Shown piece after piece: positions 1-64,000 of a stretch of DNA of 64,000 bases; position 1 is the first letter of the stretch, and the number at the start of each line of letters is the position of its first letter. Source of the DNA: a virus. The stretch lies in IMG/VR virus record IMGVR_UViG_3300029554_000001, one strand, 5' to 3'. The notes below the pieces were generated by a model. The model did not search any database. It had not been told where the DNA came from and saw only the letters and a list, made by a program, of their open reading frames with translations. Position numbers and translations under genes: made by a program.

Positions 1-444
1 TCTTTTGAAATTTATGAATTGAAGAGTTTGTTGAGAGGTAAACTTATTCATCCTTCTGATTGGTTTATTAGTAGATGTCCTAAGTGTGGATGCTATTTAT
101 ATTACCCTTGTACAAGTACAAGTAAAGGTTATCCTGAATATAATAAACATGGTTTTGGTGGCGTATGTGCTAATTGTTTTGAAGAAAGATTAATTGAAAA
201 TACTAAAGCTGCTAATTTTCCTATACGCGATAAACATGAATACCAACTTGTGAACTATAAATATTATATTAAAGCTGGTACTATGAATAGAAATGAACTT
301 GAACAGTTTATGAGAGAACTTGGGAACAAAAAGTATTGCAATGGGACTTTAATGAGTATTGATAATGAATTGAATATATTAGAATTATGTGATACTATTG
401 ATAGTGATACTGTTGATAGTGTTACTGTTGATAGTGTGGAATAA
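1..444 (+). CDS. Cys-rich hypothetical protein, probably 5'-truncated by the window edge
   Basis: Frame of ORF 19..444 stays open back to nt 1; CPKCG and CANC cysteine pairs (zinc-ribbon-like); C-terminal DS[DV]TV repeats encoded by a short tandem DNA repeat near 400-440; stop TAA. Confidence 0.5.
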   Translation, partial: SFEIYELKSLLRGKLIHPSDWFISRCPKCGCYLYYPCTSTSKGYPEYNKHGFGGVCANCFEERLIENTKAANFPIRDKHEYQLVNYKYYIKAGTMNRNELEQFMRELGNKKYCNGTLMSIDNELNILELCDTIDSDTVDSVTVDSVE

Positions 445-608
445 AAAGTTTGAGTGTTGATTTTTATTTTTGATAGGAAAAATGAGGAGAAAAACATATG
501 TAGATACATTTTGGATAGGGTGTGCAGTTTTTGGACAGTTGTGTAAAGTTTTTGGTGTGGTATGAGATTAAGGCTTGAATTATATGGGAAAAATTGAGGT
601 GTCTTGAC

Positions 609-648
609 AGTCGATATATCGGTAGTCGATATATCGGTAGTCGATATA
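609..648. repeat. 15-bp direct repeat x2.7 (AGTCGATATATCGGT), each unit holding the palindrome CGATATATCG
   Basis: Read directly; lies in the 860-bp non-coding stretch 445-1304. Confidence 0.8.
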
Positions 649-800
649 GATAACAATATTCTTGTAACAGTTTGAATGAATAGTTGTAAAGTTATAAGTA
701 TGATTGTTGTTTGACTGTGATTTTAAATAGGAAAAAACATAAGTGATATCACTTTGAAATCATTGTGCGTTCATTATATATTTATTTTAGATGTAGAGTG

Positions 801-860
801 GTGTCAGTTTGATATCAGTTTGATATCATTTTGATATCATTTTGATATCATTTTGGAATC
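801..860. repeat. 11-bp-period tandem repeat x5 (GATATCA[GT]TTT), one GATATC palindrome per helical turn
   Basis: GATATC starts at 811, 822, 833, 844 with degenerate flanking copies; non-coding context. Confidence 0.8.
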
Positions 861-1069
861 AGCCCTGACGTACCGAAGGCCAATTTTGGCCATTTTTCCC
901 ATTCTGGTGCTCTTTTAGGTAAGGAGAGGTAGCCACAAGCACAATCTTTTTTCAAAAAAATTTACAAAAAATTCATAATTTATTCATAATCCAAACAAAC
1001 CACCCCTAAATGTTCAAAAATTCACATTTTTACTTTAATGCCCAAAAAGTAACAATATGTAATAACTTC

Positions 1070-1098
1070 TTGACAACCTTCCTCTCTTATGCTATAAT
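1070..1098 (+). promoter_or_regulatory. sigma70/sigmaA-type promoter TTGACA-17-TATAAT
   Basis: TTGACA 1070-1075, 17-bp spacer, TATAAT 1093-1098; about 200 bp upstream of the rightward gene 1305..2357. Confidence 0.7.
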
Positions 1099-1124
1099 AC
1101 TCTCATGGTTGTATAAAGCTTCGT

Positions 1125-1159
1125 TAATGCTAACGCATTATTGTAATGCTAATGCATTA
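1125..1159. promoter_or_regulatory. two operator-like 16-bp palindromes TAATGCTAA[CT]GCATTA, 19 bp apart
   Basis: 1125-1140 and 1144-1159, just downstream of the 1070-1098 promoter; each is an inverted repeat TAATGC/GCATTA. Confidence 0.5.
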
Positions 1160-1304
1160 TTGCCAACGACCTAAGCGTTAAGGACATACAAACTTTTATT
1201 TAATTTTTATTTAACCCTTTTATCTGTAAAAGCAAGTATGTCAAATAAACTTAAGGAAGGAACCTTTGTCTTAACTAAAGTTAAAACAAAGAAGGTAACA
1301 AGAA

Positions 1305-2357
1305 ATGGAAAACAAGAAATATACAATTAAATATAGCAAGTCTAATCGACTTGAATACGCCAAGTCTAATCGACTTGAATATAGTCATAATAACACAAAC
1401 ACAAACACACCCACCCATGAAGCACAGCTCACAAATACACATCCTCTAATTAAGACAAGTGTTCGTAAAGCGATTGCAACTTGTCTCACATTCAGTTTAG
1501 TGGTAAGTGTAGTAGGATATGCTCAAGCCTTAAATAAAACAGGTGAAGATAACTTTTCTAAAGATAATCCTTCAACCCTGAGTGAAACTGAAATCTCATC
1601 TCCTCATTCATCGCGCGAGCGATGCTCGCATTATATTGCCATTAAAAACTTTCAAACACAAAAAGAAAATTATTGGAACACAAACAACATTGGAAATATT
1701 AGTCCTGATAGAATTTTTTATGTGGACATGAGTAAAATGGTTGAGAATAATGCTAAAAATAACGATGAGTCTGTTTATATTTTTTCAGACATGAGCGTAC
1801 AGTATTCCGAAGGTCAAACTTCTGGAAGTCAAAATTCCAAATCTGAACAGACAGAACCTAAAACCTCAACTTATCGCTACGCATATTTAATTCATCTGAC
1901 TGATTCTGAACGTCATGTAGTAGAAAGTATTGTAGCTGGCGAGAGTGGAAATCAGCCTTTTGTAGGAAAGAAACTCGTAGCACAGGCTGTTTATAATGGC
2001 ATGTTGAGAGACAATATGTCCCCCTCACAAGTAAGAAAACAATACTCCTATGATGGATATAAGGACATTGATGAATTTGAAAAAGAATGTCTTAAAGCCT
2101 ATGGCAACACAAATGCTGCTGATGAATGTAGACAAGCAGTAAAAGAGATATTTAATAATTATAGTATGCCTACAGATGATTTTGTATTATTCTTCTACGC
2201 TCCTGCACATAGTAAAGGTACATGGCATGAAAATGCTAAAACTTTAAAGCCCATTACTTATGTAAATGAAGATGGAAGCACTACTAATTATATTGGTGGT
2301 CATAAATTCTTTGCTTTGAAAGATGAACCTGTAATCAATTATACCAGAGAAGGTTAA
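1305..2357 (+). CDS. membrane-anchored SleB/CwlJ-like cell-wall hydrolase (tentative)
   Basis: ORF track; hydrophobic segment AIATCLTFSLVVSVVGY; C-terminal LTDSERHVVESIVAGESGNQPFVGKKLVAQAVYNGM resembles the conserved core of Hydrolase_2-type cortex-lytic enzymes; N-terminal KSNRLEY duplicated by a 24-nt tandem repeat. Confidence 0.55.
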   Translation: MENKKYTIKYSKSNRLEYAKSNRLEYSHNNTNTNTPTHEAQLTNTHPLIKTSVRKAIATCLTFSLVVSVVGYAQALNKTGEDNFSKDNPSTLSETEISSPHSSRERCSHYIAIKNFQTQKENYWNTNNIGNISPDRIFYVDMSKMVENNAKNNDESVYIFSDMSVQYSEGQTSGSQNSKSEQTEPKTSTYRYAYLIHLTDSERHVVESIVAGESGNQPFVGKKLVAQAVYNGMLRDNMSPSQVRKQYSYDGYKDIDEFEKECLKAYGNTNAADECRQAVKEIFNNYSMPTDDFVLFFYAPAHSKGTWHENAKTLKPITYVNEDGSTTNYIGGHKFFALKDEPVINYTREG

Positions 2358-2815
2358 CAAAGTTAAGGATTTATAATAATATAATTTATTTGTAAGCAAG
2401 CTTAGGACTTGAGTACGGTCTGAATATAGTTTGGATATATTTTGGATATATTTTAATTCTAAAATATGGTGAACTTAATTTAGACTGAAAAGTAATTATA
2501 ATTATAATTAAATTAAAAGAAAAGCAAAAAGAAATAGAAAAAAATAAAAATAAAAAGAAAATAAATAATTTAATTATAATACATTACAAATACAAAAGTA
2601 CAAAGCTACTAAAAATTAGTAGTATACTTTTACCTAAATGATGATGCAACAAAAAACAGAACGAAATTTATAAGTAATTAATATATAATTAATCCATAAT
2701 TTTGTTTAGTTGTATATCTATTGCTCAAATCTTTTTTTAAAGATTTGTATTTGCTCAAGTATGCTTTATACAACCGAAAAATGTCTGTAGTAAATCAAGA
2801 AAAGTTATTAAACCC

Positions 2816-2844
2816 TTGACAAGCTACAGGCATTTTGTTATAAT
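2816..2844 (+). promoter_or_regulatory. sigma70/sigmaA-type promoter TTGACA-17-TATAAT
   Basis: TTGACA 2816-2821 (the ORF-track TTG start is this -35 box), TATAAT 2839-2844 with upstream TGT. Confidence 0.7.
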
Positions 2845-2878
2845 AACTAATATAAAGAATGTGAAGAGAGGTATGTAT

Positions 2879-3349
2879 ATGCCAAGAGGTAGACCGAGGA
2901 AAAATCAACGACAACAGGAGTTGCCGAAAAATCCTCTGCCTGTCATTAAAGATTCTAAAACTGAACAAGTTGAAACTAAAACAACTAATCCTATGACAGA
3001 AATAAATACTTCCCCCTTGCCAACAAAAGAAATTTTCTCTTCTTCAAAAAAGAAAAAAGAGGATGACACACCTCGATGTGTATGTTGCAAAGAACCTGTT
3101 TATTCAGGGCGTAGATTAAATCTATCTTTACTTACAACACTTGCATCTTATCATTTTGCTATAGAGGAAATGCAGCCTTATATTTGTAGTAGGTGTGCTT
3201 CTGATTTAGGTGAGGTTATTAATAAATGGCTCATTAATCATGGAGCAGAAGTTAAGCCATACTATAAGCCAGAATACATGGCTAAGAGATATTATGAGAA
3301 TTTAAATAATCCAAACAAAAATTTAAAGGAGGATAATTCAAATGGCTGA
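2879..3349 (+). CDS. AT-hook (PRGRPRK) plus Cys-cluster DNA-binding protein
   Basis: ATG 2879 sits 7 nt after GAGAGG and downstream of the promoter; N-terminal RGRP AT-hook; CVCC...CSRC cysteine pairs. Confidence 0.55.
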   Translation: MPRGRPRKNQRQQELPKNPLPVIKDSKTEQVETKTTNPMTEINTSPLPTKEIFSSSKKKKEDDTPRCVCCKEPVYSGRRLNLSLLTTLASYHFAIEEMQPYICSRCASDLGEVINKWLINHGAEVKPYYKPEYMAKRYYENLNNPNKNLKEDNSNG

Positions 3350-3641
3350 GACCAGTATTGATTTCATTCATGGAGAAGATGTTGCAGTATGGAGTTCTGA
3401 TTATTTTACTGTAATTAGAACTATGGAGGAATATCTCAAGAATTATCCTGACGAAGTAAGCATTGTATCTGACTACAGTGACAGTGATGGACAGAACAGA
3501 TGTTTGACTATTAAGATTCCTGCTAAGTGGATGAGAAATCCCAAGCCTCCCAAGAGTCGCAATTTGACTGAGGAACAGAGAGCAGCCATGAAGGAACGTG
3601 GCAAGAGAATTGCTGCTTCAAGATGGGGAAATAAGGAATAA
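3342..3641 (+). CDS. hypothetical protein
   Basis: ORF track; AAGGAGG 8 nt upstream of the ATG; overlaps the previous stop by 8 nt. Confidence 0.65.
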   Translation: MAETSIDFIHGEDVAVWSSDYFTVIRTMEEYLKNYPDEVSIVSDYSDSDGQNRCLTIKIPAKWMRNPKPPKSRNLTEEQRAAMKERGKRIAASRWGNKE

Positions 3642-3666
3642 AGATTTAAAAGAAAATAAAAATTTG

Positions 3667-3704
3667 AAAGACCTAACTTTTATAAGTTGGGTCTTTTTTA
3701 TTTT
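3667..3704 (+). terminator. intrinsic terminator
   Basis: Stem AAGACCTAACTT / AAGTTGGGTCTT followed by TTTTTATTTT, directly after the 3342..3641 stop. Confidence 0.75.
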
Positions 3705-3929
3705 GAGGGTAGTTTGGCGAAATATTTGGAGTACTTATAAATAAATTATCTATATTTAAGTTTCAATTTTGTAAAGTAGGTGTGAAGTAGTATAATTTGA
3801 TGGGTAGGAAAGGAAATTGATTCTAAGATGAAATTTATAAAGAATTGATTATAATGAAATGGTGAGAATGAAATGGCGGGATATTTGCTGAATATTTCTT
3901 GGGGAGAGTTATGGGTAGCGAAGCGGGAA

Positions 3930-4215
3930 AAAGAATCGCCCCTTGTGGATTAAAAAGACTCCCCCGTTGCACTTTAAAAAGGGTGGGTGGGTTGGGAGAT
4001 AAAGTAAGAAAGAAACATAGTGGGACCTTCGCATCCGACGAACCTAAAAAAGTTTTGCCCTTTGATGAGGGTTTATTGAAAGGAAGGCGTTTTTCCTTTC
4101 GATTACCGATTTTTAATTTTCTGGGGTGGTGGTGGGGGAAACTAAAAAATCTCCCCCTTGGAAATTAGAAAAAATCTCCCATTGAACAAGGAAAAAATTC
4201 CCCATTAAAAGGGAA
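3930..4215. other. non-coding G/C-tract island with G-quadruplex motifs and A-tract/C-tract repeats
   Basis: GGGTGGGTGGGTTGGG at 3981-3996; GGGGTGGTGGTGGGGG at 4123-4138; five copies of AAAAA(A)-N2-3-TC(3-5) near 3935, 3952, 4143, 4170, 4192; composition unlike the rest of the window. Confidence 0.5.
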
Positions 4216-4308
4216 ACAGATTCTCACTGAGTAAGAATCTTAACTTATAGCCACTGAGTAACTATAAGTGCTAAGAAGTCTAACCCACCCTCCCTACCAA
4301 GACTTCAC

Positions 4309-4758
4309 TTAACAGACACGGATTGAACCAATGTCTTCATAACGAACGATTTTATATTCTTCTCGATTATTATCACGAAGATGAATTTCCTGAAGTCGTT
4401 CATTCCAAGTTACATAATCGCAACACATATCGGTGCCATCTTTAAGATAAATCTGAGTCACAGGATGTTCCCTCCTTATTTTCTTCCAAAAATATTTTTG
4501 TTGTTCACAGAAATGTTTATATTCATATTTTTCATCCATTCGACGGTATTCTTCATAATACTTTTTAGCCATAGCTAAAGAATCAATAGATTTACCATCT
4601 TTGAATTTTCTGGAATACAACATTGAGTCTGTATCCATTTTAGCAATTCCAATGAATGTGAGAATTGTAATAGGAATTACAATAAACCAAAACAAAGGAA
4701 CTCCTGCAAACAATCGAATCAAGATGGCAATGGGAAGACCAATTGCAAAATAAGGCAA
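4309..4758 (-). CDS. membrane protein (two N-terminal TM helices)
   Basis: ORF track; TTG start 9 nt after AAAGG; hydrophobic N-terminus FAIGLPIAILIRLFAGVPLFWFIVIPITILTFIGI. Confidence 0.6.
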   Translation of the reverse strand: MPYFAIGLPIAILIRLFAGVPLFWFIVIPITILTFIGIAKMDTDSMLYSRKFKDGKSIDSLAMAKKYYEEYRRMDEKYEYKHFCEQQKYFWKKIRREHPVTQIYLKDGTDMCCDYVTWNERLQEIHLRDNNREEYKIVRYEDIGSIRVC

Positions 4759-4798
4759 AGTATCACAACCTTTCTTTAATTTTGATTACACTTAGGCT

Positions 4799-5113
4799 TC
4801 AGCAGTAATTTTTCCCCCCTCTCTTTTCTTTAACTACCTGAGCATAATCCATTTCATAACACCAAATAGAGCCATTATCATACAAAGGCTTGACAATGAC
4901 ACTATCAGGATTCTGCAACCTATCTCTGACATAATTTACTTCTTTCATAGAGAAGAAGTAACGACTGGTTTCATCCTTACGCTTACGCATACAAAGTTTA
5001 TTAAAATGACAGATGCACTCTGTAAAGTAAGAGTCAAGCATTTCAGACATAACTTCAGCAAAAATAACAGCAGAAGAGATAGGAGCAAGGTTATTGTTAA
5101 GATTCTTTTTCAT
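4799..5113 (-). CDS. hypothetical protein
   Basis: ORF track; AAAGGA SD upstream of the ATG. Confidence 0.65.
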   Translation of the reverse strand: MKKNLNNNLAPISSAVIFAEVMSEMLDSYFTECICHFNKLCMRKRKDETSRYFFSMKEVNYVRDRLQNPDSVIVKPLYDNGSIWCYEMDYAQVVKEKRGGKNYC

Positions 5114-5170
5114 GATAATAAATCCTTTCTAAAATAAATAGTTTAATTGTTAAGGTTAATTTGTAAGAAA

Positions 5171-5188
5171 GGGGAGATTTCTCTCCCC
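5171..5188 (-). terminator. hairpin GGGGAGA-tttc-TCTCCCC, T-rich on the leftward strand
   Basis: 7-bp GC-rich stem; on the minus strand it is followed by TTTCTT. Confidence 0.45.
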
Positions 5189-5322
5189 AATCTTATTTAG
5201 CTCTACCAATGAGCCACAAGATTGCGATTGCAATTTCGAAGCAAAGCAAGCAACCTTCGATGGTTATACGCCTCGCCTCCTTTCATTAGATTTCAAGGAA
5301 TCTACATATACATCACCTCCTT

Positions 5323-5904
5323 TCAGTCATCATCCTCATAATCTAATGCCTCTAATTCTTCATCAGACAACTTCCAATTATCAGGAAAATTATCCCAAAA
5401 GGTATAATTCCTATATTTGTCAAGAAGCCCGATTTTCTGAAGCTCTTTAGCTTCTACATCCGTATTACGTTCATAATACGTATACATGAGATATTTAGTT
5501 TGAGATTGGGTTTTACAGTACTCAGCATAATACTTTTCTTTAAGTTCTTTGTTATACCTCCAACTCCACATTTTTTGGTCATGTTCTCTTTTAGTTTCGT
5601 TAATAATGTTCTCTGTTAAGACATCACTATAACGATACTTATGAAGAGAATCCCAAAGAATCCTTTGCTGAGGAGTTAAATCATCTTCAAGATGACCTCG
5701 TTTAACTCTTTGTTTTCGTTCGAACTCTGCTTGACATTTTTGTTCTTCTTCTTTGCTTTCGTGGATTGCTCCACCAATTGCAAGGATGATGGGGATTGCC
5801 AGTAGAAAAACGACAGTAGTTGACAAAGCATTTCCGAACAAACCTTGGTTAAAGATTGCTGTTCCGAGTAAGCCCACGAAAAATGCGAATAAAGCATACA
5901 GCAT
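5323..5904 (-). CDS. membrane protein (two N-terminal TM helices, charged C-terminus)
   Basis: ORF track; AAAGGAGGTGG SD; N-terminus LFAFFVGLLGTAIF and VVFLLAIPIILAIGGAI. Confidence 0.7.
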   Translation of the reverse strand: MLYALFAFFVGLLGTAIFNQGLFGNALSTTVVFLLAIPIILAIGGAIHESKEEEQKCQAEFERKQRVKRGHLEDDLTPQQRILWDSLHKYRYSDVLTENIINETKREHDQKMWSWRYNKELKEKYYAEYCKTQSQTKYLMYTYYERNTDVEAKELQKIGLLDKYRNYTFWDNFPDNWKLSDEELEALDYEDDD

Positions 5905-5931
5905 TACACCACCTCCTTTCTTATTATAACA

Positions 5932-6633
5932 TTAATGCTGCTGAAACACAACAGTTTTTACTTTCTTATTCCAACATTTTTGGCAAACCGTGCATGTGAC
6001 AGTTTTATCATGCTGGTTAGGACAAGTCGTATAATTCTTGGGAAAATCAGGGTTCTTAGACTTGTCCTTAAAATCAACATAAGCCACAGGAAGATTATAC
6101 GGATTAGGAACAATCCAATCCTTATCCCATGCAGAGAAGATAATGTTTAAGTTTTTAGGAAGCTTTTCATTTTCAGAAAGCCACTCATTCACAATGAAAT
6201 ACTTCTTCGTAAATGCCATGAACTTAATTTTAGGATTCTTCAAAGCGATGTTAACCATTCCATCGAAGAAATCATAATCAGGAATATCACCAGCGTCGAA
6301 AAATCTACAAAGACCAAGACCAGAATGTTTGAGCTTAAAGTCAACCTGATTCCAGAAATCCTCGTGGTCATTATTGTAAATACGAAGGTTACGCAGATAC
6401 GAAGCCTGAACGACTGTTAAAGTCTGGGTTCCTTTCATGCAATAGCAACCATCTTTTTTACAAGGGGCATCTTCACGACAACAACAAGTCGGTACTGCCA
6501 AATCAATGACTCCCATACCAGTTTTGGAATTTTTGCTGGTCATATGAATCTCATTCGTTCTCATAGAAAGATGCTGAATGTATTCCTCACGAGACAGGGT
6601 GAATTCCTTCTTGTTGTTAACAGACTTAGCCAT
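5932..6633 (-). CDS. Cys-rich protein (possible metal/Fe-S binding; GP88-like is a weak guess)
   Basis: ORF track; AAAGGAAG SD; clusters PTCCCREDAPCKKDGCYC and CPNQHDKTVTCTVCQKC. Confidence 0.6.
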   Translation of the reverse strand: MAKSVNNKKEFTLSREEYIQHLSMRTNEIHMTSKNSKTGMGVIDLAVPTCCCREDAPCKKDGCYCMKGTQTLTVVQASYLRNLRIYNNDHEDFWNQVDFKLKHSGLGLCRFFDAGDIPDYDFFDGMVNIALKNPKIKFMAFTKKYFIVNEWLSENEKLPKNLNIIFSAWDKDWIVPNPYNLPVAYVDFKDKSKNPDFPKNYTTCPNQHDKTVTCTVCQKCWNKKVKTVVFQQH

Positions 6634-6692
6634 AATTAAAACTTCCTTTCAAAAATAAATTTGTTAGTTAATGGGTGTTTAGGGACTATATA

Positions 6693-7223
6693 TTAACAGT
6701 ACTCATGGGCAGTTTTGTTTTCATCCATAGCACTGATTGCCTTAGTGGAAAGGCAGTAAAGGTCTTCACTTGTAAAAGAATGAAGCTGGTTTTGGGCTTT
6801 GTGTTTGGCATCATCAAAGCTTTTTGCTTCAACGACAACTTCGAGAGTGCCTTTAACTTCAAGATTAACTTCATACTTTTGAAGTTTAGAAGATAATTTA
6901 AGCTCTGTTGCATAATACTCTTTAAGAGTACTTATAGCTAAAATGAAACTAGACCTAAAAGCAAGACCAGACCAAAGAGTAATGTTGCTCTTAAGGTCAA
7001 CAATCCAATAAACAGGAGGACGTTCAAGTTCTTCTTTCATTTCCGACTGTTCCTTAAGATACTTCATAAAATCTCGAAGGTATTCATACATATAGGCTTC
7101 TTTAATATATTTGCCATCATAATGAGAAGTAGGCAAAGAAATGTTATCATAATATTCAGGGTCTCCAAAAGCAATCATGACAACAGGCTTATTGATATGG
7201 TCTCCGCAGAAATAAGTTAACAT
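6693..7223 (-). CDS. hypothetical protein
   Basis: ORF track frame; ATG 7223 follows AAAGGAG and overlaps the upstream stop (TAATG). Confidence 0.65.
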   Translation of the reverse strand: MLTYFCGDHINKPVVMIAFGDPEYYDNISLPTSHYDGKYIKEAYMYEYLRDFMKYLKEQSEMKEELERPPVYWIVDLKSNITLWSGLAFRSSFILAISTLKEYYATELKLSSKLQKYEVNLEVKGTLEVVVEAKSFDDAKHKAQNQLHSFTSEDLYCLSTKAISAMDENKTAHEYC

Positions 7224-7549
7224 TACGCACACTCCTTTTCAATTTCTTTGATATGAGACAGCATGGAATTTACGATAGGAACAAAACTATGCGTATAAGA
7301 AAGCGCATAATGGTTTTTCCAATCACGACTATCCCAAATCCATTTGATAGAAAGCTTTTTAGTTTCAGGATTATAGATAGTCATAATTCCAAGACATCTC
7401 TCGGGACTTTCATCAAGAACGTCAACTTTGGAAGGGTAGAATTCGATATAATATCTATGTTCTACATTTGCCCAAGGGGTAAAGATTTTAAATTTGCCAT
7501 ACTCATTTTCGAGGTTGGTACGAACAGAACGAAGATTTAAGGTTGACAT
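7223..7549 (-). CDS. hypothetical protein
   Basis: ORF track frame; ATG 7549 is 8 nt after AAAGGAG. Confidence 0.65.
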   Translation of the reverse strand: MSTLNLRSVRTNLENEYGKFKIFTPWANVEHRYYIEFYPSKVDVLDESPERCLGIMTIYNPETKKLSIKWIWDSRDWKNHYALSYTHSFVPIVNSMLSHIKEIEKECA

Positions 7550-7582
7550 AATTATACTCCTTTCAATTTTAAACGGTATCAT

Positions 7583-8143
7583 TTAAATGATATAAGATTT
7601 ATACTTTTCATTTGTAAGCACTTTCTTTTTAATTACATCCTTATAATTCATGATATAAGATTCAATTGGTTTATTCCACTGCCAACAATCCTTACGAGTT
7701 TCCTGACCGATGCAAGATTTTGTTCCCTCGTAAACAGTGATAAAGAAGGGTCTATACTGATTACGAAGCATTTGAGAGATTCGTTTCACTTCTGTCCAAT
7801 CACAGATTACATTAAGGACATTAGAACAGATAAACACATCTGCACTAGGAAAACCATAACCCTCATCGGGATAATTCCTATACCCATCAGGATACCAATA
7901 CGGGTCATAGCCAATGTATTTGATGTTCTTACACTTAAGGAAGTCTCCAATAACTTCGGGATAACGACCGCACCCCCAATCATAAATAATTAAAGGAGCA
8001 AAGTTTGATTCTGAATGACTAAAAGCGTTTTTACACCAAATTTTGTCATATTTCAACTGACTCCAATCAATATGATTGTAGATACGGGGAAGCTTAGAAC
8101 TATTAACGGATGTGAACTTAGAAGTGATAGGCTGGTTTTTCAT
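7583..8143 (-). CDS. class I SAM-dependent methyltransferase (tentative)
   Basis: Motif I-like IIYDWGCGRY and later FICSNVLNVI; ATG 8143 follows AAAGGAG. Confidence 0.55.
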   Translation of the reverse strand: MKNQPITSKFTSVNSSKLPRIYNHIDWSQLKYDKIWCKNAFSHSESNFAPLIIYDWGCGRYPEVIGDFLKCKNIKYIGYDPYWYPDGYRNYPDEGYGFPSADVFICSNVLNVICDWTEVKRISQMLRNQYRPFFITVYEGTKSCIGQETRKDCWQWNKPIESYIMNYKDVIKKKVLTNEKYKSYII

Positions 8144-8175
8144 AGTTTGTACTCCTTTCAAATTTAAAAAGTTTT

Positions 8176-8820
8176 TTACTGTTTAAAGGTAAGCAGAAGA
8201 ACTTCGTAGCAATCTACTTGACTGGCTTCATAAAGTTCATCAATATAAATTCCTGCATCCATGATAGCTTTGCAAGCCTTTAATTCTCCCTTCGATAAAC
8301 AATCCTTATTAAAAAGAGTGTTTTCAGTGGGCATAGAAGCAATATAACACAGAGCCAGTTTTGGAAAGAATTCATATTTATGAACCTTAAAGCCAACCTT
8401 ACCTTCTTTTACTAAAGAATTAAAGGTGTCAGCGTCCATACAAACTGCTGCTCTCATATTTTCACAACTATTATCTTCAATACAAATATCCTCCCATGAA
8501 TTAATAGAATCTCCATTCTCATCGTAGTAGAAGGTTACTTCTAAAACGCAAGTAATGTCAAAGGGTTGAGGAAGACAAGCATTTTGAATTTGCGCTTGTC
8601 CATTGCAGCGTTCAATACAATATTCAATAGCACTATCATTGTCTTCTTCATCAATTCCTTCATCTTCTTTAATTAATTCTTTATCGTAGAAAAAGATTTC
8701 TTTCCCTTTTGCACAAAGCCAAGGATGAACAATAGGGGTAGATTTCTCTATCCCATATTCTCCATTGATAATAGGCTCAATAGCAGATTTGACGCAACCA
8801 TGGTATAAAGTGTAAGACAT
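8176..8820 (-). CDS. hypothetical protein
   Basis: ORF track; AAAGGAG SD. Confidence 0.65.
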   Translation of the reverse strand: MSYTLYHGCVKSAIEPIINGEYGIEKSTPIVHPWLCAKGKEIFFYDKELIKEDEGIDEEDNDSAIEYCIERCNGQAQIQNACLPQPFDITCVLEVTFYYDENGDSINSWEDICIEDNSCENMRAAVCMDADTFNSLVKEGKVGFKVHKYEFFPKLALCYIASMPTENTLFNKDCLSKGELKACKAIMDAGIYIDELYEASQVDCYEVLLLTFKQ

Positions 8821-8855
8821 AATTCATAACTCCTTTCAAATGTATGTTAATTTAA

Positions 8856-9131
8856 TTAACAATCAATGGTTACAGTTTCTTCAACGACAAGAAAATCGCC
8901 AACAAGTTCGCAAGCATAAACAGTGAACTCACTACCAGCGACACATTCGATAGGAATTTTATTGCTGTAGTAGCCAAGACGCTCAAGGATTTCATCTCCT
9001 TTACCCTCATCAAGCATAGCGCTGAGTTCAAGATATTCTTCTTCACTTTCAACCGCATAGATATGAAGTTGAGTTTTGGAGCCAGAATCACCACTGAGCC
9101 AATTGTATAGAGTAGAAGAATTGTATTTCAT
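8856..9131 (-). CDS. hypothetical acidic protein
   Basis: ORF track; AAAGGAG SD. Confidence 0.65.
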   Translation of the reverse strand: MKYNSSTLYNWLSGDSGSKTQLHIYAVESEEEYLELSAMLDEGKGDEILERLGYYSNKIPIECVAGSEFTVYACELVGDFLVVEETVTIDC

Positions 9132-9167
9132 AGTTAAACTCCTTTCAAATTAAAACGAATTGTTTTG

Positions 9168-9431
9168 TTACCAGTTGTAGTTATCGAAATGAAGGGTATT
9201 AGCCACATAGTTTTTTGCGGCCTTGAGCGAAGAGAATGCTTTGATAAAGGTGTAAACAACTACACCATCAATAACACTCCTTTTACTCAATTCCCAACCC
9301 TTACGAGAGAAAACAGGACGAGAAATATAATATTTCTCATCTCTAGACATATAAAAGTTTTCTCCTTTTGTGCCAGTTACAGGCTTCCAACGAACGATGT
9401 TGTGAGAATCAGTAAGAATGATATTAGACAT
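9168..9431 (-). CDS. hypothetical protein
   Basis: ORF track; AAGGAAG SD. Confidence 0.65.
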   Translation of the reverse strand: MSNIILTDSHNIVRWKPVTGTKGENFYMSRDEKYYISRPVFSRKGWELSKRSVIDGVVVYTFIKAFSSLKAAKNYVANTLHFDNYNW

Positions 9432-9460
9432 ATAAGCACTTCCTTTCTTTTTTAATTAAT

Positions 9461-10021
9461 TTAACTCAAAAGCTTAAGAGTTCCTGTTTTACCACAGCCA
9501 CCACATCTCCAAACAGAAGGGTTAGACCTGATACCTTGAACTGTGTTACAATTACGCTGATAAGTTTTCACCACCTTTTTACAACAATCACAGTAAATTT
9601 TGTAATTGCTGTTATATTCAAGTCGCTGTTTAAGATACATATTATAGTTTTCATCAAAACTACATCTCTGAATATGTGTACCATAAACAGCATTGTATTT
9701 GGTAATGGCTTTATACCAACCGCCTGAATGTTCATGGTTTAGCCCATTGTTAACGCAATGAGCGACTTCATGAATCATAGTTCCTTGTACGTTCTTATCA
9801 TCTCCAATCTCAAAATATCTCTTGTTGAAATTCAAAACGAAATAGCGTTTACCATCAATCGAACGTTTAGGGCAGCACTGACCTAACCGATTCTTAGCTC
9901 TTGTATTCCATTCTACGACGATTTTTGTTTCAGATAATTCTGTGAATCCAAGCTTAATCAGATTTATTCTTGCCAGTTCAACGTAATTTTTGACAGCTTC
10001 AATGTTGGTATACTTAGACAT
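9461..10021 (-). CDS. SprT-like zinc metalloprotease with C-terminal zinc ribbon
   Basis: HExxH motif in TMIHEVAHCV; C-terminal CDCC...CGGCG cysteine pairs; ATG 10021 follows AAAGGA. Confidence 0.6.
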   Translation of the reverse strand: MSKYTNIEAVKNYVELARINLIKLGFTELSETKIVVEWNTRAKNRLGQCCPKRSIDGKRYFVLNFNKRYFEIGDDKNVQGTMIHEVAHCVNNGLNHEHSGGWYKAITKYNAVYGTHIQRCSFDENYNMYLKQRLEYNSNYKIYCDCCKKVVKTYQRNCNTVQGIRSNPSVWRCGGCGKTGTLKLLS

Positions 10022-10057
10022 AATTCTTAAATCCTTTCTTTTCGACAAATATTATTG

Positions 10058-10246
10058 TTAGTGTTCCAAAGTTTCTTGGTCTTTGATGTCCTGCATGGTA
10101 GTTTCGACTGTATTACCACATTCCCAAGGATAGAGAAGTTGACCACACACAGGACAAATGTAGTCAAATTCATCATCAAAGGTGAGATTCACCTCAATTC
10201 CACAATCGGGGCAACACTTACCAGTGCCATTAATAATTCGTAACAT
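10058..10246 (-). CDS. small zinc-ribbon protein
   Basis: ORF track; CPDCG...CPVCG; GGAGG SD. Confidence 0.65.
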   Translation of the reverse strand: MLRIINGTGKCCPDCGIEVNLTFDDEFDYICPVCGQLLYPWECGNTVETTMQDIKDQETLEH

Positions 10247-10265
10247 ATTGTTTACCTCCTTTCAA

Positions 10266-10982
10266 TTAATCCATGTGACCACAGTACCATCCAATGTCAG
10301 TGCAACCAACGATGGATAAATAATTCTTGATTTTATCAACCCACTGTTCCCAACTCCATTCACCTTGCTTATTAGAACGAGGAATCATCTTGTATTTCTG
10401 ACCTTCGTATTTGAAAATCATACCGTATCCAATTGCACAACATCCCTTATCCTCAGACATTTTGCAAAGGTCTTCCCAAATCTGAGCAATTGCTTTAATA
10501 GCAGGGATTTTATTGTCATCATAATCTTCAGGGGCGAAGAGAATAATGGGATAATTCTTATGCTCTTCAGTATCATCAGTTTCATAATCACTCCAAACAT
10601 TGCAAGGAGCGAAATAGAAAAACCAGCTTGTTGCACATTCAATATACATGCCATACTTAAGAGCAAATTCCTCAAGCCATTCAGGAGCACCTGAATACAT
10701 ATAATCACACAAAGTTCCCTCAGAAGAGAAACTGATGATATTGGTAGAAGGAGCATACTCGCAATACTTAGTAGGATGAACACCTTCAACATCATCAATC
10801 CAAGTATTCAGGGGGACATATTTCTTTTCTTCCTTATCCCACAAATTACGAATATAACGAGTACGTTTGTTGTTGTAATAAATACAAACATCATCAACGC
10901 ATTCATGCTCGGCAAGTAATGCCTTAAATTCTTCAACGATGTTGGCAATATCGGACTTGCTGTAATCATACTTCTTAGACAT
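10266..10982 (-). CDS. hypothetical protein
   Basis: ORF track; AAAGGAA SD. Confidence 0.65.
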   Translation of the reverse strand: MSKKYDYSKSDIANIVEEFKALLAEHECVDDVCIYYNNKRTRYIRNLWDKEEKKYVPLNTWIDDVEGVHPTKYCEYAPSTNIISFSSEGTLCDYMYSGAPEWLEEFALKYGMYIECATSWFFYFAPCNVWSDYETDDTEEHKNYPIILFAPEDYDDNKIPAIKAIAQIWEDLCKMSEDKGCCAIGYGMIFKYEGQKYKMIPRSNKQGEWSWEQWVDKIKNYLSIVGCTDIGWYCGHMD

Positions 10983-11021
10983 AATCGTAATTCCTTTCTA
11001 AATAAAAAGTTTTAAAAGTTA

Positions 11022-11050
11022 TTGACAAGAATGAATTTGTATGTTACAAT
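11022..11050 (+). promoter_or_regulatory. consensus promoter TTGACA-17-TACAAT pointing against the leftward block (cassette A)
   Basis: TTGACA 11022-11027, TGT-TACAAT 11045-11050; followed by hairpin 11052-11093; the transcript would be antisense to mini-ORF A. Confidence 0.55.
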
Positions 11051-11111
11051 ACACATAGAGTTAAGAGACCAGTAACCTCTTAACCCTATGTGTTATGTTT
11101 TAATTTAATGT

Positions 11112-11192
11112 TTAGACTTCCATGAAGCCAGTCAAGACAATCACAGAATAATAAACATTAAATCTGTAGTTTATCTGTTTGATTTTCTACAT
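11112..11192 (-). CDS. mini-ORF A, 26 aa if TAG is read: M-Q(TAG)-KIKQINYRFNVYYSVIVLTGFMEV
   Basis: GGAGA SD 8 nt upstream of ATG-TAG; stop TAA; 65% identical to mini-ORF B2; absent from the ORF track because of TAG at codon 2. Confidence 0.6.
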
Positions 11193-11268
11193 GGTCTTTC
11201 ATCTCCTTTCTTCCTTAAGACAAGGGTTTCATTTATATGAACAGCTTACGGGGCTGGAGTTTTAGACA

Positions 11269-11290
11269 GGAACAGGATTATTCCTGTTCC
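11269..11290. terminator. hairpin GGAACAGGA-tta-TTCCTGTTCC with the gene's stop codon in its loop; T-run on the + strand
   Basis: Overlaps the TAA of 11278..11742; followed on the + strand by TTTTCTTTTT, so it could end the rightward antisense RNA and/or the leftward gene. Confidence 0.5.
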
Positions 11291-11742
11291 TTTTCTTTTT
11301 CTTTGTAAGGCTTAAGGGGAATACGATTACGAGTAGAATATTCGCCAGTATCGTTGTCCATGAGGAATTCGTTTTCACATTCGTCACAGAAGAATTTGGT
11401 TTCAGTTTTAAAATCATCAACTCCTGTTACTCCCCAATTTCCACAATAAGGACAACGAGGTTCACGATACTGACCAAAGTGAATATCTTTCTGATACTCT
11501 TCAGACCGAGGTTCACTCCAAACCTTGACAGAGAAGGTATTGCCAGACTTGTCATCAGGGTCAATCTCTGCCATACAGATATCCTGTTCAACATCCTGAC
11601 CATCACGGACAAAGACGATGTTTACACCATGATATCCTTCCTCTTGCTCGCAATAAATTCTAAATTGACCATTAGGAGTATCAACGAAAGCATGAGTGAA
11701 GCCATTAATCGTGCTCAAACCAATCTTGTTGTACTGTTTCAT
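11278..11742 (-). CDS. hypothetical protein with C-terminal zinc ribbon
   Basis: ORF track frame; ATG 11742 follows GAAGGAG; CPYCG...CDEC. Confidence 0.65.
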   Translation of the reverse strand: MKQYNKIGLSTINGFTHAFVDTPNGQFRIYCEQEEGYHGVNIVFVRDGQDVEQDICMAEIDPDDKSGNTFSVKVWSEPRSEEYQKDIHFGQYREPRCPYCGNWGVTGVDDFKTETKFFCDECENEFLMDNDTGEYSTRNRIPLKPYKEKEKEQE

Positions 11743-11827
11743 AATATAAATCTCCTTCAATTAAAAATAATTTTTTAAAAAACTCTTGACAATATGAGCA
11801 AGTAAGATTGTAGACCTACCTACTTTT

Positions 11828-12376
11828 TTACCAGCCGTAAACATTGCAAACTTGTTTACCAATAGCTCGGGTATACTTGGTAATATCTTTGGGAGTTGCT
11901 TTACCATGATACAATTTCCAACAGAAATTATCAAGCTGGTCAGAAGAGATTTCAGGTTTCACTTCCCTATATAAAGTGTAGTTTGTTCCGTCATGATGAG
12001 TTTGCATAGAGCGAAGATTGTTGTGAGAATCAACCCACCACTTACCATACTCACTACCCATTTTGAAGTTAAGACAGGCTTTAATATTATGCTCATCGAG
12101 AAGAGTATATCCCATTCTACGCCCATTCCAAAGACCAACATCAGCAATCTCGATGATACGACCTTCTGTGGAAATATCGAGGTTACATATTTCATCCTTA
12201 AAGTACATATCATTAAGGTCTAACATCTCTTCATGGAACTTATATTCTTCCCACTCAGAGTAATCAACTCCACATTCATCAAGTCTTTCCTTGATGTCAT
12301 CAATCCAATCATCGAGGTTCAGGTCGTAGTTGCTCCAAACGATACGAGAATTGCTTTTATTATTCTTGGTAGCCAT
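11828..12376 (-). CDS. hypothetical protein
   Basis: ORF track frame; start moved to ATG 12376 (MATKNN), which follows AAAGGAA and clears the upstream stop at 12438. Confidence 0.6.
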   Translation of the reverse strand: MATKNNKSNSRIVWSNYDLNLDDWIDDIKERLDECGVDYSEWEEYKFHEEMLDLNDMYFKDEICNLDISTEGRIIEIADVGLWNGRRMGYTLLDEHNIKACLNFKMGSEYGKWWVDSHNNLRSMQTHHDGTNYTLYREVKPEISSDQLDNFCWKLYHGKATPKDITKYTRAIGKQVCNVYGW

Positions 12377-12437
12377 AATCATAATTCCTTTCTTTTTTAT
12401 CATAATTAGAATGTTTTGATATAGAAAAAGCTGGAGA

Positions 12438-12989
12438 TTATATCCCAGCAAATCCTTTATAAGTTTCAACAATCTTGTTTTTTTCTTCAATGATGTCCTT
12501 AGTTGCTTTTTTTATACTGTAAATAAGATTGTCTCTCAATGTAGGATAGATTTGATATTCATCCCATTTAGCAAGCCAACCATCTTTATCTTCAAGCAAA
12601 GGTTCGGGACAGCATTCAGGAGAAGCATTAAGTGCAATAGAGTCAGTATAACTACCACTTCTCCAAGTGATATAATAACAACCACCCTGTTTGCTAATTG
12701 CGACACTTTCATCATTACCATAATCTCTGTAATAATGAGCATAAAGATTTGTTCTTGAAAAAAGATTGGCTTCTTCAGCGATTTTTACCAAAGAGAGAAT
12801 CTGATTAACAACTACAGTCCACTTAGCTCTACCGATTGCTTCTGTACGAGGAATGTAATATTCCTTAGTATTTTCATGAACAGTCTTAGCATCCTGATAA
12901 CGCTGAAGAAGTTCCATCATTTCGGTATCTTCGGTTTCTTCGCAAGAAATGGTGACGGTCATGCCCTTGTAAGTATTAGTGTTAGTCAT
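12438..12989 (-). CDS. hypothetical protein, tandem paralogue of 13056..13631
   Basis: ORF track; shares MTNT.TY..MTVT..C.E.EDTEMMEL and KDGWL.KWD.Y.IY with its neighbour. Confidence 0.7.
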   Translation of the reverse strand: MTNTNTYKGMTVTISCEETEDTEMMELLQRYQDAKTVHENTKEYYIPRTEAIGRAKWTVVVNQILSLVKIAEEANLFSRTNLYAHYYRDYGNDESVAISKQGGCYYITWRSGSYTDSIALNASPECCPEPLLEDKDGWLAKWDEYQIYPTLRDNLIYSIKKATKDIIEEKNKIVETYKGFAGI

Positions 12990-13055
12990 AGTTATGTTTC
13001 CTTTCTTTTTAAGTTGAAGTGTGAATAGGTGCTTAGTATATAAGAAAACTGGGGA

Positions 13056-13631
13056 TTATTCCCCAGTAATCTCAGAATAATTTTCTTGGATGGAACGAAT
13101 TCTATCCTCGTCAACTTTAATTCTGCGCTCAATTTCTTTCATAAGAGCAGAACGGAAAAGATTATAAATGTTATAATCATCCCATTTAACGAGCCAACCA
13201 TCTTTGTCCTCACCCCATTCAGAAGAATAATACTCTTCATCAGGATTTAAGAAACAGGTACTTGCGATACCCCCGTTTATTGAGCACTTAAGGAAGTAGC
13301 CTTTGTCTTTACCAACGGAGCTATAAGAAAGCCACATGCGGCAACGTTCACCAGTATCGTCCCTACAAAAAGAAATTCTCAAGAAATTATCAATCGTACC
13401 CCTCATATTGAAACTTGTAGCTGTCTCACACAACCCGAGAAGCTGATTGCAAATTTCAGTCCATTTAGCAGAACCAATAGCTTTAATACGAGGAAGGTAA
13501 AATTCCTCAGTGCGCGAGAGTGTAGCCTTAGTGTCATTCATCTTTTTAATGAGTTCCATCATTTCGGTGTCTTCATTCTCCTTGCAAGTAACAGTAACGG
13601 TCATGTTCTCATAAGTCTTAGTGTTAGTCAT
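13056..13631 (-). CDS. hypothetical protein, tandem paralogue of 12438..12989
   Basis: ORF track; see the paralogue. Confidence 0.7.
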   Translation of the reverse strand: MTNTKTYENMTVTVTCKENEDTEMMELIKKMNDTKATLSRTEEFYLPRIKAIGSAKWTEICNQLLGLCETATSFNMRGTIDNFLRISFCRDDTGERCRMWLSYSSVGKDKGYFLKCSINGGIASTCFLNPDEEYYSSEWGEDKDGWLVKWDDYNIYNLFRSALMKEIERRIKVDEDRIRSIQENYSEITGE

Positions 13632-13704
13632 AATACAACCCTTTCTCCCCGTATAGCCGTTAGGTCAGCTTAAATATTAGTTGCTTGTTGTTGCTTAAGG
13701 TTAA

Positions 13705-15321
13705 TTAGTCACGAGGAGTAACACGAACTTTGAGCTTGTTTTTCTTGGCATACTCACAAATAGCTTTGTACTCGTCCTCAGTGATACTACGGTTGGAAGC
13801 TCCTCTTGCCTGAACAATAGCTTCGTTTTCAATTTCAATAGTAACAAGAGACTTGTCAGTATCTTTAGTCTTACGAAGTAAAACAATCAGACAATTTCTC
13901 TTGATTATTCTGCTCAGGTAACTATACACACAATGATTCAACTCAGAACCTTCGCGTTTAACATCATCTGCATTCTTAGGACGAACAATACTGTATGTCT
14001 TATCCTCTGTAACAAAAGGCTTGAAATCTTTATAAGCCTTTTCAAACATCTCAGCCTGTTCCTCGGTAAGCTTGATTTCATAGTTGCGAGAAGTGATATC
14101 ATGAGTCTGCTTAAGGTAAGAGCTGTAAAGAGTAGGCTTGATATCCATGGAAACGCACATATCAAGATAATCACGAAGTTCGCCCATAAACGAGTTTAAA
14201 CTCTTAAAACCTTGGTTGACAGCCTCTTCACAAACATAATCCATAAACTTACCAAAAGTATAGAACTGATAGAATTTGGAATTTCTATAAGAAGTATAAT
14301 TCCTAAGATAAGCAGATAGAGTGCTAGTGAAAACATTTCCACCATACCCACCAATCTGGACATGGTTGAATTGAAATTCTTCGTCCCAATACTTAGCTTT
14401 TTCAATGATATCAAACCATTCCTGATTCGTGTAATGGCAGAAATCCTCTAAAGTTTGTCCACCGTTGTAACCATAATACTGAGTATCCTCGTCTTTCTTA
14501 AAAGCGGAACCAACAATAGACTGCAAATTCATCCAATCATCAAGAATGTTTCTGTCATTGGCTTCTTTATACTCTGCCTTGGTAAGATGAACAAGTTTGT
14601 AAACAGGTTCAGCAGTTTCAATCTTAAGACTAAGAAGAGCGTTTTGAATAGATTTGGGAGCAGTACGGAAGATGATTTCAGCAGATTTATTTCTACTTAA
14701 TGCGAATCTCAATTCTCTGAAAGTATAGTTAACGCCAATATTTTCAACGGGAATATCCCAAACTTGAGAGATAAAAGAAACTGCACTGTCACCCATTCCA
14801 GCTTCATAAACAGGAGCATTACCATCACTAACAGGTTTTGCATTAGGTTCAAGAATAGGAATTAACTGTTCACCATCCATGATAAAGTTGCAAGAGGAAT
14901 TGTTGGTGGCAATTCTATATCTGTAATGACGAGATACAATAGCACCAAGAGGGAAGCAATAGCCAACATTGACCCAGAAATCACCGCCTTTCAAATTAAT
15001 TTCTTTAATGATAAAAGTGTCGGGTAAAAGACAGTCACGATTGACAGGAGCACCAGTGAATAAATCAAAATACCACTGAAAATCAGAACGGTTCGAACTG
15101 TAATGAACAATGACTTTCTTTCCAAGAGGAGTAAAATCACTATTATAGCGATTGTTCTGAACCTTGGTCATTTCAACTCTTGCTTCTTCAAGCTCATCAG
15201 AGAGCTTTTTAATACGAGCGTTAATTTCTTTCTCTTTGGCAGAGATTTCATAGTTGTTGAAAAAGCTCTCATAATCATGAATGGAGGACTTGTAGAAGTT
15301 AGCAATAGCAGTGTTAGACAT
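13705..15321 (-). CDS. PcfJ-like domain protein
   Basis: C-terminal LNHCVYSYLSRIIKRNCLIVLLRK...VTIEIENEAIVQARGASN matches the PcfJ-type H-C-V..Y / TIE / Q.RG pattern; ATG 15321 follows AAAGGAAAA. Confidence 0.6.
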   Translation of the reverse strand: MSNTAIANFYKSSIHDYESFFNNYEISAKEKEINARIKKLSDELEEARVEMTKVQNNRYNSDFTPLGKKVIVHYSSNRSDFQWYFDLFTGAPVNRDCLLPDTFIIKEINLKGGDFWVNVGYCFPLGAIVSRHYRYRIATNNSSCNFIMDGEQLIPILEPNAKPVSDGNAPVYEAGMGDSAVSFISQVWDIPVENIGVNYTFRELRFALSRNKSAEIIFRTAPKSIQNALLSLKIETAEPVYKLVHLTKAEYKEANDRNILDDWMNLQSIVGSAFKKDEDTQYYGYNGGQTLEDFCHYTNQEWFDIIEKAKYWDEEFQFNHVQIGGYGGNVFTSTLSAYLRNYTSYRNSKFYQFYTFGKFMDYVCEEAVNQGFKSLNSFMGELRDYLDMCVSMDIKPTLYSSYLKQTHDITSRNYEIKLTEEQAEMFEKAYKDFKPFVTEDKTYSIVRPKNADDVKREGSELNHCVYSYLSRIIKRNCLIVLLRKTKDTDKSLVTIEIENEAIVQARGASNRSITEDEYKAICEYAKKNKLKVRVTPRD

Positions 15322-15386
15322 AATCAATTTTCCTTTCTTAATTAGACAAAATGTTTGTAGTGACTATATATTAAAGGTAGGAGGGA

Positions 15387-16061
15387 TTAACCCTCCTTTA
15401 CCTTTTTACAGAAAGCTTTGTATTTCTGACTATTGAGGACCCCAAGAATCTTATCTTTAGCTTCGGGCTGACTCTTATAGTAGTCGGAGTTATAGCCAAA
15501 GTGTCTCTGATAAATCATATCAGGATTTTTCTCCAGTAATGCTTCAAGAGGACAATACAGGCTTACAGTAACTTTTTCGCCGTTGTACTTGTAAGGCATT
15601 TTGATATAGATATCACATGAACCATAGCCGCACGTAGGAACATAAGCACTGAATTCGTATTTCTTCAGATAAGGATAAGCCATGAAAATTGCCTCTCTGA
15701 AACTCTTAATAAGATGGGCATTTTGATATTCAAGAGGGACAACATACTGGTAAGCATCTTCGTAATGGTCTCTTTTCCAACCATTACGTTCTTCTGTGAA
15801 TCTAAAATTTCTCTTGATTTCAGGGAGACGTGTGTAATGGGTTTCATAGTAGCTAACATTATTCGAAGATATAGGGATATACTTAATACCACAGACATCT
15901 TTCATTTTGATTTTCTCAGTCACAAGCCAGAGAAGGACATGGGTAGGGAAGCACTTTTCCCACACATCCCATTCTTGGATGAATTTCTTAGCTCTTTCGT
16001 ATCCAACAAATTCATCATTGCGATAAGTACCCTGATATTCAGCATAAATAGCCATAGTCAT
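15387..16061 (-). CDS. hypothetical protein
   Basis: ORF track; AAAGGAA SD. Confidence 0.65.
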   Translation of the reverse strand: MTMAIYAEYQGTYRNDEFVGYERAKKFIQEWDVWEKCFPTHVLLWLVTEKIKMKDVCGIKYIPISSNNVSYYETHYTRLPEIKRNFRFTEERNGWKRDHYEDAYQYVVPLEYQNAHLIKSFREAIFMAYPYLKKYEFSAYVPTCGYGSCDIYIKMPYKYNGEKVTVSLYCPLEALLEKNPDMIYQRHFGYNSDYYKSQPEAKDKILGVLNSQKYKAFCKKVKEG

Positions 16062-16131
16062 AATTCCTTTCTTTTCAATAGATGTGTTGTTGTTTATGTT
16101 TGTTATTTATATTTGAGTTTTGTTCTCTTTT

Positions 16132-16335
16132 TTAATAAGTGGGATTAGCTTTAGAAAGTTCCCAAGATTCTTTTTTCAGCAATGCATGAGCTTCTTCATA
16201 AGCAGTAAAAAATTCTTGGTCAGTTTTGTAATCACCCATGCTATGAACCATTTCTCTGATATAGTCATCCATGAAGGGAATAGATGCTTCAAAATCGACC
16301 AAAGCGCCACTGAGATTTTCTACTAAAGTAATCAT
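16132..16335 (-). CDS. hypothetical protein
   Basis: ORF track frame; ATG 16335 follows AAAGGAG. Confidence 0.6.
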   Translation of the reverse strand: MITLVENLSGALVDFEASIPFMDDYIREMVHSMGDYKTDQEFFTAYEEAHALLKKESWELSKANPTY

Positions 16336-16354
16336 TGTTATATCTCCTTTCTTT

Positions 16355-16555
16355 TTAAGTGTCAATAGCCAAATTCTTTACACAATATCCATACTTTTCT
16401 TCAAGGTTTTCACAAATAGAGTCTTCTATATCTCTTAAAAAACTGGTACAAAGGTCATCGTACTCAAGGTCAACTTCAGATGGAAGGCTTTCACTGGGGA
16501 TATCGTTTTCATCAGTGTCCCATTCAATATTGGTAACGTGAATAATCATATTCAA
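16355..16555 (-). CDS. hypothetical acidic protein
   Basis: ORF track; AAAGGAG SD. Confidence 0.65.
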   Translation of the reverse strand: MNMIIHVTNIEWDTDENDIPSESLPSEVDLEYDDLCTSFLRDIEDSICENLEEKYGYCVKNLAIDT

Positions 16556-16623
16556 TCTCCTTTCTTAAATGAGAGGGAGAGATATTTCGCTCTCCCTCAT
16601 GTTGATTGTTTGAACAGTTGAAA

Positions 16624-17115
16624 TTAAACAGAGGGTCTACCAAGCCATTCAATGTTGTCTGCCTTGATAGTCATACAACCAGTCTCATTGGAAGACGTGA
16701 AATAACTATCAGGAACAAAACCAGTCTTACGAAGGTCTTCCTTAGAAATAGGCTTCCCATTGAGATAGTGCTGGACCTTGGGCTTATTGGGCGTATCGTA
16801 CACACGGAGATACTCATTATACTCACCCTTCTTATTGGTGTGGCAGATGATACGATTGCTGTTATCCTTCCACTGACCCCAAGGAAGCTTAGAAGCAGTA
16901 TCAATAGGGATATTCTTCTCAGCAGCCTTTGCGATTGCCTTCTTGGTATGCTTGTAGTTGACACCGATACGGTAAGTACCGATAACACGCTTAAGAACAG
17001 AGACACCAGCTTTACGACCGAGAGCAGAGAGAGTCACATCGGAAACGTAAGCCATCTTGAAGAACTGACCAGCGGGGATAGAGTTGACCTTGAGGTTGAA
17101 ATAAGTGTTATTCAT
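16624..17115 (-). CDS. hypothetical protein
   Basis: ORF track; AAAGGAAA SD; higher GC and strong codon bias suggest high expression. Confidence 0.7.
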   Translation of the reverse strand: MNNTYFNLKVNSIPAGQFFKMAYVSDVTLSALGRKAGVSVLKRVIGTYRIGVNYKHTKKAIAKAAEKNIPIDTASKLPWGQWKDNSNRIICHTNKKGEYNEYLRVYDTPNKPKVQHYLNGKPISKEDLRKTGFVPDSYFTSSNETGCMTIKADNIEWLGRPSV

Positions 17116-17194
17116 GATATTTCCTTTCTGCCCGTAAACCCGATAGCACAGGATAATAAATTGGTTTATTGTGGATTGTTATGTGAGAAAACGA

Positions 17195-17497
17195 TTAGAT
17201 GTCAATTTCGATGATTTTACCATCCCAGTTATCGTGATTGTAAGTCTCAGCCCATGCAGATGTATCATTGAAGTTGTTTTCATCATCAAGAATATCATCA
17301 TCTACAAGAGACTCAATAGCTTCTTCCAGCTCGTCCATCGTAGAGATGTTGCAAAAGTTATAATTATCTACATCAATATGCCGACAAGCTTCGATAAACA
17401 GCTCAAATAAATGAATCTGAGCTTTCTCCATAGTGTCGAAGAACTCAGGTTCACCAATTTCACGCTCACAGCAATCAATAACCATAAACTTCTTCAT
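17195..17497 (-). CDS. hypothetical acidic protein, paralogue of 24918..25220
   Basis: ORF track; about 65% identity to 24918..25220 over the full 100 aa. Confidence 0.7.
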   Translation of the reverse strand: MKKFMVIDCCEREIGEPEFFDTMEKAQIHLFELFIEACRHIDVDNYNFCNISTMDELEEAIESLVDDDILDDENNFNDTSAWAETYNHDNWDGKIIEIDI

Positions 17498-17536
17498 AAT
17501 TTTTATTTCCTTTCTTCAATCAAATGTTGTTTGTTG

Positions 17537-17686
17537 TTACTCGCCTTTAATCACATTTACAAGCAGATGATAAATCATTTCATCCGCAGCTTCGGCATCC
17601 TGCATCATAACGGTTACTTCATCGAAAGCAACATCGTTAATCACTCTGAATGTAGCTCTATCCTTATTCTGGATAATTGTAATCAT
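17537..17686 (-). CDS. hypothetical 49-aa protein (below the ORF-track cutoff)
   Basis: ATG overlaps the upstream TGA (ATGA); MITIIQNKDRATFRVINDVAFDEVTVMMQDAEAADEMIYHLLVNVIKGE; fills an otherwise empty gap. Confidence 0.5.
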   Translation of the reverse strand: MITIIQNKDRATFRVINDVAFDEVTVMMQDAEAADEMIYHLLVNVIKGE

Positions 17687-18024
17687 TTATTTGCGCCTCC
17701 TTCAAAATAATATTCAGAACAATGAAAAGCTTTTTCAAGCGCGTTCTTGATACTCATGAGCTTGTAGCCACATTTTCTTTGCTGTTCTGCCAGCCCTTCG
17801 TAATACATAGATTCTGCCTGTGTGTTAGAACCTAATGCCCAGATATGTTTATTACGAGCATCAGCAAAGTGCTCCCCAATTGCACCATCAAGCGCATGAT
17901 AGAGAGCTAGAACTTCATCAAGAGTATCAAACTCAAGGATAGCTTTCCAACTACCGGGACATGCTTTCTTAATCATGTGTTCGTCAATGATTTTGTTAGT
18001 GGGCTTGTAAGCGATAGTGTTCAT
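17683..18024 (-). CDS. hypothetical protein
   Basis: ORF track; AAAGGAA SD. Confidence 0.65.
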   Translation of the reverse strand: MNTIAYKPTNKIIDEHMIKKACPGSWKAILEFDTLDEVLALYHALDGAIGEHFADARNKHIWALGSNTQAESMYYEGLAEQQRKCGYKLMSIKNALEKAFHCSEYYFEGGANK

Positions 18025-18080
18025 AGTTAAATTCCTTTCTTAATTAAGTGTGTTGTTTGTAGGTATTATGTGAGTGTGGA

Positions 18081-18506
18081 TTACGGAGTCGCAATCCACA
18101 CAACAGCAATGTAGTCATCAGATGTTTCTTTAGTCCCATTATTATCCATGGTGAGAATATAAGGAGCATCTTCGTATACAGCCATATTAGTTTCAAGAGT
18201 ATAAATACCATCGAAACCTTCATCCTGAGTTACATTGAGAACTCTGAAACGATATTCTCCATGTTCTACATCAGAATCTACAAGTTCTGCATAAACAGGA
18301 TAAGTGTTTTCTTCAAACTTTGCTTCGGGAAGGTTGCTGGGAGGGATAGGAGCGTTAGTCTTAGCTAACTGTTCCTGTAATTCTTCCACTTGCGTAAGGT
18401 AATCCTTCACAGAATCACCCAAAGCTGCAACTCTTTCTCTGCTGTTGAGATACATAAAGGTCATGAGGATTGCGATGATGAGGACAAACAAATTAATCTT
18501 CTTCAT
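18081..18506 (-). CDS. secreted or membrane-anchored protein
   Basis: ATG 18506 follows AAAGGAG; N-terminus MKKINLFVLIIAILMTFMYL. Confidence 0.65.
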   Translation of the reverse strand: MKKINLFVLIIAILMTFMYLNSRERVAALGDSVKDYLTQVEELQEQLAKTNAPIPPSNLPEAKFEENTYPVYAELVDSDVEHGEYRFRVLNVTQDEGFDGIYTLETNMAVYEDAPYILTMDNNGTKETSDDYIAVVWIATP

Positions 18507-18525
18507 TTTTTTATTCTCCTTTCGA

Positions 18526-19536
18526 TTAAGCGGCAATACGATTCCAAACAGAGTTCAGAATAGGCATGGTGTTAACTGCAACAGCCGTGAACGCTCCCGT
18601 AGTGGTAGACTTAGAAGATTTACGCATCTGAGTGGGATGACTCTCAAAGTCAGAAATTGCATTCAAAGCTTTCCAAGCTGTGTTATTGAAGTTCTGAAGG
18701 TCATCCTGATTGTAAGCTGTCATAAGCTTTTCAATCATAGCCAAATTACGAATCTGGATAATCTCAGAATCCTCAGTCTTAACAGGGAAGAGCTCACGAG
18801 CAAGAGCTTCGAATGCTTCCTTGGAATAAGGAGTGACCGCAAGCTTTTCAGCCTCAACCTTAAGACGCTCAAGATAGTTGGTATTCTGAAGCAGAATAGT
18901 TTTAGCCTGTTCCAACTTGGCCTGCATGGAATTGCTGTGACGAATACTTACACGGTTCTCTGCTCCCTTGGTTGCACGAGCGATACAGTTGGAACAGAAG
19001 ATACGGATGCTGATGAACATCGCCTGAATTGCCTTAGAACCATCATGGCTATTAAGGAACATCATGGTGGGCAAGAACTCATCATCCAGAATCTTCATGG
19101 GCTCGGTAGACATGGTGATGAAGCTCTTGGCTCCATTGGGCCCATAGCTACCAGCAGTTTCAAACTTAGCACCTCCCAAAGCAAGAGAGTCCAAGAAGTC
19201 AAAAGCCTCACGATTCTGAAGAATGTTGTAGTTCTTACCAACAATACCCAGAGGTGCATTGGTATCAGTACGAATGGTTGCAAACTGGTCAGGGATGATA
19301 AAAGGAGTATCAACCAGAATCTTCTGGTCATTCCATTCCTGTTCAACCTTGTTCACAAACTGGATAGGACGCTTTTCGACGGAGTAATCCAGACCACTGA
19401 GCTTGAGAGCAGACTCAAGAGAGGTTACGTTCTCAAGAGTGATACCCATATCTTCGTAGTACTTCTTACGAGGAGTGTTCTCAACGGCTTCCAGAACAGC
19501 ATTGACCTTTTTAGTGTCATAGTTAGCGATTCCCAT
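18526..19536 (-). CDS. DUF932-like (phage/plasmid-like protein family)
   Basis: LDYSVEKRP...ATIRTDTNAPLGIVGKNYNILQNREAFDFLDSL..GGAKFETAGSYG follows the DUF932/TIGR03299 pattern; ATG 19536 follows AAAGGAAA. Confidence 0.65.
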   Translation of the reverse strand: MGIANYDTKKVNAVLEAVENTPRKKYYEDMGITLENVTSLESALKLSGLDYSVEKRPIQFVNKVEQEWNDQKILVDTPFIIPDQFATIRTDTNAPLGIVGKNYNILQNREAFDFLDSLALGGAKFETAGSYGPNGAKSFITMSTEPMKILDDEFLPTMMFLNSHDGSKAIQAMFISIRIFCSNCIARATKGAENRVSIRHSNSMQAKLEQAKTILLQNTNYLERLKVEAEKLAVTPYSKEAFEALARELFPVKTEDSEIIQIRNLAMIEKLMTAYNQDDLQNFNNTAWKALNAISDFESHPTQMRKSSKSTTTGAFTAVAVNTMPILNSVWNRIAA

Positions 19537-19602
19537 AAAAATTTCCTTTCCGAGCATTAGCTCTAAACAAATGTATTGTGTTGTTTGATTTAAGATGAGA
19601 TT

Positions 19603-19631
19603 ATTATAAATCCCAAATCCGTAAATGTCAA
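19603..19631 (-). promoter_or_regulatory. leftward promoter TTGACA-17-TATAAT
   Basis: Minus strand reads TTGACA (19631-19626), 17 bp, TATAAT (19608-19603); about 65 bp upstream of 18526..19536. Confidence 0.65.
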
Positions 19632-19658
19632 GTATTTAAACCAAATAAAGTAAATTAT

Positions 19659-19823
19659 TTAGTAAGAATACTTCCAAAGTAAGTCAAAGAGTTCCTTAAT
19701 AAGCTTTTCAGCTTCATCATGGTCTGCTTTGGGCATACAACTATCGGAATTAATATCCTCTTTTAACTTAGCGAGGATGTCGAGATAGCTAAGGTCAGTT
19801 TCGACGGTGGTTTTAATTTTCAT
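19659..19823 (-). CDS. hypothetical 54-aa protein (below the ORF-track cutoff)
   Basis: ATG 19823 follows AAAGGAAA; MKIKTTVETDLSYLDILAKLKEDINSD...; stop TAA. Confidence 0.5.
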   Translation of the reverse strand: MKIKTTVETDLSYLDILAKLKEDINSDSCMPKADHDEAEKLIKELFDLLWKYSY

Positions 19824-19851
19824 TTTGTTTCCTTTCTGTACTAAAAAGTAC

Positions 19852-19880
19852 TTGACAAGATTGATGTTATGTGTTAATAT
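19852..19880 (+). promoter_or_regulatory. consensus promoter TTGACA-17-TAATAT pointing against the leftward block (cassette B)
   Basis: TTGACA 19852-19857, TGT-TAATAT 19875-19880, followed by the long hairpin 19881-19931. Confidence 0.55.
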
Positions 19881-19952
19881 ATGTATAGATGATAAGAAGA
19901 ATCCTATACTTCTTACTTACCATCTATACATCTTCGTAATTAATGTGTGAGA

Positions 19953-20024
19953 TTAATTACGGTTATAGATAATCATTATCTACATGAGATTGTAGAAATA
20001 ATTAACGTAGAAGATTCTCTACAT
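19953..20024 (-). CDS. mini-ORF B1, 23 aa: M-Q(TAG)-RIFYVNYFYNLM-Q(TAG)-IMIIYNRN
   Basis: GGAGGAAAGGAG upstream of ATG-TAG; C-terminus IYNRN shared with C and D. Confidence 0.55.
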
Positions 20025-20147
20025 GGCTTTCAACTCCTTTCCTCCTTAGACAAGGGACAATTATATAACAGTTTATAGGAACTGATTATATTAGAATAAG
20101 AGAATCGCCTATACAATTCTCTTAGTGAATTATTTTAGTTTAAACTA

Positions 20148-20228
20148 TTAAAGTTCGTATGCTCCGCCAAGAACAATAGAACAATAATAAACATTAAACT
20201 AATAGTTTATTTGTTTGACTGTCTACAT
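20148..20228 (-). CDS. mini-ORF B2, 26 aa: M-Q(TAG)-TVKQINY-Q(TAG)-FNVYYCSIVLGGAYEL
   Basis: AAGGAGA SD then ATG-TAG; paralogue of mini-ORF A. Confidence 0.6.
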
Positions 20229-20292
20229 AGACATTCTCCTTTCCATTTAGCACTAATATATAAACAGTTTATAGGAACTGATTATATCAAGA

Positions 20293-20318
20293 AAGAGCAG
20301 GATTTTATTCCTGCTCTT
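20293..20318. terminator. hairpin AAGAGCAGG-attttatt-CCTGCTCTT with the gene's stop codon in its loop
   Basis: Overlaps the TAA of 20305..20484; T-run on the + strand; same design as 11269-11290. Confidence 0.5.
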
Positions 20319-20484
20319 TTTCTATTGTGTACAAATACTGCTTTCGCTTTTCTTTGTACTGCTTATTGATTTTGTACCGATAATTGCCATGAGTCTTACG
20401 CTGGATTCCTTCACAGCGGTCATAGTACATACCATCGTACTGGGGATACTCTGTGATAGCATTGTTAGGTGTACGTTTAGACAT
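20305..20484 (-). CDS. hypothetical basic 59-aa protein
   Basis: ORF track frame; ATG 20484 is 8 nt after GGAGGG and overlaps the end of 20477..22816. Confidence 0.55.
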   Translation of the reverse strand: MSKRTPNNAITEYPQYDGMYYDRCEGIQRKTHGNYRYKINKQYKEKRKQYLYTIEKEQE

Positions 20485-22816
20485 AACTTTTGCCCTCCAA
20501 ACCATATTCTTTAGCATCAAGTTTACTGCTACTTGCACTATAACCTTGACCTTTGTTGAGTACAATGTTTACAGGACATTTAATTCCCTTCTCATGAATC
20601 CAGTTAATTACAAACTTAACTGCATCAGGTTCGTTTCCAAGCCAACGATTGTAAAGTCCATGAATTTGAATGACTTCATTGTGGGTGTTGACTTCAATCG
20701 TAAAGAAAGGAATATCAATATTTTCATTCTTTCTTAAAAATAGAATGTTTGTTCTACCTTCTGCAACACGACTAATATAACCACCAACACAATGATGAAG
20801 ATATACACCTTCTTTCGTAATTTTGTTCATCTCTTCAGGAACAACGATAGAGAAATTATCATCAGCATACTCAAACTTTTCTTTGCGTTGGTCATAAAGT
20901 TTAGCTGCTAACTTATTTAACCTCTCTTGTTCTTCTTTGTTTCTTGCTTCTTTGTCTGTAATGTTGATTTCAATCAGCATATTGTGATAACGATGAAGCT
21001 CATTCACATCTTTACAGGCGTACAAATCAATATTTGGTCTGTTAGTGTTTGAAATTTGCTTAAACAGGTTGAGAGCATCAGAAAAGATTCTGAACACGTC
21101 TTCTTGCTGACCTTTCTTATCGGTTTTTTCCTGAAGACGCATAAGCTTGAGAAGATTCTTTTTATTCTTTTCATTTTGTTCAGGAGTTAATGACTGGATA
21201 TCTCTTTCTTTGTTTATATACAAGCTTTCTTTCCAAGAATTTCTTCTACGAGAATCAAAAGTGTACACACTGTTATTTACTCCAACAAAATACAAAAACT
21301 CACGATAGTTAGAATGAACATTATTCATTCTTTTTGCCATGGTAAAGTAAAAGTCGGAATCTTTGTCAGTAATAGAAGAAAGATTTTTAACGCCAGCAAC
21401 AAATTGAACGATTTCAATTACACATCGAGGAGTATAGGTCGCGCCTGTGTAAATATAAGTTGGACTGTTAGGGCTCTTTTTCTTTTCCTCAAACATCTTA
21501 TCCACCAATTCAAGCTGGTGCTTGTTCATGCCACTAAGCTCATAAATGTTTGCAGATTTAGAATATTTTCTAAATCCAAAAAGATGTTCAATATCAGATT
21601 TTGCAGATGCACTCATGAGATAATTGGCGATGTATTTATATCTAGCTTTGTAAAATTGTTCGATGGCAGGACATCTAAGAGTGTAAATAATCCTGAGAAT
21701 TAAGGAATTTGTTTTAGTCATAATGTCACTATCATTGATGATAGAAGAGATATAAAACAATCTCTTAAACTTAAACATGTCCTCAAAACCTTTGAAGAAA
21801 CAGACATTATCAGAAGGAATTCCAATATCTGAAGAACTGGACACTCTAAATACAACATTTTTACTAAGAGTTGAAGCGGGATTGAAGATTGTTACTTTTC
21901 CCTTGTTGTCAATGAGAATTCGTGTCTGTTCTTCGAACTTGAAATAACCACCAAACTGACGAATGACACAGTAATTTTCATTTAAAATATTAAATGTCCA
22001 AATTGTATCTTTGTATTCAGTGTGGTACTCATTATTCCAAGAGTTTTTAACATCAATGGCCTTCTTAGGATATAACTGACGAAGTTCGTCTAAATTAACA
22101 GTTGGTAAACTATTAACAATTTCAGAAATATCCGCTGATGATTTGGAGACGGTACGAGGATACGCCATTTTATAATAATCAGCGAATGTATAAGGAGTCC
22201 ATTGTGTCCATCTGATTCTCGGATTGCTTTCCTTTTCGGTAAATTCCTCAATTGCTTGAGAAAAATGGAAATGGTAAACAGCCTTATACAAATCATGTTG
22301 AAGGAAATGAACAAATCCTAAACTATAGAATTTACCTCCTTTAGATTTAAATGCGATGTCTCCATTAACATCAAATGGAGCAGGGCAATTCTTGAAAAGG
22401 AAATAACGCTCCATAAAATAGTAGTTTCTTTTCTCTTCAGGAATCTTTCTAATGTTGATTGTCATTATGCCAAATACAAGCATTTCAAATTCAGGGTAAT
22501 ATTTGGCATAAGCAACTTTTGCATTTTTACCAGAACCAACCACAATTGTGTGGGATTGAATATTACTCACATTGAAATGACCAGTTACTCCTTTACGATA
22601 CTGTCCAATAGTATCATTATGCTGAATAATTTCATACTCTCCTCTCAGCAAGTGGAAAGCTTTACCATTTGCTTTCTGTTGCCAATATACAGTGATATCA
22701 GGGCAACTATTAAGATTGGGATTAGCTCCTTCTTTAGTTGAGAGGAACTTTTTTACAGTGGCTTTGTTCTTTTCAATGATTTCGTTGGGAATGTTGTCAA
22801 TGTAAGTGGTGTTCAT
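20477..22816 (-). CDS. large PcfJ-like domain protein (779 aa)
   Basis: C-terminal LHHCVGGYISRVAEGRTNILFLRK...FFTIEVNTHNEVIQIHG parallels 13705..15321; AAAGGAAA SD. Confidence 0.65.
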   Translation of the reverse strand: MNTTYIDNIPNEIIEKNKATVKKFLSTKEGANPNLNSCPDITVYWQQKANGKAFHLLRGEYEIIQHNDTIGQYRKGVTGHFNVSNIQSHTIVVGSGKNAKVAYAKYYPEFEMLVFGIMTINIRKIPEEKRNYYFMERYFLFKNCPAPFDVNGDIAFKSKGGKFYSLGFVHFLQHDLYKAVYHFHFSQAIEEFTEKESNPRIRWTQWTPYTFADYYKMAYPRTVSKSSADISEIVNSLPTVNLDELRQLYPKKAIDVKNSWNNEYHTEYKDTIWTFNILNENYCVIRQFGGYFKFEEQTRILIDNKGKVTIFNPASTLSKNVVFRVSSSSDIGIPSDNVCFFKGFEDMFKFKRLFYISSIINDSDIMTKTNSLILRIIYTLRCPAIEQFYKARYKYIANYLMSASAKSDIEHLFGFRKYSKSANIYELSGMNKHQLELVDKMFEEKKKSPNSPTYIYTGATYTPRCVIEIVQFVAGVKNLSSITDKDSDFYFTMAKRMNNVHSNYREFLYFVGVNNSVYTFDSRRRNSWKESLYINKERDIQSLTPEQNEKNKKNLLKLMRLQEKTDKKGQQEDVFRIFSDALNLFKQISNTNRPNIDLYACKDVNELHRYHNMLIEINITDKEARNKEEQERLNKLAAKLYDQRKEKFEYADDNFSIVVPEEMNKITKEGVYLHHCVGGYISRVAEGRTNILFLRKNENIDIPFFTIEVNTHNEVIQIHGLYNRWLGNEPDAVKFVINWIHEKGIKCPVNIVLNKGQGYSASSSKLDAKEYGLEGKSYV

Positions 22817-22864
22817 TTTCTGAATTTCCTTTCATTTTTAAATTAGTTGATTATGTTGGCTGAG

Positions 22865-23215
22865 TTATTCTTCATCTTTCCATTTGTCATATTCGGGCAT
22901 AGGTTCAACTCCTTCCATTTCTTTTGTTTTTGGATTCCAATAAATTCTTTTGCCACACACACTAGGAGAATAAAAATTATTGCGCCACTCCTTAGTTGCT
23001 TTGTGTTCTGCTCCCATTTTTACAATTAAAACAGGTAAAACAATGAAAATTAATGTGAATAAGTCCACAACGGTAATAGCAATTACTGGGGTAAAAACAA
23101 TGATTACTGGAATATTATAACCGCCAATGTATTTGATTATACACATAACAACTGTAGCTACAACAAGGATGTAATTAAATGTAGCTCTGATATTATTGTT
23201 ATTATTGTTATTCAT
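22865..23215 (-). CDS. membrane protein (poly-Asn N-terminus, 2-3 TM helices)
   Basis: ORF track frame; ATG 23215 follows AAAGGAAA; MNNNNNNNIRATFNYILVVATVVMCII... Confidence 0.6.
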   Translation of the reverse strand: MNNNNNNNIRATFNYILVVATVVMCIIKYIGGYNIPVIIVFTPVIAITVVDLFTLIFIVLPVLIVKMGAEHKATKEWRNNFYSPSVCGKRIYWNPKTKEMEGVEPMPEYDKWKDEE

Positions 23216-23312
23216 TTCTAAATTTCCTTTCTTTAAAGTGGAGAGGGTATATTTCAACCCTCTCCTATTTTGTTGTTAATCTGATGAGAATTTATAGATA
23301 AGTAATTAAGAA

Positions 23313-23825
23313 TTACTCATAATCTTCCTCACAATCCTCATCTTCATCCTTGAAATCATCATACTTACCTGCTAAGTCCTTACGAAGAGCATTGACTGCA
23401 CGAGCTTCAAGGAGAGCCTTAAGAGCCCGTTCATCGAGTTCACAATCAATATCACGAGTGTTGCAGATTTCCTCACCAGCTTCGTCAAACAAAGCTTTCT
23501 TTTCGTAGCTGAGGACACAAGGATAAGTGATACCATCAACCTTAACTTCGAGGACTTCATCAGGGTTGATTTCCTTCTCATTCATAGAGGACTCAAACTG
23601 GGCCTGAGCCATAACCTCCATGACGAGAGCCATGCCAGTCTTGTCACTGTTATTAACAATACGCTGAATAACAGCAAGACCAGCTTCACGGTCGCGGTCA
23701 TTGACAGAACCCATGCAGCCGCATTTAATTCCGTCGATATAAAGGAATTCCATGTTAGTGCTGTTTTCCTTCATGAGCTGGACGCGATTGAGGGACTTCT
23801 TGGTGTTGATGTTGATGTTAGCCAT
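23313..23825 (-). CDS. hypothetical protein with a very acidic C-terminus
   Basis: ORF track frame; ATG 23825 (MANININ) follows GAGAAAGG. Confidence 0.6.
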   Translation of the reverse strand: MANININTKKSLNRVQLMKENSTNMEFLYIDGIKCGCMGSVNDRDREAGLAVIQRIVNNSDKTGMALVMEVMAQAQFESSMNEKEINPDEVLEVKVDGITYPCVLSYEKKALFDEAGEEICNTRDIDCELDERALKALLEARAVNALRKDLAGKYDDFKDEDEDCEEDYE

Positions 23826-23934
23826 AATAGACCTTTCTCTCGTGGGTTTTAATGTCTTTTTCCTTGACAAATTTATTGAGCTTAAAGGCTCATTAAAGTG
23901 CAGGATATATTTCAATCCTGCGCTCTATCAACCT

Positions 23935-24141
23935 TTACGGCTTTTCAATCAGGTCTTTTATTTGAGCTCTTAAACAAATTAAAGTGCCGATTCTTGTGCA
24001 ACAATAACTAATATCTGCATTATTACCTTGGGATTTAGCTTCTTTTGCATTTTCAATTTCAATGTCCATCGCTTGTAACAACTCATACCTTGCTTGCTTG
24101 AGGAAATAGTCTGCTCTACCCTGATGAGTCTTGTTATTCAT
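23935..24141 (-). CDS. hypothetical protein, tandem paralogue of 24157..24342
   Basis: ORF track; shared pattern R..Y.L.[QK]A..E......I....C..IG.L..L. Confidence 0.6.
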   Translation of the reverse strand: MNNKTHQGRADYFLKQARYELLQAMDIEIENAKEAKSQGNNADISYCCTRIGTLICLRAQIKDLIEKP

Positions 24142-24156
24142 ATTAATTGTTCTCCT

Positions 24157-24342
24157 TTAGAGTTCTTTGATGATATCATTTGCATAATTTTTCAGTGCTA
24201 CAAGAACACCGATTTCCGTACAAATTGGCTCGATATTACTCTCAGGATTAAAAGCGATACGGTCTTTCAATCTCTGAGTTTCCTCTTCGATTGCTTTCTG
24301 AAGAAGATATTCAGTACGGTTGGTTAGATAAGTTTTATCCAT
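24157..24342 (-). CDS. hypothetical protein, tandem paralogue of 23935..24141
   Basis: ORF track; AAAGGAA SD. Confidence 0.6.
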   Translation of the reverse strand: MDKTYLTNRTEYLLQKAIEEETQRLKDRIAFNPESNIEPICTEIGVLVALKNYANDIIKEL

Positions 24343-24388
24343 AATTTTAATTCCTTTCTTAATTAAAATGCAAAATATATTTTAACCT

Positions 24389-24715
24389 TTAGAAGTTAAG
24401 AGCAGGGACAGTAAGCAGATACATATTCCAGTAATCCCAATTTTTGTTAAGTTCTTTTAAAAGATGAGAAGGGCTGATTCTCCAATCAGGAGATGTAGGG
24501 ACACCATTATCTTCCAATTGGTCAACAAGTTTAATCTTGTTAAGAAGAAGAAATTCTTCCAGTTTCTCCTTATTGATTTTATTGAAGCCATCTTTCTGAA
24601 TACATACAGCCCACATAATATTCTCCACAACTGTTCTATGGTTGGAAGAATAAACAGGGTAGAAATTGACTCCATCATGGGCAACGAGGACGTAGTTATA
24701 AGTCTGATTAGTCAT
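24389..24715 (-). CDS. hypothetical protein
   Basis: ORF track; GAGGAGGA SD. Confidence 0.65.
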   Translation of the reverse strand: MTNQTYNYVLVAHDGVNFYPVYSSNHRTVVENIMWAVCIQKDGFNKINKEKLEEFLLLNKIKLVDQLEDNGVPTSPDWRISPSHLLKELNKNWDYWNMYLLTVPALNF

Positions 24716-24717
24716 AG

Positions 24718-24882
24718 TTAAAAATCCTCCTCTTCCTGAGCGTCAGTAGCTTCAAAATCATCAGACCAAGTAATATCTTCTTTACCATAGCCCTCGACCT
24801 TGGCAAAAGCATCATTTTCAGATTCGGCTTCAACCTGAACAAAGCCATAACGAGCAAACGTGACATTGTAAATCTTTTTCAT
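24718..24882 (-). CDS. hypothetical acidic 54-aa protein (below the ORF-track cutoff)
   Basis: ATG 24882 follows AAAGGAAA; MKKIYNVTFARYGFVQVEAESENDAFAK...; stop TAA 2 nt before the next ATG. Confidence 0.55.
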   Translation of the reverse strand: MKKIYNVTFARYGFVQVEAESENDAFAKVEGYGKEDITWSDDFEATDAQEEEDF

Positions 24883-24917
24883 AGTATTATTTCCTTTCTT
24901 AATTCAGATGTTTAAAA

Positions 24918-25220
24918 TTAGATTTCGATTTCAAAGATTTTGCCATCCCAGTTATCATGGTTAGTAGTTTCAGCCCATGCACAAGTACCCTCGAAGTTGT
25001 TCTCGTCATCGAAAATGTCATTATCAATGAGAGAATCAATAGCTTTTTCAAGCTCTTCTTTTGTAGTGACAACATACTTATTATAATCATCTGCATCAAG
25101 ATGCCGACAAGCCTCAAGAAACAAATTGAACAAGTGAATCTGAGCTTTCTCCATGGTATCAAAGAAATAAGGATGACCAATCTCACGTTCGCAAGTATCA
25201 GTGACCATAAACTTCTTCAT
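24918..25220 (-). CDS. hypothetical acidic protein, paralogue of 17195..17497
   Basis: ORF track; see the paralogue. Confidence 0.7.
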   Translation of the reverse strand: MKKFMVTDTCEREIGHPYFFDTMEKAQIHLFNLFLEACRHLDADDYNKYVVTTKEELEKAIDSLIDNDIFDDENNFEGTCAWAETTNHDNWDGKIFEIEI

Positions 25221-25311
25221 AATTTTCTTTCCTTTCTTAAATCACAAATGTTGTTTAGTTCTCATCAATGCAAAAGCAACTTGTATCAGAATCAACTTTA
25301 TTATTGGTTAT

Positions 25312-25340
25312 ATTATACTTTCCTTTCTTAATGGTGTCAA
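25312..25340 (-). promoter_or_regulatory. leftward promoter TTGACA-17-TATAAT
   Basis: Minus strand TTGACA (25340-25335), 17 bp, TATAAT (25317-25312); back-to-back with the rightward promoter at 25369. Confidence 0.65.
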
Positions 25341-25368
25341 GTATTTAAAAAGAAATTTTACAAACTAC

Positions 25369-25397
25369 TTGACAAGTGTTGTGATTTGTGTTATATT
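25369..25397 (+). promoter_or_regulatory. consensus promoter TTGACA-17-TATATT pointing against the leftward block (cassette C)
   Basis: TTGACA 25369-25374, TGT-TATATT 25392-25397, followed by hairpin 25398-25441. Confidence 0.55.
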
Positions 25398-25466
25398 ACA
25401 CTCATCAAGCAAGGTATGTAACTTTTACTTGATGAGTGTAGGTTTTACAATACCTGTAACTGTGGA

Positions 25467-25538
25467 TTAGTTACGATGGTACACGATACGAACGACCGAG
25501 ATTTGTCTATCCATATCAACATGTAAAATTTTCTACAT
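25467..25538 (-). CDS. mini-ORF C, 23 aa: M-Q(TAG)-KILHVDMDRQISVVRIVYHRN
   Basis: AAGGAGA SD then ATG-TAG; stop TAA. Confidence 0.5.
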
Positions 25539-25637
25539 ATTAATTTCTCCTTTCGTGAGTAATTATGTAAACAGGCTTTACAGGAGTCTGGTGTCTTAAG
25601 TAAGACTGGTAGTTAGTAGCTACCAGTCTTTTCTCTT

Positions 25638-26570
25638 TTACTTCTTATAAACCATAAAGGTGAGAAGATAATCACGAATCTTTTCAGCGGGATGTCCTTC
25701 ATGCTCTTCAATCTTGTCCTGAGCAACACGAACAAACTCATCACAGCTCTTATACTGCTTAAGGTTCAGCAGAAAATAGTTGAATGCTTTGGTATCCTCA
25801 CAGTGCTTGTAGCAAGCAGAAATTCCTGCCAACATGCGCTGAGTATAAACCATATCATCCTTCCAACCAGTCCCCTGAAGAACAGCGAACACAAAACGAA
25901 GAGCGTTTTCACCATCGCGTTTAACAATACGATACAGCTCTTCAATTGCATTGATATTGTTATAGCGGTTAATGGTGCTATTGCGATTGGTCTTAACAGT
26001 CAGACCAAATTCCTTTGTGACCTGATTGATAATTACTGCTGTAGGCTTCTTGGCACAAAGTTCAGCTTTATATCTTTCATAGCCACGAAGATTGGTCTTA
26101 CCCTCGTTCTGAGTAGCAAACAAATCTGCTTCTTCTTCCAGAGTAAGATTGATAAATACTTTGCAAGTGATAGCATAGATGGGGAAGCCTTTACTCTGCA
26201 TATAAAGCAGAGCACTCAAGGTATGAGCCCCATCCATAAGAAACAGATGCCAAGTATTACCAACTTTACGAATAGAAGCCGCTTTAATTTCAACCTTGTT
26301 GATATTAAAGTTGTTGGTAATTTTAGCTACTTCATAGTTTTTGGGTTCGCGCTGATAGTGCAAGTCAATTTCAGGCATAAAAAGAGGAATGTCTCTAATA
26401 GCCCAGTTACGACCATCTTCTCTCTTTTCAATCTCCCTTTCCACAGAGAGCTTAAAGGCATAAACGGTCTTGGACTGTTCATTGGTGATTGCTTTGGGCT
26501 TAAGTGCATCGAACAGGACTTCACTGACGGACTTTTCGTTCTTGATGTTGGTGAGATTAATCTTCTTCAT
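25638..26570 (-). CDS. ParB/sulfiredoxin-like nuclease-domain protein (tentative)
   Basis: HYQREP followed by LFLMDGAHTLSAL resembles the ParB N-terminal DGxHR-type core; AAAGGAA SD. Confidence 0.5.
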   Translation of the reverse strand: MKKINLTNIKNEKSVSEVLFDALKPKAITNEQSKTVYAFKLSVEREIEKREDGRNWAIRDIPLFMPEIDLHYQREPKNYEVAKITNNFNINKVEIKAASIRKVGNTWHLFLMDGAHTLSALLYMQSKGFPIYAITCKVFINLTLEEEADLFATQNEGKTNLRGYERYKAELCAKKPTAVIINQVTKEFGLTVKTNRNSTINRYNNINAIEELYRIVKRDGENALRFVFAVLQGTGWKDDMVYTQRMLAGISACYKHCEDTKAFNYFLLNLKQYKSCDEFVRVAQDKIEEHEGHPAEKIRDYLLTFMVYKK

Positions 26571-26613
26571 GATTCTAAATTCCTTTCAAGTTAAAAAAGT
26601 TTGTAGTTATCAC

Positions 26614-26642
26614 TTGACAGATATTATCAAGTGTGCTAAGAT
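26614..26642 (+). promoter_or_regulatory. consensus promoter TTGACA-17-TAAGAT pointing against the leftward block (cassette D)
   Basis: TTGACA 26614-26619, TAAGAT 26637-26642, followed by hairpin 26646-26677. Confidence 0.5.
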
Positions 26643-26693
26643 AAACACAAGTAGAAAGCCTACACTCTCTACTTGTGATGCAATTAATACGGA

Positions 26694-26765
26694 TTAATTA
26701 CGATTGTAAATGATGAAGACTATTATTATAGACCAATAATAGTCAACTGCTAAGATTTTCTACAT
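26694..26765 (-). CDS. mini-ORF D, 23 aa: M-Q(TAG)-KILAVDYYWSIIIVFIIYNRN
   Basis: AAAGGAG SD then ATG-TAG; hydrophobic core; stop TAA. Confidence 0.6.
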
Positions 26766-26892
26766 AGCAAAACTCCTTTCTAATTTAATAATACATTAAT
26801 TCATTGTAGGCTAAATTAATGTGCGAGTGAATAAGTTGGGCTTAAACACTCTATTGAGGGATGGAAGTTATTTTCCATCCCTCTAACAATGT

Positions 26893-27087
26893 TTAAACTC
26901 TTTCAACCTTATAAGGCTTGCAAGCAACAACATCGAAATTGTTTACAAGCCAGTCAGGTTTGGTTTCTTTAGTATTAAGGAATTTACAAACAATGTTTGC
27001 AAGCACTTCACTGTTAAATACAGTTTTTTCCTTCATACTCATTGTAACTGTTACGGATTTTCCGTATTTGTTTGTAATCTTAAACAT
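26893..27087 (-). CDS. hypothetical 64-aa protein
   Basis: ORF track frame; ATG 27087 follows GGAGGTG and overlaps the upstream stop. Confidence 0.55.
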   Translation of the reverse strand: MFKITNKYGKSVTVTMSMKEKTVFNSEVLANIVCKFLNTKETKPDWLVNNFDVVACKPYKVERV

Positions 27088-27394
27088 GCCACACCTCCGT
27101 CTTGATGCCCTTACCGTTATAATAACGACGAGCACCATAATTGGCTCTGTCACTGAAGCACTCAGCACAAGGAATTAATTCCTTACGCTTTCCCTCCTTG
27201 ATTTCCTTGAGTGAAAGATTGAAGCACTGTTCAACCTCACACTTATCACACATCTTACAGGATTTACCCTTGCAAATGTTTTCGCAGAAGTTGTTCTTAA
27301 CTTTGCAGAGATGCTTAATACCCCAAGAGGAATTCATCTCAGCTAAGGTCTGGTCGAGAGTGTAGTTATGACCTATAACACTAATCTTTTTCAT
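27080..27394 (-). CDS. Cys-rich hypothetical protein
   Basis: ORF track; AAAGGAG SD; CENICKGKSCKMCDKCEVEQC. Confidence 0.65.
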   Translation of the reverse strand: MKKISVIGHNYTLDQTLAEMNSSWGIKHLCKVKNNFCENICKGKSCKMCDKCEVEQCFNLSLKEIKEGKRKELIPCAECFSDRANYGARRYYNGKGIKTEVWHV

Positions 27395-27457
27395 TTTACT
27401 TTGACTCCTTTCAAGTCTGTATTAAATTTAATTTTAAATTTGTCTTAAGCTATATGG

Positions 27458-27790
27458 TTAGAAACAAATACGTTTCTTTTTGATTTTGGTAAGCATCCAA
27501 CACCAAGGATTTCCAAAATCATCTTCAAGAGGAGTAACCTTAATGGTTACAAGCACCTCAGTACTAAGATGCTCAAGGATATAATCCAAATTCTTAAGAG
27601 AGAAAACATATCTTTCTTTTGTATCATCTTTAGTGCTTTTTGCGCACCATTTAATGATTTCTTTCAAGCCCGAATCAATCAGGCAGTTCAGGTTCCCATA
27701 AGTGTCAAGCGTTTTATTAAGAGAAGGTGCTTCTAAATGGGTAGGATTGTTGGTGAGAGAGCGAACGGTGTTTTTTAATTTCTTGGACAT
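27458..27790 (-). CDS. hypothetical protein
   Basis: ORF track; AAAGGAAA SD. Confidence 0.65.
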   Translation of the reverse strand: MSKKLKNTVRSLTNNPTHLEAPSLNKTLDTYGNLNCLIDSGLKEIIKWCAKSTKDDTKERYVFSLKNLDYILEHLSTEVLVTIKVTPLEDDFGNPWCWMLTKIKKKRICF

Positions 27791-27826
27791 TTTCTTTATT
27801 TCCTTTCTTTTGTTGATTATTGATAT

Positions 27827-28018
27827 TTACACTTGCTTAAGATACTTAAGGTTTAATTCTAATTTGGAATCCATTGTTAAGCCATTTTCGCGCTTGATTC
27901 TGCCACACAAGTTATTCAAAGCTTGTTTCTCAGAAGAAGCCGTGGTATAACCAGAAAAATGGCAATAATAGTTATACCATCTGGTTACGGGACCATCGTA
28001 GTAATATTTGAGTTTCAT
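27827..28018 (-). CDS. hypothetical 63-aa protein
   Basis: ORF track frame; ATG 28018 follows AAAGGAGGTG. Confidence 0.6.
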   Translation of the reverse strand: MKLKYYYDGPVTRWYNYYCHFSGYTTASSEKQALNNLCGRIKRENGLTMDSKLELNLKYLKQV

Positions 28019-28037
28019 ATATACACCTCCTTTCAAC

Positions 28038-28283
28038 TCAAATAAAATTGAAAACTTTACACTCTTCATGGACATAGCCTCCAAGAACTTCAGGACAGGA
28101 CTGGAAATAACCAGATGCATCCTGAATGTGGATGAGAATGGTATCGTCCATATTTAATGAACCTTTGCGCACTTTTGCTCTAAGCGAGCGACGAATTCGT
28201 TCCCAAATGTTGCACTTTTCTTCGAATACATCATAGATGACTTTGCCATCCTTTTTGACATATCCACTATACCATCTTGTCAT
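28038..28283 (-). CDS. hypothetical 81-aa protein
   Basis: ORF track frame; start moved to ATG 28283 (MTRWYSG); the upstream part of the track ORF overlaps the cassette E promoter and hairpin. Confidence 0.55.
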   Translation of the reverse strand: MTRWYSGYVKKDGKVIYDVFEEKCNIWERIRRSLRAKVRKGSLNMDDTILIHIQDASGYFQSCPEVLGGYVHEECKVFNFI

Positions 28284-28289
28284 AACTAC

Positions 28290-28318
28290 TTGACACCCTC
28301 CTTTTGTTGTGTTATAAT
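28290..28318 (+). promoter_or_regulatory. consensus promoter TTGACA-17-TATAAT pointing against the leftward block (cassette E)
   Basis: TTGACA 28290-28295, TGT-TATAAT 28313-28318, followed by hairpin 28323-28360. Confidence 0.55.
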
Positions 28319-28366
28319 ACCTAATAAGAAAAGTGGTTGACCAATCCACTCTTCTTATTAAATTGA

Positions 28367-28522
28367 TTAGTCTAAGTCTAACTTAGATATATCTATCTGG
28401 AAGAATTCAATCAGCTATTCAACACTTAGGTGTTGCATGTACCAATTAAATTCAAACTCAGAAGTGATATACTACTTCAGAATAGAACCAATCTTTGCTT
28501 TATTACTAAGACTATCCTACAT
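28367..28522 (-). CDS. mini-ORF E, 51 aa with four TAG codons: M-Q(TAG)-DSLSNKAKIGSILK-Q-YITSEFEFNWYMQHLSVE-Q-LIEFFQIDISKLDLD
   Basis: AAAGGAGG SD then ATG-TAG; hydrophilic and unlike the other nine; open only if TAG is read. Confidence 0.4.
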
Positions 28523-28663
28523 GAATTCCTCCTTTCTTTTAACTCGTTAGTGTTGTGACTAACTTGTTATTCGTTATCTTATTGGTCAGATAAGATAGAG
28601 TCTTAGCTGCAACTAAGCACTCTATGAAGGGTAGGAGCATATGTTCCTACCCTTTAACAATGC

Positions 28664-29005
28664 TTAGATGTTATCCCACTGATTAGTGATGAAATTAAAG
28701 CATCGAACAGTTCCACCAATCTTTTTCTCCCAGCGGGGGTTGTTTTTGTTCAATGTATAAGTGGCAAGGCGACTTTTAGCAGCCGTGACAATAATATCAT
28801 ACTGACCGAGTTCCTGAAGAGACTTGATATAGTTCATGAGTTTGACATCATTTTCAAATTCGATGTCAATTGTTCTGGAAGCACTGACAATATCAGTGCA
28901 ATGGTCATCCACACCTTCAGGTTTCCACCCCTGTTCAAAGTGGCTGATAATAGAATCAATATCATAGATGCAGATGCGTTTAACAAACTTAACAGTGTAA
29001 TTCAT
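28664..29005 (-). CDS. hypothetical protein
   Basis: ORF track; AAAGGAAAA SD. Confidence 0.65.
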   Translation of the reverse strand: MNYTVKFVKRICIYDIDSIISHFEQGWKPEGVDDHCTDIVSASRTIDIEFENDVKLMNYIKSLQELGQYDIIVTAAKSRLATYTLNKNNPRWEKKIGGTVRCFNFITNQWDNI

Positions 29006-29034
29006 TTCTTTTTTCCTTTCTGTTTATAAAAGTC

Positions 29035-29063
29035 TTGACAAGCACAATTTCATGTGTTATACT
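29035..29063 (+). promoter_or_regulatory. consensus promoter TTGACA-17-TATACT pointing against the leftward block (cassette F)
   Basis: TTGACA 29035-29040, TGT-TATACT 29058-29063, followed by hairpin 29073-29104; possible end at hairpin GGAGAGAT/ATCTCTCC plus T-rich tail near 29257-29290. Confidence 0.55.
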
Positions 29064-29122
29064 TGTTATTAGAATAAGAGAAGTGCCTACACACCTCTCT
29101 TATTAATAAGCTTTTATTCTTC

Positions 29123-29197
29123 TTAGAAATTATAGTTCTTTAGAATTACAACTACAACGACGTTTAAAGAATAATTGACTGAAATAATCTTCTTCAT
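29123..29197 (-). CDS. mini-ORF F, 24 aa, the only copy without TAG: MKKIISVNYSLNVVVVVILKNYNF
   Basis: AAGGAGG SD; codon 2 is AAG; differs from G2 and H mostly at third codon positions. Confidence 0.65.
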   Translation of the reverse strand: MKKIISVNYSLNVVVVVILKNYNF

Positions 29198-29326
29198 TGT
29201 TTTACCTCCTTAAGAAGATAAAAGCAAACAAGGATGTAGGTCCTTATTCACTACAGAGGAGAGATGTGGGGATATCTCTCCTTCTGTTATATTTGAGTAG
29301 TTTAACGACTTGCTCAGGTCGAGAGG

Positions 29327-29734
29327 TTAGTTCTGATAATCGTCAGAAACTAATACCCATTCTTCCCCATTACTATCAATAAGATGAATGGTTGTTCTAT
29401 CCTCACTGATAGTTACATTCTGAAGATTAGAGAACCAATCCTCAGTTGTTGTGTAGCTATCCTCAACTCCTTTGTTATAACCAGCGTTATATGCACCAGT
29501 TACGTCTTCGTTAGTGAAGACTTCTGCTGGTGCACTTTTACTGTAATCAATATGGTCAAGAATAACAGCGATTCCAATCGCAAGGACAACTACCAGAATA
29601 AACATAGCTCTGGGATTCATGCTCTTATTTTGAGCTATTGCTTCAAGATTAATAACAAGACCGTACACAATCATGATAGCAACAATAGCAATAGCAACAA
29701 TGGTAACATTGGTAATATTGATAAACATCTTCAT
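29327..29734 (-). CDS. membrane protein (two TM helices)
   Basis: ORF track; the SD spacing fits the second ATG (29728) better; NITNVTIVAIAIVAIMIVYGLVI and MFILVVVLAIGIAVIL. Confidence 0.65.
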   Translation of the reverse strand: MKMFINITNVTIVAIAIVAIMIVYGLVINLEAIAQNKSMNPRAMFILVVVLAIGIAVILDHIDYSKSAPAEVFTNEDVTGAYNAGYNKGVEDSYTTTEDWFSNLQNVTISEDRTTIHLIDSNGEEWVLVSDDYQN

Positions 29735-29762
29735 TTCCTTTCTGGTTTTTTACGTCTTTTCC

Positions 29763-29791
29763 TTGACAAACAATTATTTATGTGTTATTAT
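29763..29791 (+). promoter_or_regulatory. consensus promoter TTGACA-17-TATTAT pointing against the leftward block (cassette G)
   Basis: TTGACA 29763-29768, TGT-TATTAT 29786-29791, followed by hairpin 29802-29819. Confidence 0.55.
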
Positions 29792-29837
29792 AATGATGAG
29801 AAGGTTGCCTACACAACCTCCTTAATGCATAATTATC

Positions 29838-29912
29838 TTAGAAGTTGTGATTCTTCAAGATAATCATACTAACTATGCCGAGAACATAGTCAATAAATGT
29901 TATTTTCTACAT
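29838..29912 (-). CDS. mini-ORF G1, 24 aa: M-Q(TAG)-KITFIDYVLGIVSMIILKNHNF
   Basis: AAGGTGA SD then ATG-TAG; stop TAA. Confidence 0.6.
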
Positions 29913-30056
29913 TTTATCACCTTTTCATAATTTAATACTTAATTATAAATTATGTAGGTAATCTATAATTAAGCAGACTGCTTATTGCGACTAAGCACTC
30001 TATAAGATAGAGGAAGATACTCTTATCTTCCTCTACCCTAACAATGCTTATTATGC

Positions 30057-30131
30057 TCAGAAGTTATAATTCTTCAGTATGGCAACTGTTACAACATTAA
30101 GAGCATAATTTACGGAAATCGTTTTCTACAT
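30057..30131 (-). CDS. mini-ORF G2, 24 aa: M-Q(TAG)-KTISVNYALNVVTVAILKNYNF
   Basis: AAAGGAGG SD then ATG-TAG; stop TGA. Confidence 0.6.
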
Positions 30132-30219
30132 GATGATTTCCTCCTTTCCGAGTGCGATTTGGATTACTAAGCACTCTATTAAGCCCACCATCAATTACGA
30201 TGATGGGCTTTAACAATGC

Positions 30220-30390
30220 TCAGATAGGGATACAAATAACATATCCATCATCCAAGAATCGGGGATAAAGCTTATTCTTATTGAGAAGCTTATCTCCAAT
30301 CTCTTTTGCTTCCTCCTCATTAGAGGCAGACACGAATACTGTATCACAACCACTAATGATGGAAGTGATATATTTGACTTTGTATGTCAT
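30220..30390 (-). CDS. hypothetical 56-aa protein (below the ORF-track cutoff)
   Basis: ATG 30390 follows AAAGGAATAAAAG; MTYKVKYITSIISGCDTVFVSASNEEEAKEIGDKLL...; stop TGA. Confidence 0.55.
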   Translation of the reverse strand: MTYKVKYITSIISGCDTVFVSASNEEEAKEIGDKLLNKNKLYPRFLDDGYVICIPI

Positions 30391-30417
30391 TTTCTTTTAT
30401 TCCTTTCTATAAAAGTC

Positions 30418-30446
30418 TTGACAAATACAACTTTATATGTTATACT
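30418..30446 (+). promoter_or_regulatory. consensus promoter TTGACA-17-TATACT pointing against the leftward block (cassette H)
   Basis: TTGACA 30418-30423, TGT-TATACT 30441-30446, hairpin 30457-30486; candidate end at GGGACACTT/GAAGTGTCCC plus TTTTGCTTTGTTT (30650-30686). Confidence 0.6.
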
Positions 30447-30509
30447 TGTTGTTGTAGTAAGAAAGATGCCTATACACCTTTCTTACAAAAAGAGTGATTA
30501 TTAACCTTA

Positions 30510-30584
30510 TCAGAAGTTATAATTCTTTAGGACGAGAATCGTAACAACATTTAAAGTATAATCTATTGTAATTATCTTCTACAT
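30510..30584 (-). CDS. mini-ORF H, 24 aa: M-Q(TAG)-KIITIDYTLNVVTILVLKNYNF
   Basis: AGGAGG SD then ATG-TAG; stop TGA. Confidence 0.6.
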
Positions 30585-30739
30585 TTATTACCTCCTGAAG
30601 ATTGATAGAAGTACTTATCAATATAGGTTAATAAGCACTACAAAACATTGGGACACTTGTTCGGAAGTGTCCCTTTTGCTTTGTTTGGAGAAAGGCTATT
30701 TGTTTATACTCGTTAACCTTCCAGAACGAGTTGGATGAG

Positions 30740-30880
30740 TTAAATGTGGCGAATGTACCACATGAAACCCTTCTTACCTCCTGTGCATCTGTAGATGATG
30801 TACATGGAAGTAAGGCTGATAACACCAGCGATAGCAATGATACTACCAATGATGCTAACAATGAAGATAGCTTCCATCAT
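30740..30880 (-). CDS. small single-TM membrane protein (46 aa)
   Basis: ORF track frame; ATG 30880 follows AAAGGAGG; MMEAIFIVSIIGSIIAIAGVISLTSMYIIYRCTGGKKG... Confidence 0.55.
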   Translation of the reverse strand: MMEAIFIVSIIGSIIAIAGVISLTSMYIIYRCTGGKKGFMWYIRHI

Positions 30881-31003
30881 GTTCTTTCTACCTCCTTTCA
30901 TGATGGACTGCTGACTTTGGTTTCCCATCATCAGTGCCGTAGTAACCAACTACGACAGACAAGAGAGATTATTAGTCTCTCTTGTTTCGGGGTTGTGGAG
31001 AGG

Positions 31004-31327
31004 TTATTCCTTAACAGGAATAAGACCTCCTTCGATGGTGTAATAGGCGTACTCCTTGTCACCATCCTTATCAATATTGACAAGGTAGCGGACACGGGTA
31101 ACAACATCGTTGTCAGCCCACACACGGAATTCTTCCACGGAAGAGCAATCGTCTTCCACGCAGATTTCCACGTCAACGTAACCCTTGCGAGTAACATTGT
31201 TGTTGATGCGAACAGTGATTTCATCCACAGAATAGCCACCAATCGCTTCATCAGCGAAAGTGATGTCCATGTTGTTGAGGATGTTGGCGATAACACCAAA
31301 AATATTAAGAACGAGACGGTTTTCCAT
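31004..31327 (-). CDS. hypothetical protein
   Basis: ORF track; GAAAGG SD; coding-like composition. The overlapping track ORFs 30731..31351(+) and 30931..31299(-) are frame shadows. Confidence 0.65.
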   Translation of the reverse strand: MENRLVLNIFGVIANILNNMDITFADEAIGGYSVDEITVRINNNVTRKGYVDVEICVEDDCSSVEEFRVWADNDVVTRVRYLVNIDKDGDKEYAYYTIEGGLIPVKE

Positions 31328-31351
31328 AATTTGCTACCTTTCTGGTTTTAA

Positions 31352-31797
31352 CGTCTTATAACCTGACGAAATTATTGAGATTTATTAATTTCTTAACCAT
31401 TGAAAAAATGACCAAGAGATTAATTTTGAATGTTTGTGTAAATTAATTCTTAACTCTTCAGGATGAGAAGAAGCAAGGATTAATTTACACTGATGATTGA
31501 CTATTTATTCGAATGAGAACAAACAGTCAATATGCAAACCAAATGTACAAATGAATACACTTGAATTTACATTTACCTCTTAAGAAAGATTTAAGAAGTA
31601 CATAAAATCAGTTGGAAGTAGAGGTAGAAATAAAAAATTAAAAAAATTTTTCAAAAAATAAAAAAATTAAAAATTAAAAAAAATAAAAAAATTAAAAATC
31701 CCCACCCCGACAAAAAAAGGATAGAAGCTATCACAGCCTCTATCCTTAAAATATATTCAATTATATTATTCAATTACATTATTCAATTACACCCTAC
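31352..31797. other. 446-bp AT-rich non-coding region with A-tracts and short repeats
   Basis: A/T low-complexity run 31620-31700; AAAAATCCCCACCCC at about 31696; 13-bp unit TATTCAATTA[CT]A[CT] x3 at 31754-31792; TTAATT(T)CTTAAC twice near 31380 and 31443. Confidence 0.6.
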
Positions 31798-32190
31798 TTA
31801 CACATGCCCATCACTTATAACCCCAAGTAAATCATTCCAAAATGCCGATTCCCATTTTTTACTTCCGACATCCTTTTTACTCAATCCAATGCCATTTCTC
31901 TTGTTCGCAACATAATCTTTCATTACTCTCATTATTTTTTCGTTAATAACAAGACTTACTTTATCATTCCATAAAAATCCTTTGTATCTCTTACCTTTGT
32001 TTCTATAATCCATTTTTCCATATTTTTCAAGTTTAAAACCATGCATCTTTTTCCAGTTATTGCTACAAAATAATAAAGCTTCATCATCAGTAATCTTATC
32101 ATTTTGATAAGCAATACTCAACAAACGAACAAAAGGTCTATTATCATCTCTGGCTTTAATCTCAAAATACCTCTTAATAATATTATTCAT
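31798..32190 (-). CDS. hypothetical protein
   Basis: ORF track; weak SD. Confidence 0.55.
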   Translation of the reverse strand: MNNIIKRYFEIKARDDNRPFVRLLSIAYQNDKITDDEALLFCSNNWKKMHGFKLEKYGKMDYRNKGKRYKGFLWNDKVSLVINEKIMRVMKDYVANKRNGIGLSKKDVGSKKWESAFWNDLLGVISDGHV

Positions 32191-32345
32191 AATTTTTTAT
32201 ACCTTGTTTTCATTTTATAAACAATTTATCTATAATTTCTTTCTGAATTCAATTCTTTATTTTGCCTATCAAATTACCTATCTTAATTATCCAAATTAAA
32301 ATTAGTAAAACAAATATAAACAAATTATTTATAAATTAGCCCAAA

Positions 32346-32555
32346 TTATTCTTCAGGCATTCTATATACATCATTGTCTCCATCAGTAATAATAACAGGA
32401 CAGTCAACCCAATCCATAGTGCCATCACCATTATTTTTATAGCATTTAACATTTACATTCTTAATATCATTAGCGTCTTTAGTACTATTAATATTACCAT
32501 CAATTTTATTAGAAATATCATTCATACCAAGATTATTCTTTTCTTTCCCGCTCAA
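32346..32555 (-). CDS. hypothetical protein (start uncertain)
   Basis: ORF track; TTG start with no clear SD; internal ATG at about 32525. Confidence 0.4.
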   Translation of the reverse strand: MSGKEKNNLGMNDISNKIDGNINSTKDANDIKNVNVKCYKNNGDGTMDWVDCPVIITDGDNDVYRMPEE

Positions 32556-32558
32556 AAT

Positions 32559-33173
32559 CTAACTATTCTTACTCCATTGATTCTTAATCCAATGACCTTC
32601 ACTAATAATATTCTGAGCAAACTTGAAACTACGAATCATACACAAATGTTCAGTAATTCTTGTAGAAAGACATTTGCAATTAAAACGAAAATCGTATTCC
32701 AAAATTAAATCTTCAATACAGTGTAAATTGGCAAAATCATATTCTTCGTTTTCAAAAGAAGCTATAATCTTATTAGCTTTACTCTTATAAATTTCATAAT
32801 CTTTCCAGAAGAACTGAAAATTTTCATCAATATCTTCCCATGTGACATAACAATCTTCTTCAACACCCAAAATTTTCTTACCATCAAAGACAGCTACATC
32901 ATTTTCGTGTTCCCTCTTATAACAATCCCATCCAATTCGAATTTCACGAACAGCTTCCAATTTATCACCTTGGTATTTTTCATTCAGATAACCAGCATCT
33001 TGAATATGTTTATCATTTTTAAGATAAACTTTTGCCTGATGAATGATACAATCAAAATCTACACAAAGATTATATCCAATTTCCAAAGCTCTATAAATAT
33101 CTTCCTGAATAGAAATTAATTTATCAAGTTTTTGACATTGCTTAATAACGTAATGCTTTTTAATAATGTTCAT
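32559..33173 (-). CDS. hypothetical protein
   Basis: ORF track; GAAGG SD. Confidence 0.6.
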   Translation of the reverse strand: MNIIKKHYVIKQCQKLDKLISIQEDIYRALEIGYNLCVDFDCIIHQAKVYLKNDKHIQDAGYLNEKYQGDKLEAVREIRIGWDCYKREHENDVAVFDGKKILGVEEDCYVTWEDIDENFQFFWKDYEIYKSKANKIIASFENEEYDFANLHCIEDLILEYDFRFNCKCLSTRITEHLCMIRSFKFAQNIISEGHWIKNQWSKNS

Positions 33174-33175
33174 TA

Positions 33176-33994
33176 TTACATACCTTCTTCATCACAGTCA
33201 CAACTATCATCATCACTGCATTCATTATTCTTGTACAGCTTAAAACTATCAAAGATATGGTAAATTCTGGCATAATCTCCACCATAGGTATTATCCAAGT
33301 TAAGATTTTCCAACATTTTTTCAAGCGTATCACAAGTAGCATCAATTAATCTAAGCATAGCTAAAGTACAGTTACCATGAATTTCGTTTACAAAGATATC
33401 GGTATAATAAACCTTCTTACCTACTTCTCTGTCATAATTTCCCCAAATATTAGCTGAAATAGTTACATTTTCATTGTGATTCATAAGATTACTTTTAAAA
33501 TTAATAGTAATTGTTGCTTCACGATTAGTTTCACTTTTAGAAGTAAATTTGATATCACAGTAATCCAGAATCAAATGTAATTCTTTTACCCAACAATGTT
33601 CATACAACATGTTAAGATTAGGATATTGTTTTTTCATTTGTTCACAAGTCATTTTATGAAAAGAAATAACTTTTTCTTTATTTTCTTCAATCATATTTTC
33701 AGTCTCACTTTCGATTTTTTTAGATTTCCAATCAAGCTCCCCACAAGAAACCCAATTTTCATATTGCCAATCAATATCACTTATCCAAATGAATTTATAA
33801 TATTTTCCATTATCATCATTTTTAACAACAGCAATATCGCCATTCTCTAATTCATTAGTAGGAATATTATCTAATTGTTTTACATCATGCAATCCATAAT
33901 AATATTTAATTTTTTTGCCAAAGTTGCTTTTTTCAGACATAACTAAATAAGGTTTACCATTAGCTTCGTATTTAGTTTTATTTTCATTTTTCAT
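33176..33994 (-). CDS. hypothetical protein
   Basis: ORF track; AGAGGA SD. Confidence 0.6.
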   Translation of the reverse strand: MKNENKTKYEANGKPYLVMSEKSNFGKKIKYYYGLHDVKQLDNIPTNELENGDIAVVKNDDNGKYYKFIWISDIDWQYENWVSCGELDWKSKKIESETENMIEENKEKVISFHKMTCEQMKKQYPNLNMLYEHCWVKELHLILDYCDIKFTSKSETNREATITINFKSNLMNHNENVTISANIWGNYDREVGKKVYYTDIFVNEIHGNCTLAMLRLIDATCDTLEKMLENLNLDNTYGGDYARIYHIFDSFKLYKNNECSDDDSCDCDEEGM

Positions 33995-34561
33995 CGGAAT
34001 AAATCCTCTTTACATATAAAATTATTATAAACTTCTTTTGTCAAATCAACTTTTGTTCCATTATTGTCAATAACGTAATCATAAGTAATTCCTGATTTAC
34101 TTACACCATCATCAGCATGATTACCATATTTACTATTTTCATTTAAAACTTTTCTATTGATTTTAATTGTTTTACAATAAATTCCTTTTTTTACAACAAT
34201 ATTCTTTAATCCATGTAATATCTTTATCTTCTCTTGCATGTAAAAACAAAATTTTTCTACCAAAGGTGGTATAATTGTATAATACTGCTTCAATTTTTTC
34301 TTTGAGATATTTATAAGTTACATTATCCCAATAATCAAGCATATCTTTTAATTCACAAAGGAATCGTCTATCCATAGGTCGTTTAGTTTCTTCATCCCAA
34401 CCCATTAAAGAAGCCCACTTTTTAGCAGGAGCAGAAGTATAGTAGTTATGGACTAAACAATGAGGGTCAAAATTATCCATAGCTGTCCAAACTAAATTAC
34501 AAAAAGTGTCTTTACCAGACCCTCCAGAACCATTTATAATATAAACTTTAAAATAAGACAT
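33991..34561 (-). CDS. P-loop dNMP-kinase-like protein, reading frame broken at an A7 run
   Basis: ATG 34561 follows AAGGAG; Walker A NGSGGSGKDT; frame 1 stops at 34172, but the +1 frame (ORF 33991..34293) carries the expected C-terminus NHADDG...YDYVIDNNGT; the frames meet at AAAAAAA (34186-34192). Confidence 0.55.
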
Positions 34562-34608
34562 AATTTTTCTCCTTGTAAAATCCACAGATAAAATTTTTAA
34601 GTTGTTAT

Positions 34609-34947
34609 TTATAATGGAAACACCCAATCTTTCGTTAAATGTTTAAGAAAATCTTGTTTTATTATGTTAGAAATAAAATAAGCAATTGTTTTCCAAGCTG
34701 GTTGACTAAGACTATAAACGCAAGGAACAAATAATTCTTCATAAATAAATGATTCATCTAAATGTTCGTGAAAAATCAAATCATTAAGAGTAGGAATCTT
34801 AAAAACAAAAGTAAATCCATCTCCTCTTGTCCAATTACAGTCAATTAAATTGTTAAAACAAAAAAAGGAAGAATCAGAATAATCTTGACTAATATCCTGA
34901 GTTAATTTATCAAAAAGTTCTTCACAAAAATCTAAATAATTCATCAT
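34609..34947 (-). CDS. hypothetical protein
   Basis: ORF track; ATGA overlap with the upstream gene. Confidence 0.55.
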   Translation of the reverse strand: MMNYLDFCEELFDKLTQDISQDYSDSSFFCFNNLIDCNWTRGDGFTFVFKIPTLNDLIFHEHLDESFIYEELFVPCVYSLSQPAWKTIAYFISNIIKQDFLKHLTKDWVFPL

Positions 34948-35585
34948 AATTTTATATCTTTCTTAATAACTTCTCTTTTACCATCAAGTCCAACAATAAT
35001 AACATCTTCATTCTTAGTATTAAGAATAACAAAAGGTCTTTGGACACCGCAACAATTCTTTTCAGCAGCTTCAAGAGCAGTAAGAATATGTTGTTCAGGA
35101 GTAAAATCTTTCATATATTTAGTAGTAGCATAAAGACTTCCTTTAGCAGTTACCTCACCACAACCGACAGCAGAATAACCAGTCAAAGGTTCAAGAACAG
35201 AATAATCATTCTGAATTTCATAAAGTTTTCCATCAATACCTACTAAGAAATTACCACCTTTATCTCCATTATCTTTAATACCATTTTCAAAAAGAGTAAT
35301 AATATTAGGAACAAAAGTAGTAACCATATATTCATGATTTACTTTAGTTTCACCAGAAGGAATTTTATATTTATCAATCTCAGGAAATAAAGTTTTACTA
35401 TATTTAAGCAAATCAATATGTCTAAAAGTAGAAGTACTACCCATAACAACATTTTTCAAAGTAGTATTTCTAAATACTTTAGGATTAGATTCGACATCTT
35501 GAGTATAACCATTACTACCAAGGCTATCTGCACCAATCCAAGTGACATTATTTTTCTTATCCGTAAAACCAACGATACAAGTCAT
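34944..35585 (-). CDS. Ntn-hydrolase, HslV/proteasome beta-like (tentative)
   Basis: N-terminus MTCIVGFTDKKNNVTWIGADSLGSNGYT (Thr directly after Met, then GxD..G) resembles HslV-type Thr1 proteases. Confidence 0.5.
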   Translation of the reverse strand: MTCIVGFTDKKNNVTWIGADSLGSNGYTQDVESNPKVFRNTTLKNVVMGSTSTFRHIDLLKYSKTLFPEIDKYKIPSGETKVNHEYMVTTFVPNIITLFENGIKDNGDKGGNFLVGIDGKLYEIQNDYSVLEPLTGYSAVGCGEVTAKGSLYATTKYMKDFTPEQHILTALEAAEKNCCGVQRPFVILNTKNEDVIIVGLDGKREVIKKDIKL

Positions 35586-35604
35586 AATTAATTTTTACCT
35601 CTAT

Positions 35605-36378
35605 TTAAGTATTTTTTAATTTATACAGAGTTTCTTTTTTTACAGTGTTTTTTTCAATCAATCCAAGTTCAATAAGAGCTTCTAAATATTTTCTTAAAGT
35701 AGTAGAAGATAAAGATGTTTTCTGTAATAGAAATTTTAAAGTAATAGCTTCTTTATATTTCCAACCATTAGGAAAAGTTTTGTTTAATGCTTGCCTTCTA
35801 TCAATAAGCATTTTAATTAAAAGATAAGTATTAAGTAAACTATCTACTTTAAGTTTAGATTTTGTTGTTTTATCTTTTAAACAATATTTCATAATTATTA
35901 AATAATCTTTAATACTTAAAGTAGTAAAATTATTAATAATAATTTCATCATAAAGTTCAATAGATAACATATATTGAGGAAATCTTTGATATTGTGTTAA
36001 AAGTTTTTCTTTTTGCAATTCAATATCTTTTTCACAAGTATTTATATCAAATTCACAACAATTAAAGTAATCTCCATATTTAGGAATATCAATAACTGAC
36101 TCAGAGATAATTTCTTTTTTTCTATTAACAATAGTATTTGATAGAAGATATAAAGATGATAGAATTTTACTAATTTTAGAAGCTTTAGTTTTTTGATTTT
36201 CCATGCTATCATCTACATAACATTCTTCTAAAAATAAAATACTACTATTTACTTTTCCAAGCATGTTTCTATTAATGGCTAAAAATAGATATGTTAAAGA
36301 AGTATATGAATTTACTCTGTTAGAAAGTTCTATTATTCCATTAGGAATCTTTACAAACAAAGAATCATATTTGCTCAA
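35605..36378 (-). CDS. first gene of the leftward block; possible winged-helix DNA-binding protein
   Basis: TTG start 7 nt after AGGAG; C-terminus TSLSSTTLRKYLEALIELGLIEK is HTH-like. Confidence 0.55.
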   Translation of the reverse strand: MSKYDSLFVKIPNGIIELSNRVNSYTSLTYLFLAINRNMLGKVNSSILFLEECYVDDSMENQKTKASKISKILSSLYLLSNTIVNRKKEIISESVIDIPKYGDYFNCCEFDINTCEKDIELQKEKLLTQYQRFPQYMLSIELYDEIIINNFTTLSIKDYLIIMKYCLKDKTTKSKLKVDSLLNTYLLIKMLIDRRQALNKTFPNGWKYKEAITLKFLLQKTSLSSTTLRKYLEALIELGLIEKNTVKKETLYKLKNT

Positions 36379-36414
36379 AAATATACTCCTACTTTCTTAT
36401 TTTATTTCAAAAGA

Positions 36415-36443
36415 AGAATACCATAATTATTTTTCCTTGTCAA
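36415..36443 (-). promoter_or_regulatory. leftward promoter TTGACA-17-TATTCT
   Basis: Minus strand TTGACA (36443-36438), 17 bp, TATTCT (36420-36415); 35 bp upstream of 35605..36378. Confidence 0.6.
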
Positions 36444-36746
36444 GTCTTTTGATAAGCTTTTCTTTAAATTTTCAAAAATCTTTTAAATATAGAAAAATAA
36501 AGACTAAAGTGCATTGAATGCCAAGCCTTGATAAAGGCGCAGGCATATTGTCTTTCTTTGTTATATATAGAGTCTATATTAGAGTACCCCATAAAGGACG
36601 ATAATTTTTCCCTTAAATTCTCTATATTCTGGAGCATTTTACAATCGTCAAGAAATGTATGAGTAGTTTTAACATTTCCGTAAGATGCGTAAAATTTTGT
36701 ATGAGTAAAATTGACATTTTTAATTTTGAATATTTCTTCTGATGAA

Positions 36747-36776
36747 AGTATAACATACAAAACATAGAAAAGTCAA
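36747..36776 (-). promoter_or_regulatory. leftward promoter TTGACT-18-TATACT
   Basis: Minus strand TTGACT (36776-36771), 18 bp, TATACT (36752-36747); divergent from the rightward promoter at 36815. Confidence 0.5.
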
Positions 36777-36814
36777 GGGGTTTATGAACATCACTAAAAA
36801 ATTTTCGGAAATAG

Positions 36815-36843
36815 TTGACAGGAATAGAAACATGTGTTACAAT
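36815..36843 (+). promoter_or_regulatory. rightward promoter TTGACA-17-TACAAT
   Basis: TTGACA 36815-36820, TGT-TACAAT 36838-36843; an in-frame ATG at 36850 lies at the expected transcription start. Confidence 0.65.
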
Positions 36844-36963
36844 TCAGACATGAAAGAAAAGCGGATGAATACCAATGAGAATTGTGAATTCGTCCAAAAA
36901 AATATAGAAAGAGAGGTACAACAATGTATAATTCTTAAGCAAAAAAGCAATGCAAAAGCATAG

Positions 36964-37701
36964 ATGAATACATTAAAGCAACCGATGGAGATTGTAAAAA
37001 ATATAGATATAGACCTTAATAAGAGGACAATTTTTTTAGATGTAGATGATGTTTTGTTAGATAGTTCAGCGGCAGTAGTAGCTATTTTAAATTAGCGTTA
37101 TGGTTTAAATAAGACTTTAGATGATTTGGTTGACTGGGGATACAAAAGTATTTATAGAAATTTAACTAAAGAACAAGTTAGTGAAATTTACGAATCAGAA
37201 AAATTTTGGTCATTAGTAAAGCCTAATGAAATATTAATGAAAGCTTTAGAAGATTCCGAAGAAGATGAACAAGGAATCTGGCGACAATATAATTGGATAT
37301 TACTTACCAAAGGCTCAAAAGAATCACTACAGAAGAAGCTTGATTATTTAAATAAGATTCCGTTTTTTAAACGTAATGAATCGAAATGGCGGTATTTTGG
37401 ATTAGGTCATGGAGAGAAGAAAGAAGATGTTCATATGTTAGGACGGATTCAAATTGATGATAATTATAGCTTTCTTAATAGAACTGATGCAGATTTAAAG
37501 ATTCTGGTAAGGAATGGTAAAGAGACAAGATTTAATCGACCTAAAGTTGAGACAGAAAATCTTGAAAATTTATATATTGTAGATAATATTTCACAAGTTT
37601 TTGAAATTTTAGAATTTATAACAAAATTAGATACTGAAGATATTGACCTTGATGGTTTTGATATTATGGATATGATTACTGAGGTTAGTCAAATTATTTA
37701 A
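36964..37701 (+). CDS. HAD-superfamily 5'(3')-deoxyribonucleotidase-like protein (NT5C-like), one in-frame TAG
   Basis: Motif I FLDVDDVLLDS; TAG at 37093 joins this N-terminus to ORF 37126..37701 in the same frame; the frame is also open upstream through TAG 36961 to ATG 36865/36850, so the start is uncertain. Confidence 0.6.
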
Positions 37702-37726
37702 AATTCCAGCGAAGGAAGGTAACTAA

Positions 37727-39735
37727 GTGCGTTTATTTTACACCGTTAAGCTTAACAGTGCATTAATTAAAGAAAACGGCTATAATTTAGACATTAGTTT
37801 TCAAGATTGTTTAAAGAGTAATCTAATTGTTTCTTTAGCAGATAGTCAAATGCTAAAGAGTATTCGTGATATAACTGGTTAGAAGATTGATAGAGTCCAG
37901 CTTGAGGAATGGTACTCTGAAAGAGATAAATTAAAAAAAGGAAAAAACAGCAAAAATAATAGGGATAGAATTAAAGAGCTACAAAGAAAAATCTATAACA
38001 TGATGTTTATACCACAGTATATTACTGTAAGCATGGAAAATGTTAAATCTTATCGAGATATCTATGAAAATGGTTTTTCTTTTACTATTGATTGTGGAGA
38101 GCCTATTATTAAAACTGTTAAAAATAAAGATGGTTTAAATGAAGACATAGTTATCGGTTACGAGAAAGTAACGTATCATTATAAACGTTTATCTTGTTCA
38201 GCATCTCAAGCACGAGTAAGCACAGTAGTTTTTTGTGAAGAAACTATTTTGTCAGAATTAAAGAGAAGGCTTGATAATGGACGTAATATGGATGATTACA
38301 AAATCGCCCCTAGTAAGTATAATGCATATTTTGGTTTATATTCGAGTGCAATAAAAGAAGTTACCAAACCAAGATTTTGTATAATTCCAGATTATTCAGA
38401 AGTAAGACCTGTTGATGTTGATTTTGTGATTGAACAACCAGCAGACCAAGATGATATTGTCGAAGAAAGAACAGTAGACGTTGAATTTAATATGGTCGAT
38501 GGTTCTGGTTTAATTAGTCCTCAAATGGCTGAACAATGGGGAAAAGACCTTGAAGAAGATTATACTCCTTGTCAATTTTGTATCCGCTGTGCTTTCACAA
38601 AAGGGGCTGTAAATGAATTTGATTTTGTTGACTGGTGTAAAGAACTTAACAACGAGAATTATTTAATTAAAGATGTTTACGGCAACTATGTAGATGTAAG
38701 AAATATTGATGTTATTCTTACAGAAGGTATGGCAAAACTTTGGAGTGCTTGGGGTTCTCAAGAAAGTTTTGAAGAAAATTGTCAAAAGAATGGTATCATT
38801 TGGGGAGTAACCAAATATGCTCCTAAACAAGACAAAGAAGTAAATACAGCAAATTATCAATTTTTGCAAACTTTAAATCTTACGCCAGAAATGGTAAAAG
38901 ATGTTTGTAAACTAACAGTTGATTATATTCAAGGTGTAAGTTATGATAATATTTATTACACTTTATTATTCCTTCTTGGCGAAAATTTGACTCAAGATAA
39001 TATTGAAAATTATATGAAATCAAGCGATAATTATTGGTTAAAGTCTCTTGTTTTAAATAATTCTTTGTTATATGATAAATATTCTAAAGAAAAAGTAAGA
39101 GATTTTATTATTAGAAAAATTGAACTTGCTTGTCTTGGAAAAATTATGGTTCATGGTAATTTTCAATGTATTGTAGTTGATGGGTATGCTTTTATGCAAG
39201 CTGCTACTGGTCAAAAAGTAACTGGTTTGTTAAATGCAGGAGAAATGTATTCGCAATTTTGGAATAAGAGAAATGTTACTAAAGTAGACACAATGCGTAG
39301 CCCACTCACTCATTTTAGCGAGCACTACCCTGTTGAATTAAAGAATACAGAAGAAATGAAAAAGTGGTACAAGTACAGTTATAGTGGAGTAATTGTTAAT
39401 TGCCACGATGCACATACAATGCATTGGGCAGGAAGTGACTATGACTATGACATTATATTTACTTGCGATAATCCAAATTTTATTAATGGTGTTTATCCAG
39501 ACCAAAGAGTAGTAACTTACAATGCTAAAAAACCTCACAAAAAGCCAGCGAGAGAAATGACTGATTTGGATTTGTATAATACTGATACATTCAGTTTTGG
39601 TACAAGAATTGGTCAAATTACCAATATTTGTTCTACATTTGTTGGTATGTTACCTTTGTTTGAAAAAGGTAGTAAAGAAGAAAAATTGTTGCAAGATAGA
39701 GTTAGGTCGTGTTGTGCGGCTCAATCGAGACAGAT
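37727..39735 (+). CDS. RdRP-family (YonO/QDE-1-like) single-subunit RNA polymerase, exon 1
   Basis: GTG after GAAGGAAGG; TAG at 37880 in frame; ordered motifs TMRSPLTHFSEH, AGSDYDYDIIF (DxDxD) and CAAQSRQI- parallel R.P..hp.d, GGDlDGD and aVD..KtG of two-barrel RdRP-like polymerases. Confidence 0.7.
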
Positions 39736-40928
39736 TAATTAAATAGTCTGGCTATTTGGTAACAAATAGAAAAATTTACATGGTGAACCTATAAATATAG
39801 GGTGTCATTCTCACTTTTGGAATTATAGGAAATGATAATTAAGAGAATGGCTAACAGGGGAAGCCTAAGTTGTTTAATATGGTAATCCTGTGGTAGAAGA
39901 ATTGTTTAATTATAAAAGAAAGGAGGAAATTCAATGGGTGGATGGAATTTTATTGATAGAACTGGAATGACCTTTGGAAAATTAAAAGTACAAAAGTATT
40001 TAGGGAATAAAAAGTGGTTGTGTCACTGTGAGTGTGGAAATGATTGTATTGTTAATTCAGATAATCTTCCCATTAACGGCAAAAGAAGAATGACAAAATC
40101 TTGTGGCTGTTTGAAAGAAAGTCGCCTAATAAAGAATTTAGATTTCTTTGATGTTATTGATACTGAAGAAAAGGCTTATATTTTAGGATTTTTAGCCTCG
40201 GATGGGTGTGTTACTTATAATGAAGAAACAAAATCTTATTATATAAAAGTAGTTGTTAATTCAATTGATAGAGATTTACTAATACAATTCAAAAAAGCTT
40301 TTGGAACAAAAGCAGAAGTGAAAATTTTTAAAACATTTACACACTTACCCCAAGGTGGCGAATGTGAATCTGAAATGAGTAGTTTGTTATTATGCAGTAA
40401 GCATTTAACTAAACAATTAATAAAATATGGAGTAACACCAAAGAAAAGTTTAACTCTTGATATTGATTATTCTCTTGTTCCAGATAATTTAAAGAGACAC
40501 TTTTGGAGAGGCTTGTTTGATGGTGACGGAACTTTTGGGCTTTTTGGTAAGAAAAAACTTTTAGAGGTTAGTTTGACTACATCAAAAAATATGGCTGAAC
40601 ATACAAAAGAAGAAATCCTTAAGTTTTTTCCAGAAAGTAAAATTGGATGTTATTTAAGAAAAGAATGTTCTGGTAACACTTACAACATGATTTTCACTAC
40701 TCAAAAAGATGGGTTAAATTTTTTATCTTATATGTATGAAAATAGTAATATAAGATTAGAAAGAAAATATCAAAAATATTTAGAAATTAAAAACAATTCT
40801 TAAACTCAAACGACTATCCCGAGAGGGAGTACATTTAAGGTGAAATTCCTTATTTGGAAGTGCCATGCTCCTTGTTTACAAGGATGAAGATATAGTCTAG
40901 CCCTTTAAGGAAACTAAAGGTAGTAGCG
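39736..40928 (+). mobile_element. group I intron (boundaries +/- a few nt) carrying a LAGLIDADG ORF
   Basis: Joining 39735 (U) to 40929 (after a G) restores AAQSRQ-I-DKTKIG in frame; the 3' core CAAACGACTATCCCGAGAGGGAGTA ... GATATAGTCTAG is shared with the two terminase introns. Confidence 0.6.
39934..40803 (+). CDS. LAGLIDADG homing endonuclease (double-motif)
   Basis: AAAGGAGG SD; motifs YILGFLASDGCV and FWRGLFDGDGTF; no TAG codons. Confidence 0.85.
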   Translation: MGGWNFIDRTGMTFGKLKVQKYLGNKKWLCHCECGNDCIVNSDNLPINGKRRMTKSCGCLKESRLIKNLDFFDVIDTEEKAYILGFLASDGCVTYNEETKSYYIKVVVNSIDRDLLIQFKKAFGTKAEVKIFKTFTHLPQGGECESEMSSLLLCSKHLTKQLIKYGVTPKKSLTLDIDYSLVPDNLKRHFWRGLFDGDGTFGLFGKKKLLEVSLTTSKNMAEHTKEEILKFFPESKIGCYLRKECSGNTYNMIFTTQKDGLNFLSYMYENSNIRLERKYQKYLEIKNNS

Positions 40929-41835
40929 AGATAAAACCAAGATTGGCGAAAATGTTAAAGCAGAAGCAACAATTTGGAAACAATATCAACATATAAATCC
41001 AGAAGATTCTCCAGAAGAAATTAAAAGGAAAGAATTTCTTAATTCTCTCTTAGCTGATAAAAAGCCTTATTTTTTCCGATACAAATATAACACTTTAAGT
41101 AAAGAATACAATGAATTTGTTAAGAAAAACGACCAAGATTGCCAGCTTAGATTTGCTTGCTCTTTAAAAGAGTTGTTAGCTAAAGATGAGAATTTATTAA
41201 ATGAAAGTCAAAAAGAATTTATTAGATATTATAAACATTTTCTTCCTGTGGTTGATTCTAATTGTGTGATGAATCAAATTTGTAAATATATTGAAAATGT
41301 TGATTTCCATATTAGAGAAAAAGTACGTTCTTCTCAAAACTTTGATTATCATACTTTAATGTCTGATGGTTTTGTAATTAATAAAAAGATATATGAACAA
41401 ATTAACGATTTAGTATCAAGTAGAATTAAGGAATGGGCAGCTAAAAGAACAGAAAAAGTTCTTGACGGAGCATTTGCAAGTAAGACAGTAAATCCAAGCA
41501 AGGTTCTTGATAGAGATTTAGAATATAATATTTTAAGACAAGATTTATTAACTAATATTTGTTCTAATGAAGAACAATTAGCAAACCATTTAATATATTT
41601 ATTTTATGTAGATAAACAGTCTTATAACAAGAATATTCTTTGGGCTTTAGTTGGAAGACAAATATACGAGAATATAAGAAAAAAGACCTCTGTTTATTAT
41701 TTTCCTCAAAAGAATCCTAATGGTTCTTTAGAGTTTTTATATGAGAAGTATTCTATTGAAAGAGTGCTTGTAAGTCATGAAGAGGAAATTGAAGAAGAGG
41801 AAAAAGGTATAAAGGAGGAATCTTTTTATGATTGA
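40929..41835 (+). CDS. RdRP-family RNA polymerase, exon 2
   Basis: Frame open from 40921; DKTKIGENV...LADKKPYFFRYKY...; ends TGA 41833-41835 (ORF 41173..41835 is its tail). Confidence 0.65.
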
Positions 41836-42862
41836 CATTTATGATGAAGAGGGTTATATTCAGGAAGTTCTTTAGAATGGTTTTTCTCAAAAATGGTAGA
41901 GAGATGCTGCTTTATTGGTAAAGTATTTTAAAACAGAATATGCACTTGGAAATTAGCCTTCTTGGAATAAAGAATGGGTTAAAGAAACGATTAAAGAAAA
42001 GTGTAAAAAGTATGTACCAACTTATGACCCTAATGTAACTTTTAATAGAGTTAATAAGTTGGTAGATACAACTTGGAAGAATTGGAAAGTTGACCCTGAT
42101 AACCTAAAAGAATCATCTTAGCTTAGGAAAATAAAAGAGATAAAAATTCCCGAAGCGGTATTGAACTGGTTTTTAAATCTTGATACATATTATATAACAG
42201 ACGAAGAAGTAAAAGATATTAAATCAAGGCGTAAGAATGTTAGTGTAAAGAATCACCCAATTACAATGGCACGAGCTAAATATTTATTTACTTTATATGT
42301 ATGGACAAAAATTTAGGAAAACTATTTAAGTAGACCTAATATACATTATCTTGAGAAATATAATAAGAAGTTAAGAAATGATGCTGATTTAAAGCCAAGT
42401 TTTTCTCTCACGAAAGAAAGAAACGTATTATTTGATTTAGGATTCATAGATATAAATCATGGACTTGGAGTAACTCCTATATTTATGGACAAAGAGGATT
42501 TCAAAGAAGCGGAGAAAGATGAAAAGGTAATTTTATTGGGTCGGAATGACCTCTATTTGTGCGGAAAATGGCTTGAAATGAGGAAATTCGGAACTTTTAA
42601 GTGTCAAAAATGTCGGAAATTATTGCCACGTTCGGCAAATAAAAGAGGTTAGCCAAGAAAATATTGTGAAGAATGTGCAAAATCTTTGAAAACACATACT
42701 AACGAAAAATATTATTGCATTAATTGTGGAAAAGAAATTGAACATAATAGTGTAACATAGAGAATTCATAAACGTTGCGCAACTTGTCAAGACCTTTATC
42801 GTAAAATGAAAGACAGGGAAAGAAAAAGAAATTTGGAAAATTCCACAAATAAGGCGATTTAA
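41828..42862 (+). CDS. hypothetical protein with C-terminal zinc-ribbon pairs; seven in-frame TAG codons
   Basis: ATG overlaps the upstream TGA; 344 codons free of TAA/TGA but with 7 TAG; CQKC...CEEC...CINC...CATC. Confidence 0.65.
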
Positions 42863-42992
42863 TCGACTTGTGTTTTAACCATATAAAATAAGGCAAAAAC
42901 GACAACTTTTTAAAAAAATAATATCTGCGTAGGTGGAAGGAAGAATAGAAACGCTCCTTCCAAATTTAAAAATAAAAAGGATTGATTAATTT

Positions 42993-43427
42993 ATGATTAA
43001 GGTTTCTAAATACGAGCGTAAAGAATTAGAGAGAGTTGGTCTTCTTAAGAATAGACAGGTTGGTTTGAATCCACAGGATGCAAATTATACTGTTACTAAT
43101 AGAGAACATGTAGGTCGTGATAAGACAATTTATGTTGCTGAAGAACCTGAAATTATGCTTTTCTTGGGTAAGTATGATGATTTGAATCTTCAGAGAATTA
43201 GTGTTAATCAGTATAACAAGCTTGTTGAAAAGAAGATTTTGAATGATGCAAATACTCAGCGTTGGGGCGAATATAAAGTCAACGCTATTTGTTTTCAAGA
43301 TTCTTACGGTGTTTATCGTTGTAAGAAAATTTCTAAGATTATGCTTGAACTTGGTATTTGGAGCAACAACAAGTCTAAGGGGAGCTACAAACCCCACAAG
43401 GTTGTTGAAGTACATACTGAAGATTAA
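42993..43427 (+). CDS. hypothetical protein
   Basis: ORF track; AAAGGA SD. Confidence 0.65.
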   Translation: MIKVSKYERKELERVGLLKNRQVGLNPQDANYTVTNREHVGRDKTIYVAEEPEIMLFLGKYDDLNLQRISVNQYNKLVEKKILNDANTQRWGEYKVNAICFQDSYGVYRCKKISKIMLELGIWSNNKSKGSYKPHKVVEVHTED

Positions 43428-43471
43428 TAGAAACTATTTCTAAAATTTACGAAAAAATTTTTCAAAAACTC

Positions 43472-43500
43472 TTGACAAGGATATAAAATTGTGTTATATA
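43472..43500 (+). promoter_or_regulatory. promoter TTGACA-17-TATATA
   Basis: TTGACA 43472-43477, TGT-TATATA 43495-43500, upstream of the HU gene. Confidence 0.65.
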
Positions 43501-43593
43501 TAAAACAAGTCAAGGGGAAGCCTTGATAAATAAAGGTTTTAAAAGGTAATTTTAAAAATAAAATTTAAAAGATTTAAAGGAGTATTTAATATT

Positions 43594-43869
43594 ATGGTTA
43601 AGAATGAATTTATTGCTGCTATTAAGGACACTGAGGCTTGTGCAGATGTTTCCAAGAAGGATATTGAGGCTGTTATCAAGGGTATGAGCGAGGTTCTGCT
43701 TGATGTTATTGCTAAGAATGATGCAGTTAAGGTTGGCTCTGTAGTTACCATTGGTGGTAAGCATCGTGACGAGCGCGTTGGACACAACCCTGCGACTGGA
43801 GAAAAGCTTACCATTGCTGCTCGTGACGGGGTGCCCTACGCAAAATTTAGCTCTGTAGCAAAGGCCTAA
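43594..43869 (+). CDS. HU/IHF-family DNA-binding protein
   Basis: 91 aa; arm region RDERVGHNPATGEKLTIAARDGVPYAKFS matches R.GRNP.TGE.I.I......F; AAAGGAG SD. Confidence 0.9.
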   Translation: MVKNEFIAAIKDTEACADVSKKDIEAVIKGMSEVLLDVIAKNDAVKVGSVVTIGGKHRDERVGHNPATGEKLTIAARDGVPYAKFSSVAKA

Positions 43870-43933
43870 TAGGAAAAATAATTTACAAAGTAGATTTCTT
43901 TCGAATAAAGAAATCTATATAAACTAAAAGAAT

Positions 43934-43970
43934 AGCTCCAAGTCATCTTATAGTGGCTTGGGGCTTTTTA
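43934..43970 (+). terminator. intrinsic terminator
   Basis: AGCTCCAAG / CTTGGGGCT stem followed by TTTTT. Confidence 0.7.
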
Positions 43971-43983
43971 TATAGGTGATACA

Positions 43984-44829
43984 ATGACAAGATTTAGATT
44001 GATTAAAGCAATTATGGAGGAAACAGGATATGATAAAGAAACTGTTTCTAATGTAATTGAATCTTTAGAATACAAAATCCTTGACACCATTGCAATGGAA
44101 GATTAGCTGGATTTTGTGTTTGGTTCTATTTATGGGACTACCAAACCATCTCATAAAATTACAGGATATGTTTCGATGCTCCCTGAAATTAGAAAACAAA
44201 AAGCTTGGTCTTCTGCCTTTTTAGGATATCCAATGATTAAGTTTAGTAGAGAGGCTAAGAATTGTGATAGAGTTTATGCAAATGAATTCTTTGCTTGGCC
44301 TGAAAATAGATATACTTCGTTAGCTAGGAAGTATAGACAAGATGTTGGAGACCCTGAAATTCCAGAATACGAAGGTTTATCTGAAGAAAAAATTCAAGAG
44401 TTGTGTCAAAAAGCGGATGAAGAGAAAAAAGGTCCTCAGTCTCCCCATCAAAAAGCAAGAGAGGCGAGCAACGAAAGAAAAAGGATTAAACATCAAGAAG
44501 CTCGTCATGCTTTAATGAGGCAAATGGACTTAGAAAAACAAAGAGAAAATGGAGTTCCCGAGGAAGATTTGATTGAGCGACCATTTGAAGATATTTTAGA
44601 AGACATGAAAGCTGAATGGTGGCAAACTCACGAAGATTTTCAAAAAAACTGGAAACCATATTTAGCCGACCCTGAAAAAGTCAAGGAAAGGCAAGCTGCT
44701 CGTTTGCAACATGCAAAAGAGCATAAAGAGTGGATGAAACGACAAGCTGAACTCAAAAATAAAAGAAACGAAGTTTGGCAAGGAGAAATTAACGATGACG
44801 GAATAGCAGTTGAGAAAAACGACGGTTGA
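43984..44829 (+). CDS. protein with an HU-like N-terminal fold and a long charged C-terminal region; one TAG
   Basis: ATG 43984 after AGGTGA; TAG 44104 joins MTRFRLIKAIMEETGYDKETVSNVIESLEYKILDTIAMED to ORF 44116..44829 in frame. Confidence 0.6.
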
Positions 44830-45568
44830 ATGGTTTTATCGTTGGGTTGGTTTTAGCGTGGCCAATGGTAAACATAAATGGATTATTGATATTTATAATA
44901 GGATAATTCCCTTACCAGCAAACCATATGATGCTGTATACAGAACCTTGGTGTGCAGCTACCGTTTCTGCTCTTGGAGAGAGATTAAATTTGACGGAATA
45001 TATTTATCCTGAATGCAGTTGTAACAGGATGATAGCTCTTTACCAGAAGAATGGAAGATGGGAAGAAAGAGACAATTACAAACCTCAAATTGGAGATTTG
45101 TGTTTTTACGATTGGCAAGACAATGGAGTTGGAGAATGTGCTGGAGAAGCTGACCATGTTGGTATGGTTTGTGACGTAAGTGGAAATACCTTTAAAGTTT
45201 TAGAAGGAAATTATTCCAATGAAGTCAAGAGTCGCACAATGCAAATTGATGGTAAATATATTAGAGGTTTTGGTTTACCAAATTATGCTAAAGCTGCAAT
45301 CGGTTATAAAGCTCCAGTTGATAAAACCAATATTAGAACTATGGCTGGTCAAGTACCCTATTTAAACATAGATAATAATAACGAAGCTGTTAAAATGGTT
45401 AAGATTCTTTTTAATAGTTTAGGGTTTAATGCTGGGACAGATACAATTTTTGACGAATAGCTGGAAAATGTAGTAAAACAATACCAAAAGATGTATGGTT
45501 TGAGATAGAATGGAGTAATTAATAGAGATGTTTGGTTGTTGTTACTTTAGGGAAAGCCCAAAAAGTAA
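44795..45568 (+). CDS. CHAP-domain endolysin with C-terminal PG_binding_1-like domain; four in-frame TAG codons
   Basis: ATG 44795 is 9 nt after AAGGAG; TAG at codon 4 (44804) and at 45458, 45506, 45548; catalytic PWCAATVS and DHVGMV; the tail AVKMVKILFNSLGF...VVKQYQKMYGL-Q-NGVINRDVW appears only by reading TAG; stop TAA 45566. Confidence 0.7.
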
Positions 45569-45598
45569 CTAATTATTAAGAGAAGGATGGTGAATTTT

Positions 45599-45802
45599 AT
45601 GGCGGGACCCACTCGCAGAAAATCTCTTAAAGCTATAATCAAAGAAGTGACAGTTGGATTAGCCAATACTTTCCGTAATAATATTAATGAAAATAACAAG
45701 AATATTGCAGAAACAGTGGATAATTTACCTGATATTGCTATCAGCAAAGAATAGCCAGTTGATTAGAAAGCAGGAGATTTCTGGTTTCAAATTGTAGATT
45801 AA
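45599..45802 (+). CDS. small hypothetical protein ending GDFWFQIVD; two TAG codons
   Basis: ATG after AAGGATGGTGA; TAG at 45752 and 45764; its C-terminus matches that of 57045..57428. Confidence 0.5.
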
Positions 45803-45843
45803 TTAAATATTTTTGAATTTAAAAGGTTTAGAAGGTGTGTTAA

Positions 45844-47487
45844 ATGGCTAAATTAACAAACAATAGGGCCAAAGCTACCATTGCTAAAGAATAGAAAAGA
45901 TTAGATGCCATTCAAAAGAAAATGGAGACACAAAGGAAAAAAGAAGAATTTGGAGAATCTTGGAAATATTCTTTAAAAGATGAGCATAAACAGGCTCTAA
46001 AAGAAATTGTTGGGGACTTTGGTACACCAAATCTTGTAGATTCTGTTGATTATAATAGTTTTTTTGACCCTATTAATTTTTATAAAGAAGAAGATGGAAG
46101 TGTAAGACAGCTTGATTATAAGAAATACTTGGAATATGAAGAAGCTTATCAAGAAGTTATTGATGATTGTGATAAAATTATAAATGATGAAATAGATACT
46201 TCTAATGATTCAGCTAAAGAGCAACTAAGTACCCATCTTACTAAAAAAACAGAAAAGAAAAAGAGTAAACCTAAGATACCCGAATATTTACAAAAGCTTT
46301 ATTAGAATTGGACAAAATATTTTAATAGGTTTGTTCCATTGTATGATAAATATGTATGTTCATGTTGTGGAAAAGCATTACCACAAGATAAATATTTCCT
46401 TGCATACAATGAGGGGAATTTGGGTAGAATAGAAGCTAATGGAAAAATGCACACGCATATTTGTATAGATTGTTGTAAAAATTTATACGAATATTTGTTT
46501 TATGAAAAAGCAGACAAAGATGGCGAAAAAGCAATGAAATGGCTTTGTAGTTATCTTAATATATATTATGATGATGTTAGTTATCTTAAAGCTAAAAAAA
46601 CAATGGAGGAGAAAGATAGAAAAACTCATATAGTTGAAGAATATATGAGTGTTATTTCTCGCAGTGCTACTTTAAAAGGAAAAGTTTTTTTGGAATCGCC
46701 CGATGTTGATGTGAATAAAAATAAAGGGGATTCAAAGGCTGATAAAATAATTAACAGCAATACAGGCAATGTGCCTGAAGATTTAGAAGAAGAATGGAGT
46801 AAAGCTGACCTCGAAGCAAAAAGACAAGTTATCAAGATGGTTGGTTATGACCCGTTTTATTTTGAAATTGAAAAAGATAGAAAAATTCTTTATAAAGATT
46901 TACTTGGTATGATGGAACAGGGTATGGAGCTTGATGGACTTAAAGTCCAAGCTGCTATTTAGATTGTCCTTTCTTTTAAAAATATTCGTGAATTAAATGA
47001 AAAATATAGAAAGAAAAGTGATGAAGATGCTCCTGTTTCAGAATTAAAAGCGTTATCTGAATTAAAGAAGAAAGAACTCGAAACAATTACAAGCTTTAGT
47101 AGAGATAACGGCTTTGGCGAACGTTACGCTATTAGTAAAGCCAAAGGTGAAAACACATTCTCTGGTATTATGGCTAAGATGAATGAAATGAAATATGAAA
47201 ATGCTATTCTTAATATGTATGATGTTGAGACTAGCAAGAGTATTAATCAAGCTGCTGATGCAAGTTTTGCAGCCATTTTCAATCAACTTAGCATGAGTGA
47301 AGCGGAAGTGTACAAAACTTGTCAAGATTAGCTTAAAAAATTGCTTTCGTTGCAGAGAGAAAACGCCACCCTTACTGAAAATTTAAGATTGGCTAAACGT
47401 GAATTAGCTGAGAAAAAATTGGAAGAAGAAAAACGTCAGTACGATAAAGAAAATGGTGATGATGGCGATAATTGGGGTGGTTATTAA
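45844..47487 (+). CDS. 547-aa protein directly upstream of terL (terminase small subunit by position only); four TAG codons
   Basis: One frame links ATG 45844, ORF 45922..46305 and ORF 46339..46962 on to TAA 47485 through TAG at 45892, 46303, 46960, 47329; CSCCG...CIDCC zinc-ribbon-like; coiled-coil C-terminus. Confidence 0.55.
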
Positions 47488-48020
47488 TGATTAATGTTAT
47501 TTTTAATGATTTTAGTTATGAATTACTCCCTAAAAGAAAAGAAATTTTTGAAAAATATACCAAGATAATTTAGTGGGGAAGAGCAAACCCAACAAGATTT
47601 ATCGAAGATTTTTTTAAAATATAGCTAACTGATATGCAAAAGTATGTTTTGCTAAGTAGTTGGTGTCCTGCAAACTGCGTATGGCTTATGGGTCGTAACA
47701 GTGGTAAGTCATTTTTGGCTGCACCTTTTATGATGGCAAGAGCACTTTTATTACCAAATACTAATACATACATTATGGCTCCGAGTGGAGGTCAGTCTCA
47801 AGAAACATTTTAGAAGATGGAAGATATGGCGAAAGGTAATATTGCTTCTTTGCTTGGAACATCTTCTGTGTTCTTAGATGAGTGTATTAGAGCAAATACT
47901 TAGGCAGACCCGTTTACTCACCCTAAGAGTGGATATACAGTTAGCTTGTATAATGGTAGTACAATTAATACGTTAAATAGTGTAATAAAGAACATCGTAG
48001 GTATAAGAAGCAATTTCAGT
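47487..48020 (+). CDS. terL: terminase large subunit, exon 1 (ATPase N-terminal part)
   Basis: ATG overlaps the upstream TAA (TAATG); Walker A GRNSGKS; four in-frame TAG; the sequence stops making sense after GIRSNFS. Confidence 0.8.
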
Positions 48021-49061
48021 GAAATCCTTATGAAAACGCTGACGTTCATAGTGATATGTTCGAAAAAATACTCCTTTAACTGCTGGGAACTTCTAAGGCT
48101 TAATTAACTAAAGCGGAATATGAAAATATAAACGTAAAAGTTGCGAAAGCAGAAAAAATAATTAAGATGACTTATGGTTAAATCCTAAAAGTTGTAATAA
48201 TGAACAATCAGCAACCAAGCTCCTGTAAAATGGAGAAGGCTCAACGACTATCTCGAAAGAGAGTAGGGGAAACCCGAAATGGGGAGATTCTTTTAATAAG
48301 AATAAGATATAGTCTAATTAATTGAAAAGAAGTGATGTAAAATAGACGAAAAAGAATATACCGTATATTAGCATATAAACAAATTAAATCGGAAGCGATA
48401 CATTGGTATGACTAACTAGCCCGTAAATAAAAGATGGGGTAAAAATGGATAGCGGTATTTAAGATAGAACAAAAATGGGGAATACAATTAGCCAGCAATA
48501 GCAAGAGCTATTTTAAAATATGGCTGGGATAATTTTAGTCATGAAATTATAAGTTCTGGCTTAAGTGTGGAAGAAGCCTGTCAATTAGAATATGATTTGA
48601 TAGAAAAATATCACACAAGAGATTCTAACTATGGGTATAATTGTACTTATGGAGGTATATATCACACTAAAACAGAAGAGGAAAAAGAAAAAATAAGTAA
48701 AAGTAACAAAAAGTTCTATGAGAGTCATTAGCATCACATGAAAGGGACACATTTATCAGAAGAAACTAAAAAACGTCTAAGTGAAATATTTAAAGATAGA
48801 GTTTTTTCTGAAGAAACGAAACAAAAAATGTCCCAAAACCATTGCAATGTAAATGGAGCAAAGAATCCAAGAGCTAAAAAGGTTCGTTGTATTGAAACAG
48901 GAGAAATATTTGAAACAGCTAAAGAAGCTGGAGAGAAATATCATAATTGTCCCTCAAATCCTCGGTGTGGAATTAGAGATTGTTGTAGGGGAAGAAGAAA
49001 AACTTCTGGAGTAGATGAAAATGGAAATGGTTTACATTGGGAATGGGTCGATTAAAAACAG
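48021..49061 (+). mobile_element. group I intron 1 in terL (boundaries +/- a few nt) with a GIY-YIG ORF
   Basis: Splicing 48020 (U) to 49062 (after a G) gives GIRSNFS-VYDEAGKID; core blocks AACTGCTGGGAAC, TGGTTAAATCCTAAA, CTCAACGACTATCTCG, GAGTAGGGG and GATATAGTCTAA recur in intron 2. Confidence 0.65.
48336..49055 (+). CDS. GIY-YIG homing endonuclease 1 (six in-frame TAG; no canonical start found)
   Basis: KEYTVY-Q-HINKLNRKRYIGMT (GIY...YIG), repeated SEETK NUMOD3-like motifs; frame open from 48336 to TAA 49053; no in-frame ATG/GTG/TTG precedes the GIY motif (frame opens TGT AAA ATA GAC), so the start is unresolved. Confidence 0.65.
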
Positions 49062-49415
49062 GTTTACGATGAGGCCGGAAAAATTGATAGGACATTCTTT
49101 GCCCTGTCTCGTCCTTTTACTGCACAGGATACAAACTTTATTACTGGTGATGGTATTAATACGGATATATATCCAAGACAGCTACCGAATAAAAAGTTAT
49201 TATTAAGTTCTGCTGAGGGTATTGACAGCGAACTTTTTGACCAATATAAAATGGCATTTGAAAAAATGTTATTAGGAGACCCAAATTATTTTGTATGTGA
49301 TATTAGTTGTGAGTTTTCATTACATCCTTTTATGAATGGTAAGCCTATGAAGCCACTGATTACATAGGATGAAGTTGATAACGCATTTGCTACTAATCCA
49401 TACAAAGCAGAACGT
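49062..49415 (+). CDS. terL: terminase large subunit, exon 2
   Basis: VYDEAGKIDRTFFALSRPFTAQD (Walker B/coupling region); one TAG at about 49365; the exon may end at 49415 or 49418. Confidence 0.75.
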
Positions 49416-50579
49416 GAGCAAATCGAAAAGAAATACTCCGCACATTTAGTGATAAGTGTGTGCATCCCATTGAACTGCTGGGAGTTCTTAAAGGTTTTTG
49501 TACTACAGCATAATTATGAAATAAGAATAAGTGCGAATGTTACGAAAGTAAAAAGAAACAAAAACATGGTGCATGGTTAAATCCTAAACACTATATAATA
49601 GATAATCAGCAGCCAAGTCTTTAACAGAGAAAGGTTCAACGACTATCCCGTGACTGGGAGTAGGGGTTGTTAAAGAATAACAACTTCGAAGTGGTGGGAC
49701 ATCTTAATGAGATGATGATATAGTCTAAGCTTATATGAAAATATAAGAAGTAGGTTGTTTTTAAGGGCGACAAGGGAAGGCCATCCTTTATACATATCCG
49801 CAAAATATGTATATAGCCCTTTATATATTAAAAATACTTTTTGCGGGAGGTTTTTAATGAAAGATGATAGAAAATGGACAGTATATATTCATACTAATAA
49901 AGCAAATCAAAAGAAATATGTTGGAATAACTAGTACTTCTGTGATAGAAAGATGGCATCATGGACATGGCTATTTAACCAAAAAGAAAGATGGAAGTTTT
50001 TGTTAGCCAGCTATGGCTTATGCAGTATTAAAATATGGATGGGAAGGTTTTTCTCATGAAGTAATAGCTGAAAATTTGACTATGGAAGAGGCTTCTTAGA
50101 TGGAAAAAGAACTGATAGAAAAATATTAGTCTAATAACAAACATTTTGGATATAATATTAAAGAGGGTGGAATAGATGGATTGCCTTCTGAAGAATCAAT
50201 TCAAAAAGCTTTATAGACAAAACTTAAGAATGGATATCACCATAGTGAAGAAACTAAAAGGAAGATATCTGAAAGTAATATGGGTAAAACTCATACTGAT
50301 TCATCTAAAGAATTGTTAAGTAAAAGCCATAGTAAAACAAAACAGAGACCGAAGGAAGTAATTCCACGGAATGATACATATAATTAGGTTTATTGCCAAT
50401 GTGTAGAAACAGGAGAGTGTTTTCCCTCAATTTCTAACGCCGCTGTTAATACTGGCTCTTACAACCCAAATATAGTTAAATGTTTAAAAGGAACAAGAAA
50501 AAGAGCTGGCGGATATCATTGGAAAGAAATAACAAAAGAAGAATATGAAGAATACTGTGCCAACAACTGAAAATACTTG
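49416..50579 (+). mobile_element. group I intron 2 in terL (5' boundary +/- 3 nt) with a GIY-YIG ORF
   Basis: Same core blocks as intron 1; ends in G at 50579; splicing gives NPYKAER(E)-YKNRFDRDGG. Confidence 0.6.
49857..50570 (+). CDS. GIY-YIG homing endonuclease 2 (five in-frame TAG)
   Basis: ATG after GGGAGG; KWTVYIHTNKANQKKYVGIT, YGWEGFSHEVI, SEETK repeats; stop TGA 50568, 9 nt before the 3' splice site. Confidence 0.75.
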
Positions 50580-51614
50580 TACAAGAATCGTTTTGACAGA
50601 GACGGCGGTGAAGATGTTTTTGTAAAACGTTCAACGATTTTACGAAATAGCTTTGCATACTATCCAGTATATGAAAATGACGGCGAGAAAAAATATATCG
50701 TCTGTTACGACCCTGCATCGAAATTAGATAATTCTATTGTTTTAATAGGAGAATTGTTCAGAGATAAAGAAAAGGGTTTAATGTTAAAAATAGTCAATTG
50801 TGAGAACTTGATTGAGCTTTTACCTAACGGTGATAAGGCAATAATTCAAAAGCCTCAGCAAATTGAAATGATAAAAGACCTTATTATAAATTATAATAGA
50901 GGTGCTTTAGATTATGATAATATTGAGCTTGTCTGTATTGATGCTGGTGCTGGCGGTGGAGGATTTGATATTTCTCAGTTCCTTTTAAATGATTGGGTAG
51001 GTTCTGATGGTAAACGTCATTTAGGTCTTATAGACGAAGAAGACCCATATATGAAATTACGCGCAGATGATTATCCTGCAAATATAAGAAAATTGCAGTT
51101 ATTCAATTTTAAACGTGATAAAGTTCAAGCTTATGAAAGAACTCAAGCTGCAATTAACCAAGGATTAGTAATGTTTCCAAAGAGTTTAAATGCTCGTAAC
51201 GAGATGGAAATTGAAGAAGTTGCTTCTGATGGAACAACTTCAATAAGATATGAAAAGGTTTCGTTTGATGAAATGAACTCTTTGATATAGATTGATTTAA
51301 CTAAAGAAGAGTTAGTTGGTATGCAAAAGCAAAAAAGACCAAACGGTACGATTGTTTTTGAACTTTCACCTGACGCCAAGCAAAAAAATATGCATGATGA
51401 CCGAGTTGACTGTGTAGCAATGATGTGTAATCATTTGATGGAATTGCGCGCTAAAGAAGTGTTGGAGTTGGAAGAAAAACCTAAGACGGAATTTAAAGAA
51501 ATGTTTGCAAAACAAAAGAGTGCAAACAAAAGTAATAGTTCTAATCCTTTCAACGGATTAGGACAGGTAAATCCACTTTCCACTAAATATAGGAGAGGTG
51601 GAAGGTTTGGTTGA
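50580..51614 (+). CDS. terL: terminase large subunit, exon 3 (nuclease domain)
   Basis: IVCYDPASKLDNS, CIDAGAGGGGFD and MHDDRVD acidic motifs typical of the RNase-H-like terminase nuclease; TAG at 51288 joins ORFs 50577..51290 and 51321..51614. Confidence 0.8.
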
Positions 51615-51653
51615 TATTAATGATTAATATAAGAAGAAAGGAGGAGTAGGATT

Positions 51654-52037
51654 TTGTTAAAAATAAATAACGGGGTAATTTCATTAACTCGTGGAGATGA
51701 TTGCATAATAGATTTACAGATTTATACTCCTGATAATTAGGAATACAGTCCAAGAGAAGGAGAAAAAGCAAGGTTTACAGTTAGAAAGCATCCTTTGTAC
51801 AATAACGCTACTCCTCCTTTAATCGAAAAAGATTTTGAATTTGTTGAGCTTGAAAGCACTTCTAAGAATGAAAAAGATGAAGAAAAGACGAAAGTTTGGC
51901 GAATTAAAATTAAAGGAATTGATACGAAATTTCTAACATACGGAGGATATTTGTACGACGTATAGTTTTGTGATATAAAAGGAAATATAACCACTGTTTG
52001 CAAAGGCAAATTTATATTGACATATGAAATTGGTTAA
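51654..52037 (+). CDS. hypothetical protein; two TAG codons
   Basis: TTG 7 nt after AAGGAGGAG; TAG at 51738 and 51963; stop TAA 52035. Confidence 0.5.
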
Positions 52038-52078
52038 TACTCCTTATTAAAAGAAGTGAAAGGAGAGTTTTATTTACG

Positions 52079-52357
52079 ATGGTAAGAAGAGATTATAGTG
52101 GAATGACACTGATAACGCCTGATTCTCCTAATTATAACAGAGGAGTATTATATGGTGTATTAAATGCTGGAATTGAAGAAATTCCTGCAAAAGATATGAA
52201 GCTTGAAGATTTAAAAGATGTAAAGATATCTGAAAGTGAAGTAGAAGATAAAGATATTCTCATGTATAATAAAGAGAATGAAGCATGGGAAAATAAGAAT
52301 ATGGATAAGTATTTGGAAGATAACTTGGTAGATGGTGGTGGAGTCCCACGGCTCTAA
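52079..52357 (+). CDS. small structural-module protein ending LVDGGGVPRL
   Basis: ORF track; AAAGGAG SD; C-terminal motif shared with 53912..54280. Confidence 0.6.
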   Translation: MVRRDYSGMTLITPDSPNYNRGVLYGVLNAGIEEIPAKDMKLEDLKDVKISESEVEDKDILMYNKENEAWENKNMDKYLEDNLVDGGGVPRL

Positions 52358-52455
52358 GAAGTCTTTTTCAAATAAATAGTTGCAGAATATGCAACAAGTT
52401 AAAATTTTTTGCAAAACATTTTAATTAAGTGAATAAGGAGGTGTAAAGGAGAAGA

Positions 52456-53895
52456 ATGGCTGATATTAATAAGCTGCAAACGCTCATCCAATTGCGTCGT
52501 GGTTTTCAGGCGCAGTGGGATACAGTAGCTAATACTTACATTCCTAAAGCTGGTGAACCTTGTGTAACTCTTGATGGTAAGAACAAGGGTTAGATTAAGA
52601 TTGGTGATGGCACTTCCACATGGGGAGAACTCAAGTATGTTGGTGTCAATGAAGGTGCTATGCATTTTATTGGTACTGTTGCTACGAAGGCTGAACTTCC
52701 TGAAAGTGCCGAAACTGGTGACATTTATCAAGTAACTGAAGATAGCAAACTGTATATTTGGGATGGCGATAGCTGGGAGATTTTTCATGCTGTTGACCTG
52801 AGTAATTATTACACCAAAGAAGAGACTACTAATCTTGTAACTGTTGAGATTGGTAAGGTTAATGAAAAAGTAACTGCTAATACCAATAAACTTAACGAAG
52901 TAGAAACTAAAGTTAACGAAACTAATTCCAAACTTGAAAGTCTTGGAACAGAGCTTGCCAAGGATTATGCTCTGAAAGCTGACCTTGATGTTATTAAGGT
53001 TTATGGCGATACTACATCTGATACTTCCATGGAAGTTAATGGACAAAAGTATAATACTGCCAGTGAAGCTATTGCGGCTGTAAGCGCTGGTGGCACGATT
53101 AAATTGAGTGGTGGTCTTGGTGCAGATGAAGTTATTAATGCTGACAAGCAGTTTACTCTTGATATGAACAATGCGGTTATTGTTGATAATGAGAAGACTC
53201 CTGTTAATGTTAGTGTTAATGGTGCTTTGACTCTCACTGGTAATGGCAGTGTTGAATGTAATAAGAATGGTAAACCCGCTATTAACAATAATGGTAACTT
53301 GATTATTGAGAATGGCAGTTATACTCGTAGCGTTGATGAGAAGGGTAATTCTTATTATACCATGGTCAACCATGGTAATATTGTGATTAATGATGGTATT
53401 TTCCAAGCTCCTCGGATTGTTTCGAGTATGATTTCCAATGGTTATTGGGATTACACACAGGATTACAAAGCTGGCGAAATGGCAGAATATCCTGAATTGA
53501 CTATCAATGGTGGCACATTTATTAACGCTTTCTATGTTATTAAGAATGATGACAATGGTAAGCTTTATATTAATGGTGGTAACTTCTACGGTACTATTTT
53601 CAACAATGGTTACGAAATGGTTGTTAAAGGTGGTAATTTCAAAGTTACTGATGGGACTTACAATATTGGTATGCGCAAGTTAAATGATGTAATGAACTCT
53701 GGTAAGTTACTCATTGAAGGCGGTACATTCTACAGCAATGGCGAAGTTAACTTTAAGCACAACGGTGGTGGCGAAGAGCCTGAAGTTGTTATTAAAGGTG
53801 GTAAGTTTAGTGCTGTTGTACCTGAGAAATATATTGCAGCAGGCTATGAATAGAAGTACATAGATGGTTACTATGTTGTAAGTGCAAAAGCTTAA
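52456..53895 (+). CDS. tail fibre / receptor-binding protein with beta-helix-like repeats; two TAG codons
   Basis: ATG after AAGGAG; N-terminus IQLRRGFQAQWDTVANTYIPKAGEPCVTLDG...IKIGDGTSTWGELKY is the common fibre N-terminal module; GDIYQVTEDSKLYIWDGDSW; repeated G-N-F/G-G-x-F turns; TAG at 52591 and 53851. Confidence 0.7.
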
Positions 53896-53911
53896 GGAAG
53901 GAGGATGACTA

Positions 53912-54280
53912 ATGTTTAAATTAGCGTATGTAGACAAGGCAAAAATTGAAAATAGCATTGCACAGCAAGTCATCCCCGAAGAGAGCTTGATTGTGACTAA
54001 CAGTGAAGCAAACAATGCTGAACTGAGCTATTATGATGAAAAAGGTAATTTGAAGAGCATTGTAAAAAAGACTCAATTTGAGAGTTCTGCTGAAGCTCAA
54101 TATTGGATTGCTAAATATGGTAACTACGAAGGTGAGACCATATCTGTACTGGAGAATGGTAAATGGAACACATACACTGTCAATAAAGATGGTGAAATGA
54201 ACCAGATAGTTTATCAACAGGATATGGTGTCTCTGTTGGACGATTTAATTATTGATGGTGGCGGTGCTCCTGAAGCCTAA
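53912..54280 (+). CDS. small structural-module protein ending LIIDGGGAPEA
   Basis: ORF track; GGAAGGAGG SD. Confidence 0.6.
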   Translation: MFKLAYVDKAKIENSIAQQVIPEESLIVTNSEANNAELSYYDEKGNLKSIVKKTQFESSAEAQYWIAKYGNYEGETISVLENGKWNTYTVNKDGEMNQIVYQQDMVSLLDDLIIDGGGAPEA

Positions 54281-54304
54281 TAATTAAGGAAGGGAGGACT
54301 ACCA

Positions 54305-54823
54305 ATGGCAAAAGTGATTAATACTGTTATTAAGCTTCGTAAGGATAAAGAAGTAAATTATCAAAAAGTAGAGAATAGTTTTATTCCTGCTAATGGTGAA
54401 GTATGTCTTGTAGATACTGAAGAATATGGTTTGAGAGTTAAGGTTGGTAATGGTGTAGACAACTTTAAAACTTTGTCCTATCAAGATAATAACAACAATG
54501 TAGTTTTGAATGGTTATTTCCTGAATAACAAATTCTATACCGATAGTACCTATACAAAGGAATTAGAGAAAGGAATTAACCATTTATATATTGATAAAAA
54601 TTCTAATAGCAGTATCTTTGTTTGGACTGGTACTGAATTTAGAAATGTAGCTCCCGAAGCTACGGATACTATTGCGGGTATCATGAAATTGTACCAAGAA
54701 GCTGGAAATAATTCAGATGGTACAATTTCGCAAAAAATTATTACCGAGGGTGTCAATTCCATTGCTCTTAAGCTTAATGATTCTGATACAGAATGTTTGG
54801 AATTAGATTTACCTTGGGATTAA
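54305..54823 (+). CDS. tail-fibre-like protein
   Basis: N-terminus IKLRKDKEVNYQKVENSFIPANGEVCLVDT...LRVKVGNGVDNFKTLSY repeats the fibre N-terminal module; ATDTIAGIMKLY motif. Confidence 0.6.
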   Translation: MAKVINTVIKLRKDKEVNYQKVENSFIPANGEVCLVDTEEYGLRVKVGNGVDNFKTLSYQDNNNNVVLNGYFLNNKFYTDSTYTKELEKGINHLYIDKNSNSSIFVWTGTEFRNVAPEATDTIAGIMKLYQEAGNNSDGTISQKIITEGVNSIALKLNDSDTECLELDLPWD

Positions 54824-54902
54824 TAAATAAACAATTAAGCAATTTAATTTGTTTTTAAATCTTTGATTATGAAATCTTTGATTATGAAAAGGAGATTTTA
54901 TT

Positions 54903-56582
54903 ATGGCTGATATTTCTAAAATTAAGCTTGCAAATGGCACTACTGTAACTATTAAGGATGCTCAGGGTCGTGCTGATATGACTACTATTCTTGGTGGTCA
55001 CGCTCTTGAAGCTCTTGGTGCTGCCGCATGGCAAGCTATGGCTGCTAGTATTTCTGATGCTGGTATTGCTGACGCTGCTACTGTTAAGGCTTATGTTGAT
55101 TCTCAGGTTGGTCAGATTCATAACTTTGATGTTGTAATTGACCCTACTGGTACTACCGCTGGTCCTTCTGTAGTTGCTTCTGCCGATACTATGTACAAAA
55201 TTTATCTTGTTCCTTCTGAGGATGCAGCAGCGGGTGGCTATATTGAATATATTACTATTCGTTCTGGCGCAGAGGGTGCTTATACTTACACTTGGGAAGC
55301 TATTGGTAATACAAAGGTAAGCCTTACTGGTTATGTTCCTACTACGACCACTATTGCTACCATTGCTCTCGACCACAATATTACTGTTGCTGAACTTCAG
55401 ACTGCTCTTAAGCTTGGTGCAATGGCCTATGCTGATAAGGCTTCTGGTTCTGGCACTCTTCAGACTATTGACAGTATCACCATGAAGGAAGTTACTGTTG
55501 CTGGTAACGCCGCTGTTACTTCTAAGGCTGCTGATGCTACTCTTACTAAGGCTAACTATACCCCTGCTGGTAAGGTTACTGGCTCGGCAATTTCTGATGG
55601 TTCTATTAATGTTACTTTGAAGGATTCTGCTACTAAGACCGAGGCAACTCTTAGCACCTCTGAGTTCACTCCTGCTGGTACTATCGCCGCTAAGGAGGGT
55701 GGTTCTTTCTCCGCCCTGAAGACTGCTGCTTTTGGTGCTGCTGAGGACGGTGTTCAGATTGAGGGTACTGTCAGTGCTCCTGCAATTTCTCTTACTGCTG
55801 CTGATAAGACTTTTGCTACTGGTTTGACTGGTGGTAAGGCTGCTTCCTTTACTGAGGGTGCTTTTACTCCTGCTGCAATTCAGGACGGTTTCTATACTGC
55901 TGGTAAGGCTGCTGCTTGGACTGGTGCTGATTATACTGCTCCTACCATGGGTGAGGCTTCTAAGGCAAAATTCGCTTCCGAGGGTATTGTTGTCGATGTT
56001 GGTTCTGGTGATGACGCTGAAACTTTGATTTTCTCTGCCGCTGGTACTGCTGATGCTGTTACCGCTCAGGGCGCCTTTAACGCTGGTAATGTCGATTTTG
56101 GTACTTTCAATGGCGGTTCTGCTACTGTTATTGATACTACTAAGTTCTCTGGTGGTTCTAAGGCTGCTGACACCTTCACTCCTAATGAACTTCAGTCCGT
56201 TACTACTGGCAAGGTAAGCGAAGTTTCTGCTGCTGAGCTTGCCAATGCTCCTGTATTCACTGGTAGCAAGTATGCTGTTGCTACTACGGCCGATACCGCT
56301 CTCAAGGATGTTGCCTTCACTGCTACTAATAGTGCTACTATTGTTGACAAGGTTGAGTATGTTAAGCCTGAGATTGATGCTGCTACCTTCACTGGTACTG
56401 CTGCTACTCTTGGCTTTGTTGGTACTGAGGTTGTTGATGCTCTTGTCACTGGTGTTAAGTACGATAAGGCTGATGCTACTGCTGCCTTTAGCGTTGCTGT
56501 CACTCCCGAGACTGACGTTATCACTAAGACTGCTAAGACTGTTGAGATTGAGGTCTCTCCTGTCGCTAAGGCTGGCGAGTAA
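54903..56582 (+). CDS. Ala/Thr/Gly-rich abundant structural protein (fibre- or decoration-like)
   Basis: 559 aa, TAG-free, marked shift to GC-richer GCT/ACT/GGT codons; internal [FY]TPAG repeats; N-terminus MADISKIKLANGTTVTIKD shared with 56622 and 57045. Confidence 0.7.
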   Translation: MADISKIKLANGTTVTIKDAQGRADMTTILGGHALEALGAAAWQAMAASISDAGIADAATVKAYVDSQVGQIHNFDVVIDPTGTTAGPSVVASADTMYKIYLVPSEDAAAGGYIEYITIRSGAEGAYTYTWEAIGNTKVSLTGYVPTTTTIATIALDHNITVAELQTALKLGAMAYADKASGSGTLQTIDSITMKEVTVAGNAAVTSKAADATLTKANYTPAGKVTGSAISDGSINVTLKDSATKTEATLSTSEFTPAGTIAAKEGGSFSALKTAAFGAAEDGVQIEGTVSAPAISLTAADKTFATGLTGGKAASFTEGAFTPAAIQDGFYTAGKAAAWTGADYTAPTMGEASKAKFASEGIVVDVGSGDDAETLIFSAAGTADAVTAQGAFNAGNVDFGTFNGGSATVIDTTKFSGGSKAADTFTPNELQSVTTGKVSEVSAAELANAPVFTGSKYAVATTADTALKDVAFTATNSATIVDKVEYVKPEIDAATFTGTAATLGFVGTEVVDALVTGVKYDKADATAAFSVAVTPETDVITKTAKTVEIEVSPVAKAGE

Positions 56583-56621
56583 TTAGGAATTTCAATTACA
56601 AGTAGCTTAAGGAATTAAGCT

Positions 56622-56738
56622 ATGGACATTTCTAAGATAAAGCTTCCAGATGGTTCTACCTATGAGATAAAAGATGAGTATTTGCGTCATGCAATTATGG
56701 TGCTTTTAGGATTAGAAGAACCTAATTCTGAAAAATGA
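56622..56738 (+). CDS. 38-aa ORF MDISKIKLPDGSTYEIKDEYLRHAIMVLLGLEEPNSEK
   Basis: AAGGAA SD; it duplicates the N-terminal module of the neighbouring genes and may be a remnant. Confidence 0.4.
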   Translation: MDISKIKLPDGSTYEIKDEYLRHAIMVLLGLEEPNSEK

Positions 56739-56826
56739 TACAATACCGAGAGAGAGATGGAATGTCTTTCTCTCGGTATTAAAACAATAAAAACAATTTT
56801 TTATTATTACAATTTAACAAAGAAAC

Positions 56827-56889
56827 AAAAAGAGCTGTATTTATGAAATCTATCTTTTTAAATTTAGATTTTATAAATATGCTCTTTTT
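56827..56889 (+). terminator. long hairpin plus T-run
   Basis: AAAAGAGC...TTTAGATTT...GCTCTTTT followed by TTTA; a second hairpin ATACCGAGAGA/TCTCTCGGTAT lies at 56743-56779. Confidence 0.55.
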
Positions 56890-57044
56890 ATGTTATATAC
56901 ATACATTTATAATATAAATTGATATACATGTAATATAAGAAGAACATAAAATTAACCTAACCAATTAGTAATACTGGTTAGATTTTTGATTTGTCTACGA
57001 TGTACAGGTGGATAAATTTGAAAAACATTAGAAAGGAGACAATA

Positions 57045-57428
57045 ATGGCTAATATTAGTAAAATCAAATTACCGAATGTGGGTACTCCATATAACATAGC
57101 TGATAGTACTGCTCGTAGTACTGCTGTTCAAGCAGCAACAGATGCTGAAACAGCTCTAACAACTGCTAATGAAGCTAAAACTGCGGCCTCTAATGCCCAA
57201 AGCACTGCTGATAGTAAAACAGCGAATTCTATTACTATGAATGGTAGTTCTAATGCTAATCCTACTTTCTATGCACCAACAACCGCTGGTACAAACGGTT
57301 ATTTTTTAAAAAGCAATGGCTCTGGAGCTCCAACGTGGGAGGCAATGAGTAGTGGTCCAGACATTGTAGTTAGTAGCTCTCAGCCCTCTGGTCAGAAGAA
57401 CGGAGATTTTTGGTATCAAATAGTTTGA
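57045..57428 (+). CDS. fibre-like protein, N-terminus MANISKIKLPNVGTPY, C-terminus NGDFWYQIV
   Basis: ATG 57045 follows AAAGGAG (the track TTG start at 56991 is unlikely); Ala/Thr-rich coiled segment. Confidence 0.6.
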   Translation: MANISKIKLPNVGTPYNIADSTARSTAVQAATDAETALTTANEAKTAASNAQSTADSKTANSITMNGSSNANPTFYAPTTAGTNGYFLKSNGSGAPTWEAMSSGPDIVVSSSQPSGQKNGDFWYQIV

Positions 57429-57536
57429 TATAAATTAAAAAGACATTACTATAATTAAATGTAATTCTACTTTCGTTTATTATGGGCGTTTACACGAAAT
57501 TATATTTATTTATAAAGAAAGGAGTGACAGCTTTTA

Positions 57537-57821
57537 ATGGTATTTAGGAAAGAAAAAGTAGTCTTTACCGCTGGTGGAATAAGAGAATTTCATGTTCCAT
57601 CCTCAGTTAGCATGGTTAAGCTTGAAGTTAAATCTGGAAGCGTAACGGTAGAAGGAAGGTTAACTCAAGATAGTGACTATGTTTAGATTTCAGGTGTTAA
57701 AGCCGATTTAACTAAGTCAGCGGTCGCTCCCTAGGGAATTACTTCTTTTGAAGTTGCACGGTATCATCAAATACGTTTATCTTATAGCGGTACTGACCCA
57801 GTAATTAGCGTAATGTTATAA
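57537..57821 (+). CDS. hypothetical 94-aa protein; two TAG codons
   Basis: ATG after AAAGGAG; TAG near 57684 and 57732; stop TAA 57819. Confidence 0.5.
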
Positions 57822-57835
57822 GGGAGGGCTGAATT

Positions 57836-58423
57836 ATGGCAAACGAAGCTATCTCTAATATTGCTTTACTGTATAGTATGGCAGCGCTATCTGGTGAAGG
57901 TGGTTCGGGCGGTGGAAGTGGTGGAACCGTATCCGTAAAGGTTCATGCTACATATACTATAGAATCCACAGAAGAAGCGCGAGTAGAAAACGTAGGTACA
58001 GAAAAAGAAGTACAACTTGATTTTTATATTCCTAGGGGATTAGATGGAAAATCCTCTTAGTGGTACATTTCTGATGGCAAACCTCGGTCTGCTGTCGAGG
58101 GAAGTACAGAGGGAGATTTAATTTTATATACTACAGGAGATGTTTATAAAGTAATAAATGGAGTTCCTGTAGACCAGCATCTTAGTTTAAATGTAGGACA
58201 AAGTGATGGTCCATACACTTATGCTGTAAAAGCTGGATTCAAAGGTAGTGAAGAAAAATTCCAAGAACTCTGGTTAGCATCGTTAAATAGTGGATATACC
58301 AACTCCATACTGGACGGTGGCGAAAGCGATTTCTCTGAATTTAATGTTCAGAATGACGGCGGTGAAGGAGACAGCAAGACTCATCATCTCAGAGTAGACG
58401 GAATAAATGAATTGGACGATTGA
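57836..58423 (+). CDS. fibre-associated protein (Gly-rich linker, LDFYIPRGLDGK motif); one TAG
   Basis: ATG after AGGGAGGG; TAG 58058 extends ORF 57836..58060 to TGA 58421. Confidence 0.55.
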
Positions 58424-58868
58424 TAAGTGACTGTGTAATTGTTCTATGAAGGCATGAGGTACAGATAAGTACAGTTTTGAAGTCTGAGAACAATAAGCAC
58501 GAATCTTTCGATGAACAAGTATTTATATATTGAGTAAGAATAGTTAGATATTTTTAACAATTGTTAAGAATTAAAAACGTGATTTTATTTGGTTATAAAC
58601 CACAAGATATAGGGGTGTTAATTTTACAACAATACCATATATGGTAGTCATCGCGTCTGACAATTTCTTGCTCAAAAATATTTGTATTATTATTTATAAA
58701 CCTATGAATATAGTAGGTTTGTTTGTGTATTCTTATACACGCAAAGCCCATTACACAGGGGCTTTAATATTAATGGGAGACCTCCAATTATGCAAGAAAT
58801 CTTGCAGAAATAGGGCATGATTGGGGGTAAATAGATGCGTTTTCGTTGCAGGAAAACGCCGATTAAAC

Positions 58869-59354
58869 ATGAGTGTTCAAGTTGTTAACTCTGGAGGGTC
58901 TGACCCGAAATTGGGCGCATTCAGTGTAAAGTCAACGAAAATAATAGCAACATAGCTCGCTTCTTCATATAATCTTGAGGGTTTTAGTCAAGTAACCGTG
59001 AATCCAGTACAAATTTATAATGTAATTAGCACCGCAACTTATAGCACAGACGCATGGAATTCTTATAAAGCAACATGTACTCTTCCATATTAGGTGACTA
59101 AAAACTCAATTTGGCGGATTTTTTGGAGCTTTTGGGGAAAGGTAACTGTTTCTTCCTATGAAACAAACCAAGTTTGTGGTATTTTCATCCCTGACTCAAA
59201 TATTAATATATCTGTTATGAGTTGGGGCAGTATGGGGTTTAATTCCATTTATATGGCTAATGGATATACCAATAGTTTTACTATAAATGTAGTCAATAAC
59301 GGTACAATGTAGGTAGAAAGTGGCAATAACACCTTTGTTTATGTAATATATTAA
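58869..59354 (+). CDS. MSVQV-family fibre/RBP paralogue P (161 aa); three TAG codons
   Basis: ATG AGT GTT CAA GTT; the frame links to ORF 59094..59312 and on to TAA 59352. Confidence 0.55.
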
Positions 59355-59378
59355 CGTTGCGTCCAATTGCCAATATGC

Positions 59379-60449
59379 GTGTCAGTTCAGGTAGTCAATT
59401 TTAGTGGAGCTGGAGCGGATGAAATTTTAACTATTAATGATATTGAGCCAAGTGGTAGTATGCGTTCTTTTACTAGTAAAAACGGAGGGTACAGTAAAGT
59501 TATTATTCCAAAAAGTACACTTCCTCTTTTTTCTTTGGTTAATAGTTATTCTAATAACAATATTAATTATTCTAGTCTTTTATGCAATATAACAGAAAAT
59601 AATTATATTGTCATTCGGTCATACGGTGACTGTTATTGCTTTTTTAATAATAAATTATAGCTTACAAAACTGTCTAATGAAATGCCAGAAATAAAAGATA
59701 TTTCAGCATGGATTTATGGTCAAGCAGTAGCATTTGGAAATGGTAAAATTGTTATTACATTAAGGATGTCTCCTTTTAGTGGAGGAGATAGTGAATATCT
59801 CGGAATAGTTATTTTTAATTATAATTCTTCTACTGGTTTTTCTTTTTACAAAAGTTATAAACATACATCATTAGGTGGACAAGGAATACACCGCCTTTGT
59901 TATTTTAATAATAAATTTTATATGTCTGTTGATTCAACTTATAAATTATACTCTTCCAACAACGGGGAAAATTTTTCAGAAGTATCCGCAATTACTGAAA
60001 ATTGTTTAAATTTAGATTGCAATTCTTCTTATTTGTTTGTCAGAACACCATATGGGCTAAATTATTCTACTGATGGAACCTCGTTTTCTTTGTTAAGTAA
60101 TACTAATAATATGTATATTAATAATGTAATTTGTAGCGATATTGTTGCCGTAGAAGTGAGAGAAAACGACATGTCTGTGTGGAAACAATTTCAAAATGGA
60201 ACTTTAACTAATATTTTATATTCATACAATGGATATTACCATGAATTTAGATAGTATGGGAATTATTAGTTAATATTTATTACAAATCAATATTTTTTAA
60301 TAATTAAAAACAAAAATACTGGCGAATCAATACAAAAAAATTATATGTATGGCAATTTTGCTACAACTCCTGTAATAAATAATAAAATTTTTTTTGCTTA
60401 TGGTTCCAGAGGAATATCAGTGTTAGATTTAAGCTTTATGCAAATATAA
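59379..60449 (+). CDS. MSVQV-family RBP paralogue Q with a C-terminal BNR/Asp-box beta-propeller-like domain; three TAG codons
   Basis: GTG TCA GTT CAG GTA start; TAG 59658 joins ORF 59367..59660 to ORF 59682..60254; Asp-box-like YSSNNGENFS and YSTDGTSFS; TAG 60252 and 60267 extend it to TAA 60447. Confidence 0.55.
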
Positions 60450-60471
60450 TGTAGCAATAAAATGCCAGTAT

Positions 60472-61113
60472 GTGAGCGTACAGGTAAAATCATCAGGTTC
60501 ATCACCAACATTGCAATCTCGTACTGTTACTCCTTCAAGTTCTACTCAATATATTACACCTCAAAGTCGGTATGACGCTTTGAATTAGGTTACTGTATAG
60601 GGAGATAGTAATTTGGTTAGCTCTAATATTAAGAGTGGCGTTAGTATATTTGGAGTTAGTGGAAGTTTAACACAAGGGAAACAAGTTTTTGTAACAAATA
60701 ATTCTAATGCCTCTACTGCTATGTAGGAAAACATTACTTTTACATTTGATTATAATTTAGCACAATTTTCTAGCAGTATTCCTTATTATATAGGAGTAAA
60801 CCGTCAAGCGGCTGCATCGTTTGTTCGGTCAACAAGCCCAGATGATTTAACAGTTGAAAGTTTTTCTTACTTAGGATTTGAAGTTTCTCCTTATGTAACG
60901 GGGTGTTTATTAACAACAGTAGCTCAATATAATCCACAAACAACTTACATTGAAACTCATATTATAGGACGGACTCTAAACTCTTTAGAATGGACAATAA
61001 ATAATTACACTTTAACTTTAAAAATAGCAAATTACACTCCTTCTACAAAATTGTTATTTTTAGATAATAAACTTACTAAAAATTCTTCTTATATATGTAC
61101 ATTAATTTTTTAA
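60472..61113 (+). CDS. MSVQV-family RBP paralogue A; three TAG codons
   Basis: GTG AGC GTA CAG GTA start; LQSRTVTPSSSTQYITPQSRYDALN-Q-VTV-Q-GDSNLVSSNIKSGVSIFGVSGSL parallels 61624..62364. Confidence 0.6.
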
Positions 61114-61137
61114 TTTGAAAGGAGGAATATACGACAT

Positions 61138-61461
61138 ATGGCAACAACTAAAAACATTCTCATGAAGCAAAAAAATTCTTCTGATTATGATACTATTTAT
61201 CCTATTACAGAAGAAACTTATACAAATGTTACCATGACTAGTGGCGGTTGGAGTAGCTCTTAGTATAGCTTTGAGGATACTTATCCTAATGCAAAGTATA
61301 ATATTTCTGTATCCGTGGCAAGTACGGCAAGTTCTGCTCAATTCGATGCTTTCGGTAAAGCTAAAATTGTTGGTAATGCAACTACTAATGTCGTTAAAGC
61401 TTTGGGAACAGTTCCTACTGTTGATATACCTGTAATGTTAAAGATTACTAGGAAGGGTTAA
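61138..61461 (+). CDS. 107-aa fibre-module protein, paralogue of 62361..62690; one TAG
   Basis: ATG after AAAGGAGG; TAG 61261; MATTKNILMKQKNSSDYDTIYP...SAQFDAFGKAKI...KALGTVPTVDIPVMLK. Confidence 0.6.
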
Positions 61462-61546
61462 GATTTTTTGGGTTTTTAATATTACTTTGCAAACTATAGT
61501 TTTAAAAATGATACTATAGTTTAATTAAAATTTTAATTAAATTATA

Positions 61547-61589
61547 AAGCCTAGGAGTTATTGTTCTTGCGATGGTAACTCTTAGGCTT
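61547..61589. terminator. hairpin between the convergent gene sets (bidirectional terminator candidate)
   Basis: AAGCCTAGGAGTTA / TAACTCTTAGGCTT stem, midway between stops 61461(+) and 61624(-). Confidence 0.55.
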
Positions 61590-61623
61590 GAAAAATAAAT
61601 AATAAACAAGTAATTTAAAGATA

Positions 61624-62364
61624 TTAATTTGTTACTATGGCATATAAATAAGTCATTTCTCCTCCAAATGTATAATACCCAGAATAATTCACCGTAAGAA
61701 TACCATCTGATAATTGATAACTAAATTCTATTCCAAAGGATATTGCCTCATCCCGTTTTGCCATAAAAAATTTATTAGAACCTGAAACAACAGAAGAATA
61801 ACCAGCTACTATAAGTTCTCCATCATAAGGTTTTTCTTGCGCTAAAAGTACAACAAATAATATATTTTCATTAGAAGTAATGCCAGAAACGGGAATTGTC
61901 AAACTTGTTGAGCTATTACTATTAAAATAGGCTCCGTAATATCCTTTTTGTCCAGTTCCGCCACTAGATAGACTTCCATTCACGCCAAATATACTAATAC
62001 CAGATTTAATATTTTCTGAGATTAGATTGGAATCTCCATACACATACACCCCACTTAATCCACTATATCCAGAAGAAGGTGTAATGTTTTGCGGGTAAGA
62101 AGCGGGAGTTACATATTGGGTTGATTGATTATTTGTTCTGGCTGTAACAGAAGATAGTCCACTATACCCTGAATCTGGAGACACTGTGGCAGAACTTGAA
62201 GAAAGAGTTACAGATTTACTCTGTAAATTAGGTTTTACAGTTATAGAAGACATTCCATCATAACCAGATTGCGGTGAAAATGTAGTTGCTGAGGTAGATG
62301 TAAGACTAACGCTTCTTGATTGAAGATTAGCTCCTCCACCTTGAGTAAGGACTTCTACGCTCAT
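61624..62364 (-). CDS. MSV[QE]V-family RBP paralogue B
   Basis: ORF track; three tandem LQS[RK]SV[ST]L.S.SAT..P.SGY.G[ML]SS[IV]T modules, then GDSNLISENIKSGISIFGVNGSL; its ATG overlaps the upstream TGA (ATGA). Confidence 0.7.
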   Translation of the reverse strand: MSVEVLTQGGGANLQSRSVSLTSTSATTFSPQSGYDGMSSITVKPNLQSKSVTLSSSSATVSPDSGYSGLSSVTARTNNQSTQYVTPASYPQNITPSSGYSGLSGVYVYGDSNLISENIKSGISIFGVNGSLSSGGTGQKGYYGAYFNSNSSTSLTIPVSGITSNENILFVVLLAQEKPYDGELIVAGYSSVVSGSNKFFMAKRDEAISFGIEFSYQLSDGILTVNYSGYYTFGGEMTYLYAIVTN

Positions 62365-62690
62365 ACTTTATTCACCACCTTTAAAACAACGGGAATGTCT
62401 GTTGAGATTGGAACTGTGCCTAAAGCTTTAATTGTATTAGAAGTAGATGAACTTCCAATTTTAGCCTTTGTAAAAGCATCAAACTATGTAGATGTAGCTG
62501 TAGATGATACAGAGATGGATAAATTATATTTGGAATTCGGATAGTCGGATTCAAAACTATATGCTCCACTTGACCAAGATGCTCCATAGAGTGTGTAATT
62601 AACATATTGAACTGGTGGGCTGAATGGATATAATTTATCGTAAGACCGAGAATCATTCTTCTGTTGGATGAGAACATTCTTGTCAGCCAT
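62361..62690 (-). CDS. 109-aa fibre-module protein, paralogue of 61138..61461; one TAG
   Basis: ORF 62484..62690 continues through TAG 62484-62486 to TGA 62361; ...TST-Q(TAG)-FDAFTKAKI aligns with ...SSA-Q(CAA)-FDAFGKAKI. Confidence 0.65.
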
Positions 62691-62856
62691 AATTGACTCC
62701 TTTCTATGTATATAAGTATAGAATTAAAAAGTATTATTAGTTTGATAGTTTTTAATTTTATAATATTAAATGCATATATTAAAATAAATGATATTAATGG
62801 GAAAACAGGTGCGTTTTGTGCTATATTTAATTGGGCAGTTTAAAGCAACTCATCTT

Positions 62857-63474
62857 TTAAATAAATAAAGTCATTTCAACCTAGCTCGCTGTTATTGTAT
62901 TGTAATACCAAGTATTATAAATTCCCCTACTTTCAAAACTAAGTATTATACCATTATCAGTAAGCTATCCCCGTTTGTATATGACAGACATAATAGCTTG
63001 TAAATTAGTATAACTATAATCATATAAGGGATAATTGGTATATATTCCCGATGGTGTTAAATTTCCAGTGCCAGAATCATTATACAACCCACAATTAATA
63101 CCAGAATACATTAATATTCCACTTTTTATTGGAGAGCTTGGAAAAGCCACAAATAGAGCAATCCCGCACAATTTCTTAATATATGATAAATAACTATTAT
63201 CCCAAGCATATTGATAGTTACTACCCGTTGATTGAGTTCCATTATTAAAGTTTAATGTTGGGGTTTTATAATAATTAGACCCATCATAAGTAAAAGTAAC
63301 GTTCTTAAAAGAGAAAAACGTATAGCCATAACTATTACTCTATAAACTAACACTAGATAAACCATCATAACCAGAATCAGGTTGTATAAATTGCGAATAT
63401 AAAAAACTAGAGTATGCTACTTTTGATTGTAATTTAGGTTCAGAACCACCAGAACTAGCAACCTAAACACTCAT
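62857..63474 (-). CDS. MSVQV-family RBP paralogue Y (205 aa); TAG at codon 4 and four more
   Basis: ATG AGT GTT TAG GTT = M-S-V-Q-V; contains ORF 62965..63171 in frame; QPDSGYDGLSSVSL module; stop TAA 62857. Confidence 0.6.
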
Positions 63475-63502
63475 TTAGATTTAGGCATTAATAGACAACT
63501 AT

Positions 63503-64000
63503 TTATATATAAAAATAAGCAGTTCCTGTTCTTTGAAGAGAAGAAAAATTGGCAAATTGCTAATACATATCAGTAGACATACCCCAAGAAAATGACAAAG
63601 TAGAAGAGGGCAAAGAAGAAATGGATATGCCTGTATCAAGTCCGTAATAAACAGTCGTATTATTGTTAATAGTAGCATTAATACCACAATTTCCAGAATG
63701 GATTGCCGTGAGAATCGAACCTGACTCTATCCAAGCAACATCCCATTCACAAGCATAAAAACCAAATGCACTAAAGCTTGTACTATTACTTTGTTGCCAC
63801 AATGAAATTGTAGCAGCATAGACAAAAGGGAAATAAGAAGTTGTGAAAGAATAAGGAATAGGTATAGATATAGAAACCATATACATCTATCCAAACCGAT
63901 TTAAATTTTCTTGCTAAACTGTTTCTTGCGAAGAAGTCCAAGATAAATCTGTTTTCAGTTTTTCTACTCCTTTGTAATTACCTATCACACCAAAAATATT
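63503..64000 (-). CDS. C-terminal part of a further fibre/RBP paralogue (5' end outside the window); several TAG codons
   Basis: The frame containing ORF 63560..63886 is free of TAA/TGA from 64000 down to TAA 63503; it begins NIFGVIGNYKG, matching the [IV]SIFGV.GSL segment of the paralogues. Confidence 0.5.

Follow-up and report, generated by a model that had tools for sequence, protein, structure and literature searches.

Complementary hairpin loops bracket amber-containing mini-genes opposed by predicted antisense RNAs in a gut jumbo phage: a candidate 5'-3' kissing-loop lock

In hok/sok, the 5' and 3' ends of the small-toxin mRNA pair with each other (fbi/tac), which blocks both translation and antisense binding, and in ibs/sib the whole ibs ORF is covered by Sib. 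Loops of 6-7 nt that are complementary throughout, as in HIV TAR-TAR* and ColE1 RNA I-RNA II, form stable kissing helices. Type I loci typically occur in tandem and encode small, hydrophobic toxins whose C-termini are polar or bulky (PMC2887945). AapA1 mRNA folds into a self-locked form that IsoA1 recognises via two kissing loops; kissing is followed by duplex extension and RNase III cleavage, and specificity among paralogues comes from the loop sequences (PMC5416894). In recoding phages, early genes avoid the recoded codon, and an in-frame TAG blocks translation until the phage suppressor system is active (bioRxiv 10.1101/2021.08.26.457843).

Here we analysed a window of 64,000 nucleotides (the whole stretch of DNA under study) from a gut jumbo phage in which TAG, a stop codon in the standard code, encodes an amino acid. 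The window holds about ten tiny toxin-like genes, each with an opposing predicted antisense RNA, and by sequence the cassettes resemble type I toxin-antitoxin modules. Every cassette carries, on its minus strand, a Shine-Dalgarno (SD) site and a hydrophobic ORF of 23-26 codons (51 codons in cassette E); its plus strand was computed to hold a strong promoter of the sigma70 type together with an intrinsic terminator. The promoter follows a conserved consensus, TTGACA-17-TGnTAnnnT, with invariant hexamers and variable spacers among relatives, and the predicted antisense RNA of 220-440 nt spans the ORF, the SD and both hairpins. In the ORF-sense RNA, the SD-ORF unit lies between two conserved hairpins, one preceding the AUG by ~45 nt and the other following the stop by ~20-30 nt. 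Their apical loops match each other by Watson-Crick complementarity across 6-8 nt, and the partners are separated by ~150-250 nt of the same RNA, in most cassettes by ~150-170 nt. The predicted features are as follows (x in peptides, TAG).

11022..11050, plus: A antisense promoter, TTGACA-17-TGtTACAAT
11051..11093, minus: A downstream hairpin hp1', sense loop GUUACUGGU (UUACGGG in relatives)
11112..11192, minus: A mini-ORF, MxKIKQINYRFNVYYSVIVLTGFMEV
11242..11256, minus: A upstream hairpin hp2', CAGC-CCCGUAA-GCUG, one mismatch to the window hp1' loop
11268..11291, plus: A antisense-RNA intrinsic terminator
19852..19880, plus: B antisense promoter
19884..19928, minus: B1 hp1', sense loop UAUAGGA (plus-strand CCTATA 19903-19908)
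19953..20024, minus: B1 mini-ORF, MxRIFYVNYFYNLMxIMIIYNRN
20063..20091, minus: B1 hp2', sense loop CCUAUA (plus-strand TATAGG 20074-20079)
20097..20124, minus: B2 hp1', sense loop UAUAGG (plus-strand CCTATA 20108-20113)
20148..20228, minus: B2 mini-ORF, MxTVKQINYxFNVYYCSIVLGGAYEL
20258..20287, minus: B2 hp2', sense loop CCUAUA (plus-strand TATAGG 20270-20275)
20290..20321, plus: B antisense-RNA terminator
25369..25397, plus: C antisense promoter
25397..25440, minus: C hp1', sense loop with UUACAUA (UUACAGG in relatives)
25467..25538, minus: C mini-ORF, MxKILHVDMDRQISVVRIVYHRN
25572..25591, minus: C hp2', sense loop CCUGUAA
25602..25630, plus: C antisense-RNA terminator
26614..26642, plus: D antisense promoter
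26646..26677, minus: D hp1', sense loop UGUAGGCU (plus-strand AGCCTACA 26657-26664)
26694..26765, minus: D mini-ORF, MxKILAVDYYWSIIIVFIIYNRN
26793..26822, minus: D hp2', sense loop AGCCUACA (plus-strand TGTAGGCT 26805-26812)
26847..26891, plus: D terminator hairpin, conserved flanks CACTCTAT...AACAATG
28290..28318, plus: E antisense promoter, perfect TTGACA-17-TATAAT with TG
28322..28360, minus: E hp1', sense loop AUUGGUCAA (plus-strand TTGACCAAT 28337-28345)
28367..28522, minus: E ORF, 51 codons including 4 TAG, non-hydrophobic
28576..28596, minus: E hp2', sense loop CUGACCA (plus-strand ATTGGTCA 28581-28588)
28618..28662, plus: E terminator hairpin, conserved flanks
29035..29063, plus: F antisense promoter
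29073..29104, minus: F hp1', sense loop UGUAGG (plus-strand CCTACA 29086-29091)
29123..29197, minus: F mini-ORF, MKKIISVNYSLNVVVVVILKNYNF, codon 2 AAG, without TAG
29223..29252, minus: F hp2', sense loop CCUACA, 3 G.U in stem (plus-strand TGTAGG 29235-29240); then an anti-SD/SD hairpin
29256..29283, plus: F antisense-RNA terminator
29763..29791, plus: G antisense promoter
29799..29822, minus: G1 hp1', sense loop UGUAGG (plus-strand CCTACA 29808-29813)
29838..29912, minus: G1 mini-ORF, MxKITFIDYVLGIVSMIILKNHNF
29936..29975, minus: G1 hp2', sense loop CCUACA (plus-strand TGTAGG 29953-29958)
29996..30046, plus: G1 terminator hairpin, conserved flanks
30057..30131, minus: G2 mini-ORF, MxKTISVNYALNVVTVAILKNYNF, without loop pair or own antisense promoter
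30172..30218, plus: G2 terminator hairpin, conserved flanks
30418..30446, plus: H antisense promoter
30457..30486, minus: H hp1', sense loop UAUAGG (plus-strand CCTATA 30469-30474)
30510..30584, minus: H mini-ORF, MxKIITIDYTLNVVTILVLKNYNF
30610..30639, minus: H hp2', sense loop CCUAUA (plus-strand TATAGG 30622-30627)
30650..30673, plus: H antisense-RNA terminator, T-rich on both sides, possibly bidirectional

We found no sense promoter dedicated to the mini-genes, so each is apparently part of a polycistronic early RNA, unlike most known type I toxin mRNAs, which are discrete transcripts. SD-sequestering hairpins occur in F- and H-type cassettes. Searches of Pfam, PHROGs and Rfam gave no sequence similarity to type I loci of the ibs/sib or ldr/rdl kind. 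The name 'toxin' is not apt for every member, the cassette E product being 51 aa long, acidic and non-hydrophobic.

The mini-ORFs are under purifying coding selection, with pN/pS values of 0.26, 0.43 and 0.33 in the ORF frame versus 0.49-1.27 in the five other frames. Of 132 peptides, 99 (75%) use TAG as codon 2 and none has CAA or CAG there, and internal TAG positions alternate with CAA/CAG. The late genes of the phage are TAG-recoded, with TAG read as sense: in-frame TAG is abundant in the late plus-strand genes, and early genes have zero in-frame TAG and zero TAG stops. The ATG-TAG start of the mini-ORFs contrasts with this avoidance in the other early genes. No suppressor tRNA was found in the phage DNA searched.

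An initial annotation had placed complementary loop pairs around seven mini-ORFs, and all 14 loop strings lie exactly where it put them, each within the apical loop of a predicted hairpin; comparison bore out that the stems of a cassette's two hairpins are unrelated. Loop bases are mostly unpaired in full-length folds (probability 0.4-1.0 versus a transcript mean of 0.3-0.4). We compared 77 distinct cassette sequences, taken from the window and from close relatives: in 69% of them the 82 nt preceding the ATG include 6 nt or more complementary to the downstream loop, always at -43 to -67, versus 4.1% in mononucleotide shuffles of that stretch, statistics that overstate independence because the cassettes are related sequences. 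The reverse complement of the upstream stretch, taken as a control, gave 4/77. A larger set comprised 225 variants of the cassette, drawn from related ~215-kb phages that come mainly from human gut metagenomes; 199 of them (88%) match the downstream hairpin loop by 5 or more complementary nucleotides at about -45 from the ATG, and 152 (68%) have 6 or more complementary nucleotides. When hairpins were anchored without regard to complementarity, by CC in the upstream and GG in the downstream loop, pairing was a perfect 6/6 in 115 of 135. Loop complementarity is far beyond chance.

Cassettes A, C and G2 had been described as lacking an obvious pair, which is true of the G2 type, but A and C carry a decayed one: TTACTGG versus CCCGTAA in A and TTACATA versus CCTGTAA in C, with intact CCCGTAA/TTACGGG and CCTGTAA/TTACAGG in relatives. 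Judging from these loops, A and C are degenerate members rather than exceptions. A recognisable pair is absent in ~12% of cassettes (the G2 type and some of the KHRN type in L096 and L031), so the lock proposed below would be dispensable in some contexts. The long-range stem reported within the A and B2 ORFs (e.g. 11101-11113 with 11152-11164) is real and partly conserved.

Homologues strengthened the case for covariation, extending three loop classes to seven, each with its exact partner: CCUACA, CCUAUA, CCUGUA(A), CCCGUA(A), CCCACA, UCCGUG and UGACCAAU. Most fit one degenerate motif, CCYRYA. Three core pairs vary (UA22/CG8, AU23/GC7, CG15/UA14, with 1 non-pair cell) and none shows a one-sided change; 0/500 shuffles reached the observed score, and no slid register came near the observed pairing. 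Since the classes cut across peptide families, the switches occurred repeatedly and independently and are not one inherited change. Loops that switch together in classes would be expected of a loop-loop (kissing) helix across the SD and mini-ORF, and a physical contact is inferred on this basis. Several cassettes of one genome share a loop class, so that cross-pairing between cassettes is possible.

The initial annotation held that the pairing suits transcripts of either strand. The loop pairing is indeed symmetric, but the strand can be inferred from the asymmetric stems, in which G.U pairs on the ORF-sense strand become A.C mismatches on the other. Folding of both strands gave a more stable sense (minus) strand in 13/15 window hairpins, owing to G.U pairs, and RNAalifold on 42 diverse cassettes yielded -24.1 kcal/mol for sense versus -3.1 kcal/mol for antisense, the sense consensus having at least 2 Watson-Crick types at 14/21 pairs and 167 G.U cells. 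Given these stems and modelled energies, the conserved hairpins probably sit on the ORF-sense RNA. Taken alone, the all-Watson-Crick loop helix is compatible with either strand and also with pairing between two separate RNA molecules.

With confidence slightly above even, we propose that a 5'-3' kissing-loop lock acts on a mini-gene that is also antisense-controlled and amber-gated. The two loops would kiss within one molecule, as a helix of the fully paired hexaloop type, joining the 5' end of the mini-gene RNA to its 3' end. The closed form and local SD sequestration would jointly give a compact, poorly translatable message with both ends protected, and would occupy both loops, otherwise entry points for the terminal hairpins of the antisense RNA. 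That RNA, transcribed by host RNA polymerase, would be a second lock, and the UAG at codon 2, a start-stop under the standard code, a third, with peptide synthesis only after the phage turns on amber suppression late in infection. If the lock reading holds, the peptides would be delayed until then; our guess is that they serve membrane damage or lysis timing. Kissing contact, antisense RNA and peptide activity are all predictions from sequence.

The loops could instead be mere kissing entry sites between mRNA and cis-antisense RNA, in the style of AapA1/IsoA1 or CopA/CopT, their within-strand complementarity being functionless, for example through reuse of one favourable 6-bp helix at both sites in opposite orientation. 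We consider this rather improbable. The conserved antisense promoter and terminator would suit it, the antisense terminal hairpins are complementary to the sense hairpins by construction, and kissing loops set the specificity of known type I systems (PMC5416894). Yet cis-antisense pairing needs no match between loop 1 and loop 2, which should drift independently without a contact, whereas they switch jointly through seven classes, including the unrelated UGACCAAU, and only the sense strand shows selection on the stems. Absence of G.U from the kissing helix in the seven common classes is expected if both strands need the helix; one natural variant, CCUGCA/UGUAGG, keeps it solely as G.U on the sense strand.

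Less probable still is a selected contact in the plus-strand antisense RNA, its 5' loop kissing its 3' loop to close the sRNA and set its stability or activity. Plus-strand loop complementarity is equally perfect, the loops are predicted to be highly accessible (0.4-1.0), and in the predicted sRNA hp1 forms the 5'-terminal hairpin. However, conserved A.C mismatches in the plus-strand stems take the place of the G.U pairs of the minus strand, and the antisense consensus reaches only -3.1 kcal/mol. B2 also retains its pair without an antisense promoter of its own, its hp1 being internal to the antisense transcript, which places the pair with the ORF module rather than the antisense-RNA 5' end.

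We give very little credence to a DNA- or protein-level feature, whether inverted repeats for recombination or cruciforms that move or invert cassettes, or two CCYRYA protein-binding copies on both strands. The cassettes are modular and their presence differs among relatives, identical hp2 hairpins bound the B2 indel, and the degenerate motif covers most classes; but known recombinases need more than a 6-8 bp repeat set in hairpins that are otherwise unrelated, the cassettes have no associated recombinase, position-by-position covariation and the unrelated UGACCAAU and UCCGUG classes are incompatible with a single protein site, and strand-asymmetric G.U pairs point to a single-stranded transcript. 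Chance, or shared ancestry without pairing constraint, is disfavoured to the point of being scarcely credible: the cassettes are phylogenetically related paralogues with only seven classes, but complements of at least 6 nt occur in 69% of them against 4.1% of shuffles, at constant position and with no slid register coming close to the pairing seen, and both loops changed together several times across peptide families.

Among known systems, E. coli ibs/sib (also ldr/rdl) resembles the phage cassettes in its very small hydrophobic ORFs (~19-35 aa) whose C-terminal end is polar or bulky, an opposite-strand sRNA over ORF and SD, and several diverged, partly tandem copies per genome (PMC2887945). 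The phage cassettes differ in being carried by a phage within early operons, without a detectable toxin promoter and with TAG as codon 2, and in a mini-ORF predicted to be closed by a co-varying loop-loop pair. We know of no description of such closure for ibs/sib. The recoding timer likewise involves avoidance of the recoded codon in early genes, but its description covers structural, lysis and homing-endonuclease genes (bioRxiv 10.1101/2021.08.26.457843); a fixed codon-2 TAG in antisense-controlled mini-ORFs of a standard-code early region is absent from that work and was not found elsewhere in the literature searched. The mRNA of aapA1/isoA1 from Helicobacter pylori is also self-folded into an untranslatable form, with two stem-loops whose apical loops mediate antisense kissing. 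Its lock, however, is a linear 5'-3' pairing freed by 3' processing, its kissing is intermolecular and both loops lie in the 5' UTR, whereas the phage loops are complementary to each other within one RNA and flank the ORF. As in hok/sok, the phage message is predicted to be closed by 5'-3' end contact; hok uses a linear helix of terminal single strands and a leader ORF, mok, where we predict a hairpin-loop kiss, and the host range differs. The phage hairpins, like hexaloop kissing complexes, are complementary over whole 6-7-nt loops, but TAR-TAR* and ColE1 contacts are intermolecular or engineered, whereas the phage partners lie on one RNA.

The initial annotation had proposed that hairpins with mutually complementary loops bracket the mini-ORFs of seven cassettes (B1, B2, D, E, F, G1 and H), and that these loops co-vary between cassettes. 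All fourteen loop sequences were recovered exactly at their positions and, as expected of kissing loops, both partners of a pair are apical in predicted hairpins and Watson-Crick complementary, while within a cassette one stem bears no relation to the other, as had been claimed. Partition-function folding of entire cassette transcripts predicts loop bases that are for the most part unpaired (0.4-1.0 versus a mean of 0.3-0.4).

We gathered 232 distinct cassette sequences, encoding 141 peptides, with patterns that contain no loop sequence. Of 225 family members, 199 contain a stretch of 5 nt or more that is complementary to the loop of the downstream hairpin, in every case located between -40 and -70 relative to the ATG. 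The proposed covariation between cassettes was borne out by seven loop classes, each with its exact partner:

Loop class 1: CCUACA with UGUAGG
Loop class 2: CCUAUA with UAUAGG
Loop class 3: CCUGUA(A) with (U)UACAGG
Loop class 4: CCCGUA(A) with (U)UACGGG
Loop class 5: CCCACA with UGUGGG
Loop class 6: UCCGUG with CACGGA
Loop class 7: UGACCAAU with AUUGGUCA

The three variable core pairs are UA22/CG8, AU23/GC7 and CG15/UA14 (30 distinct loop contexts), with 1 non-pair cell in 90 and not a single one-sided change, a pattern of compensatory covariation across homologues that a kissing loop should leave. The observed pairing score was reached by 0 of 500 shuffles, all slid registers collapse, and pairing is perfect over six positions in 115 of 135 cases when anchored independently of complementarity. 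The loop classes cross three peptide families, and five of them occur within the ...YNRN/KHRN family; therefore, both loops have been switched together several times. Rare uncompensated variants exist (CCUACA/GGUAGG, CCUACA/UAUAGG and UCCGCG/CCCGGA), as does one G.U variant (CCUGCA/UGUAGG). Cassettes A, C and G2 had originally been described as having no obvious pair; a pair is indeed absent from the G2 type and from a few KHRN-type cassettes, but A and C proved to be decayed copies, carrying one and two mismatches, of pairs that are intact in relatives. When genome contigs were scanned with the cassette pattern, the only family members among 120 rows of matches were loci L096 and L200. The pattern also matches a widespread phage tRNA gene behind a sigma70-type promoter, whose pseudo-peptide 'MxDDEFESP...' (x, TAG) appears at L010, L012, L013, L019 and many more loci and is unrelated to the cassettes.

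The pairing had also been held unable to tell which RNA is functional. This is correct for the loop helix, which is symmetric, but not for the stems, which are asymmetric and favour the sense (minus) strand carrying the Shine-Dalgarno (SD) site and mini-ORF. The minus-strand version is the more stable one in 13 of 15 window hairpins, because a G.U pair there becomes an A.C mismatch on the plus strand. For 42 diverse cassettes of the 24-aa class, RNAalifold yielded a sense consensus of -24.1 kcal/mol with both hairpins recovered, at least two Watson-Crick types in 14 of 21 pairs and 167 G.U cells; the reverse complement reached only -3.1 kcal/mol. Furthermore, B2 keeps its pair with no antisense promoter of its own, which likewise assigns the structure to the ORF-sense RNA. 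The conserved structure thus sits on the sense RNA.

On the opposite strand, eight strong predicted promoters, in each of which 17 nt separate TTGACA from an extended -10, lie in a region whose protein genes are exclusively on the minus strand:

11022, plus strand, antisense promoter of cassette A
19852, plus strand, antisense promoter of cassette B
25369, plus strand, antisense promoter of cassette C
26614, plus strand, antisense promoter of cassette D
28290, plus strand, antisense promoter of cassette E
29035, plus strand, antisense promoter of cassette F
29763, plus strand, antisense promoter of cassette G
30418, plus strand, antisense promoter of cassette H

Downstream of each promoter, in plus-strand order, come the hairpin at the 5' terminus (hp1), mini-ORF and SD in reverse complement, a second hairpin (hp2) and an intrinsic terminator, and units B and G each cover two mini-ORFs. 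The predicted antisense RNAs measure ~220-440 nt; each unit thus has a predicted sRNA gene equipped with promoter and terminator, as in a type I toxin-antitoxin locus. Both signals are conserved in relatives, where the promoter hexamers are invariant and the spacers variable. For the sense RNA, the stretch from the upstream gene to the SD contains no sigma70-type promoter, and the toxin promoter and discrete stable message of a type I locus appear to be lacking. The mini-gene module seems to be co-transcribed with the early genes; a sense promoter for a phage RNA polymerase may be an alternative. Two candidate sense promoters were rejected: the CCTAYA loops as -10 boxes have no consistent -35 and would leave the covariation unexplained, and ATAGAGTGCTTAG as a late or phage-polymerase promoter is confined to cassettes D, E, G1 and G2, with none upstream of late genes.

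The antisense terminators of these four cassettes, at 26847-26891 (D), 28618-28662 (E), 29996-30046 (G1) and 30172-30218 (G2), share the frame CACTCTAT-N3-[GC hairpin]-YTAACAATG, enclosed by an outer helix that differs in a compensatory manner (TAAGCA/TGCTTA in E, G1 and G2; TTAAACA/TGTTTAA in D). The frame is missing from the other terminators and upstream of late genes, and may represent a separate motif, either a structured RNA or a site for protein binding. Perfect minus-strand TTGACA-17-TATAAT promoters diverge from the antisense promoters at C and B (25312-25397 and 19603-19880), back to back at C (gap ~30 nt) and ~220 nt apart at B, which places cassettes B and C at operon boundaries. 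The B2 unit (20092-20257) is wholly absent from some relatives (L004 and L006 compared), and two identical hp2 hairpins border the indel, indicative of cassette gain and loss by recombination between the cassettes' own hairpins. At the H position, ORFs are swapped inside identical hairpin frames between the window and L004 and L006.

Apart from cassette E, whose product is acidic and 51 residues long, the ten minus-strand mini-ORFs encode peptides of 23, 24 or 26 residues with a hydrophobic core and polar or aromatic C-termini (...IYNRN, ...LKNYNF, ...GFMEV). The top 11-aa Kyte-Doolittle window is 1.3-2.6 in eight of the ten; the products of C and E are not hydrophobic. In size and hydrophobicity the other eight resemble type I toxins, which are membrane-active peptides of less than about 60 aa. 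Among 164 distinct ORFs in three short length classes, pN/pS is 0.26, 0.43 and 0.33 in the annotated frame and 0.49-1.27 in the five other frames, and entropy peaks at third codon positions. These coding signatures indicate that the mini-ORFs are translated, TAG codons included. The ten peptides gave zero Pfam matches at E up to 10 and a single PHROGs match (E = 0.14); Rfam returned nothing at gathering threshold for the window and one chance-level match (E = 0.74) for 19700-30800 searched up to E = 1. No similarity was found to the known type I families Ibs, Ldr/Fst, TxpA and Hok or to Rfam antitoxin RNAs. The ORF bodies themselves are highly structured: the long-range stem noted earlier in A and B2 was confirmed as 11-13 bp in ORFs of the 26-aa class (11101-11113 with 11152-11164; B2, ~20140-20215) and is maintained through compensatory changes by the ...GFMEV and B2 subtypes, its place being taken in the ...GFLEL subtype by two local hairpins.

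Nine of the ten window mini-ORFs start with ATG-TAG. In a search with no constraint on codon 2, 132 distinct family peptides had TAG (99), AAR (24) or Ser, Arg or His codons (9) at that codon, and CAA or CAG in none (0/132). At internal positions, TAG alternates with CAA/CAG, and this alternation, the sole basis for the assignment, suggests that TAG encodes Gln. In the early region, in-frame TAG is confined to the mini-ORFs. AUG-UAG would act as a start-stop in the host code, with the peptide presumably made only under active amber suppression. One further ATG-TAG candidate, at 498 on the plus strand, was discarded as having no cassette architecture; it lies within a region of short tandem direct repeats at 395-440, 610-650 and 800-860 (ctgttgatagtg x3, gtagtcgatatatcg x3 and about five copies of (t/g)tttgatatca). 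The repeat sets, iteron-like in pattern and shortly before a strong promoter on the plus strand at 1070, could mark a replication origin, or a partition or packaging site.

The window comes from a phage genome of low GC content (~33%) with Firmicutes-type expression signals (GGAGG SD sites and TTGACA-17-TGnTAnnnT promoters). Its close relatives are ~215-kb jumbo-phage contigs from IMG/VR and human-gut assemblies, and megablast found no nucleotide match to 19800-30700 among GenBank phages. Early minus-strand genes (13705-15327, 18526-19557, 20477-22816 and 25638-26570) encode two PcfJ-like proteins, one DUF932 and one DUF6551 protein, families usually associated with conjugative elements and their leading regions. 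Cassette mini-ORFs apart, the protein genes at 4.3-36.4 kb, all on the minus strand, contain zero in-frame TAG; the plus-strand genes at 36.7-61 kb form long ORFs only with TAG as sense, at 1-7 in-frame TAG each. TAG as a stop is absent from both sets. Judged by this gene pattern, the phage is TAG-recoded (code-15-like) with early genes in the standard code, an arrangement already described in gut phages (bioRxiv 10.1101/2021.08.26.457843). No tRNA, and hence no amber-suppressor tRNA(CUA), was found in this 64-kb portion of a ~215-kb-type genome or in 29 related loci. The plus-strand ORF 37727-39742, with one in-frame TAG, matches the Pfam RdRP family PF05183, the two-barrel RNA polymerases that include YonO and the crAss-phage RNAP; the phage probably supplies an RNA polymerase of its own that transcribes later in infection. 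Two paralogous GIY-YIG homing-endonuclease-like ORFs (48336-49055 and 49719-50570, plus strand), with 5-6 in-frame TAG each, resemble the TAG- or TGA-gated homing endonucleases of recoded phages (bioRxiv 10.1101/2021.08.26.457843). A PDB search with such a TAG-containing ORF for the amino acid at TAG gave an alignment spanning no TAG position.

On balance, we lean towards a mechanism in which a kissing helix between two loops of one sense RNA closes its SD-ORF segment. This lock would act jointly with local sequestration of the SD, and further layers would be formed by the cis-antisense RNA and by the amber gate at codon 2. Computation has yielded the parts of the model, the covariation and the strand preference, together with the coding signal and the bias towards TAG. 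From them we infer a physical contact between the loops, effects on translation and RNA stability, late timing and an activity of the peptide. Kissing between two RNA molecules only would use the same loops and is rather unlikely, as it leaves unexplained why the two loops of a cassette change in step. That the antisense sRNA closes on itself, as the symmetric loop helix would allow, is contradicted by the stem asymmetry, and we consider it improbable. A site acting at the DNA level or bound by a protein has very little to recommend it next to a structure that sits on the sense RNA, and it is scarcely credible that chance or shared ancestry produced loops that switched class together.

Building on the intramolecular lock, it is possible, though short of probable, that the cassettes sense the genetic-code switch. 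Closed mini-gene RNAs, made early and resistant to nucleases and ribosomes, would be stored kissing-sealed, with silence also kept by the antisense RNA and the AUG-UAG start-stop; amber suppression would then release some ten membrane-active peptides together. The joint release might serve as a trigger late in infection, setting the time of lysis or shutting off the host, for instance.

In the searchable literature, we found no account of a co-varying intramolecular loop-loop lock, of a fixed TAG at codon 2, or of such cassettes lying within early operons of a jumbo phage that is recoded. If the cassettes do sense the code switch, no earlier riboregulatory toxin-like module would have been tied to the reassignment of a stop codon, and no earlier natural 5'-3' kissing-loop lock would be known on this kind of mRNA. 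The model, if right, would join three so far separate fields: it would give type I riboregulation a new kind of lock, a kissing helix within one RNA whose specificity classes occur naturally, and code-changing phages a very direct, testable timer in the codon-2 TAG, and it would bear on the biology of human-gut jumbo phages, which are abundant and uncultured. Specialists would be surprised by the amber gate and the natural orthogonal set of kissing pairs, and the whole model is directly testable with short in vitro transcripts and simple reporters; the seven loop pairs would serve as ready-made RNA-engineering parts.

In their predicted working, the cassettes are like type I toxin-antitoxin loci, but a dedicated toxin promoter, a common type I feature, appears to be missing. 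Multi-copy ibs/sib comes nearest in layout and aapA1/isoA1 in logic, while the fold-back of hok and the 5'-3' folding of AapA1 (PMC5416894) are locks of analogous purpose to the proposed kissing helix.

What the first reader, a model, noticed from the sequence alone, without database searches (positions are those of the whole stretch)
36850..64000. TAG is a sense codon (most likely Gln) in the rightward and right-end genes, while the leftward block stays standard-code compatible
Almost every rightward gene from 36.9 kb onward is chopped by TAG in the six-frame track, yet is continuous and free of TAA/TGA when TAG is read. Examples: 7 TAG in 344 codons of 41828..42862; 4 in 45844..47487; 6 across the terL exons; 4 in the endolysin. 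Conserved domains are restored across TAG codons, including HAD motif I to the rest of the nucleotidase, the RNA polymerase N-terminus, the PG-binding domain of the endolysin and the terminase nuclease. Paralogue alignments give the likely identity. M-S-V-TAG-V (63465-63463) aligns with CAA or CAG in three paralogues (58878, 59388, 60481). TST-TAG-FDAF (62486-62484) aligns with SSA-CAA-FDAF in 61138..61461. All genes in this window that I annotate as complete end in TAA or TGA. Stop-codon recoding of late genes in gut phages is already described in the literature. What stands out here is the clean partition: about 65 leftward genes with no TAG, against pervasive TAG use in the polymerase, lysis, packaging and fibre genes. 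I found no suppressor tRNA or release-factor gene in this window.
Basis: partly seen in the sequence, partly recalled or inferred. Interest (0 to 1): 0.7.

Follow-up and report, generated by a model that had tools for sequence, protein, structure and literature searches.

The report
Amber codon read as glutamine
This stretch of a roughly 215 kb gut phage reads the TAG stop codon as glutamine in its late genes, an already described phage trick, but TAG also begins a family of tiny genes inside the supposedly standard-code early block.

Summary
The core observation holds. From 36.8 kb onward, genes are interrupted only by TAG, never by TAA or TGA. Reading TAG as sense raises coding density there from 0.56 to 0.83. 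The left block does not change (0.78 to 0.79).

Four independent lines identify TAG as glutamine:
- codon swaps with IMG/VR relatives, where TAG exchanges with CAA/CAG;
- a Codetta-like test on homing endonucleases (Q +10.5 bits, next best K +2.5);
- a standard-code syntenic relative that reads through all 20 comparable sites, most often with Q;
- unchanged third-codon-position variation downstream of TAG.

No gene ends in TAG. This is the published "code 15 late genes" pattern (Borges et al.), here in an SPbeta-like phage with a YonO-type RNA polymerase.

The "clean partition" is overstated. Nine of 32 right-block units have no TAG. The left block carries 14 in-frame TAGs. One sits in a 275-codon gene. 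Thirteen sit in nine tiny ORFs that have a ribosome-binding site, start ATG-TAG, and each face a near-consensus antisense promoter, which resembles type I toxin-antitoxin cassettes.

No tRNA was found in the window or in about 62% of the genome as sampled through relatives. The decoding agent is therefore unidentified.

The parts
3650..36800 (-). Leftward block of about 58 ORFs of at least 40 codons. Apart from the two TAG-containing exceptions listed below, they are TAG-free and end in TAA (52) or TGA (6). The content looks like early or anti-defence genes: AcrIC5, two PcfJ, DUF932, SprT-like, GP88 and DUF6551/ParB-like. Strand assignment between 28.6 and 31.4 kb is ambiguous.
36815..36843 (+). 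Near-consensus sigma-70-type promoter (TTGACA-17-TACAAT with TG) at the head of the rightward HAD-RNAP operon. This is a consensus match only.
36964..37701 (+). HAD/NT5C-like nucleotidase with 1 in-frame TAG at 37093, between motif I and the rest of the domain. The Pfam NT5C hit is below the gathering score. The TAG at 36961 is immediately upstream of the likely start codon.
37727..39735 (+). YonO-type single-chain RNA polymerase, exon 1, with TAG at codon 52 (37880-37882). Clade B and the standard-code relative L126 have Gln at this site.
39736..40928 (+). Intervening sequence absent from relatives with 97-99% identical RNAP. It carries a TAG-free LAGLIDADG endonuclease ORF at 39934-40803. 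Exon 1 ends in T and the insert ends in G, as group I introns do. There is no Rfam hit.
40929..41835 (+). RNA polymerase exon 2, with no TAG. The spliced protein aligns at 40% identity over 965 aa with the polymerase of Bacillus phage BUCT082 (Spbetavirus).
41828..42862 (+). Gene with a zinc-ribbon-rich C-terminus carrying 7 in-frame TAG in 344 codons. TAG makes up 64% of its Gln-type codons. A 344-aa standard-code orthologue exists in L126.
44795..45568 (+). Endolysin (CHAP plus PG_binding_1) with 4 TAG. Two of them lie inside the PG-binding domain match.
45844..47487 (+). 547-codon gene upstream of terL with 4 TAG. Three of them are CAA/CAG in clade B, and two are Q in L126.
47487..51614 (+). 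Large terminase in three exons: about 47487-48010, about 49062-49417 and 50586-51614, with 6 TAG in total. It is split by two inserts carrying GIY-YIG endonuclease ORFs. The first (48336-49055) has 6 TAG in the open frame, 5 counted from the first ATG at 48408. The second (49857-50570) has 5 TAG.
51660..61461 (+). Fibre and tail-type genes with uneven TAG use: an Mtd_N-like fibre 52456-53895 (2 TAG), a TAG-free run 53912-57428, and fibre-tip paralogues 58869-61113 (3 TAG each).
61624..64000 (-). Leftward fibre-tip paralogues at the right end of the window. 62857-63474 has 4 TAG, 62361-62690 has 1, 63503-63886 has 1 and 61624-62364 has 0.
32346..33173 (-). A large left-block gene with one in-frame TAG at 32559-32561. 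Relatives have TGG or an Arg codon there. The 70-codon tail is conserved at protein level.
28367..28522 (-). 51-codon gene with a strong SD and 3 in-frame TAG (codons 2, 17 and 36). Two of the TAGs are conserved even in clade B, whose copy of this gene is about 70% identical.
29123..30584 (-). Four paralogous 24-codon hydrophobic ORFs with SD at 29123-29197, 29838-29912, 30057-30131 and 30510-30584. The consensus is M-[TAG/K]-K-I-I-S-V-N-Y-x-L-N-V-V-x-V-x-I-L-K-N-Y-N-F. Three have TAG at codon 2 and one has AAG.
11112..26765 (-). Five further SD-led ATG-TAG tiny ORFs of the same style: 11112-11192, 19953-20024 (2 TAG), 20148-20228 (2 TAG), 25467-25538 and 26694-26765.
11022..30673 (+). Eight + strand TTGACA-17-TAxxxT promoters with extended -10, at 11022, 19852, 25369, 26614, 28290, 29035, 29763 and 30418. 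Each fires antisense into the tiny ORFs. Plus-strand terminator-like hairpins lie at 11268, 20290, 25602, 29256 and 30650. The predicted antisense RNAs are about 225 nt long.

Best explanation
The window is about 30% of a roughly 213-220 kb SPbeta-like phage of gut Firmicutes that uses genetic code 15. TAG is translated as glutamine, and TAA and TGA are the only terminators.

The large leftward genes (anti-defence and host-takeover type) avoid TAG, so an unmodified standard-code host ribosome can translate them. The polymerase, lysis, packaging and fibre genes need TAG decoding to be made full-length. TAG therefore acts as a translational gate that holds back late functions until the cell's decoding has been changed. 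The late-gene RNA polymerase itself is gated, through codon 52.

The same gate is used inside the early block. Nine tiny SD-led ORFs begin ATG-TAG and are each overlapped by an antisense RNA, in a type I toxin-antitoxin-like layout. Under the standard code they would give only a start-stop. After the switch they would give 23-51-residue peptides.

Shown: TAG is sense and equals Gln, TAG is absent as a terminator, and the distribution of TAG along the window.
Inferred: the timing of gene expression, the regulatory purpose of the gate, and the agent that decodes TAG. That agent is most likely a phage suppressor tRNA(CUA), but none was found.
For: TAG is sense:
- Only TAG interrupts ORFs. Coding density rises from 0.56 to 0.83 in the right block and from 0.78 to 0.79 in the left.
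- Pfam and PHROG domain matches and a 965-aa alignment to the BUCT082 RNAP run across TAG codons.
- The third-position share of variable sites is 0.58 downstream of TAGs and 0.56 upstream.
- The standard-code syntenic relative L126 aligns over 2,991 aa with no in-frame stop.

TAG is Gln:
- In relatives, window TAG aligns with TAG or CAA/CAG first, with the same replacement profile as window CAA/CAG.
- A reciprocal swap occurs in the RNAP between codons 41 and 52.
- The Codetta-like score over 115-120 homologues below 60% identity is Q 10.5 bits and K 2.5, with all other residues negative.
- L126 has Q at 6 of 20 TAG sites, its most frequent residue there.
- L020 has Gln at the position of 53851-53853.

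TAG is not a terminator: 0 of 94 called genes end in TAG.

Partition:
- Fisher p = 1e-12, computed on the 4 left-block TAGs known at that stage.
- In relatives, left-block orthologues carry 0.8 TAG per 1000 codons and right-block orthologues 6.5.
- The CAG share of CAR codons is 0.59 on the left and 0.25 on the right. Window CAG sites become TAG in relatives more often than CAA sites do. Both fit neutral CAG-to-TAG drift only where TAG is readable.

Late character of the right block: the YonO homologue, since YonO transcribes the SPbeta late genes (PMC5467207).

Tiny ORFs:
- SD, conserved peptides and a pooled codon-position pattern of 89/51/139.
- TAG is tied second-commonest (with AAG) as codon 2 among 82 SD-led ATGs on the - strand of the left block, against TAA 1 and TGA 0.
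- Antisense promoters and terminators.

The model itself is published (bioRxiv 10.1101/2021.08.26.457843; proteomic proof of code 15 in crAss-like phages, PMC9523058).
Against: - No suppressor tRNA, and indeed no tRNA at all, was found in the window. None was found in flanks and relatives that together cover about 62% of the genome.
- No release-factor or synthetase domain appeared among the proteins scanned.
- The host is unknown. Genome searches gave only 31-33% relatives on MAG contigs, so 'standard-code host' is inferred from homologues in Bacillus, Clostridium and Enterocloster phages.
- Expression timing was not measured.
- The gate is leaky as a rule. Nine right-block units lack TAG. 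One large left-block gene has TAG at a site where relatives have Trp or Arg, which could simply be a recent mutation.
- An apparent preference for C after TAG was not reproduced outside the window.
Confidence: 0.88

Rival explanations
1. TAG keeps its stop meaning most of the time and is only partly read through by leaky or programmed read-through. Full-length late proteins would then be minor products, and TAG would tune dosage rather than switch the code.
For: No decoding agent was found in about 62% of the genome. Some TAGs sit very near gene ends or starts. A and C, the weaker termination contexts by my own knowledge of Poole et al. 1995, follow TAG in about 61% of 99 cases against about 48% background.
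Against: Genes with 4-7 TAGs (41828-42862, the endolysin, terL, the GIY-YIG endonucleases) would give negligible full-length product at ordinary read-through rates. Essential single-copy genes (terL, RNAP) are affected. No gene at all uses TAG as its terminator. TAG interchanges freely with CAA/CAG between close relatives.
Confidence: 0.06
2. TAG encodes an amino acid other than glutamine, such as Lys, Glu, Tyr, Trp or pyrrolysine.
For: Lys and Glu are the next most frequent partners of TAG in relatives. In the left block, TAG pairs with TGG at four sites.
Against: Gln is first in every test. Lys and Glu are also the usual replacements of genuine Gln codons. The TGG-TAG pairs are single G-to-A steps, confined to the TAG-poor block, and one of those sites is Arg in other relatives. 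No pyl genes or Pyl-type tRNA were seen.
Confidence: 0.03
3. The TAGs are damage: pseudogenes, a defective phage population or assembly error.
For: The sporadic left-block TAGs at Trp codons in single relatives could be such mutations.
Against: Only one of the three stop codons is involved. The same TAG positions recur in many independent assemblies from different samples. Purifying selection continues downstream of the TAGs. The affected genes are essential.
Confidence: 0.01
4. The host itself decodes TAG as Gln, so no switch occurs. The left block would lack TAG for another reason, such as recent acquisition from standard-code sources or different mutational bias on the opposite strand.
For: The host is unknown and no phage tRNA was found. 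Off-frame TAG is also rarer on the left-block coding strand, 1.0% against 2.0%.
Against: No bacterial lineage with TAG=Gln is known to me. The published recoded phage clades infect standard-code Firmicutes and Bacteroidetes (bioRxiv 10.1101/2021.08.26.457843). TAG avoidance in left-block orthologues persists across clades that differ by 30-40%. Within the left block, TAG is concentrated at codon 2 of one ORF family, which looks selected rather than a by-product of composition.
Confidence: 0.02

Closest known systems
[quoted passage not shown]
   Same: TAG is read as Gln. Early genes are compatible with the standard code, while lysis, structural and packaging genes are recoded. Recoded modules are spread over a roughly 200 kb genome, as described for Jade, Sapphire and Agate. 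Intron homing endonucleases are heavily recoded, as reported for Agate. The suppressor tRNA is often undetectable; that paper found one in only 40% of TAG-recoded genomes.
   Different: I could not place this phage in any named clade. What is specific here is the SPbeta-like backbone, with a YonO-type RNAP that itself carries a TAG, and the use of TAG as codon 2 of tiny antisense-covered ORFs in the early block. The sections of that paper I read do not mention the latter.
SPbeta-like phages (Spbetavirus: SPbeta, phi3T, BUCT082) and Clostridium phage c-st
   Same: YonO-type RNA polymerase, 40% identical over 965 aa to that of BUCT082. An HU-like gene lies downstream of it. The right flank has Pfam YonB and YonD_N proteins and a serine recombinase. 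SPbeta carries type I toxin-antitoxin loci (PMC5848175).
   Different: Those phages use the standard code and are 125-186 kb. This lineage is about 215 kb, comes from gut metagenomes, and is recoded in three related clades. More distant relatives (L126, L013, L014, L092-L095) are standard-code.
Type I toxin-antitoxin systems of Firmicutes (bsrG/SR4, yonT/SR6, Fst; reviews PMC6563280, PMC6562991)
   Same: A short hydrophobic ORF with a strong SD is overlapped by a convergent, strongly promoted, structured antisense RNA of about 100-250 nt ending in a terminator. Such loci are often phage-borne and present in several copies.
   Different: There is no sequence or Rfam match to any known family. 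The peptides are short, 23-26 residues. Nearly all begin Met-TAG, so they cannot be translated under the standard code. Toxicity is untested.

Membership tests
Code-15 (TAG to Gln) recoded phage with standard-code early genes | In-frame TAG, and only TAG, in conserved genes. Coding density rises when TAG is read as sense. | tested here: met
Code-15 (TAG to Gln) recoded phage with standard-code early genes | TAG positions align with glutamine in homologues. | tested here: met
Code-15 (TAG to Gln) recoded phage with standard-code early genes | Recoding is concentrated in lysis, structural and packaging genes, with an early block left readable in the standard code. | tested here: met
   Exceptions: 14 TAGs in the left block, 13 of them in tiny ORFs.
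Code-15 (TAG to Gln) recoded phage with standard-code early genes | A phage-encoded suppressor tRNA with anticodon CUA. | tested here: inconclusive
   None in the window. None in loci covering about 62% of the genome of near-identical relatives. About 81 kb remains unscanned. ARAGORN at relaxed thresholds gave only junk.
Code-15 (TAG to Gln) recoded phage with standard-code early genes | Accessory code-change genes (release factor 2, an aminoacyl-tRNA synthetase). These are optional in the published clades. | tested here: inconclusive
   No such Pfam hit among 52 left-block proteins, 10 right-block proteins, or the precomputed Pfam lists of the flanks. The rest of the genome was not seen.
Code-15 (TAG to Gln) recoded phage with standard-code early genes | The host uses the standard code. 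| not testable with these tools
   The host was not identified. A Firmicutes host is inferred from homologous phages and Gram-positive-type lysins.
SPbeta-like phage | YonO-type single-chain two-barrel RNA polymerase and SPbeta structural-gene families. | tested here: met
   PF05183 and phrog_8308. 40% identity to BUCT082. YonB and YonD_N in the flank.
Group I intron with homing endonuclease (in terL and the RNAP gene) | A precise insertion/absence polymorphism within a conserved gene, a free-standing endonuclease ORF, exon ending in U, and intron ending in G. | tested here: met
Group I intron with homing endonuclease (in terL and the RNAP gene) | A group I ribozyme core recognisable by covariance model. 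| tested here: not met
   No Rfam Intron_gpI match even at E <= 1. The ribozyme class is therefore unassigned.
Type I toxin-antitoxin | A small hydrophobic ORF with SD, overlapped by a cis-antisense RNA that has its own promoter and terminator. | tested here: met
   The promoters and terminators are consensus matches only.
Type I toxin-antitoxin | The peptide is toxic and is neutralised by the RNA, or the locus belongs to a described family. | not testable with these tools
   No Rfam or PHROG match. Toxicity requires an experiment.
Pyrrolysine decoding of TAG | pylT/pylS genes, and TAG at positions not interchangeable with Gln. | tested here: not met
   No tRNA-Pyl was found, and TAG interchanges with CAA/CAG.

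The most novel reading that the evidence does not exclude
The code switch does more than hold back late proteins. The phage has placed TAG directly after the start codon of a conserved family of at least nine tiny ORFs in its early block. Each is also covered by an antisense RNA. These peptides, which may be membrane toxins or sensors of the decoding state, would be doubly locked and become translatable only once TAG is read. If the remaining 38% of the genome also lacks a tRNA(CUA), the agent that opens this lock would itself be unknown.
Probability: 0.35. Interest if true: 0.65.

Novelty: new member of a known kind. Interest (0 to 1): 0.4.

Why it matters
For annotation: this phage lineage is represented by dozens of 150-220 kb contigs in IMG/VR and ENA. 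Standard-code gene calling mangles it, fragmenting the terminase, lysin, polymerase and fibre genes.

For biology: it adds an SPbeta-like, YonO-polymerase phage to the list of recoded lineages. Here the late-transcription enzyme sits behind the translational gate.

The unexpected part is the set of ATG-TAG tiny ORFs with antisense partners. They offer a simple experimental handle on whether recoding is used as a timer. A reporter fused after ATG-TAG should light up only after the switch. They may also link recoding to toxin control.

The absence of any tRNA in about 62% of the genome makes this a candidate for the majority of recoded phages in which the decoding agent is still unidentified.

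Tried and rejected
1. Megablast of 49 kb of the window against GenBank phages found no match.
2. The hunt for a suppressor tRNA used all eight viral scans, the metagenome scan and six contig look-ups. It walked from both window ends and tried scattered anchors (TnpB, GIY-YIG paralogues). No tRNA turned up in this lineage. The TnpB anchor led instead to a distant 213 kb relative, L061. That relative has a tRNA array including tRNA(UCA) just upstream of its terL, and its own code could not be decided.
3. ARAGORN at relaxed thresholds and in intron mode returned only implausible structures inside coding regions.
4. A degenerate-pattern search of the collections for tRNA(CUA) was considered and dropped. 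Chance matches would number in the hundreds and the results cannot be filtered by contig.
5. Host identification through prophages gave no close relative. Only 31-33% homologues were found, on ruminant-gut MAG contigs of inconsistent taxonomy.
6. In the window, C follows in-frame TAG in 32% of cases against 11% for other sense codons (p = 5e-6). This was not reproduced in ten recoded ORFs outside the window (8% C). It is therefore not claimed; only a weak A/C excess remains.
7. I tested whether the 70 codons after the TAG in 32346-33173 are coding. Codon-position statistics alone were inconclusive. Protein conservation in relatives settled it.
8. PHROG searches to decide the coding strand at 28.6-31.4 kb and to name the tiny ORFs gave nothing usable.
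9. Apparent TAG-containing left-block ORFs at 20247-20462 and 36613-36765, and several + strand ORFs, were rejected as wrong-frame or antisense artefacts on codon-position evidence.

Full report
WHAT THE WINDOW IS

The window is 34% G+C and has no tRNA genes. It has no close match among GenBank phages.

Its 37727-41835 gene encodes a YonO-type single-chain RNA polymerase (Pfam PF05183, phrog_8308). The best GenBank relative is Bacillus phage BUCT082, a Spbetavirus. Clostridium phage c-st, Enterocloster phages and SPbeta follow.

IMG/VR and ENA hold many relatives on contigs of 150-220 kb, so the window is about 30% of a genome of roughly 213-220 kb. By RNA polymerase protein identity these relatives fall into:
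- clade A, 98-99%;
- clade B, 71-73%;
- clade C, 62%;
- distant relatives, about 31%.

The flanks carry Pfam YonB and YonD_N proteins, a second lysin (Amidase_2 plus SH3_3), a resolvase and more fibre cassettes.

CHECKING THE OBSERVATION

Stop-to-stop ORFs under the standard code are short and broken from 36.8 kb onward. When only TAA and TGA count as stops, the same region tiles with long ORFs that contain TAG but never TAA or TGA.

Coverage by greedy ATG-ORFs of at least 60 codons:

| Region | Standard code | TAG as sense |
|---|---|---|
| Right block | 0.56 | 0.83 |
| Right end | 0.47 | 0.84 |
| Left block | 0.78 | 0.79 |

Reading TGA as sense gives no comparable gain.

No called gene ends in TAG. 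The left block has 52 TAA and 6 TGA, the right block 24 and 8, and the right end 3 and 1. By my own knowledge, low-GC Firmicutes and their phages end roughly 15-20% of genes in TAG, so none in 94 is far from chance.

IS TAG REALLY TRANSLATED?

Four lines of evidence say it is.

1. Domain and family matches run across TAG codons. The PG_binding_1 match of the endolysin (residues 196-247) contains two TAGs. The phrog_8308 match of the polymerase starts at residue 5, upstream of the TAG at codon 52. The terminase PHROG match spans all six TAGs.
2. The spliced polymerase aligns with the standard-code BUCT082 protein over 965 residues at 40% identity, across codon 52.
3. Variable sites between the window and its relatives were classed by codon position. 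The third-position share is 0.58 in segments downstream of at least one TAG and 0.56 upstream of the first TAG. Selection on the reading frame therefore does not stop at TAG.
4. A standard-code relative with the same gene order was found by chance through a GIY-YIG homologue (L126, a Logan contig; RNAP 57% identical, terL 57-70%). It aligns over 2,991 residues without a single in-frame stop, including all 20 comparable TAG positions.

WHICH AMINO ACID?

Codon-by-codon comparison with relatives shows that a window TAG is matched by TAG or by CAA/CAG first. Lys and Glu come next. This is the same replacement spectrum as genuine window CAA and CAG codons. Conversely, TAG in relatives falls on window CAG (8-11% of CAG sites) and CAA (1-4%), and almost never on other codons.

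In the polymerase, clade B has TAG at codon 41, where the window has a Gln codon. Clade B has CAA at codon 52, where the window has TAG.

A Codetta-like score used 115-120 GIY-YIG homologues below 60% identity, which are standard-code proteins. Summed over the TAG columns of the two intron endonucleases, it gives Q +10.5 bits and K +2.5, with every other residue negative.

L126 has Q at 6 of 20 TAG sites, its commonest residue there. The TAG 13 codons before the end of the fibre gene (53851-53853) is a Gln codon in the near-identical L020.

TAG as Gln (code 15) is therefore well supported.

HOW CLEAN IS THE PARTITION?

For large genes the contrast is very strong. The right block has 59 TAG against 220 CAA+CAG. 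At the time of the test, 4 TAG were counted in the left block against 224 CAA+CAG, giving Fisher p = 1e-12. The later full count for the left block is 14.

The contrast is conserved in relatives. Left-block orthologues carry 0.8 TAG per 1000 codons and right-block orthologues 6.5.

Gln codon choice differs too. CAG is 59% of CAR codons on the left and 25% on the right. AAG/AAR and GAG/GAR differ much less. Together with the CAG-biased exchange, this fits CAG-to-TAG transitions being neutral only where TAG can be read. That reading is an inference.

The partition is not absolute, however.

On the right, 9 of 32 gene or exon units have no TAG. These include a contiguous run at 53912-57428 and the LAGLIDADG ORF.

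On the left, gene 32346-33173(-) has a TAG where relatives have TGG or an Arg codon. Its ORF continues for 70 codons that are conserved at protein level.

More strikingly, the left block contains nine tiny ORFs on the - strand, each with a Shine-Dalgarno sequence, that begin ATG-TAG:
- 11112-11192
- 19953-20024
- 20148-20228
- 25467-25538
- 26694-26765
- 28367-28522 (51 codons, 3 TAG)
- 29838-29912
- 30057-30131
- 30510-30584

A tenth paralogue, 29123-29197, has AAG at codon 2.

These ORFs look real for several reasons:
- The peptides are conserved in relatives through conservative changes.
- The ATG-TAG start is kept.
- Further TAG-Q swaps occur within them.
- Pooled variable sites fall 89/51/139 on codon positions 1/2/3.
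- Among 82 SD-led ATGs on this strand of the left block, TAG ties with AAG as the second most frequent second codon (9 each). TAA occurs once and TGA never. In the right block, none of 23 SD-led ATGs is followed by TAG.

Each tiny ORF is faced by a + strand TTGACA-17-TAxxxT promoter with an extended -10 element. These are the best promoter matches in the whole left block. Most of the ORFs also have a + strand terminator hairpin beyond them. Two of the predicted antisense RNAs, each about 225 nt, fold far better than shuffled controls (z -5.9 and -6.2).

This is the anatomy of type I toxin-antitoxin cassettes, which SPbeta also carries (PMC5848175). No known family matches them, though. Their function is inferred, not shown.

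Altogether the left block holds 14 in-frame TAGs, 13 of them in these tiny ORFs.

SPLIT GENES

The polymerase gene is interrupted at 39736-40928 by an insert that clade A relatives lack. Exon 1 ends in T and the insert ends in G. The insert carries a TAG-free LAGLIDADG ORF. The two TAGs at 40921-40926 are inside it.

terL is split by two inserts with GIY-YIG ORFs that are themselves TAG-rich: 6 TAG in the open frame of the first (5 counted from its first ATG) and 5 in the second. L001 lacks the second insert. L126 lacks the first. L003 has an HNH endonuclease instead.

Rfam finds no group I core in any of the inserts. Heavy recoding of an intron endonuclease has been reported before, for the Agate clade (bioRxiv 10.1101/2021.08.26.457843).

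MECHANISM

The evidence fits the published model. Early genes are readable by the host. Late genes require TAG decoding, so the code change times and protects late and lytic functions.

Specific to this phage, the YonO-type polymerase carries a TAG. In SPbeta, YonO transcribes the late structural and lysis genes (PMC5467207). The translational gate would therefore lie upstream of the transcriptional switch. This ordering is an inference.

The left block's content supports calling it early: AcrIC5, two PcfJ, DUF932, SprT-like and GP88. The near-consensus host-type promoter at 36815 ahead of the HAD-RNAP operon would fit transcription of that operon by the host polymerase. Neither point is a measurement.

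The missing piece is the decoding agent. No tRNA of any kind was found in the window or in loci that together cover about 62% of the genome of near-identical relatives. About 81 kb remains unseen. Borges et al. detected a TAG suppressor in only 40% of TAG-recoded genomes. Taking that as a prior, the chance that a canonical one lies in the unseen part is roughly 20% (my arithmetic).

COMPARISON AND NOVELTY

The phenomenon is known: TAG as Gln, the early/late split, recoded lysis, packaging and fibre genes, and recoded homing endonucleases have all been described. Metaproteomics has confirmed code 15 experimentally in crAss-like phages (PMC9523058).

The genome size and inferred Firmicutes host resemble the Jade and Sapphire clades, but I could not test membership. 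The finding is therefore a new member of a known kind.

What I did not find in the sections of the literature I read is TAG placed at codon 2 of a family of antisense-controlled tiny ORFs. That is the part worth following up.

VERDICT

The core is right and the claim of a 'clean partition' is overstated. Interest is moderate (0.4). The recoding itself is ordinary for gut phages. The TAG-led tiny ORFs and the absence of any tRNA in most of the genome add some value.

Noticed in passing
window 11022-30673 (tiny ORFs on the - strand; promoters and terminators on the + strand): Eight repeated cassettes. Each pairs a near-consensus + strand promoter, and usually a terminator, with one or two SD-led tiny hydrophobic ORFs on the - strand. 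This resembles type I toxin-antitoxin loci. Nine of the ten ORFs begin ATG-TAG.
   Followed up: partly
window 30916-30992 (-): Sub-threshold match to the type II hammerhead ribozyme (RF02276): 31.2 bits against a gathering score of 37, E = 0.023. It was the only Rfam match in the window.
   Followed up: no
window 3650-36800 (-): Pfam hits in the left block are AcrIC5 (anti-CRISPR, E = 1.7e-11), two PcfJ, DUF932, SprT-like, GP88/DUF7227 and DUF6551. This set is reminiscent of anti-defence or 'leading-region' genes. Which ORF carries which hit was not resolved.
   Followed up: no
window 58869-63886, and flank L017-L020 at 7049-7756: At least five fibre-tip paralogues share an M-S-V-Q-V N-terminus. 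Two small paralogues (61138-61461 and 62361-62690) accompany them. The paralogues are arranged on both strands, with a serine resolvase gene a few kb beyond the window end. This may be an invertible host-range cassette system. The neighbouring fibre gene 52456-53895 has an Mtd_N domain.
   Followed up: no
window 39736-40928: The LAGLIDADG-carrying insert in the polymerase gene is present in the window but absent from relatives whose RNAP is 97-99% identical (L001, L005). This suggests recent intron mobility.
   Followed up: partly
L061 16510-18087 (IMGVR_UViG_3300045988_170129, 213 kb): A distant relative (terL exon 1 is 41% identical) has a seven-tRNA array immediately upstream of its homologues of 45844-47487 and terL, plus a tRNA-Met at 8569-8639 next to a TnpB gene. 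The array includes a tRNA with anticodon UCA, an opal suppressor. The window lineage has no tRNA at the corresponding place. The genetic code of that relative was not resolved.
   Followed up: partly
L126 179-11731 (Logan SRR33926304 contig): A standard-code phage with the same gene order: HAD, RNAP, a 344-aa gene, HU, a gene like 45844-47487, and terL with a GIY-YIG insert at the same site as intron 2. It is useful as an unrecoded comparator.
   Followed up: partly
window 3650-36800 compared with 36800-61500: Trinucleotide TAG in the two non-coding frames of the coding strand is half as frequent in the left block (1.0%) as in the right (2.0%). CAG is preferred over CAA only in the left block.
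   Followed up: partly
L015/L016 4332-5435 (left flank, ENA contigs): An IS605-type TnpB gene lies about 6 kb left of the window start in the ENA assemblies. It was not found in the clade A IMG/VR contigs, and its closest IMG/VR copies are 72% identical on other jumbo contigs. Plus-strand genes further left again carry in-frame TAG.
   Followed up: no
window 54882-56582: The Ala/Thr-rich fibre-like gene 54903-56582 (+) is TAG-free, uses CAG 9:1 over CAA, and is mirrored by an equally long open frame on the opposite strand. This is probably a compositional artefact.
   Followed up: no
window 498-578 (+): Another SD-led ATG-TAG ORF, 26 codons with 2 TAG, lies outside the left block on the + strand. 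It has no evident similarity to the - strand family.
   Followed up: no

Follow-up and report, generated by a model that had tools for sequence, protein, structure and literature searches.

The window analysed here is a stretch of 64,000 nucleotides from a human-gut phage with a genome of ~215 kb. At 37727-41835 on the plus strand lies what is very probably a single gene for an RNA polymerase of the RdRP/YonO family, interrupted by a group I intron (Table 1). Its two exons form an ORF of 971 codons that starts with GTG at 37727, contains one in-frame TAG and is covered as one protein over residues 5-947 by PHROG 8308. Exon 1 encodes the first barrel (VDGSG, FCIR..FTKG), the R-x-P motif and the catalytic loop. 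A preliminary description of this DNA had obtained the same 971-codon ORF by reading TAG 37880 and removing 39736-40928, and every coordinate was correct. The three ordered motifs that it listed, TMRSPLTHFSEH, WAGSDYDYDIIFTCDN and CCAAQSRQ-I-DKTKIG, were all found, with residues invariant in 29 full-length homologues. This agreement of motifs, frame and boundaries is far above chance expectation. The polymerase and the intron each belong to kinds already known.

A late block rich in TAG begins with this gene, and endolysin and terminase genes lie downstream. An HU-like gene is placed downstream as yonN is beside yonO in the SPbeta annotation, and HU-like and YonG-like (YonG_N) neighbours are common to this phage and SPbeta. 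The promoter-like site listed first in Table 1 is one of the two best-scoring on the plus strand in 36401-56400 and, judged by its sequence, may be the promoter upstream of the polymerase operon; the terminator-like hairpin, the best of the plus block, possibly marks the end of that operon. Beyond this hairpin the late block is without strong host-type promoters. It had been proposed that a phage-encoded polymerase explains why few host-type promoters are visible. The strongest sigma-70-like sites are indeed concentrated in the TAG-free block, but the total number of matches equals the shuffled expectation in both blocks, so that support for the proposal is soft. A search for a candidate promoter motif of the phage polymerase found none.

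Table 1. Features of the polymerase locus and its surroundings, in positions of the window
Feature	Position	Strand	Details
Candidate host sigma-A-type promoter, TTGACA-17-TACAAT with TG extension	36815..36843	+	11/12 consensus match only
Shine-Dalgarno GAAGGAAGG	37711..37719	+	7 nt 5' of GTG; read from sequence
Exon 1, polymerase gene	37727..39735	+	Codons 1-669 and two bases of codon 670
In-frame TAG, codon 52, read as glutamine	37880..37882	+	TAG, CAA or CAG in relatives
R-x-P motif stretch TMRSPLTHFSEH (R524, P526)	39290..39325	+	Invariant in 29 homologues
Catalytic metal-binding loop D571-Y-D573-Y-D575	39437..39451	+	Three Asp invariant; aligned to YonO DNDGD
P1	39731-39735 with 39746-39750	+	Exon CAGAU:GUCUG, U39735·G39746
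Group I intron, 1193 nt	39736..40928	+	Absent from L003; RF00028 partial matches; covarying helices
P2	39752-39769	+	
P3	39779-39785 with 40861-40867	+	
Two extra hairpins between P3 and P4	39788-39853	+	
P4/P5	39854-39891	+	
P6	39897-39906 with 40792-40801	+	
LAGLIDADG homing endonuclease, 289 aa, P6 loop	39934..40803	+	PF14528, phrog_4645
P7	40812-40816 with 40893-40897	+	
P7.1	40817-40828	+	
P7.2	40836-40852	+	
P8	40869-40884	+	
P9	40902-40920	+	
Terminal G of intron	40928	+	Directly 5' of exon 2
Exon 2	40929..41835	+	Last base of codon 670 to stop; DKTKIG and helical C-terminal domain
HU-like DNA-binding protein gene	43594..43869	+	PF00216 on homologous gene in L002 and L003
Intrinsic-terminator-like hairpin	43934..43965	+	13 pairs, 6 G-C, then T run

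Apart from the reading-frame argument, the intron boundaries are confirmed by one related contig (L003) that is contiguous across 39735|40929: it aligns to 34955-39735 and 40929-43870 of the window via its adjacent bases 7886|7887. Related contigs with DNA ~97% identical are without exactly 39736-40928 and read ...AAQSRQIDKTKIG... at the junction. P0001, the product of an intron-less allele, is 99% identical and reads ...CCAAQSRQIDKTKIGENV... (...SRQIDKTKIG...). The intron interrupts the Ile670 codon after its second base, within the invariant QS..IDK.KIG motif, so that its earlier placement exactly in the third motif holds. Its assignment as a group I intron is likewise upheld by the precise absence from a near-identical allele, by covarying helices and by the Rfam core. 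The partial matches to RF00028 reach 28.4 bits (core GAUGAAGAUAUAGUCU, E 6.8e-5) and 19.9 bits and not the gathering score of 50 bits; the match is split because the 870-nt ORF and the two extra P3-P4 hairpins break the model. Among eight related introns, compensatory changes were found in 31 of 57 pairs of the 12 helices, which include the core helices P3-P9 with the P3/P7 pseudoknot, and none of 500 shuffles was as high, for a structure derived from the same eight-intron alignment that was scored. The helices are paired in 95% of cells, compared with 79% in shuffles and 32-50% with partners slid. Neither P7 (GACUA/UAGUC) nor the GAUAUAGUCUA segment of J8/7-P7 varies among the related introns. 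The P7-P7.1-P7.2-P3'-P8 arrangement is presumably like that of Twort-type IA2 introns.

The endonuclease ORF has its own ribosome-binding site (AAAGGAGG) and zero in-frame TAG. Its product matches PF14528 in two stretches (46.4 bits, cut-off 22.5), PF00961 (23.5 bits, cut-off 23.1) and the phrog_4645 endonuclease (4e-43), and the ORF is also intact in a second related sequence (L087). At the DNA level the intron resembles endonuclease genes carried by introns of Staphylococcus phages, as well as introns from Enterocloster, Lactobacillus and Psychrobacillus phages. With the phage group I introns that carry homing endonucleases at conserved sites of essential genes (T4 td/nrdB, Staphylococcus phage Twort, the SPO1 DNA polymerase, the PhiPA3 polymerase gene, PMC11620839, and 201phi2-1 gp273/274, PMC2919709) it shares the U·G at the 5' splice site, the terminal G, an endonuclease ORF in a peripheral loop, an invariant active-site motif as insertion site and a polymorphic presence/absence. 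Unlike them, it has two extra P3-P4 hairpins and a YonO-type polymerase as host gene. The PhiPA3 intron has been shown to mediate competition between co-infecting relatives.

The intron is missing from all six IMG/VR loci with 99% identity, and the P0001 cluster has 1003 member sequences; intron-less alleles are thus the common form in this phage population. The same intron junction was found in full-length alleles of three other gut metagenome assemblies, at 90-97% identity. Across relatives, related introns occupy about five points of the polymerase gene, of which two fall within the loop of catalytic Asp residues, and two of the five or so insertion sites have the 5' exon sequence GACAGAU in common. 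An intron only a few bases away from the insertion site described here is also present in cultured Enterocloster phages, whose polymerase genes have been annotated as three hypothetical proteins; in phage CB457P2 the polymerase parts appear as separate CDS (288-2075, 2236-2988 and 3231-3914). Related introns at about five points of the same polymerase gene are new here, and literature searches gave no report of an intron in a YonO-type polymerase gene.

The earlier assignment to the RdRP family (YonO/QDE-1-like) was borne out by profile, sequence and fold. The exon-1 product (38000-39739) matches Pfam PF05183 with 42.9 bits (E 3.6e-11) and P0001 with 48.8 bits, both above the curated cut-off of 23.8 bits, and 27 of the 29 homologues match as well. 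The full spliced sequence gave no Pfam match in two runs, although both its exon 1 by itself and P0001, at 99% identity, do match; we take this to be probably an artefact of the HMMER speed filters. Searches of PDB sequences with the polymerase found nothing, and SPbeta YonO was matched directly (tblastn 9e-14; BLASTP 6e-20, 22% identity over 514 residues). The AlphaFold model (pLDDT 85.6, pTM 0.80) has plant RDR2 and QDE-1 as its best Foldseek matches (probability 1.00, E 2.7e-17 to 2e-12, ~900 columns), followed by gp66 of the crAss-like phage phi14:2 and then by beta' of multi-subunit polymerases. The phage clade of this polymerase comprises 957 database matches.

Residues R524, S525, P526, T528, D571, D573, D575, Q666, S667, I670, D671, K674, I675 and G676 are invariant in the 29 full-length homologues. 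The TMRSPLTHFSEH stretch aligns to YonO RSPHL-FREH, and its R and P (equivalents of Rpb1 R446 and P448) are among eight residues invariant in all two-barrel polymerases (PMC2919709). The three Asp of the loop are also invariant in the IMG/VR loci whose alignment spans it; mutation of the catalytic triad abolishes YonO activity (Forrest et al. 2017, PMC5467207). The preliminary description had set DYDYD apart from D.DGD. The loop is present, but Tyr or Phe is the norm in the phage clade and not peculiar to this gene: the fourth position, here Tyr574, is Y, M, L, F or rarely G in related IMG/VR loci. Gly in the loop is thus no defining feature of the wider phage family. In the first barrel D258 (VDGSG) and K292-G293 are invariant and align by sequence to YonO TDGCG and VKG, and the second basic residue is R287 and not Lys (reference Rpb2 D837, K979 and K987).

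No simpler relatives of cellular RNA polymerases are known than the YonO-type enzymes, of which, to our knowledge, only SPbeta YonO has been studied biochemically. The phage enzyme and YonO have the S.S..Q.R, R..KG, RSP and D-x-D-x-D motifs in identical order, and both are phage-encoded and adjoin late genes. Unlike YonO, the present polymerase is ~130 residues longer, has DYDYD in place of DNDGD, matches PF05183, contains an intron and an amber codon, and comes from a TAG-recoded gut phage and not a Bacillus prophage. With QDE-1 and RDR2 it shares the Pfam family, the long structural match and a catalytic loop in the second barrel. However, identity to them is 12-14% and TM-scores are only 0.42-0.48, which indicates domains arranged or posed differently; the setting is a phage, and RNA-dependent activity would not be expected.

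The TAG at 37880-37882 is the only in-frame stop in exon 1 and is codon 52, not 51. In relatives this codon is TAG in 8 and CAA or CAG in 3, and the intron-less allele retains the TAG. The invariant Gln 666 and the Gln column 669 (P0001 625 and 628) are themselves TAG in three related loci (L011, L012 and L014). In-frame TAG occurs 52 times among the 7142 codons of the plus block, compared with once among 8214 in the minus block; the polymerase uses TAG in 1 of 39 Gln codons, compared with ~21% in the surrounding block. In TAG-to-Gln recoded gut phages (Borges et al.; crAss-like, Lak) TAG is likewise concentrated in the structural/lysis block and absent from the other block. Their Jade and Sapphire clades have genomes of 210 +/- 35 and 201 +/- 22 kb (bioRxiv 10.1101/2021.08.26.457843), a range that includes this phage. 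Borges et al. make no mention of any polymerase (0 occurrences), while here a polymerase with a single amber codon heads the recoded block.

If translation did end at TAG 37880, then 37727-37882 would form an ORF of its own with 51 codons, and the polymerase would have ATG 38000 as its start. The longest standard-code ORF does begin there, and no tRNA gene, suppressor tRNA(CUA) included, was found in the 64-kb window. This reading is nevertheless highly unlikely: the relatives with CAA or CAG have one continuous ORF, conserved residues run on at both sides of codon 52, with L43, R47, T50, E60, W62, E65, K70 and I89, up to Met92, invariant or nearly so, the model folds the segment around TAG into helices (pLDDT ~84), and the surrounding block is rich in in-frame TAG. 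Split beta/beta' subunits occur in some jumbo phages, and the two halves could be separate polypeptides that assemble without splicing. In favour are the public annotations of relatives such as CB457P2, which keep the halves apart, and the many database entries that stop at the insertion site. We give this very little credence, since a complete group I core with covarying helices is present in the insert, which is exactly missing from near-identical alleles, the break falls inside a codon, and the first start codon of exon 2, at 41173, would mean loss of the invariant DKTKIG..KPYFFRYKY segment. The dominance of intron-less alleles could also mean that the intron-carrying copy is decaying and non-functional. 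That is scarcely credible, because neither exon is damaged and each has 98-99% identity to P0001, the intron core and endonuclease ORF are intact, and the full-length allele recurs in the three other gut assemblies.

The template is a separate matter. An RNA-dependent enzyme like QDE-1/RDR2, making for example double-stranded or antisense RNA during infection, would suit the match to the eukaryotic profile PF05183, which YonO itself fails to match, the RNA-dependent nature of the closest solved structures and the annotation of several relatives as 'RNA-dependent RNA polymerase'. We regard it as unlikely. YonO, the sole characterised phage member, is DNA-dependent and transcribes the SPbeta late genes (PMC5467207), and the similarity to YonO, together with the common neighbours, favours the same role. 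The gene also heads a late block without strong host-type promoters after 43934, and the matched PDB entries include QDE-1 on DNA templates (7y7r, 7y7s and 7y7t). Because of the YonO precedent and because the gene leads the late block, a DNA-dependent late transcriptase is the likely role by analogy.

The analysis establishes the gene structure, the boundaries and ribozyme structure of the intron, the family and fold of the protein, and the alignment of TAG to Gln codons, whereas in vivo splicing, the template used, the late genes served and the timing are inferred. The locus very probably encodes, in a single gene, a one-chain two-barrel RNA polymerase of a phage that reads TAG as Gln in its late genes. 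In the primary transcript the intron would fold around the P1 U·G and remove itself, ending at G40928, which would restore the 971-residue frame, and the endonuclease encoded in the P6 loop may spread the intron to intron-less alleles. Full-length polymerase needs the codon-52 amber to be decoded and would therefore be makeable only after the phage switches the cell to TAG = Gln. If it behaves like SPbeta YonO, whose promoter and any initiation factors are still unknown (PMC5467207), the enzyme would use D571, D573 and D575 to transcribe DNA and express the downstream endolysin, terminase and structural genes. A lone amber codon tying polymerase synthesis to the code switch is new here. It is conceivable, though we hold it only tentatively, that amber 52 is a deliberate gate coupling the code change to late transcription as a feed-forward timer, and that the gene is a group I intron battleground, colonised at about five points of its catalytic motifs, with introns perhaps mediating competition between co-infecting relatives.

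The polymerase represents a large phage clade that lies nearer than YonO to the RNAi polymerases of eukaryotes, with an aromatic residue for the loop Gly, and this clade is useful for structure-function and evolutionary work. It also becomes possible to correct public entries in which pieces of a split gene are annotated as "RNA-dependent RNA polymerase", and the cultured Enterocloster phages make splicing testable in the laboratory. Finally, a gene that heads the recoded block and needs amber suppression offers a testable link between stop-codon recoding and the timing of phage expression.

The polymerase gene starts at a GTG codon (37727) with GAAGGAAGG ahead of it, as seen in the ORF listing and the translation, and is the second gene of the + strand block. 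Apart from a single in-frame TAG (37880-37882), which is codon 52 in the exon-1 translation, the unspliced frame from 37727 is open until a TAA at 39740; a separate ORF of 289 codons is found at 39934-40803, and another open frame extends from about 40930 to 41835. Removal of 39736-40928, which joins 39735 to 40929, again produced the 971-codon ORF with all three motifs quoted in the preliminary description, and its coordinates and its account of a split gene were correct according to the ORF listing, the translation and an alignment of 29 full-length homologues. The invariant residues in this alignment are R524, S525, P526 and T528 in motif 1, D571, D573 and D575 in motif 2, and Q666, S667, I670, D671, K674, I675 and G676 in motif 3. 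The locus is thus a single gene in which two exons are separated by a structured mobile intron and one codon is amber.

The gene product belongs to the RdRP/YonO family of two-barrel RNA polymerases, an assignment made earlier from motifs and now supported by a PF05183 match, a BLASTP match to YonO and a fold match to RDR2 and QDE-1. The exon-1 product of the window exceeds the PF05183 cut-off (42.9 bits, E 3.6e-11); P0001, the product of an intron-less allele, scores 48.8 bits, and 27 of the 29 homologues match. In two hmmscan runs against Pfam the full spliced protein of 971 aa matched no family, whereas the exon-1 product (580 aa) and P0001 (99% identical) score 43-49 bits on PF05183. We attribute this miss to an artefact of the HMMER speed filters and do not count it against membership; a negative Pfam result on the spliced polymerase is not to be trusted. 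PHROG 8308, a family of unknown function, matches residues 5-947 as one protein. Among phage records, tblastn found SPbeta yonO (9e-14), Bacillus phage BUCT082 (40% identity), Clostridium phage c-st and Enterocloster phages, and some of these relatives are annotated as 'RNA-dependent RNA polymerase'. The pairwise BLASTP comparison with YonO (6e-20) aligned its SSAGQIRT, FMVRLPWVKG, RSPHL-FREH and loop DNDGD with SCSASQARV, FCIRCAFTKG, RSPLTHFSEH and DYDYD of the window polymerase, respectively.

In sequence searches of the PDB, neither the single sequence nor a profile of 29 sequences retrieved anything relevant, and only fold comparison succeeded. The AlphaFold model, built on P0001, has a pLDDT of 85.6 and a pTM of 0.80. 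Foldseek matched it in the PDB to maize and Arabidopsis RDR2 and to QDE-1 (E 2.7e-17 to 2e-12, probability 1.00, about 900 aligned columns), then to the virion polymerase of the crAss-like phage phi14:2 and then to beta' subunits; among predicted viral structures, phage 'RNA-dependent RNA polymerase' fragments were best. The loop DYDYD, which had been singled out as departing from D.DGD, is indeed present, but it is a feature of the whole clade and no defect: related IMG/VR loci have D-x-D-[Y/M/L/F/G]-D, where Gly is rare. Eight residues are invariant in all two-barrel polymerases (PMC2919709), and five of them, R, P and three Asp, are unambiguous in the window polymerase. Judging from the alignment, D258 and K292 are plausible candidates for the first-barrel Asp and one Lys, and the position of the second first-barrel Lys appears to be occupied by Arg287.

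The strongest evidence for the predicted intron and its exact ends is comparative. A protein search gave 957 relatives, the best of which is P0001 (930 aa, 99% identical), an uninterrupted protein with the sequence ...CCAAQSRQIDKTKIGENV... The DNA encoding it, on contigs L002 and L003, is about 97% identical to the window and aligns to 34955-39735 and 40929-43870 through adjacent bases. The intron-less allele is thus contiguous over 39735/40929, and the window differs from it by exactly 39736-40928. The exact exon-intron junction of the window was not found in IMG/VR, and the intron is absent from all six 99%-identical loci there; the junction is present in three human-gut metagenome contigs, with a full-length intron of 90-97% identity. 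The intron is therefore polymorphic, present in some members of a natural phage population and absent from others. The precise absence from a near-identical allele, matches to the RF00028 core and covarying helices together establish the insert as a group I intron, as first proposed.

No Rfam match was obtained at the gathering score in the whole window. In E-value mode, RF00028 matched 40762-40920 (28.4 bits, E 6.8e-5), through the J8/7-P7 core GAUGAAGAUAUAGUCU, and 39854-39934 (19.9 bits), through P4-P5. In the P1 helix, CAGAU/GUCUG, U39735 at the end of exon 1 forms a pair with G39746, and the final intron base is G40928. Eight related introns were aligned, after the ORFs had been cut out of those that bear them, and RNAalifold recovered P3, P4, P5, P6, P7.1, P7.2, P8 and P9 as well as two additional hairpins, with compensatory changes in 31 of 52 pairs. 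The invariant P7 pseudoknot GACUA/UAGUC was added, giving 57 pairs for the controls, in which the tested structure came from the same eight-intron alignment. Pairing was found in 95% of cells, against 79% in column shuffles (none of 500 was as high), and fell to 32-50% when the 3' partners were slid by 1-3 columns; compensatory pairs numbered 31 of 57, against 4-12 in the slid versions, for a structure derived from that same alignment. The P6 extension that closes the endonuclease ORF is a perfect helix of 10 bp (39897-39906 with 40792-40801), and its equivalents in relatives differ in sequence and keep their complementarity. A placement of P3 at AUGGC 39847-39851 was rejected, as comparison with ORF-less introns puts it at 39779-39785. 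Two extra hairpins lie between P3 and P4 (39788-39853), both backed by compensatory changes in relatives. The 3' half of the intron otherwise resembles the Twort-type IA2 layout, which is not known to include these hairpins; the low Rfam score is probably due in part to them.

The intron ORF encodes a LAGLIDADG enzyme (PF14528, 46.4 bits). Its DNA is similar to intron-encoded endonuclease genes of Staphylococcus phages, and sequences like the ribozyme ends of the intron occur, unannotated, in phages of Enterocloster, Lactobacillus and Psychrobacillus. In relatives, the polymerase gene is interrupted by related introns at about five points, of which two fall within the catalytic Asp loop; two loci (L025 and L078) contain a pair of introns. 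The 5' exon heptamer GACAGAU is common to the Ile670 and IGQI sites, and the introns at these sites share near-identical guide and P2 sequences, which suggests that an intron moved between the two sites, guided by P1 pairing.

In cultured Enterocloster phages, annotation divides the polymerase gene into three hypothetical proteins, corresponding to exon 1, endonuclease and exon 2 (CB457P2, OP172754.1, 288-3914); the insert in the polymerase gene of the cultured phages CB457P1/P2 and CB473P1-P3 lies 4 nt from the site used in the window. Phage CB457P1 (OP172753.1) has an ORF-less intron-like stretch at about 57066-57344, in the unannotated gap of another gene, that is 82% identical to the 5' part of the window intron. 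These inserts look like unrecognised introns, and the phages are cultured isolates, so the candidates are open to laboratory testing.

Features of the window and intron sites in related polymerase genes
Feature	Position	Strand	Sequence, locus or remark
Predicted ligated exon junction	across 39735/40929	+	...GAGACAGAT joined to AGATAAAACC...
Predicted intron-less target site of the intron endonuclease			CAATCGAGACAGATAGATAAAACCAAGATTGG
Intron site	after Asp571		L019
Intron site	after Asp573		L025, L078
Intron site	after AU of Ile in IGQI, before TN		L018, L025, L078
Intron site	after AU of Ile670		window, L016, L071
Intron site	after Asp671		L077 (without ORF, 274 nt), Enterocloster phage CB457P2
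Candidate sigma-A-like promoter	36815-36843	+	consensus match 11/12, TG extension
Terminator-like hairpin, best of + block	43934-43965	+	just past HU-like gene
Clustered sigma-70-type promoters	19631, 25340	-
Clustered sigma-70-type promoters	25369, 28290, 29035, 29763, 30418	+
Terminase N-terminal ATPase piece	47472-48107	+
GIY-YIG homing-endonuclease ORFs	48408-49055, 49755-50570	+
345-aa ORF	50577-51614	+	no PHROG match

Another gene of the window, that of the terminase large subunit (47472-51614, +), seems to be split too. Its missing C-terminal part may, as a guess, be the 345-aa ORF. Sub-threshold RF00028 matches occur in this region at 48019-48335 (26.4 bits) and 49505-49747 (37.3 bits), with the group I core GATATAGTC at 48306 and 49717. 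A fourth copy of GATATAGTC (16258-16266, +), within the - strand gene block, may be due to chance or be another intron remnant; four copies were seen and 0.63 expected.

Code use splits sharply between the strand blocks of the window. The + strand block at 36.7-61.5 kb (ORFs 36784-61461) has 52 in-frame TAG in 7142 codons of 28 ORFs, against one in 8214 codons of 43 ORFs in the - strand block at 4.3-36.4 kb (split listed as 264-36396); the sign of the GC skew reverses near 36 kb. The TAG-rich block encodes an endolysin and terminase pieces, in keeping with what has been published on late-gene recoding. No tRNA genes were found in the 64-kb window. Read-through of TAG 37880 as Gln, claimed in the preliminary description, is supported by CAA/CAG at codon 52 in three sampled relatives and by the conserved residues between this TAG and the next Met in the 29-homologue alignment. 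The codon is TAG in the window and seven other sampled relatives, and the column holds His, Lys or Arg in more distant ones. TAG also encodes two further Gln positions in L011, L012 and L014, the invariant one of the AQS motif and the Gln column three residues later. These comparisons indicate that TAG is read as glutamine.

Of the 39 Gln codons in the polymerase gene only one is TAG, compared with about 21% across its block. A Fisher test of codon 52 against elsewhere (TAG in 8/11 vs 12/377, p = 1.6e-9) was considered as a sign of selection on this TAG and rejected as proof of it: N-terminal haplotypes are shared (the window with L011 and L015; L018 with L020), and the share of the commonest codon at the column (0.73) matches the gene average (0.71). 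Whether or not it is selected, no full-length polymerase is made without suppression. The first 20 or so aligned codons (37727-37790) are near-identical in DNA to those of L011 and L015, whose proteins are just 59% identical overall, and L018 and L020 show the same pattern between themselves. Near-identity of 5' codons between loci with divergent proteins points to mosaic recombination within the gene.

The neighbours of the polymerase gene, HU-like and YonG_N-like, are arranged as in SPbeta. We propose that the polymerase operon would be transcribed by the host polymerase and that the intron would remove itself by splicing; ribosomes would complete the 971-residue protein only where TAG is decoded, and the enzyme would then transcribe the late genes from DNA, like YonO of SPbeta. 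The suggestion that few host-type promoters are visible in the TAG-using genes received weak support. Totals of sigma-70-like matches equal the shuffled expectation in the two blocks (84 vs 83.7 and 82 vs 82.9), and only the top scorers differ: the TAG-free block contains every perfect 12/12 site (three) and, of the six sites with 11/12 matches, four. A repeated motif that could serve as a promoter for the phage polymerase, sought by eye in the late-block intergenic regions, was not found. At 19600-30450, perfect and near-perfect sigma-70-type promoters are clustered on both strands, many with a TG extension, and terminator-like hairpins number 24 against 8.5 expected, which suggests that the TAG-free block contains numerous short units transcribed by the host.

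A GTDB genome search for the host gave weak evidence, three MAG contigs of Clostridium sp. and Lachnospiraceae; these matches and the relatives' genomes of 212-220 kb indicate a large phage with gut Clostridia as hosts. Precedents exist for several of its features: YonO-like proteins are known from Firmicutes phages, group I introns bearing homing endonucleases are known at conserved sites of phage genes, polymerase genes of jumbo phages among them, and so is TAG recoding of late genes. We found no report in the literature of an intron in a YonO-type gene, and the TAG-recoding paper makes no mention of a polymerase. The combination of these features is of interest, and the hypothesis of a link between the code switch and late transcription, through an amber codon on which polymerase synthesis would depend, is testable.
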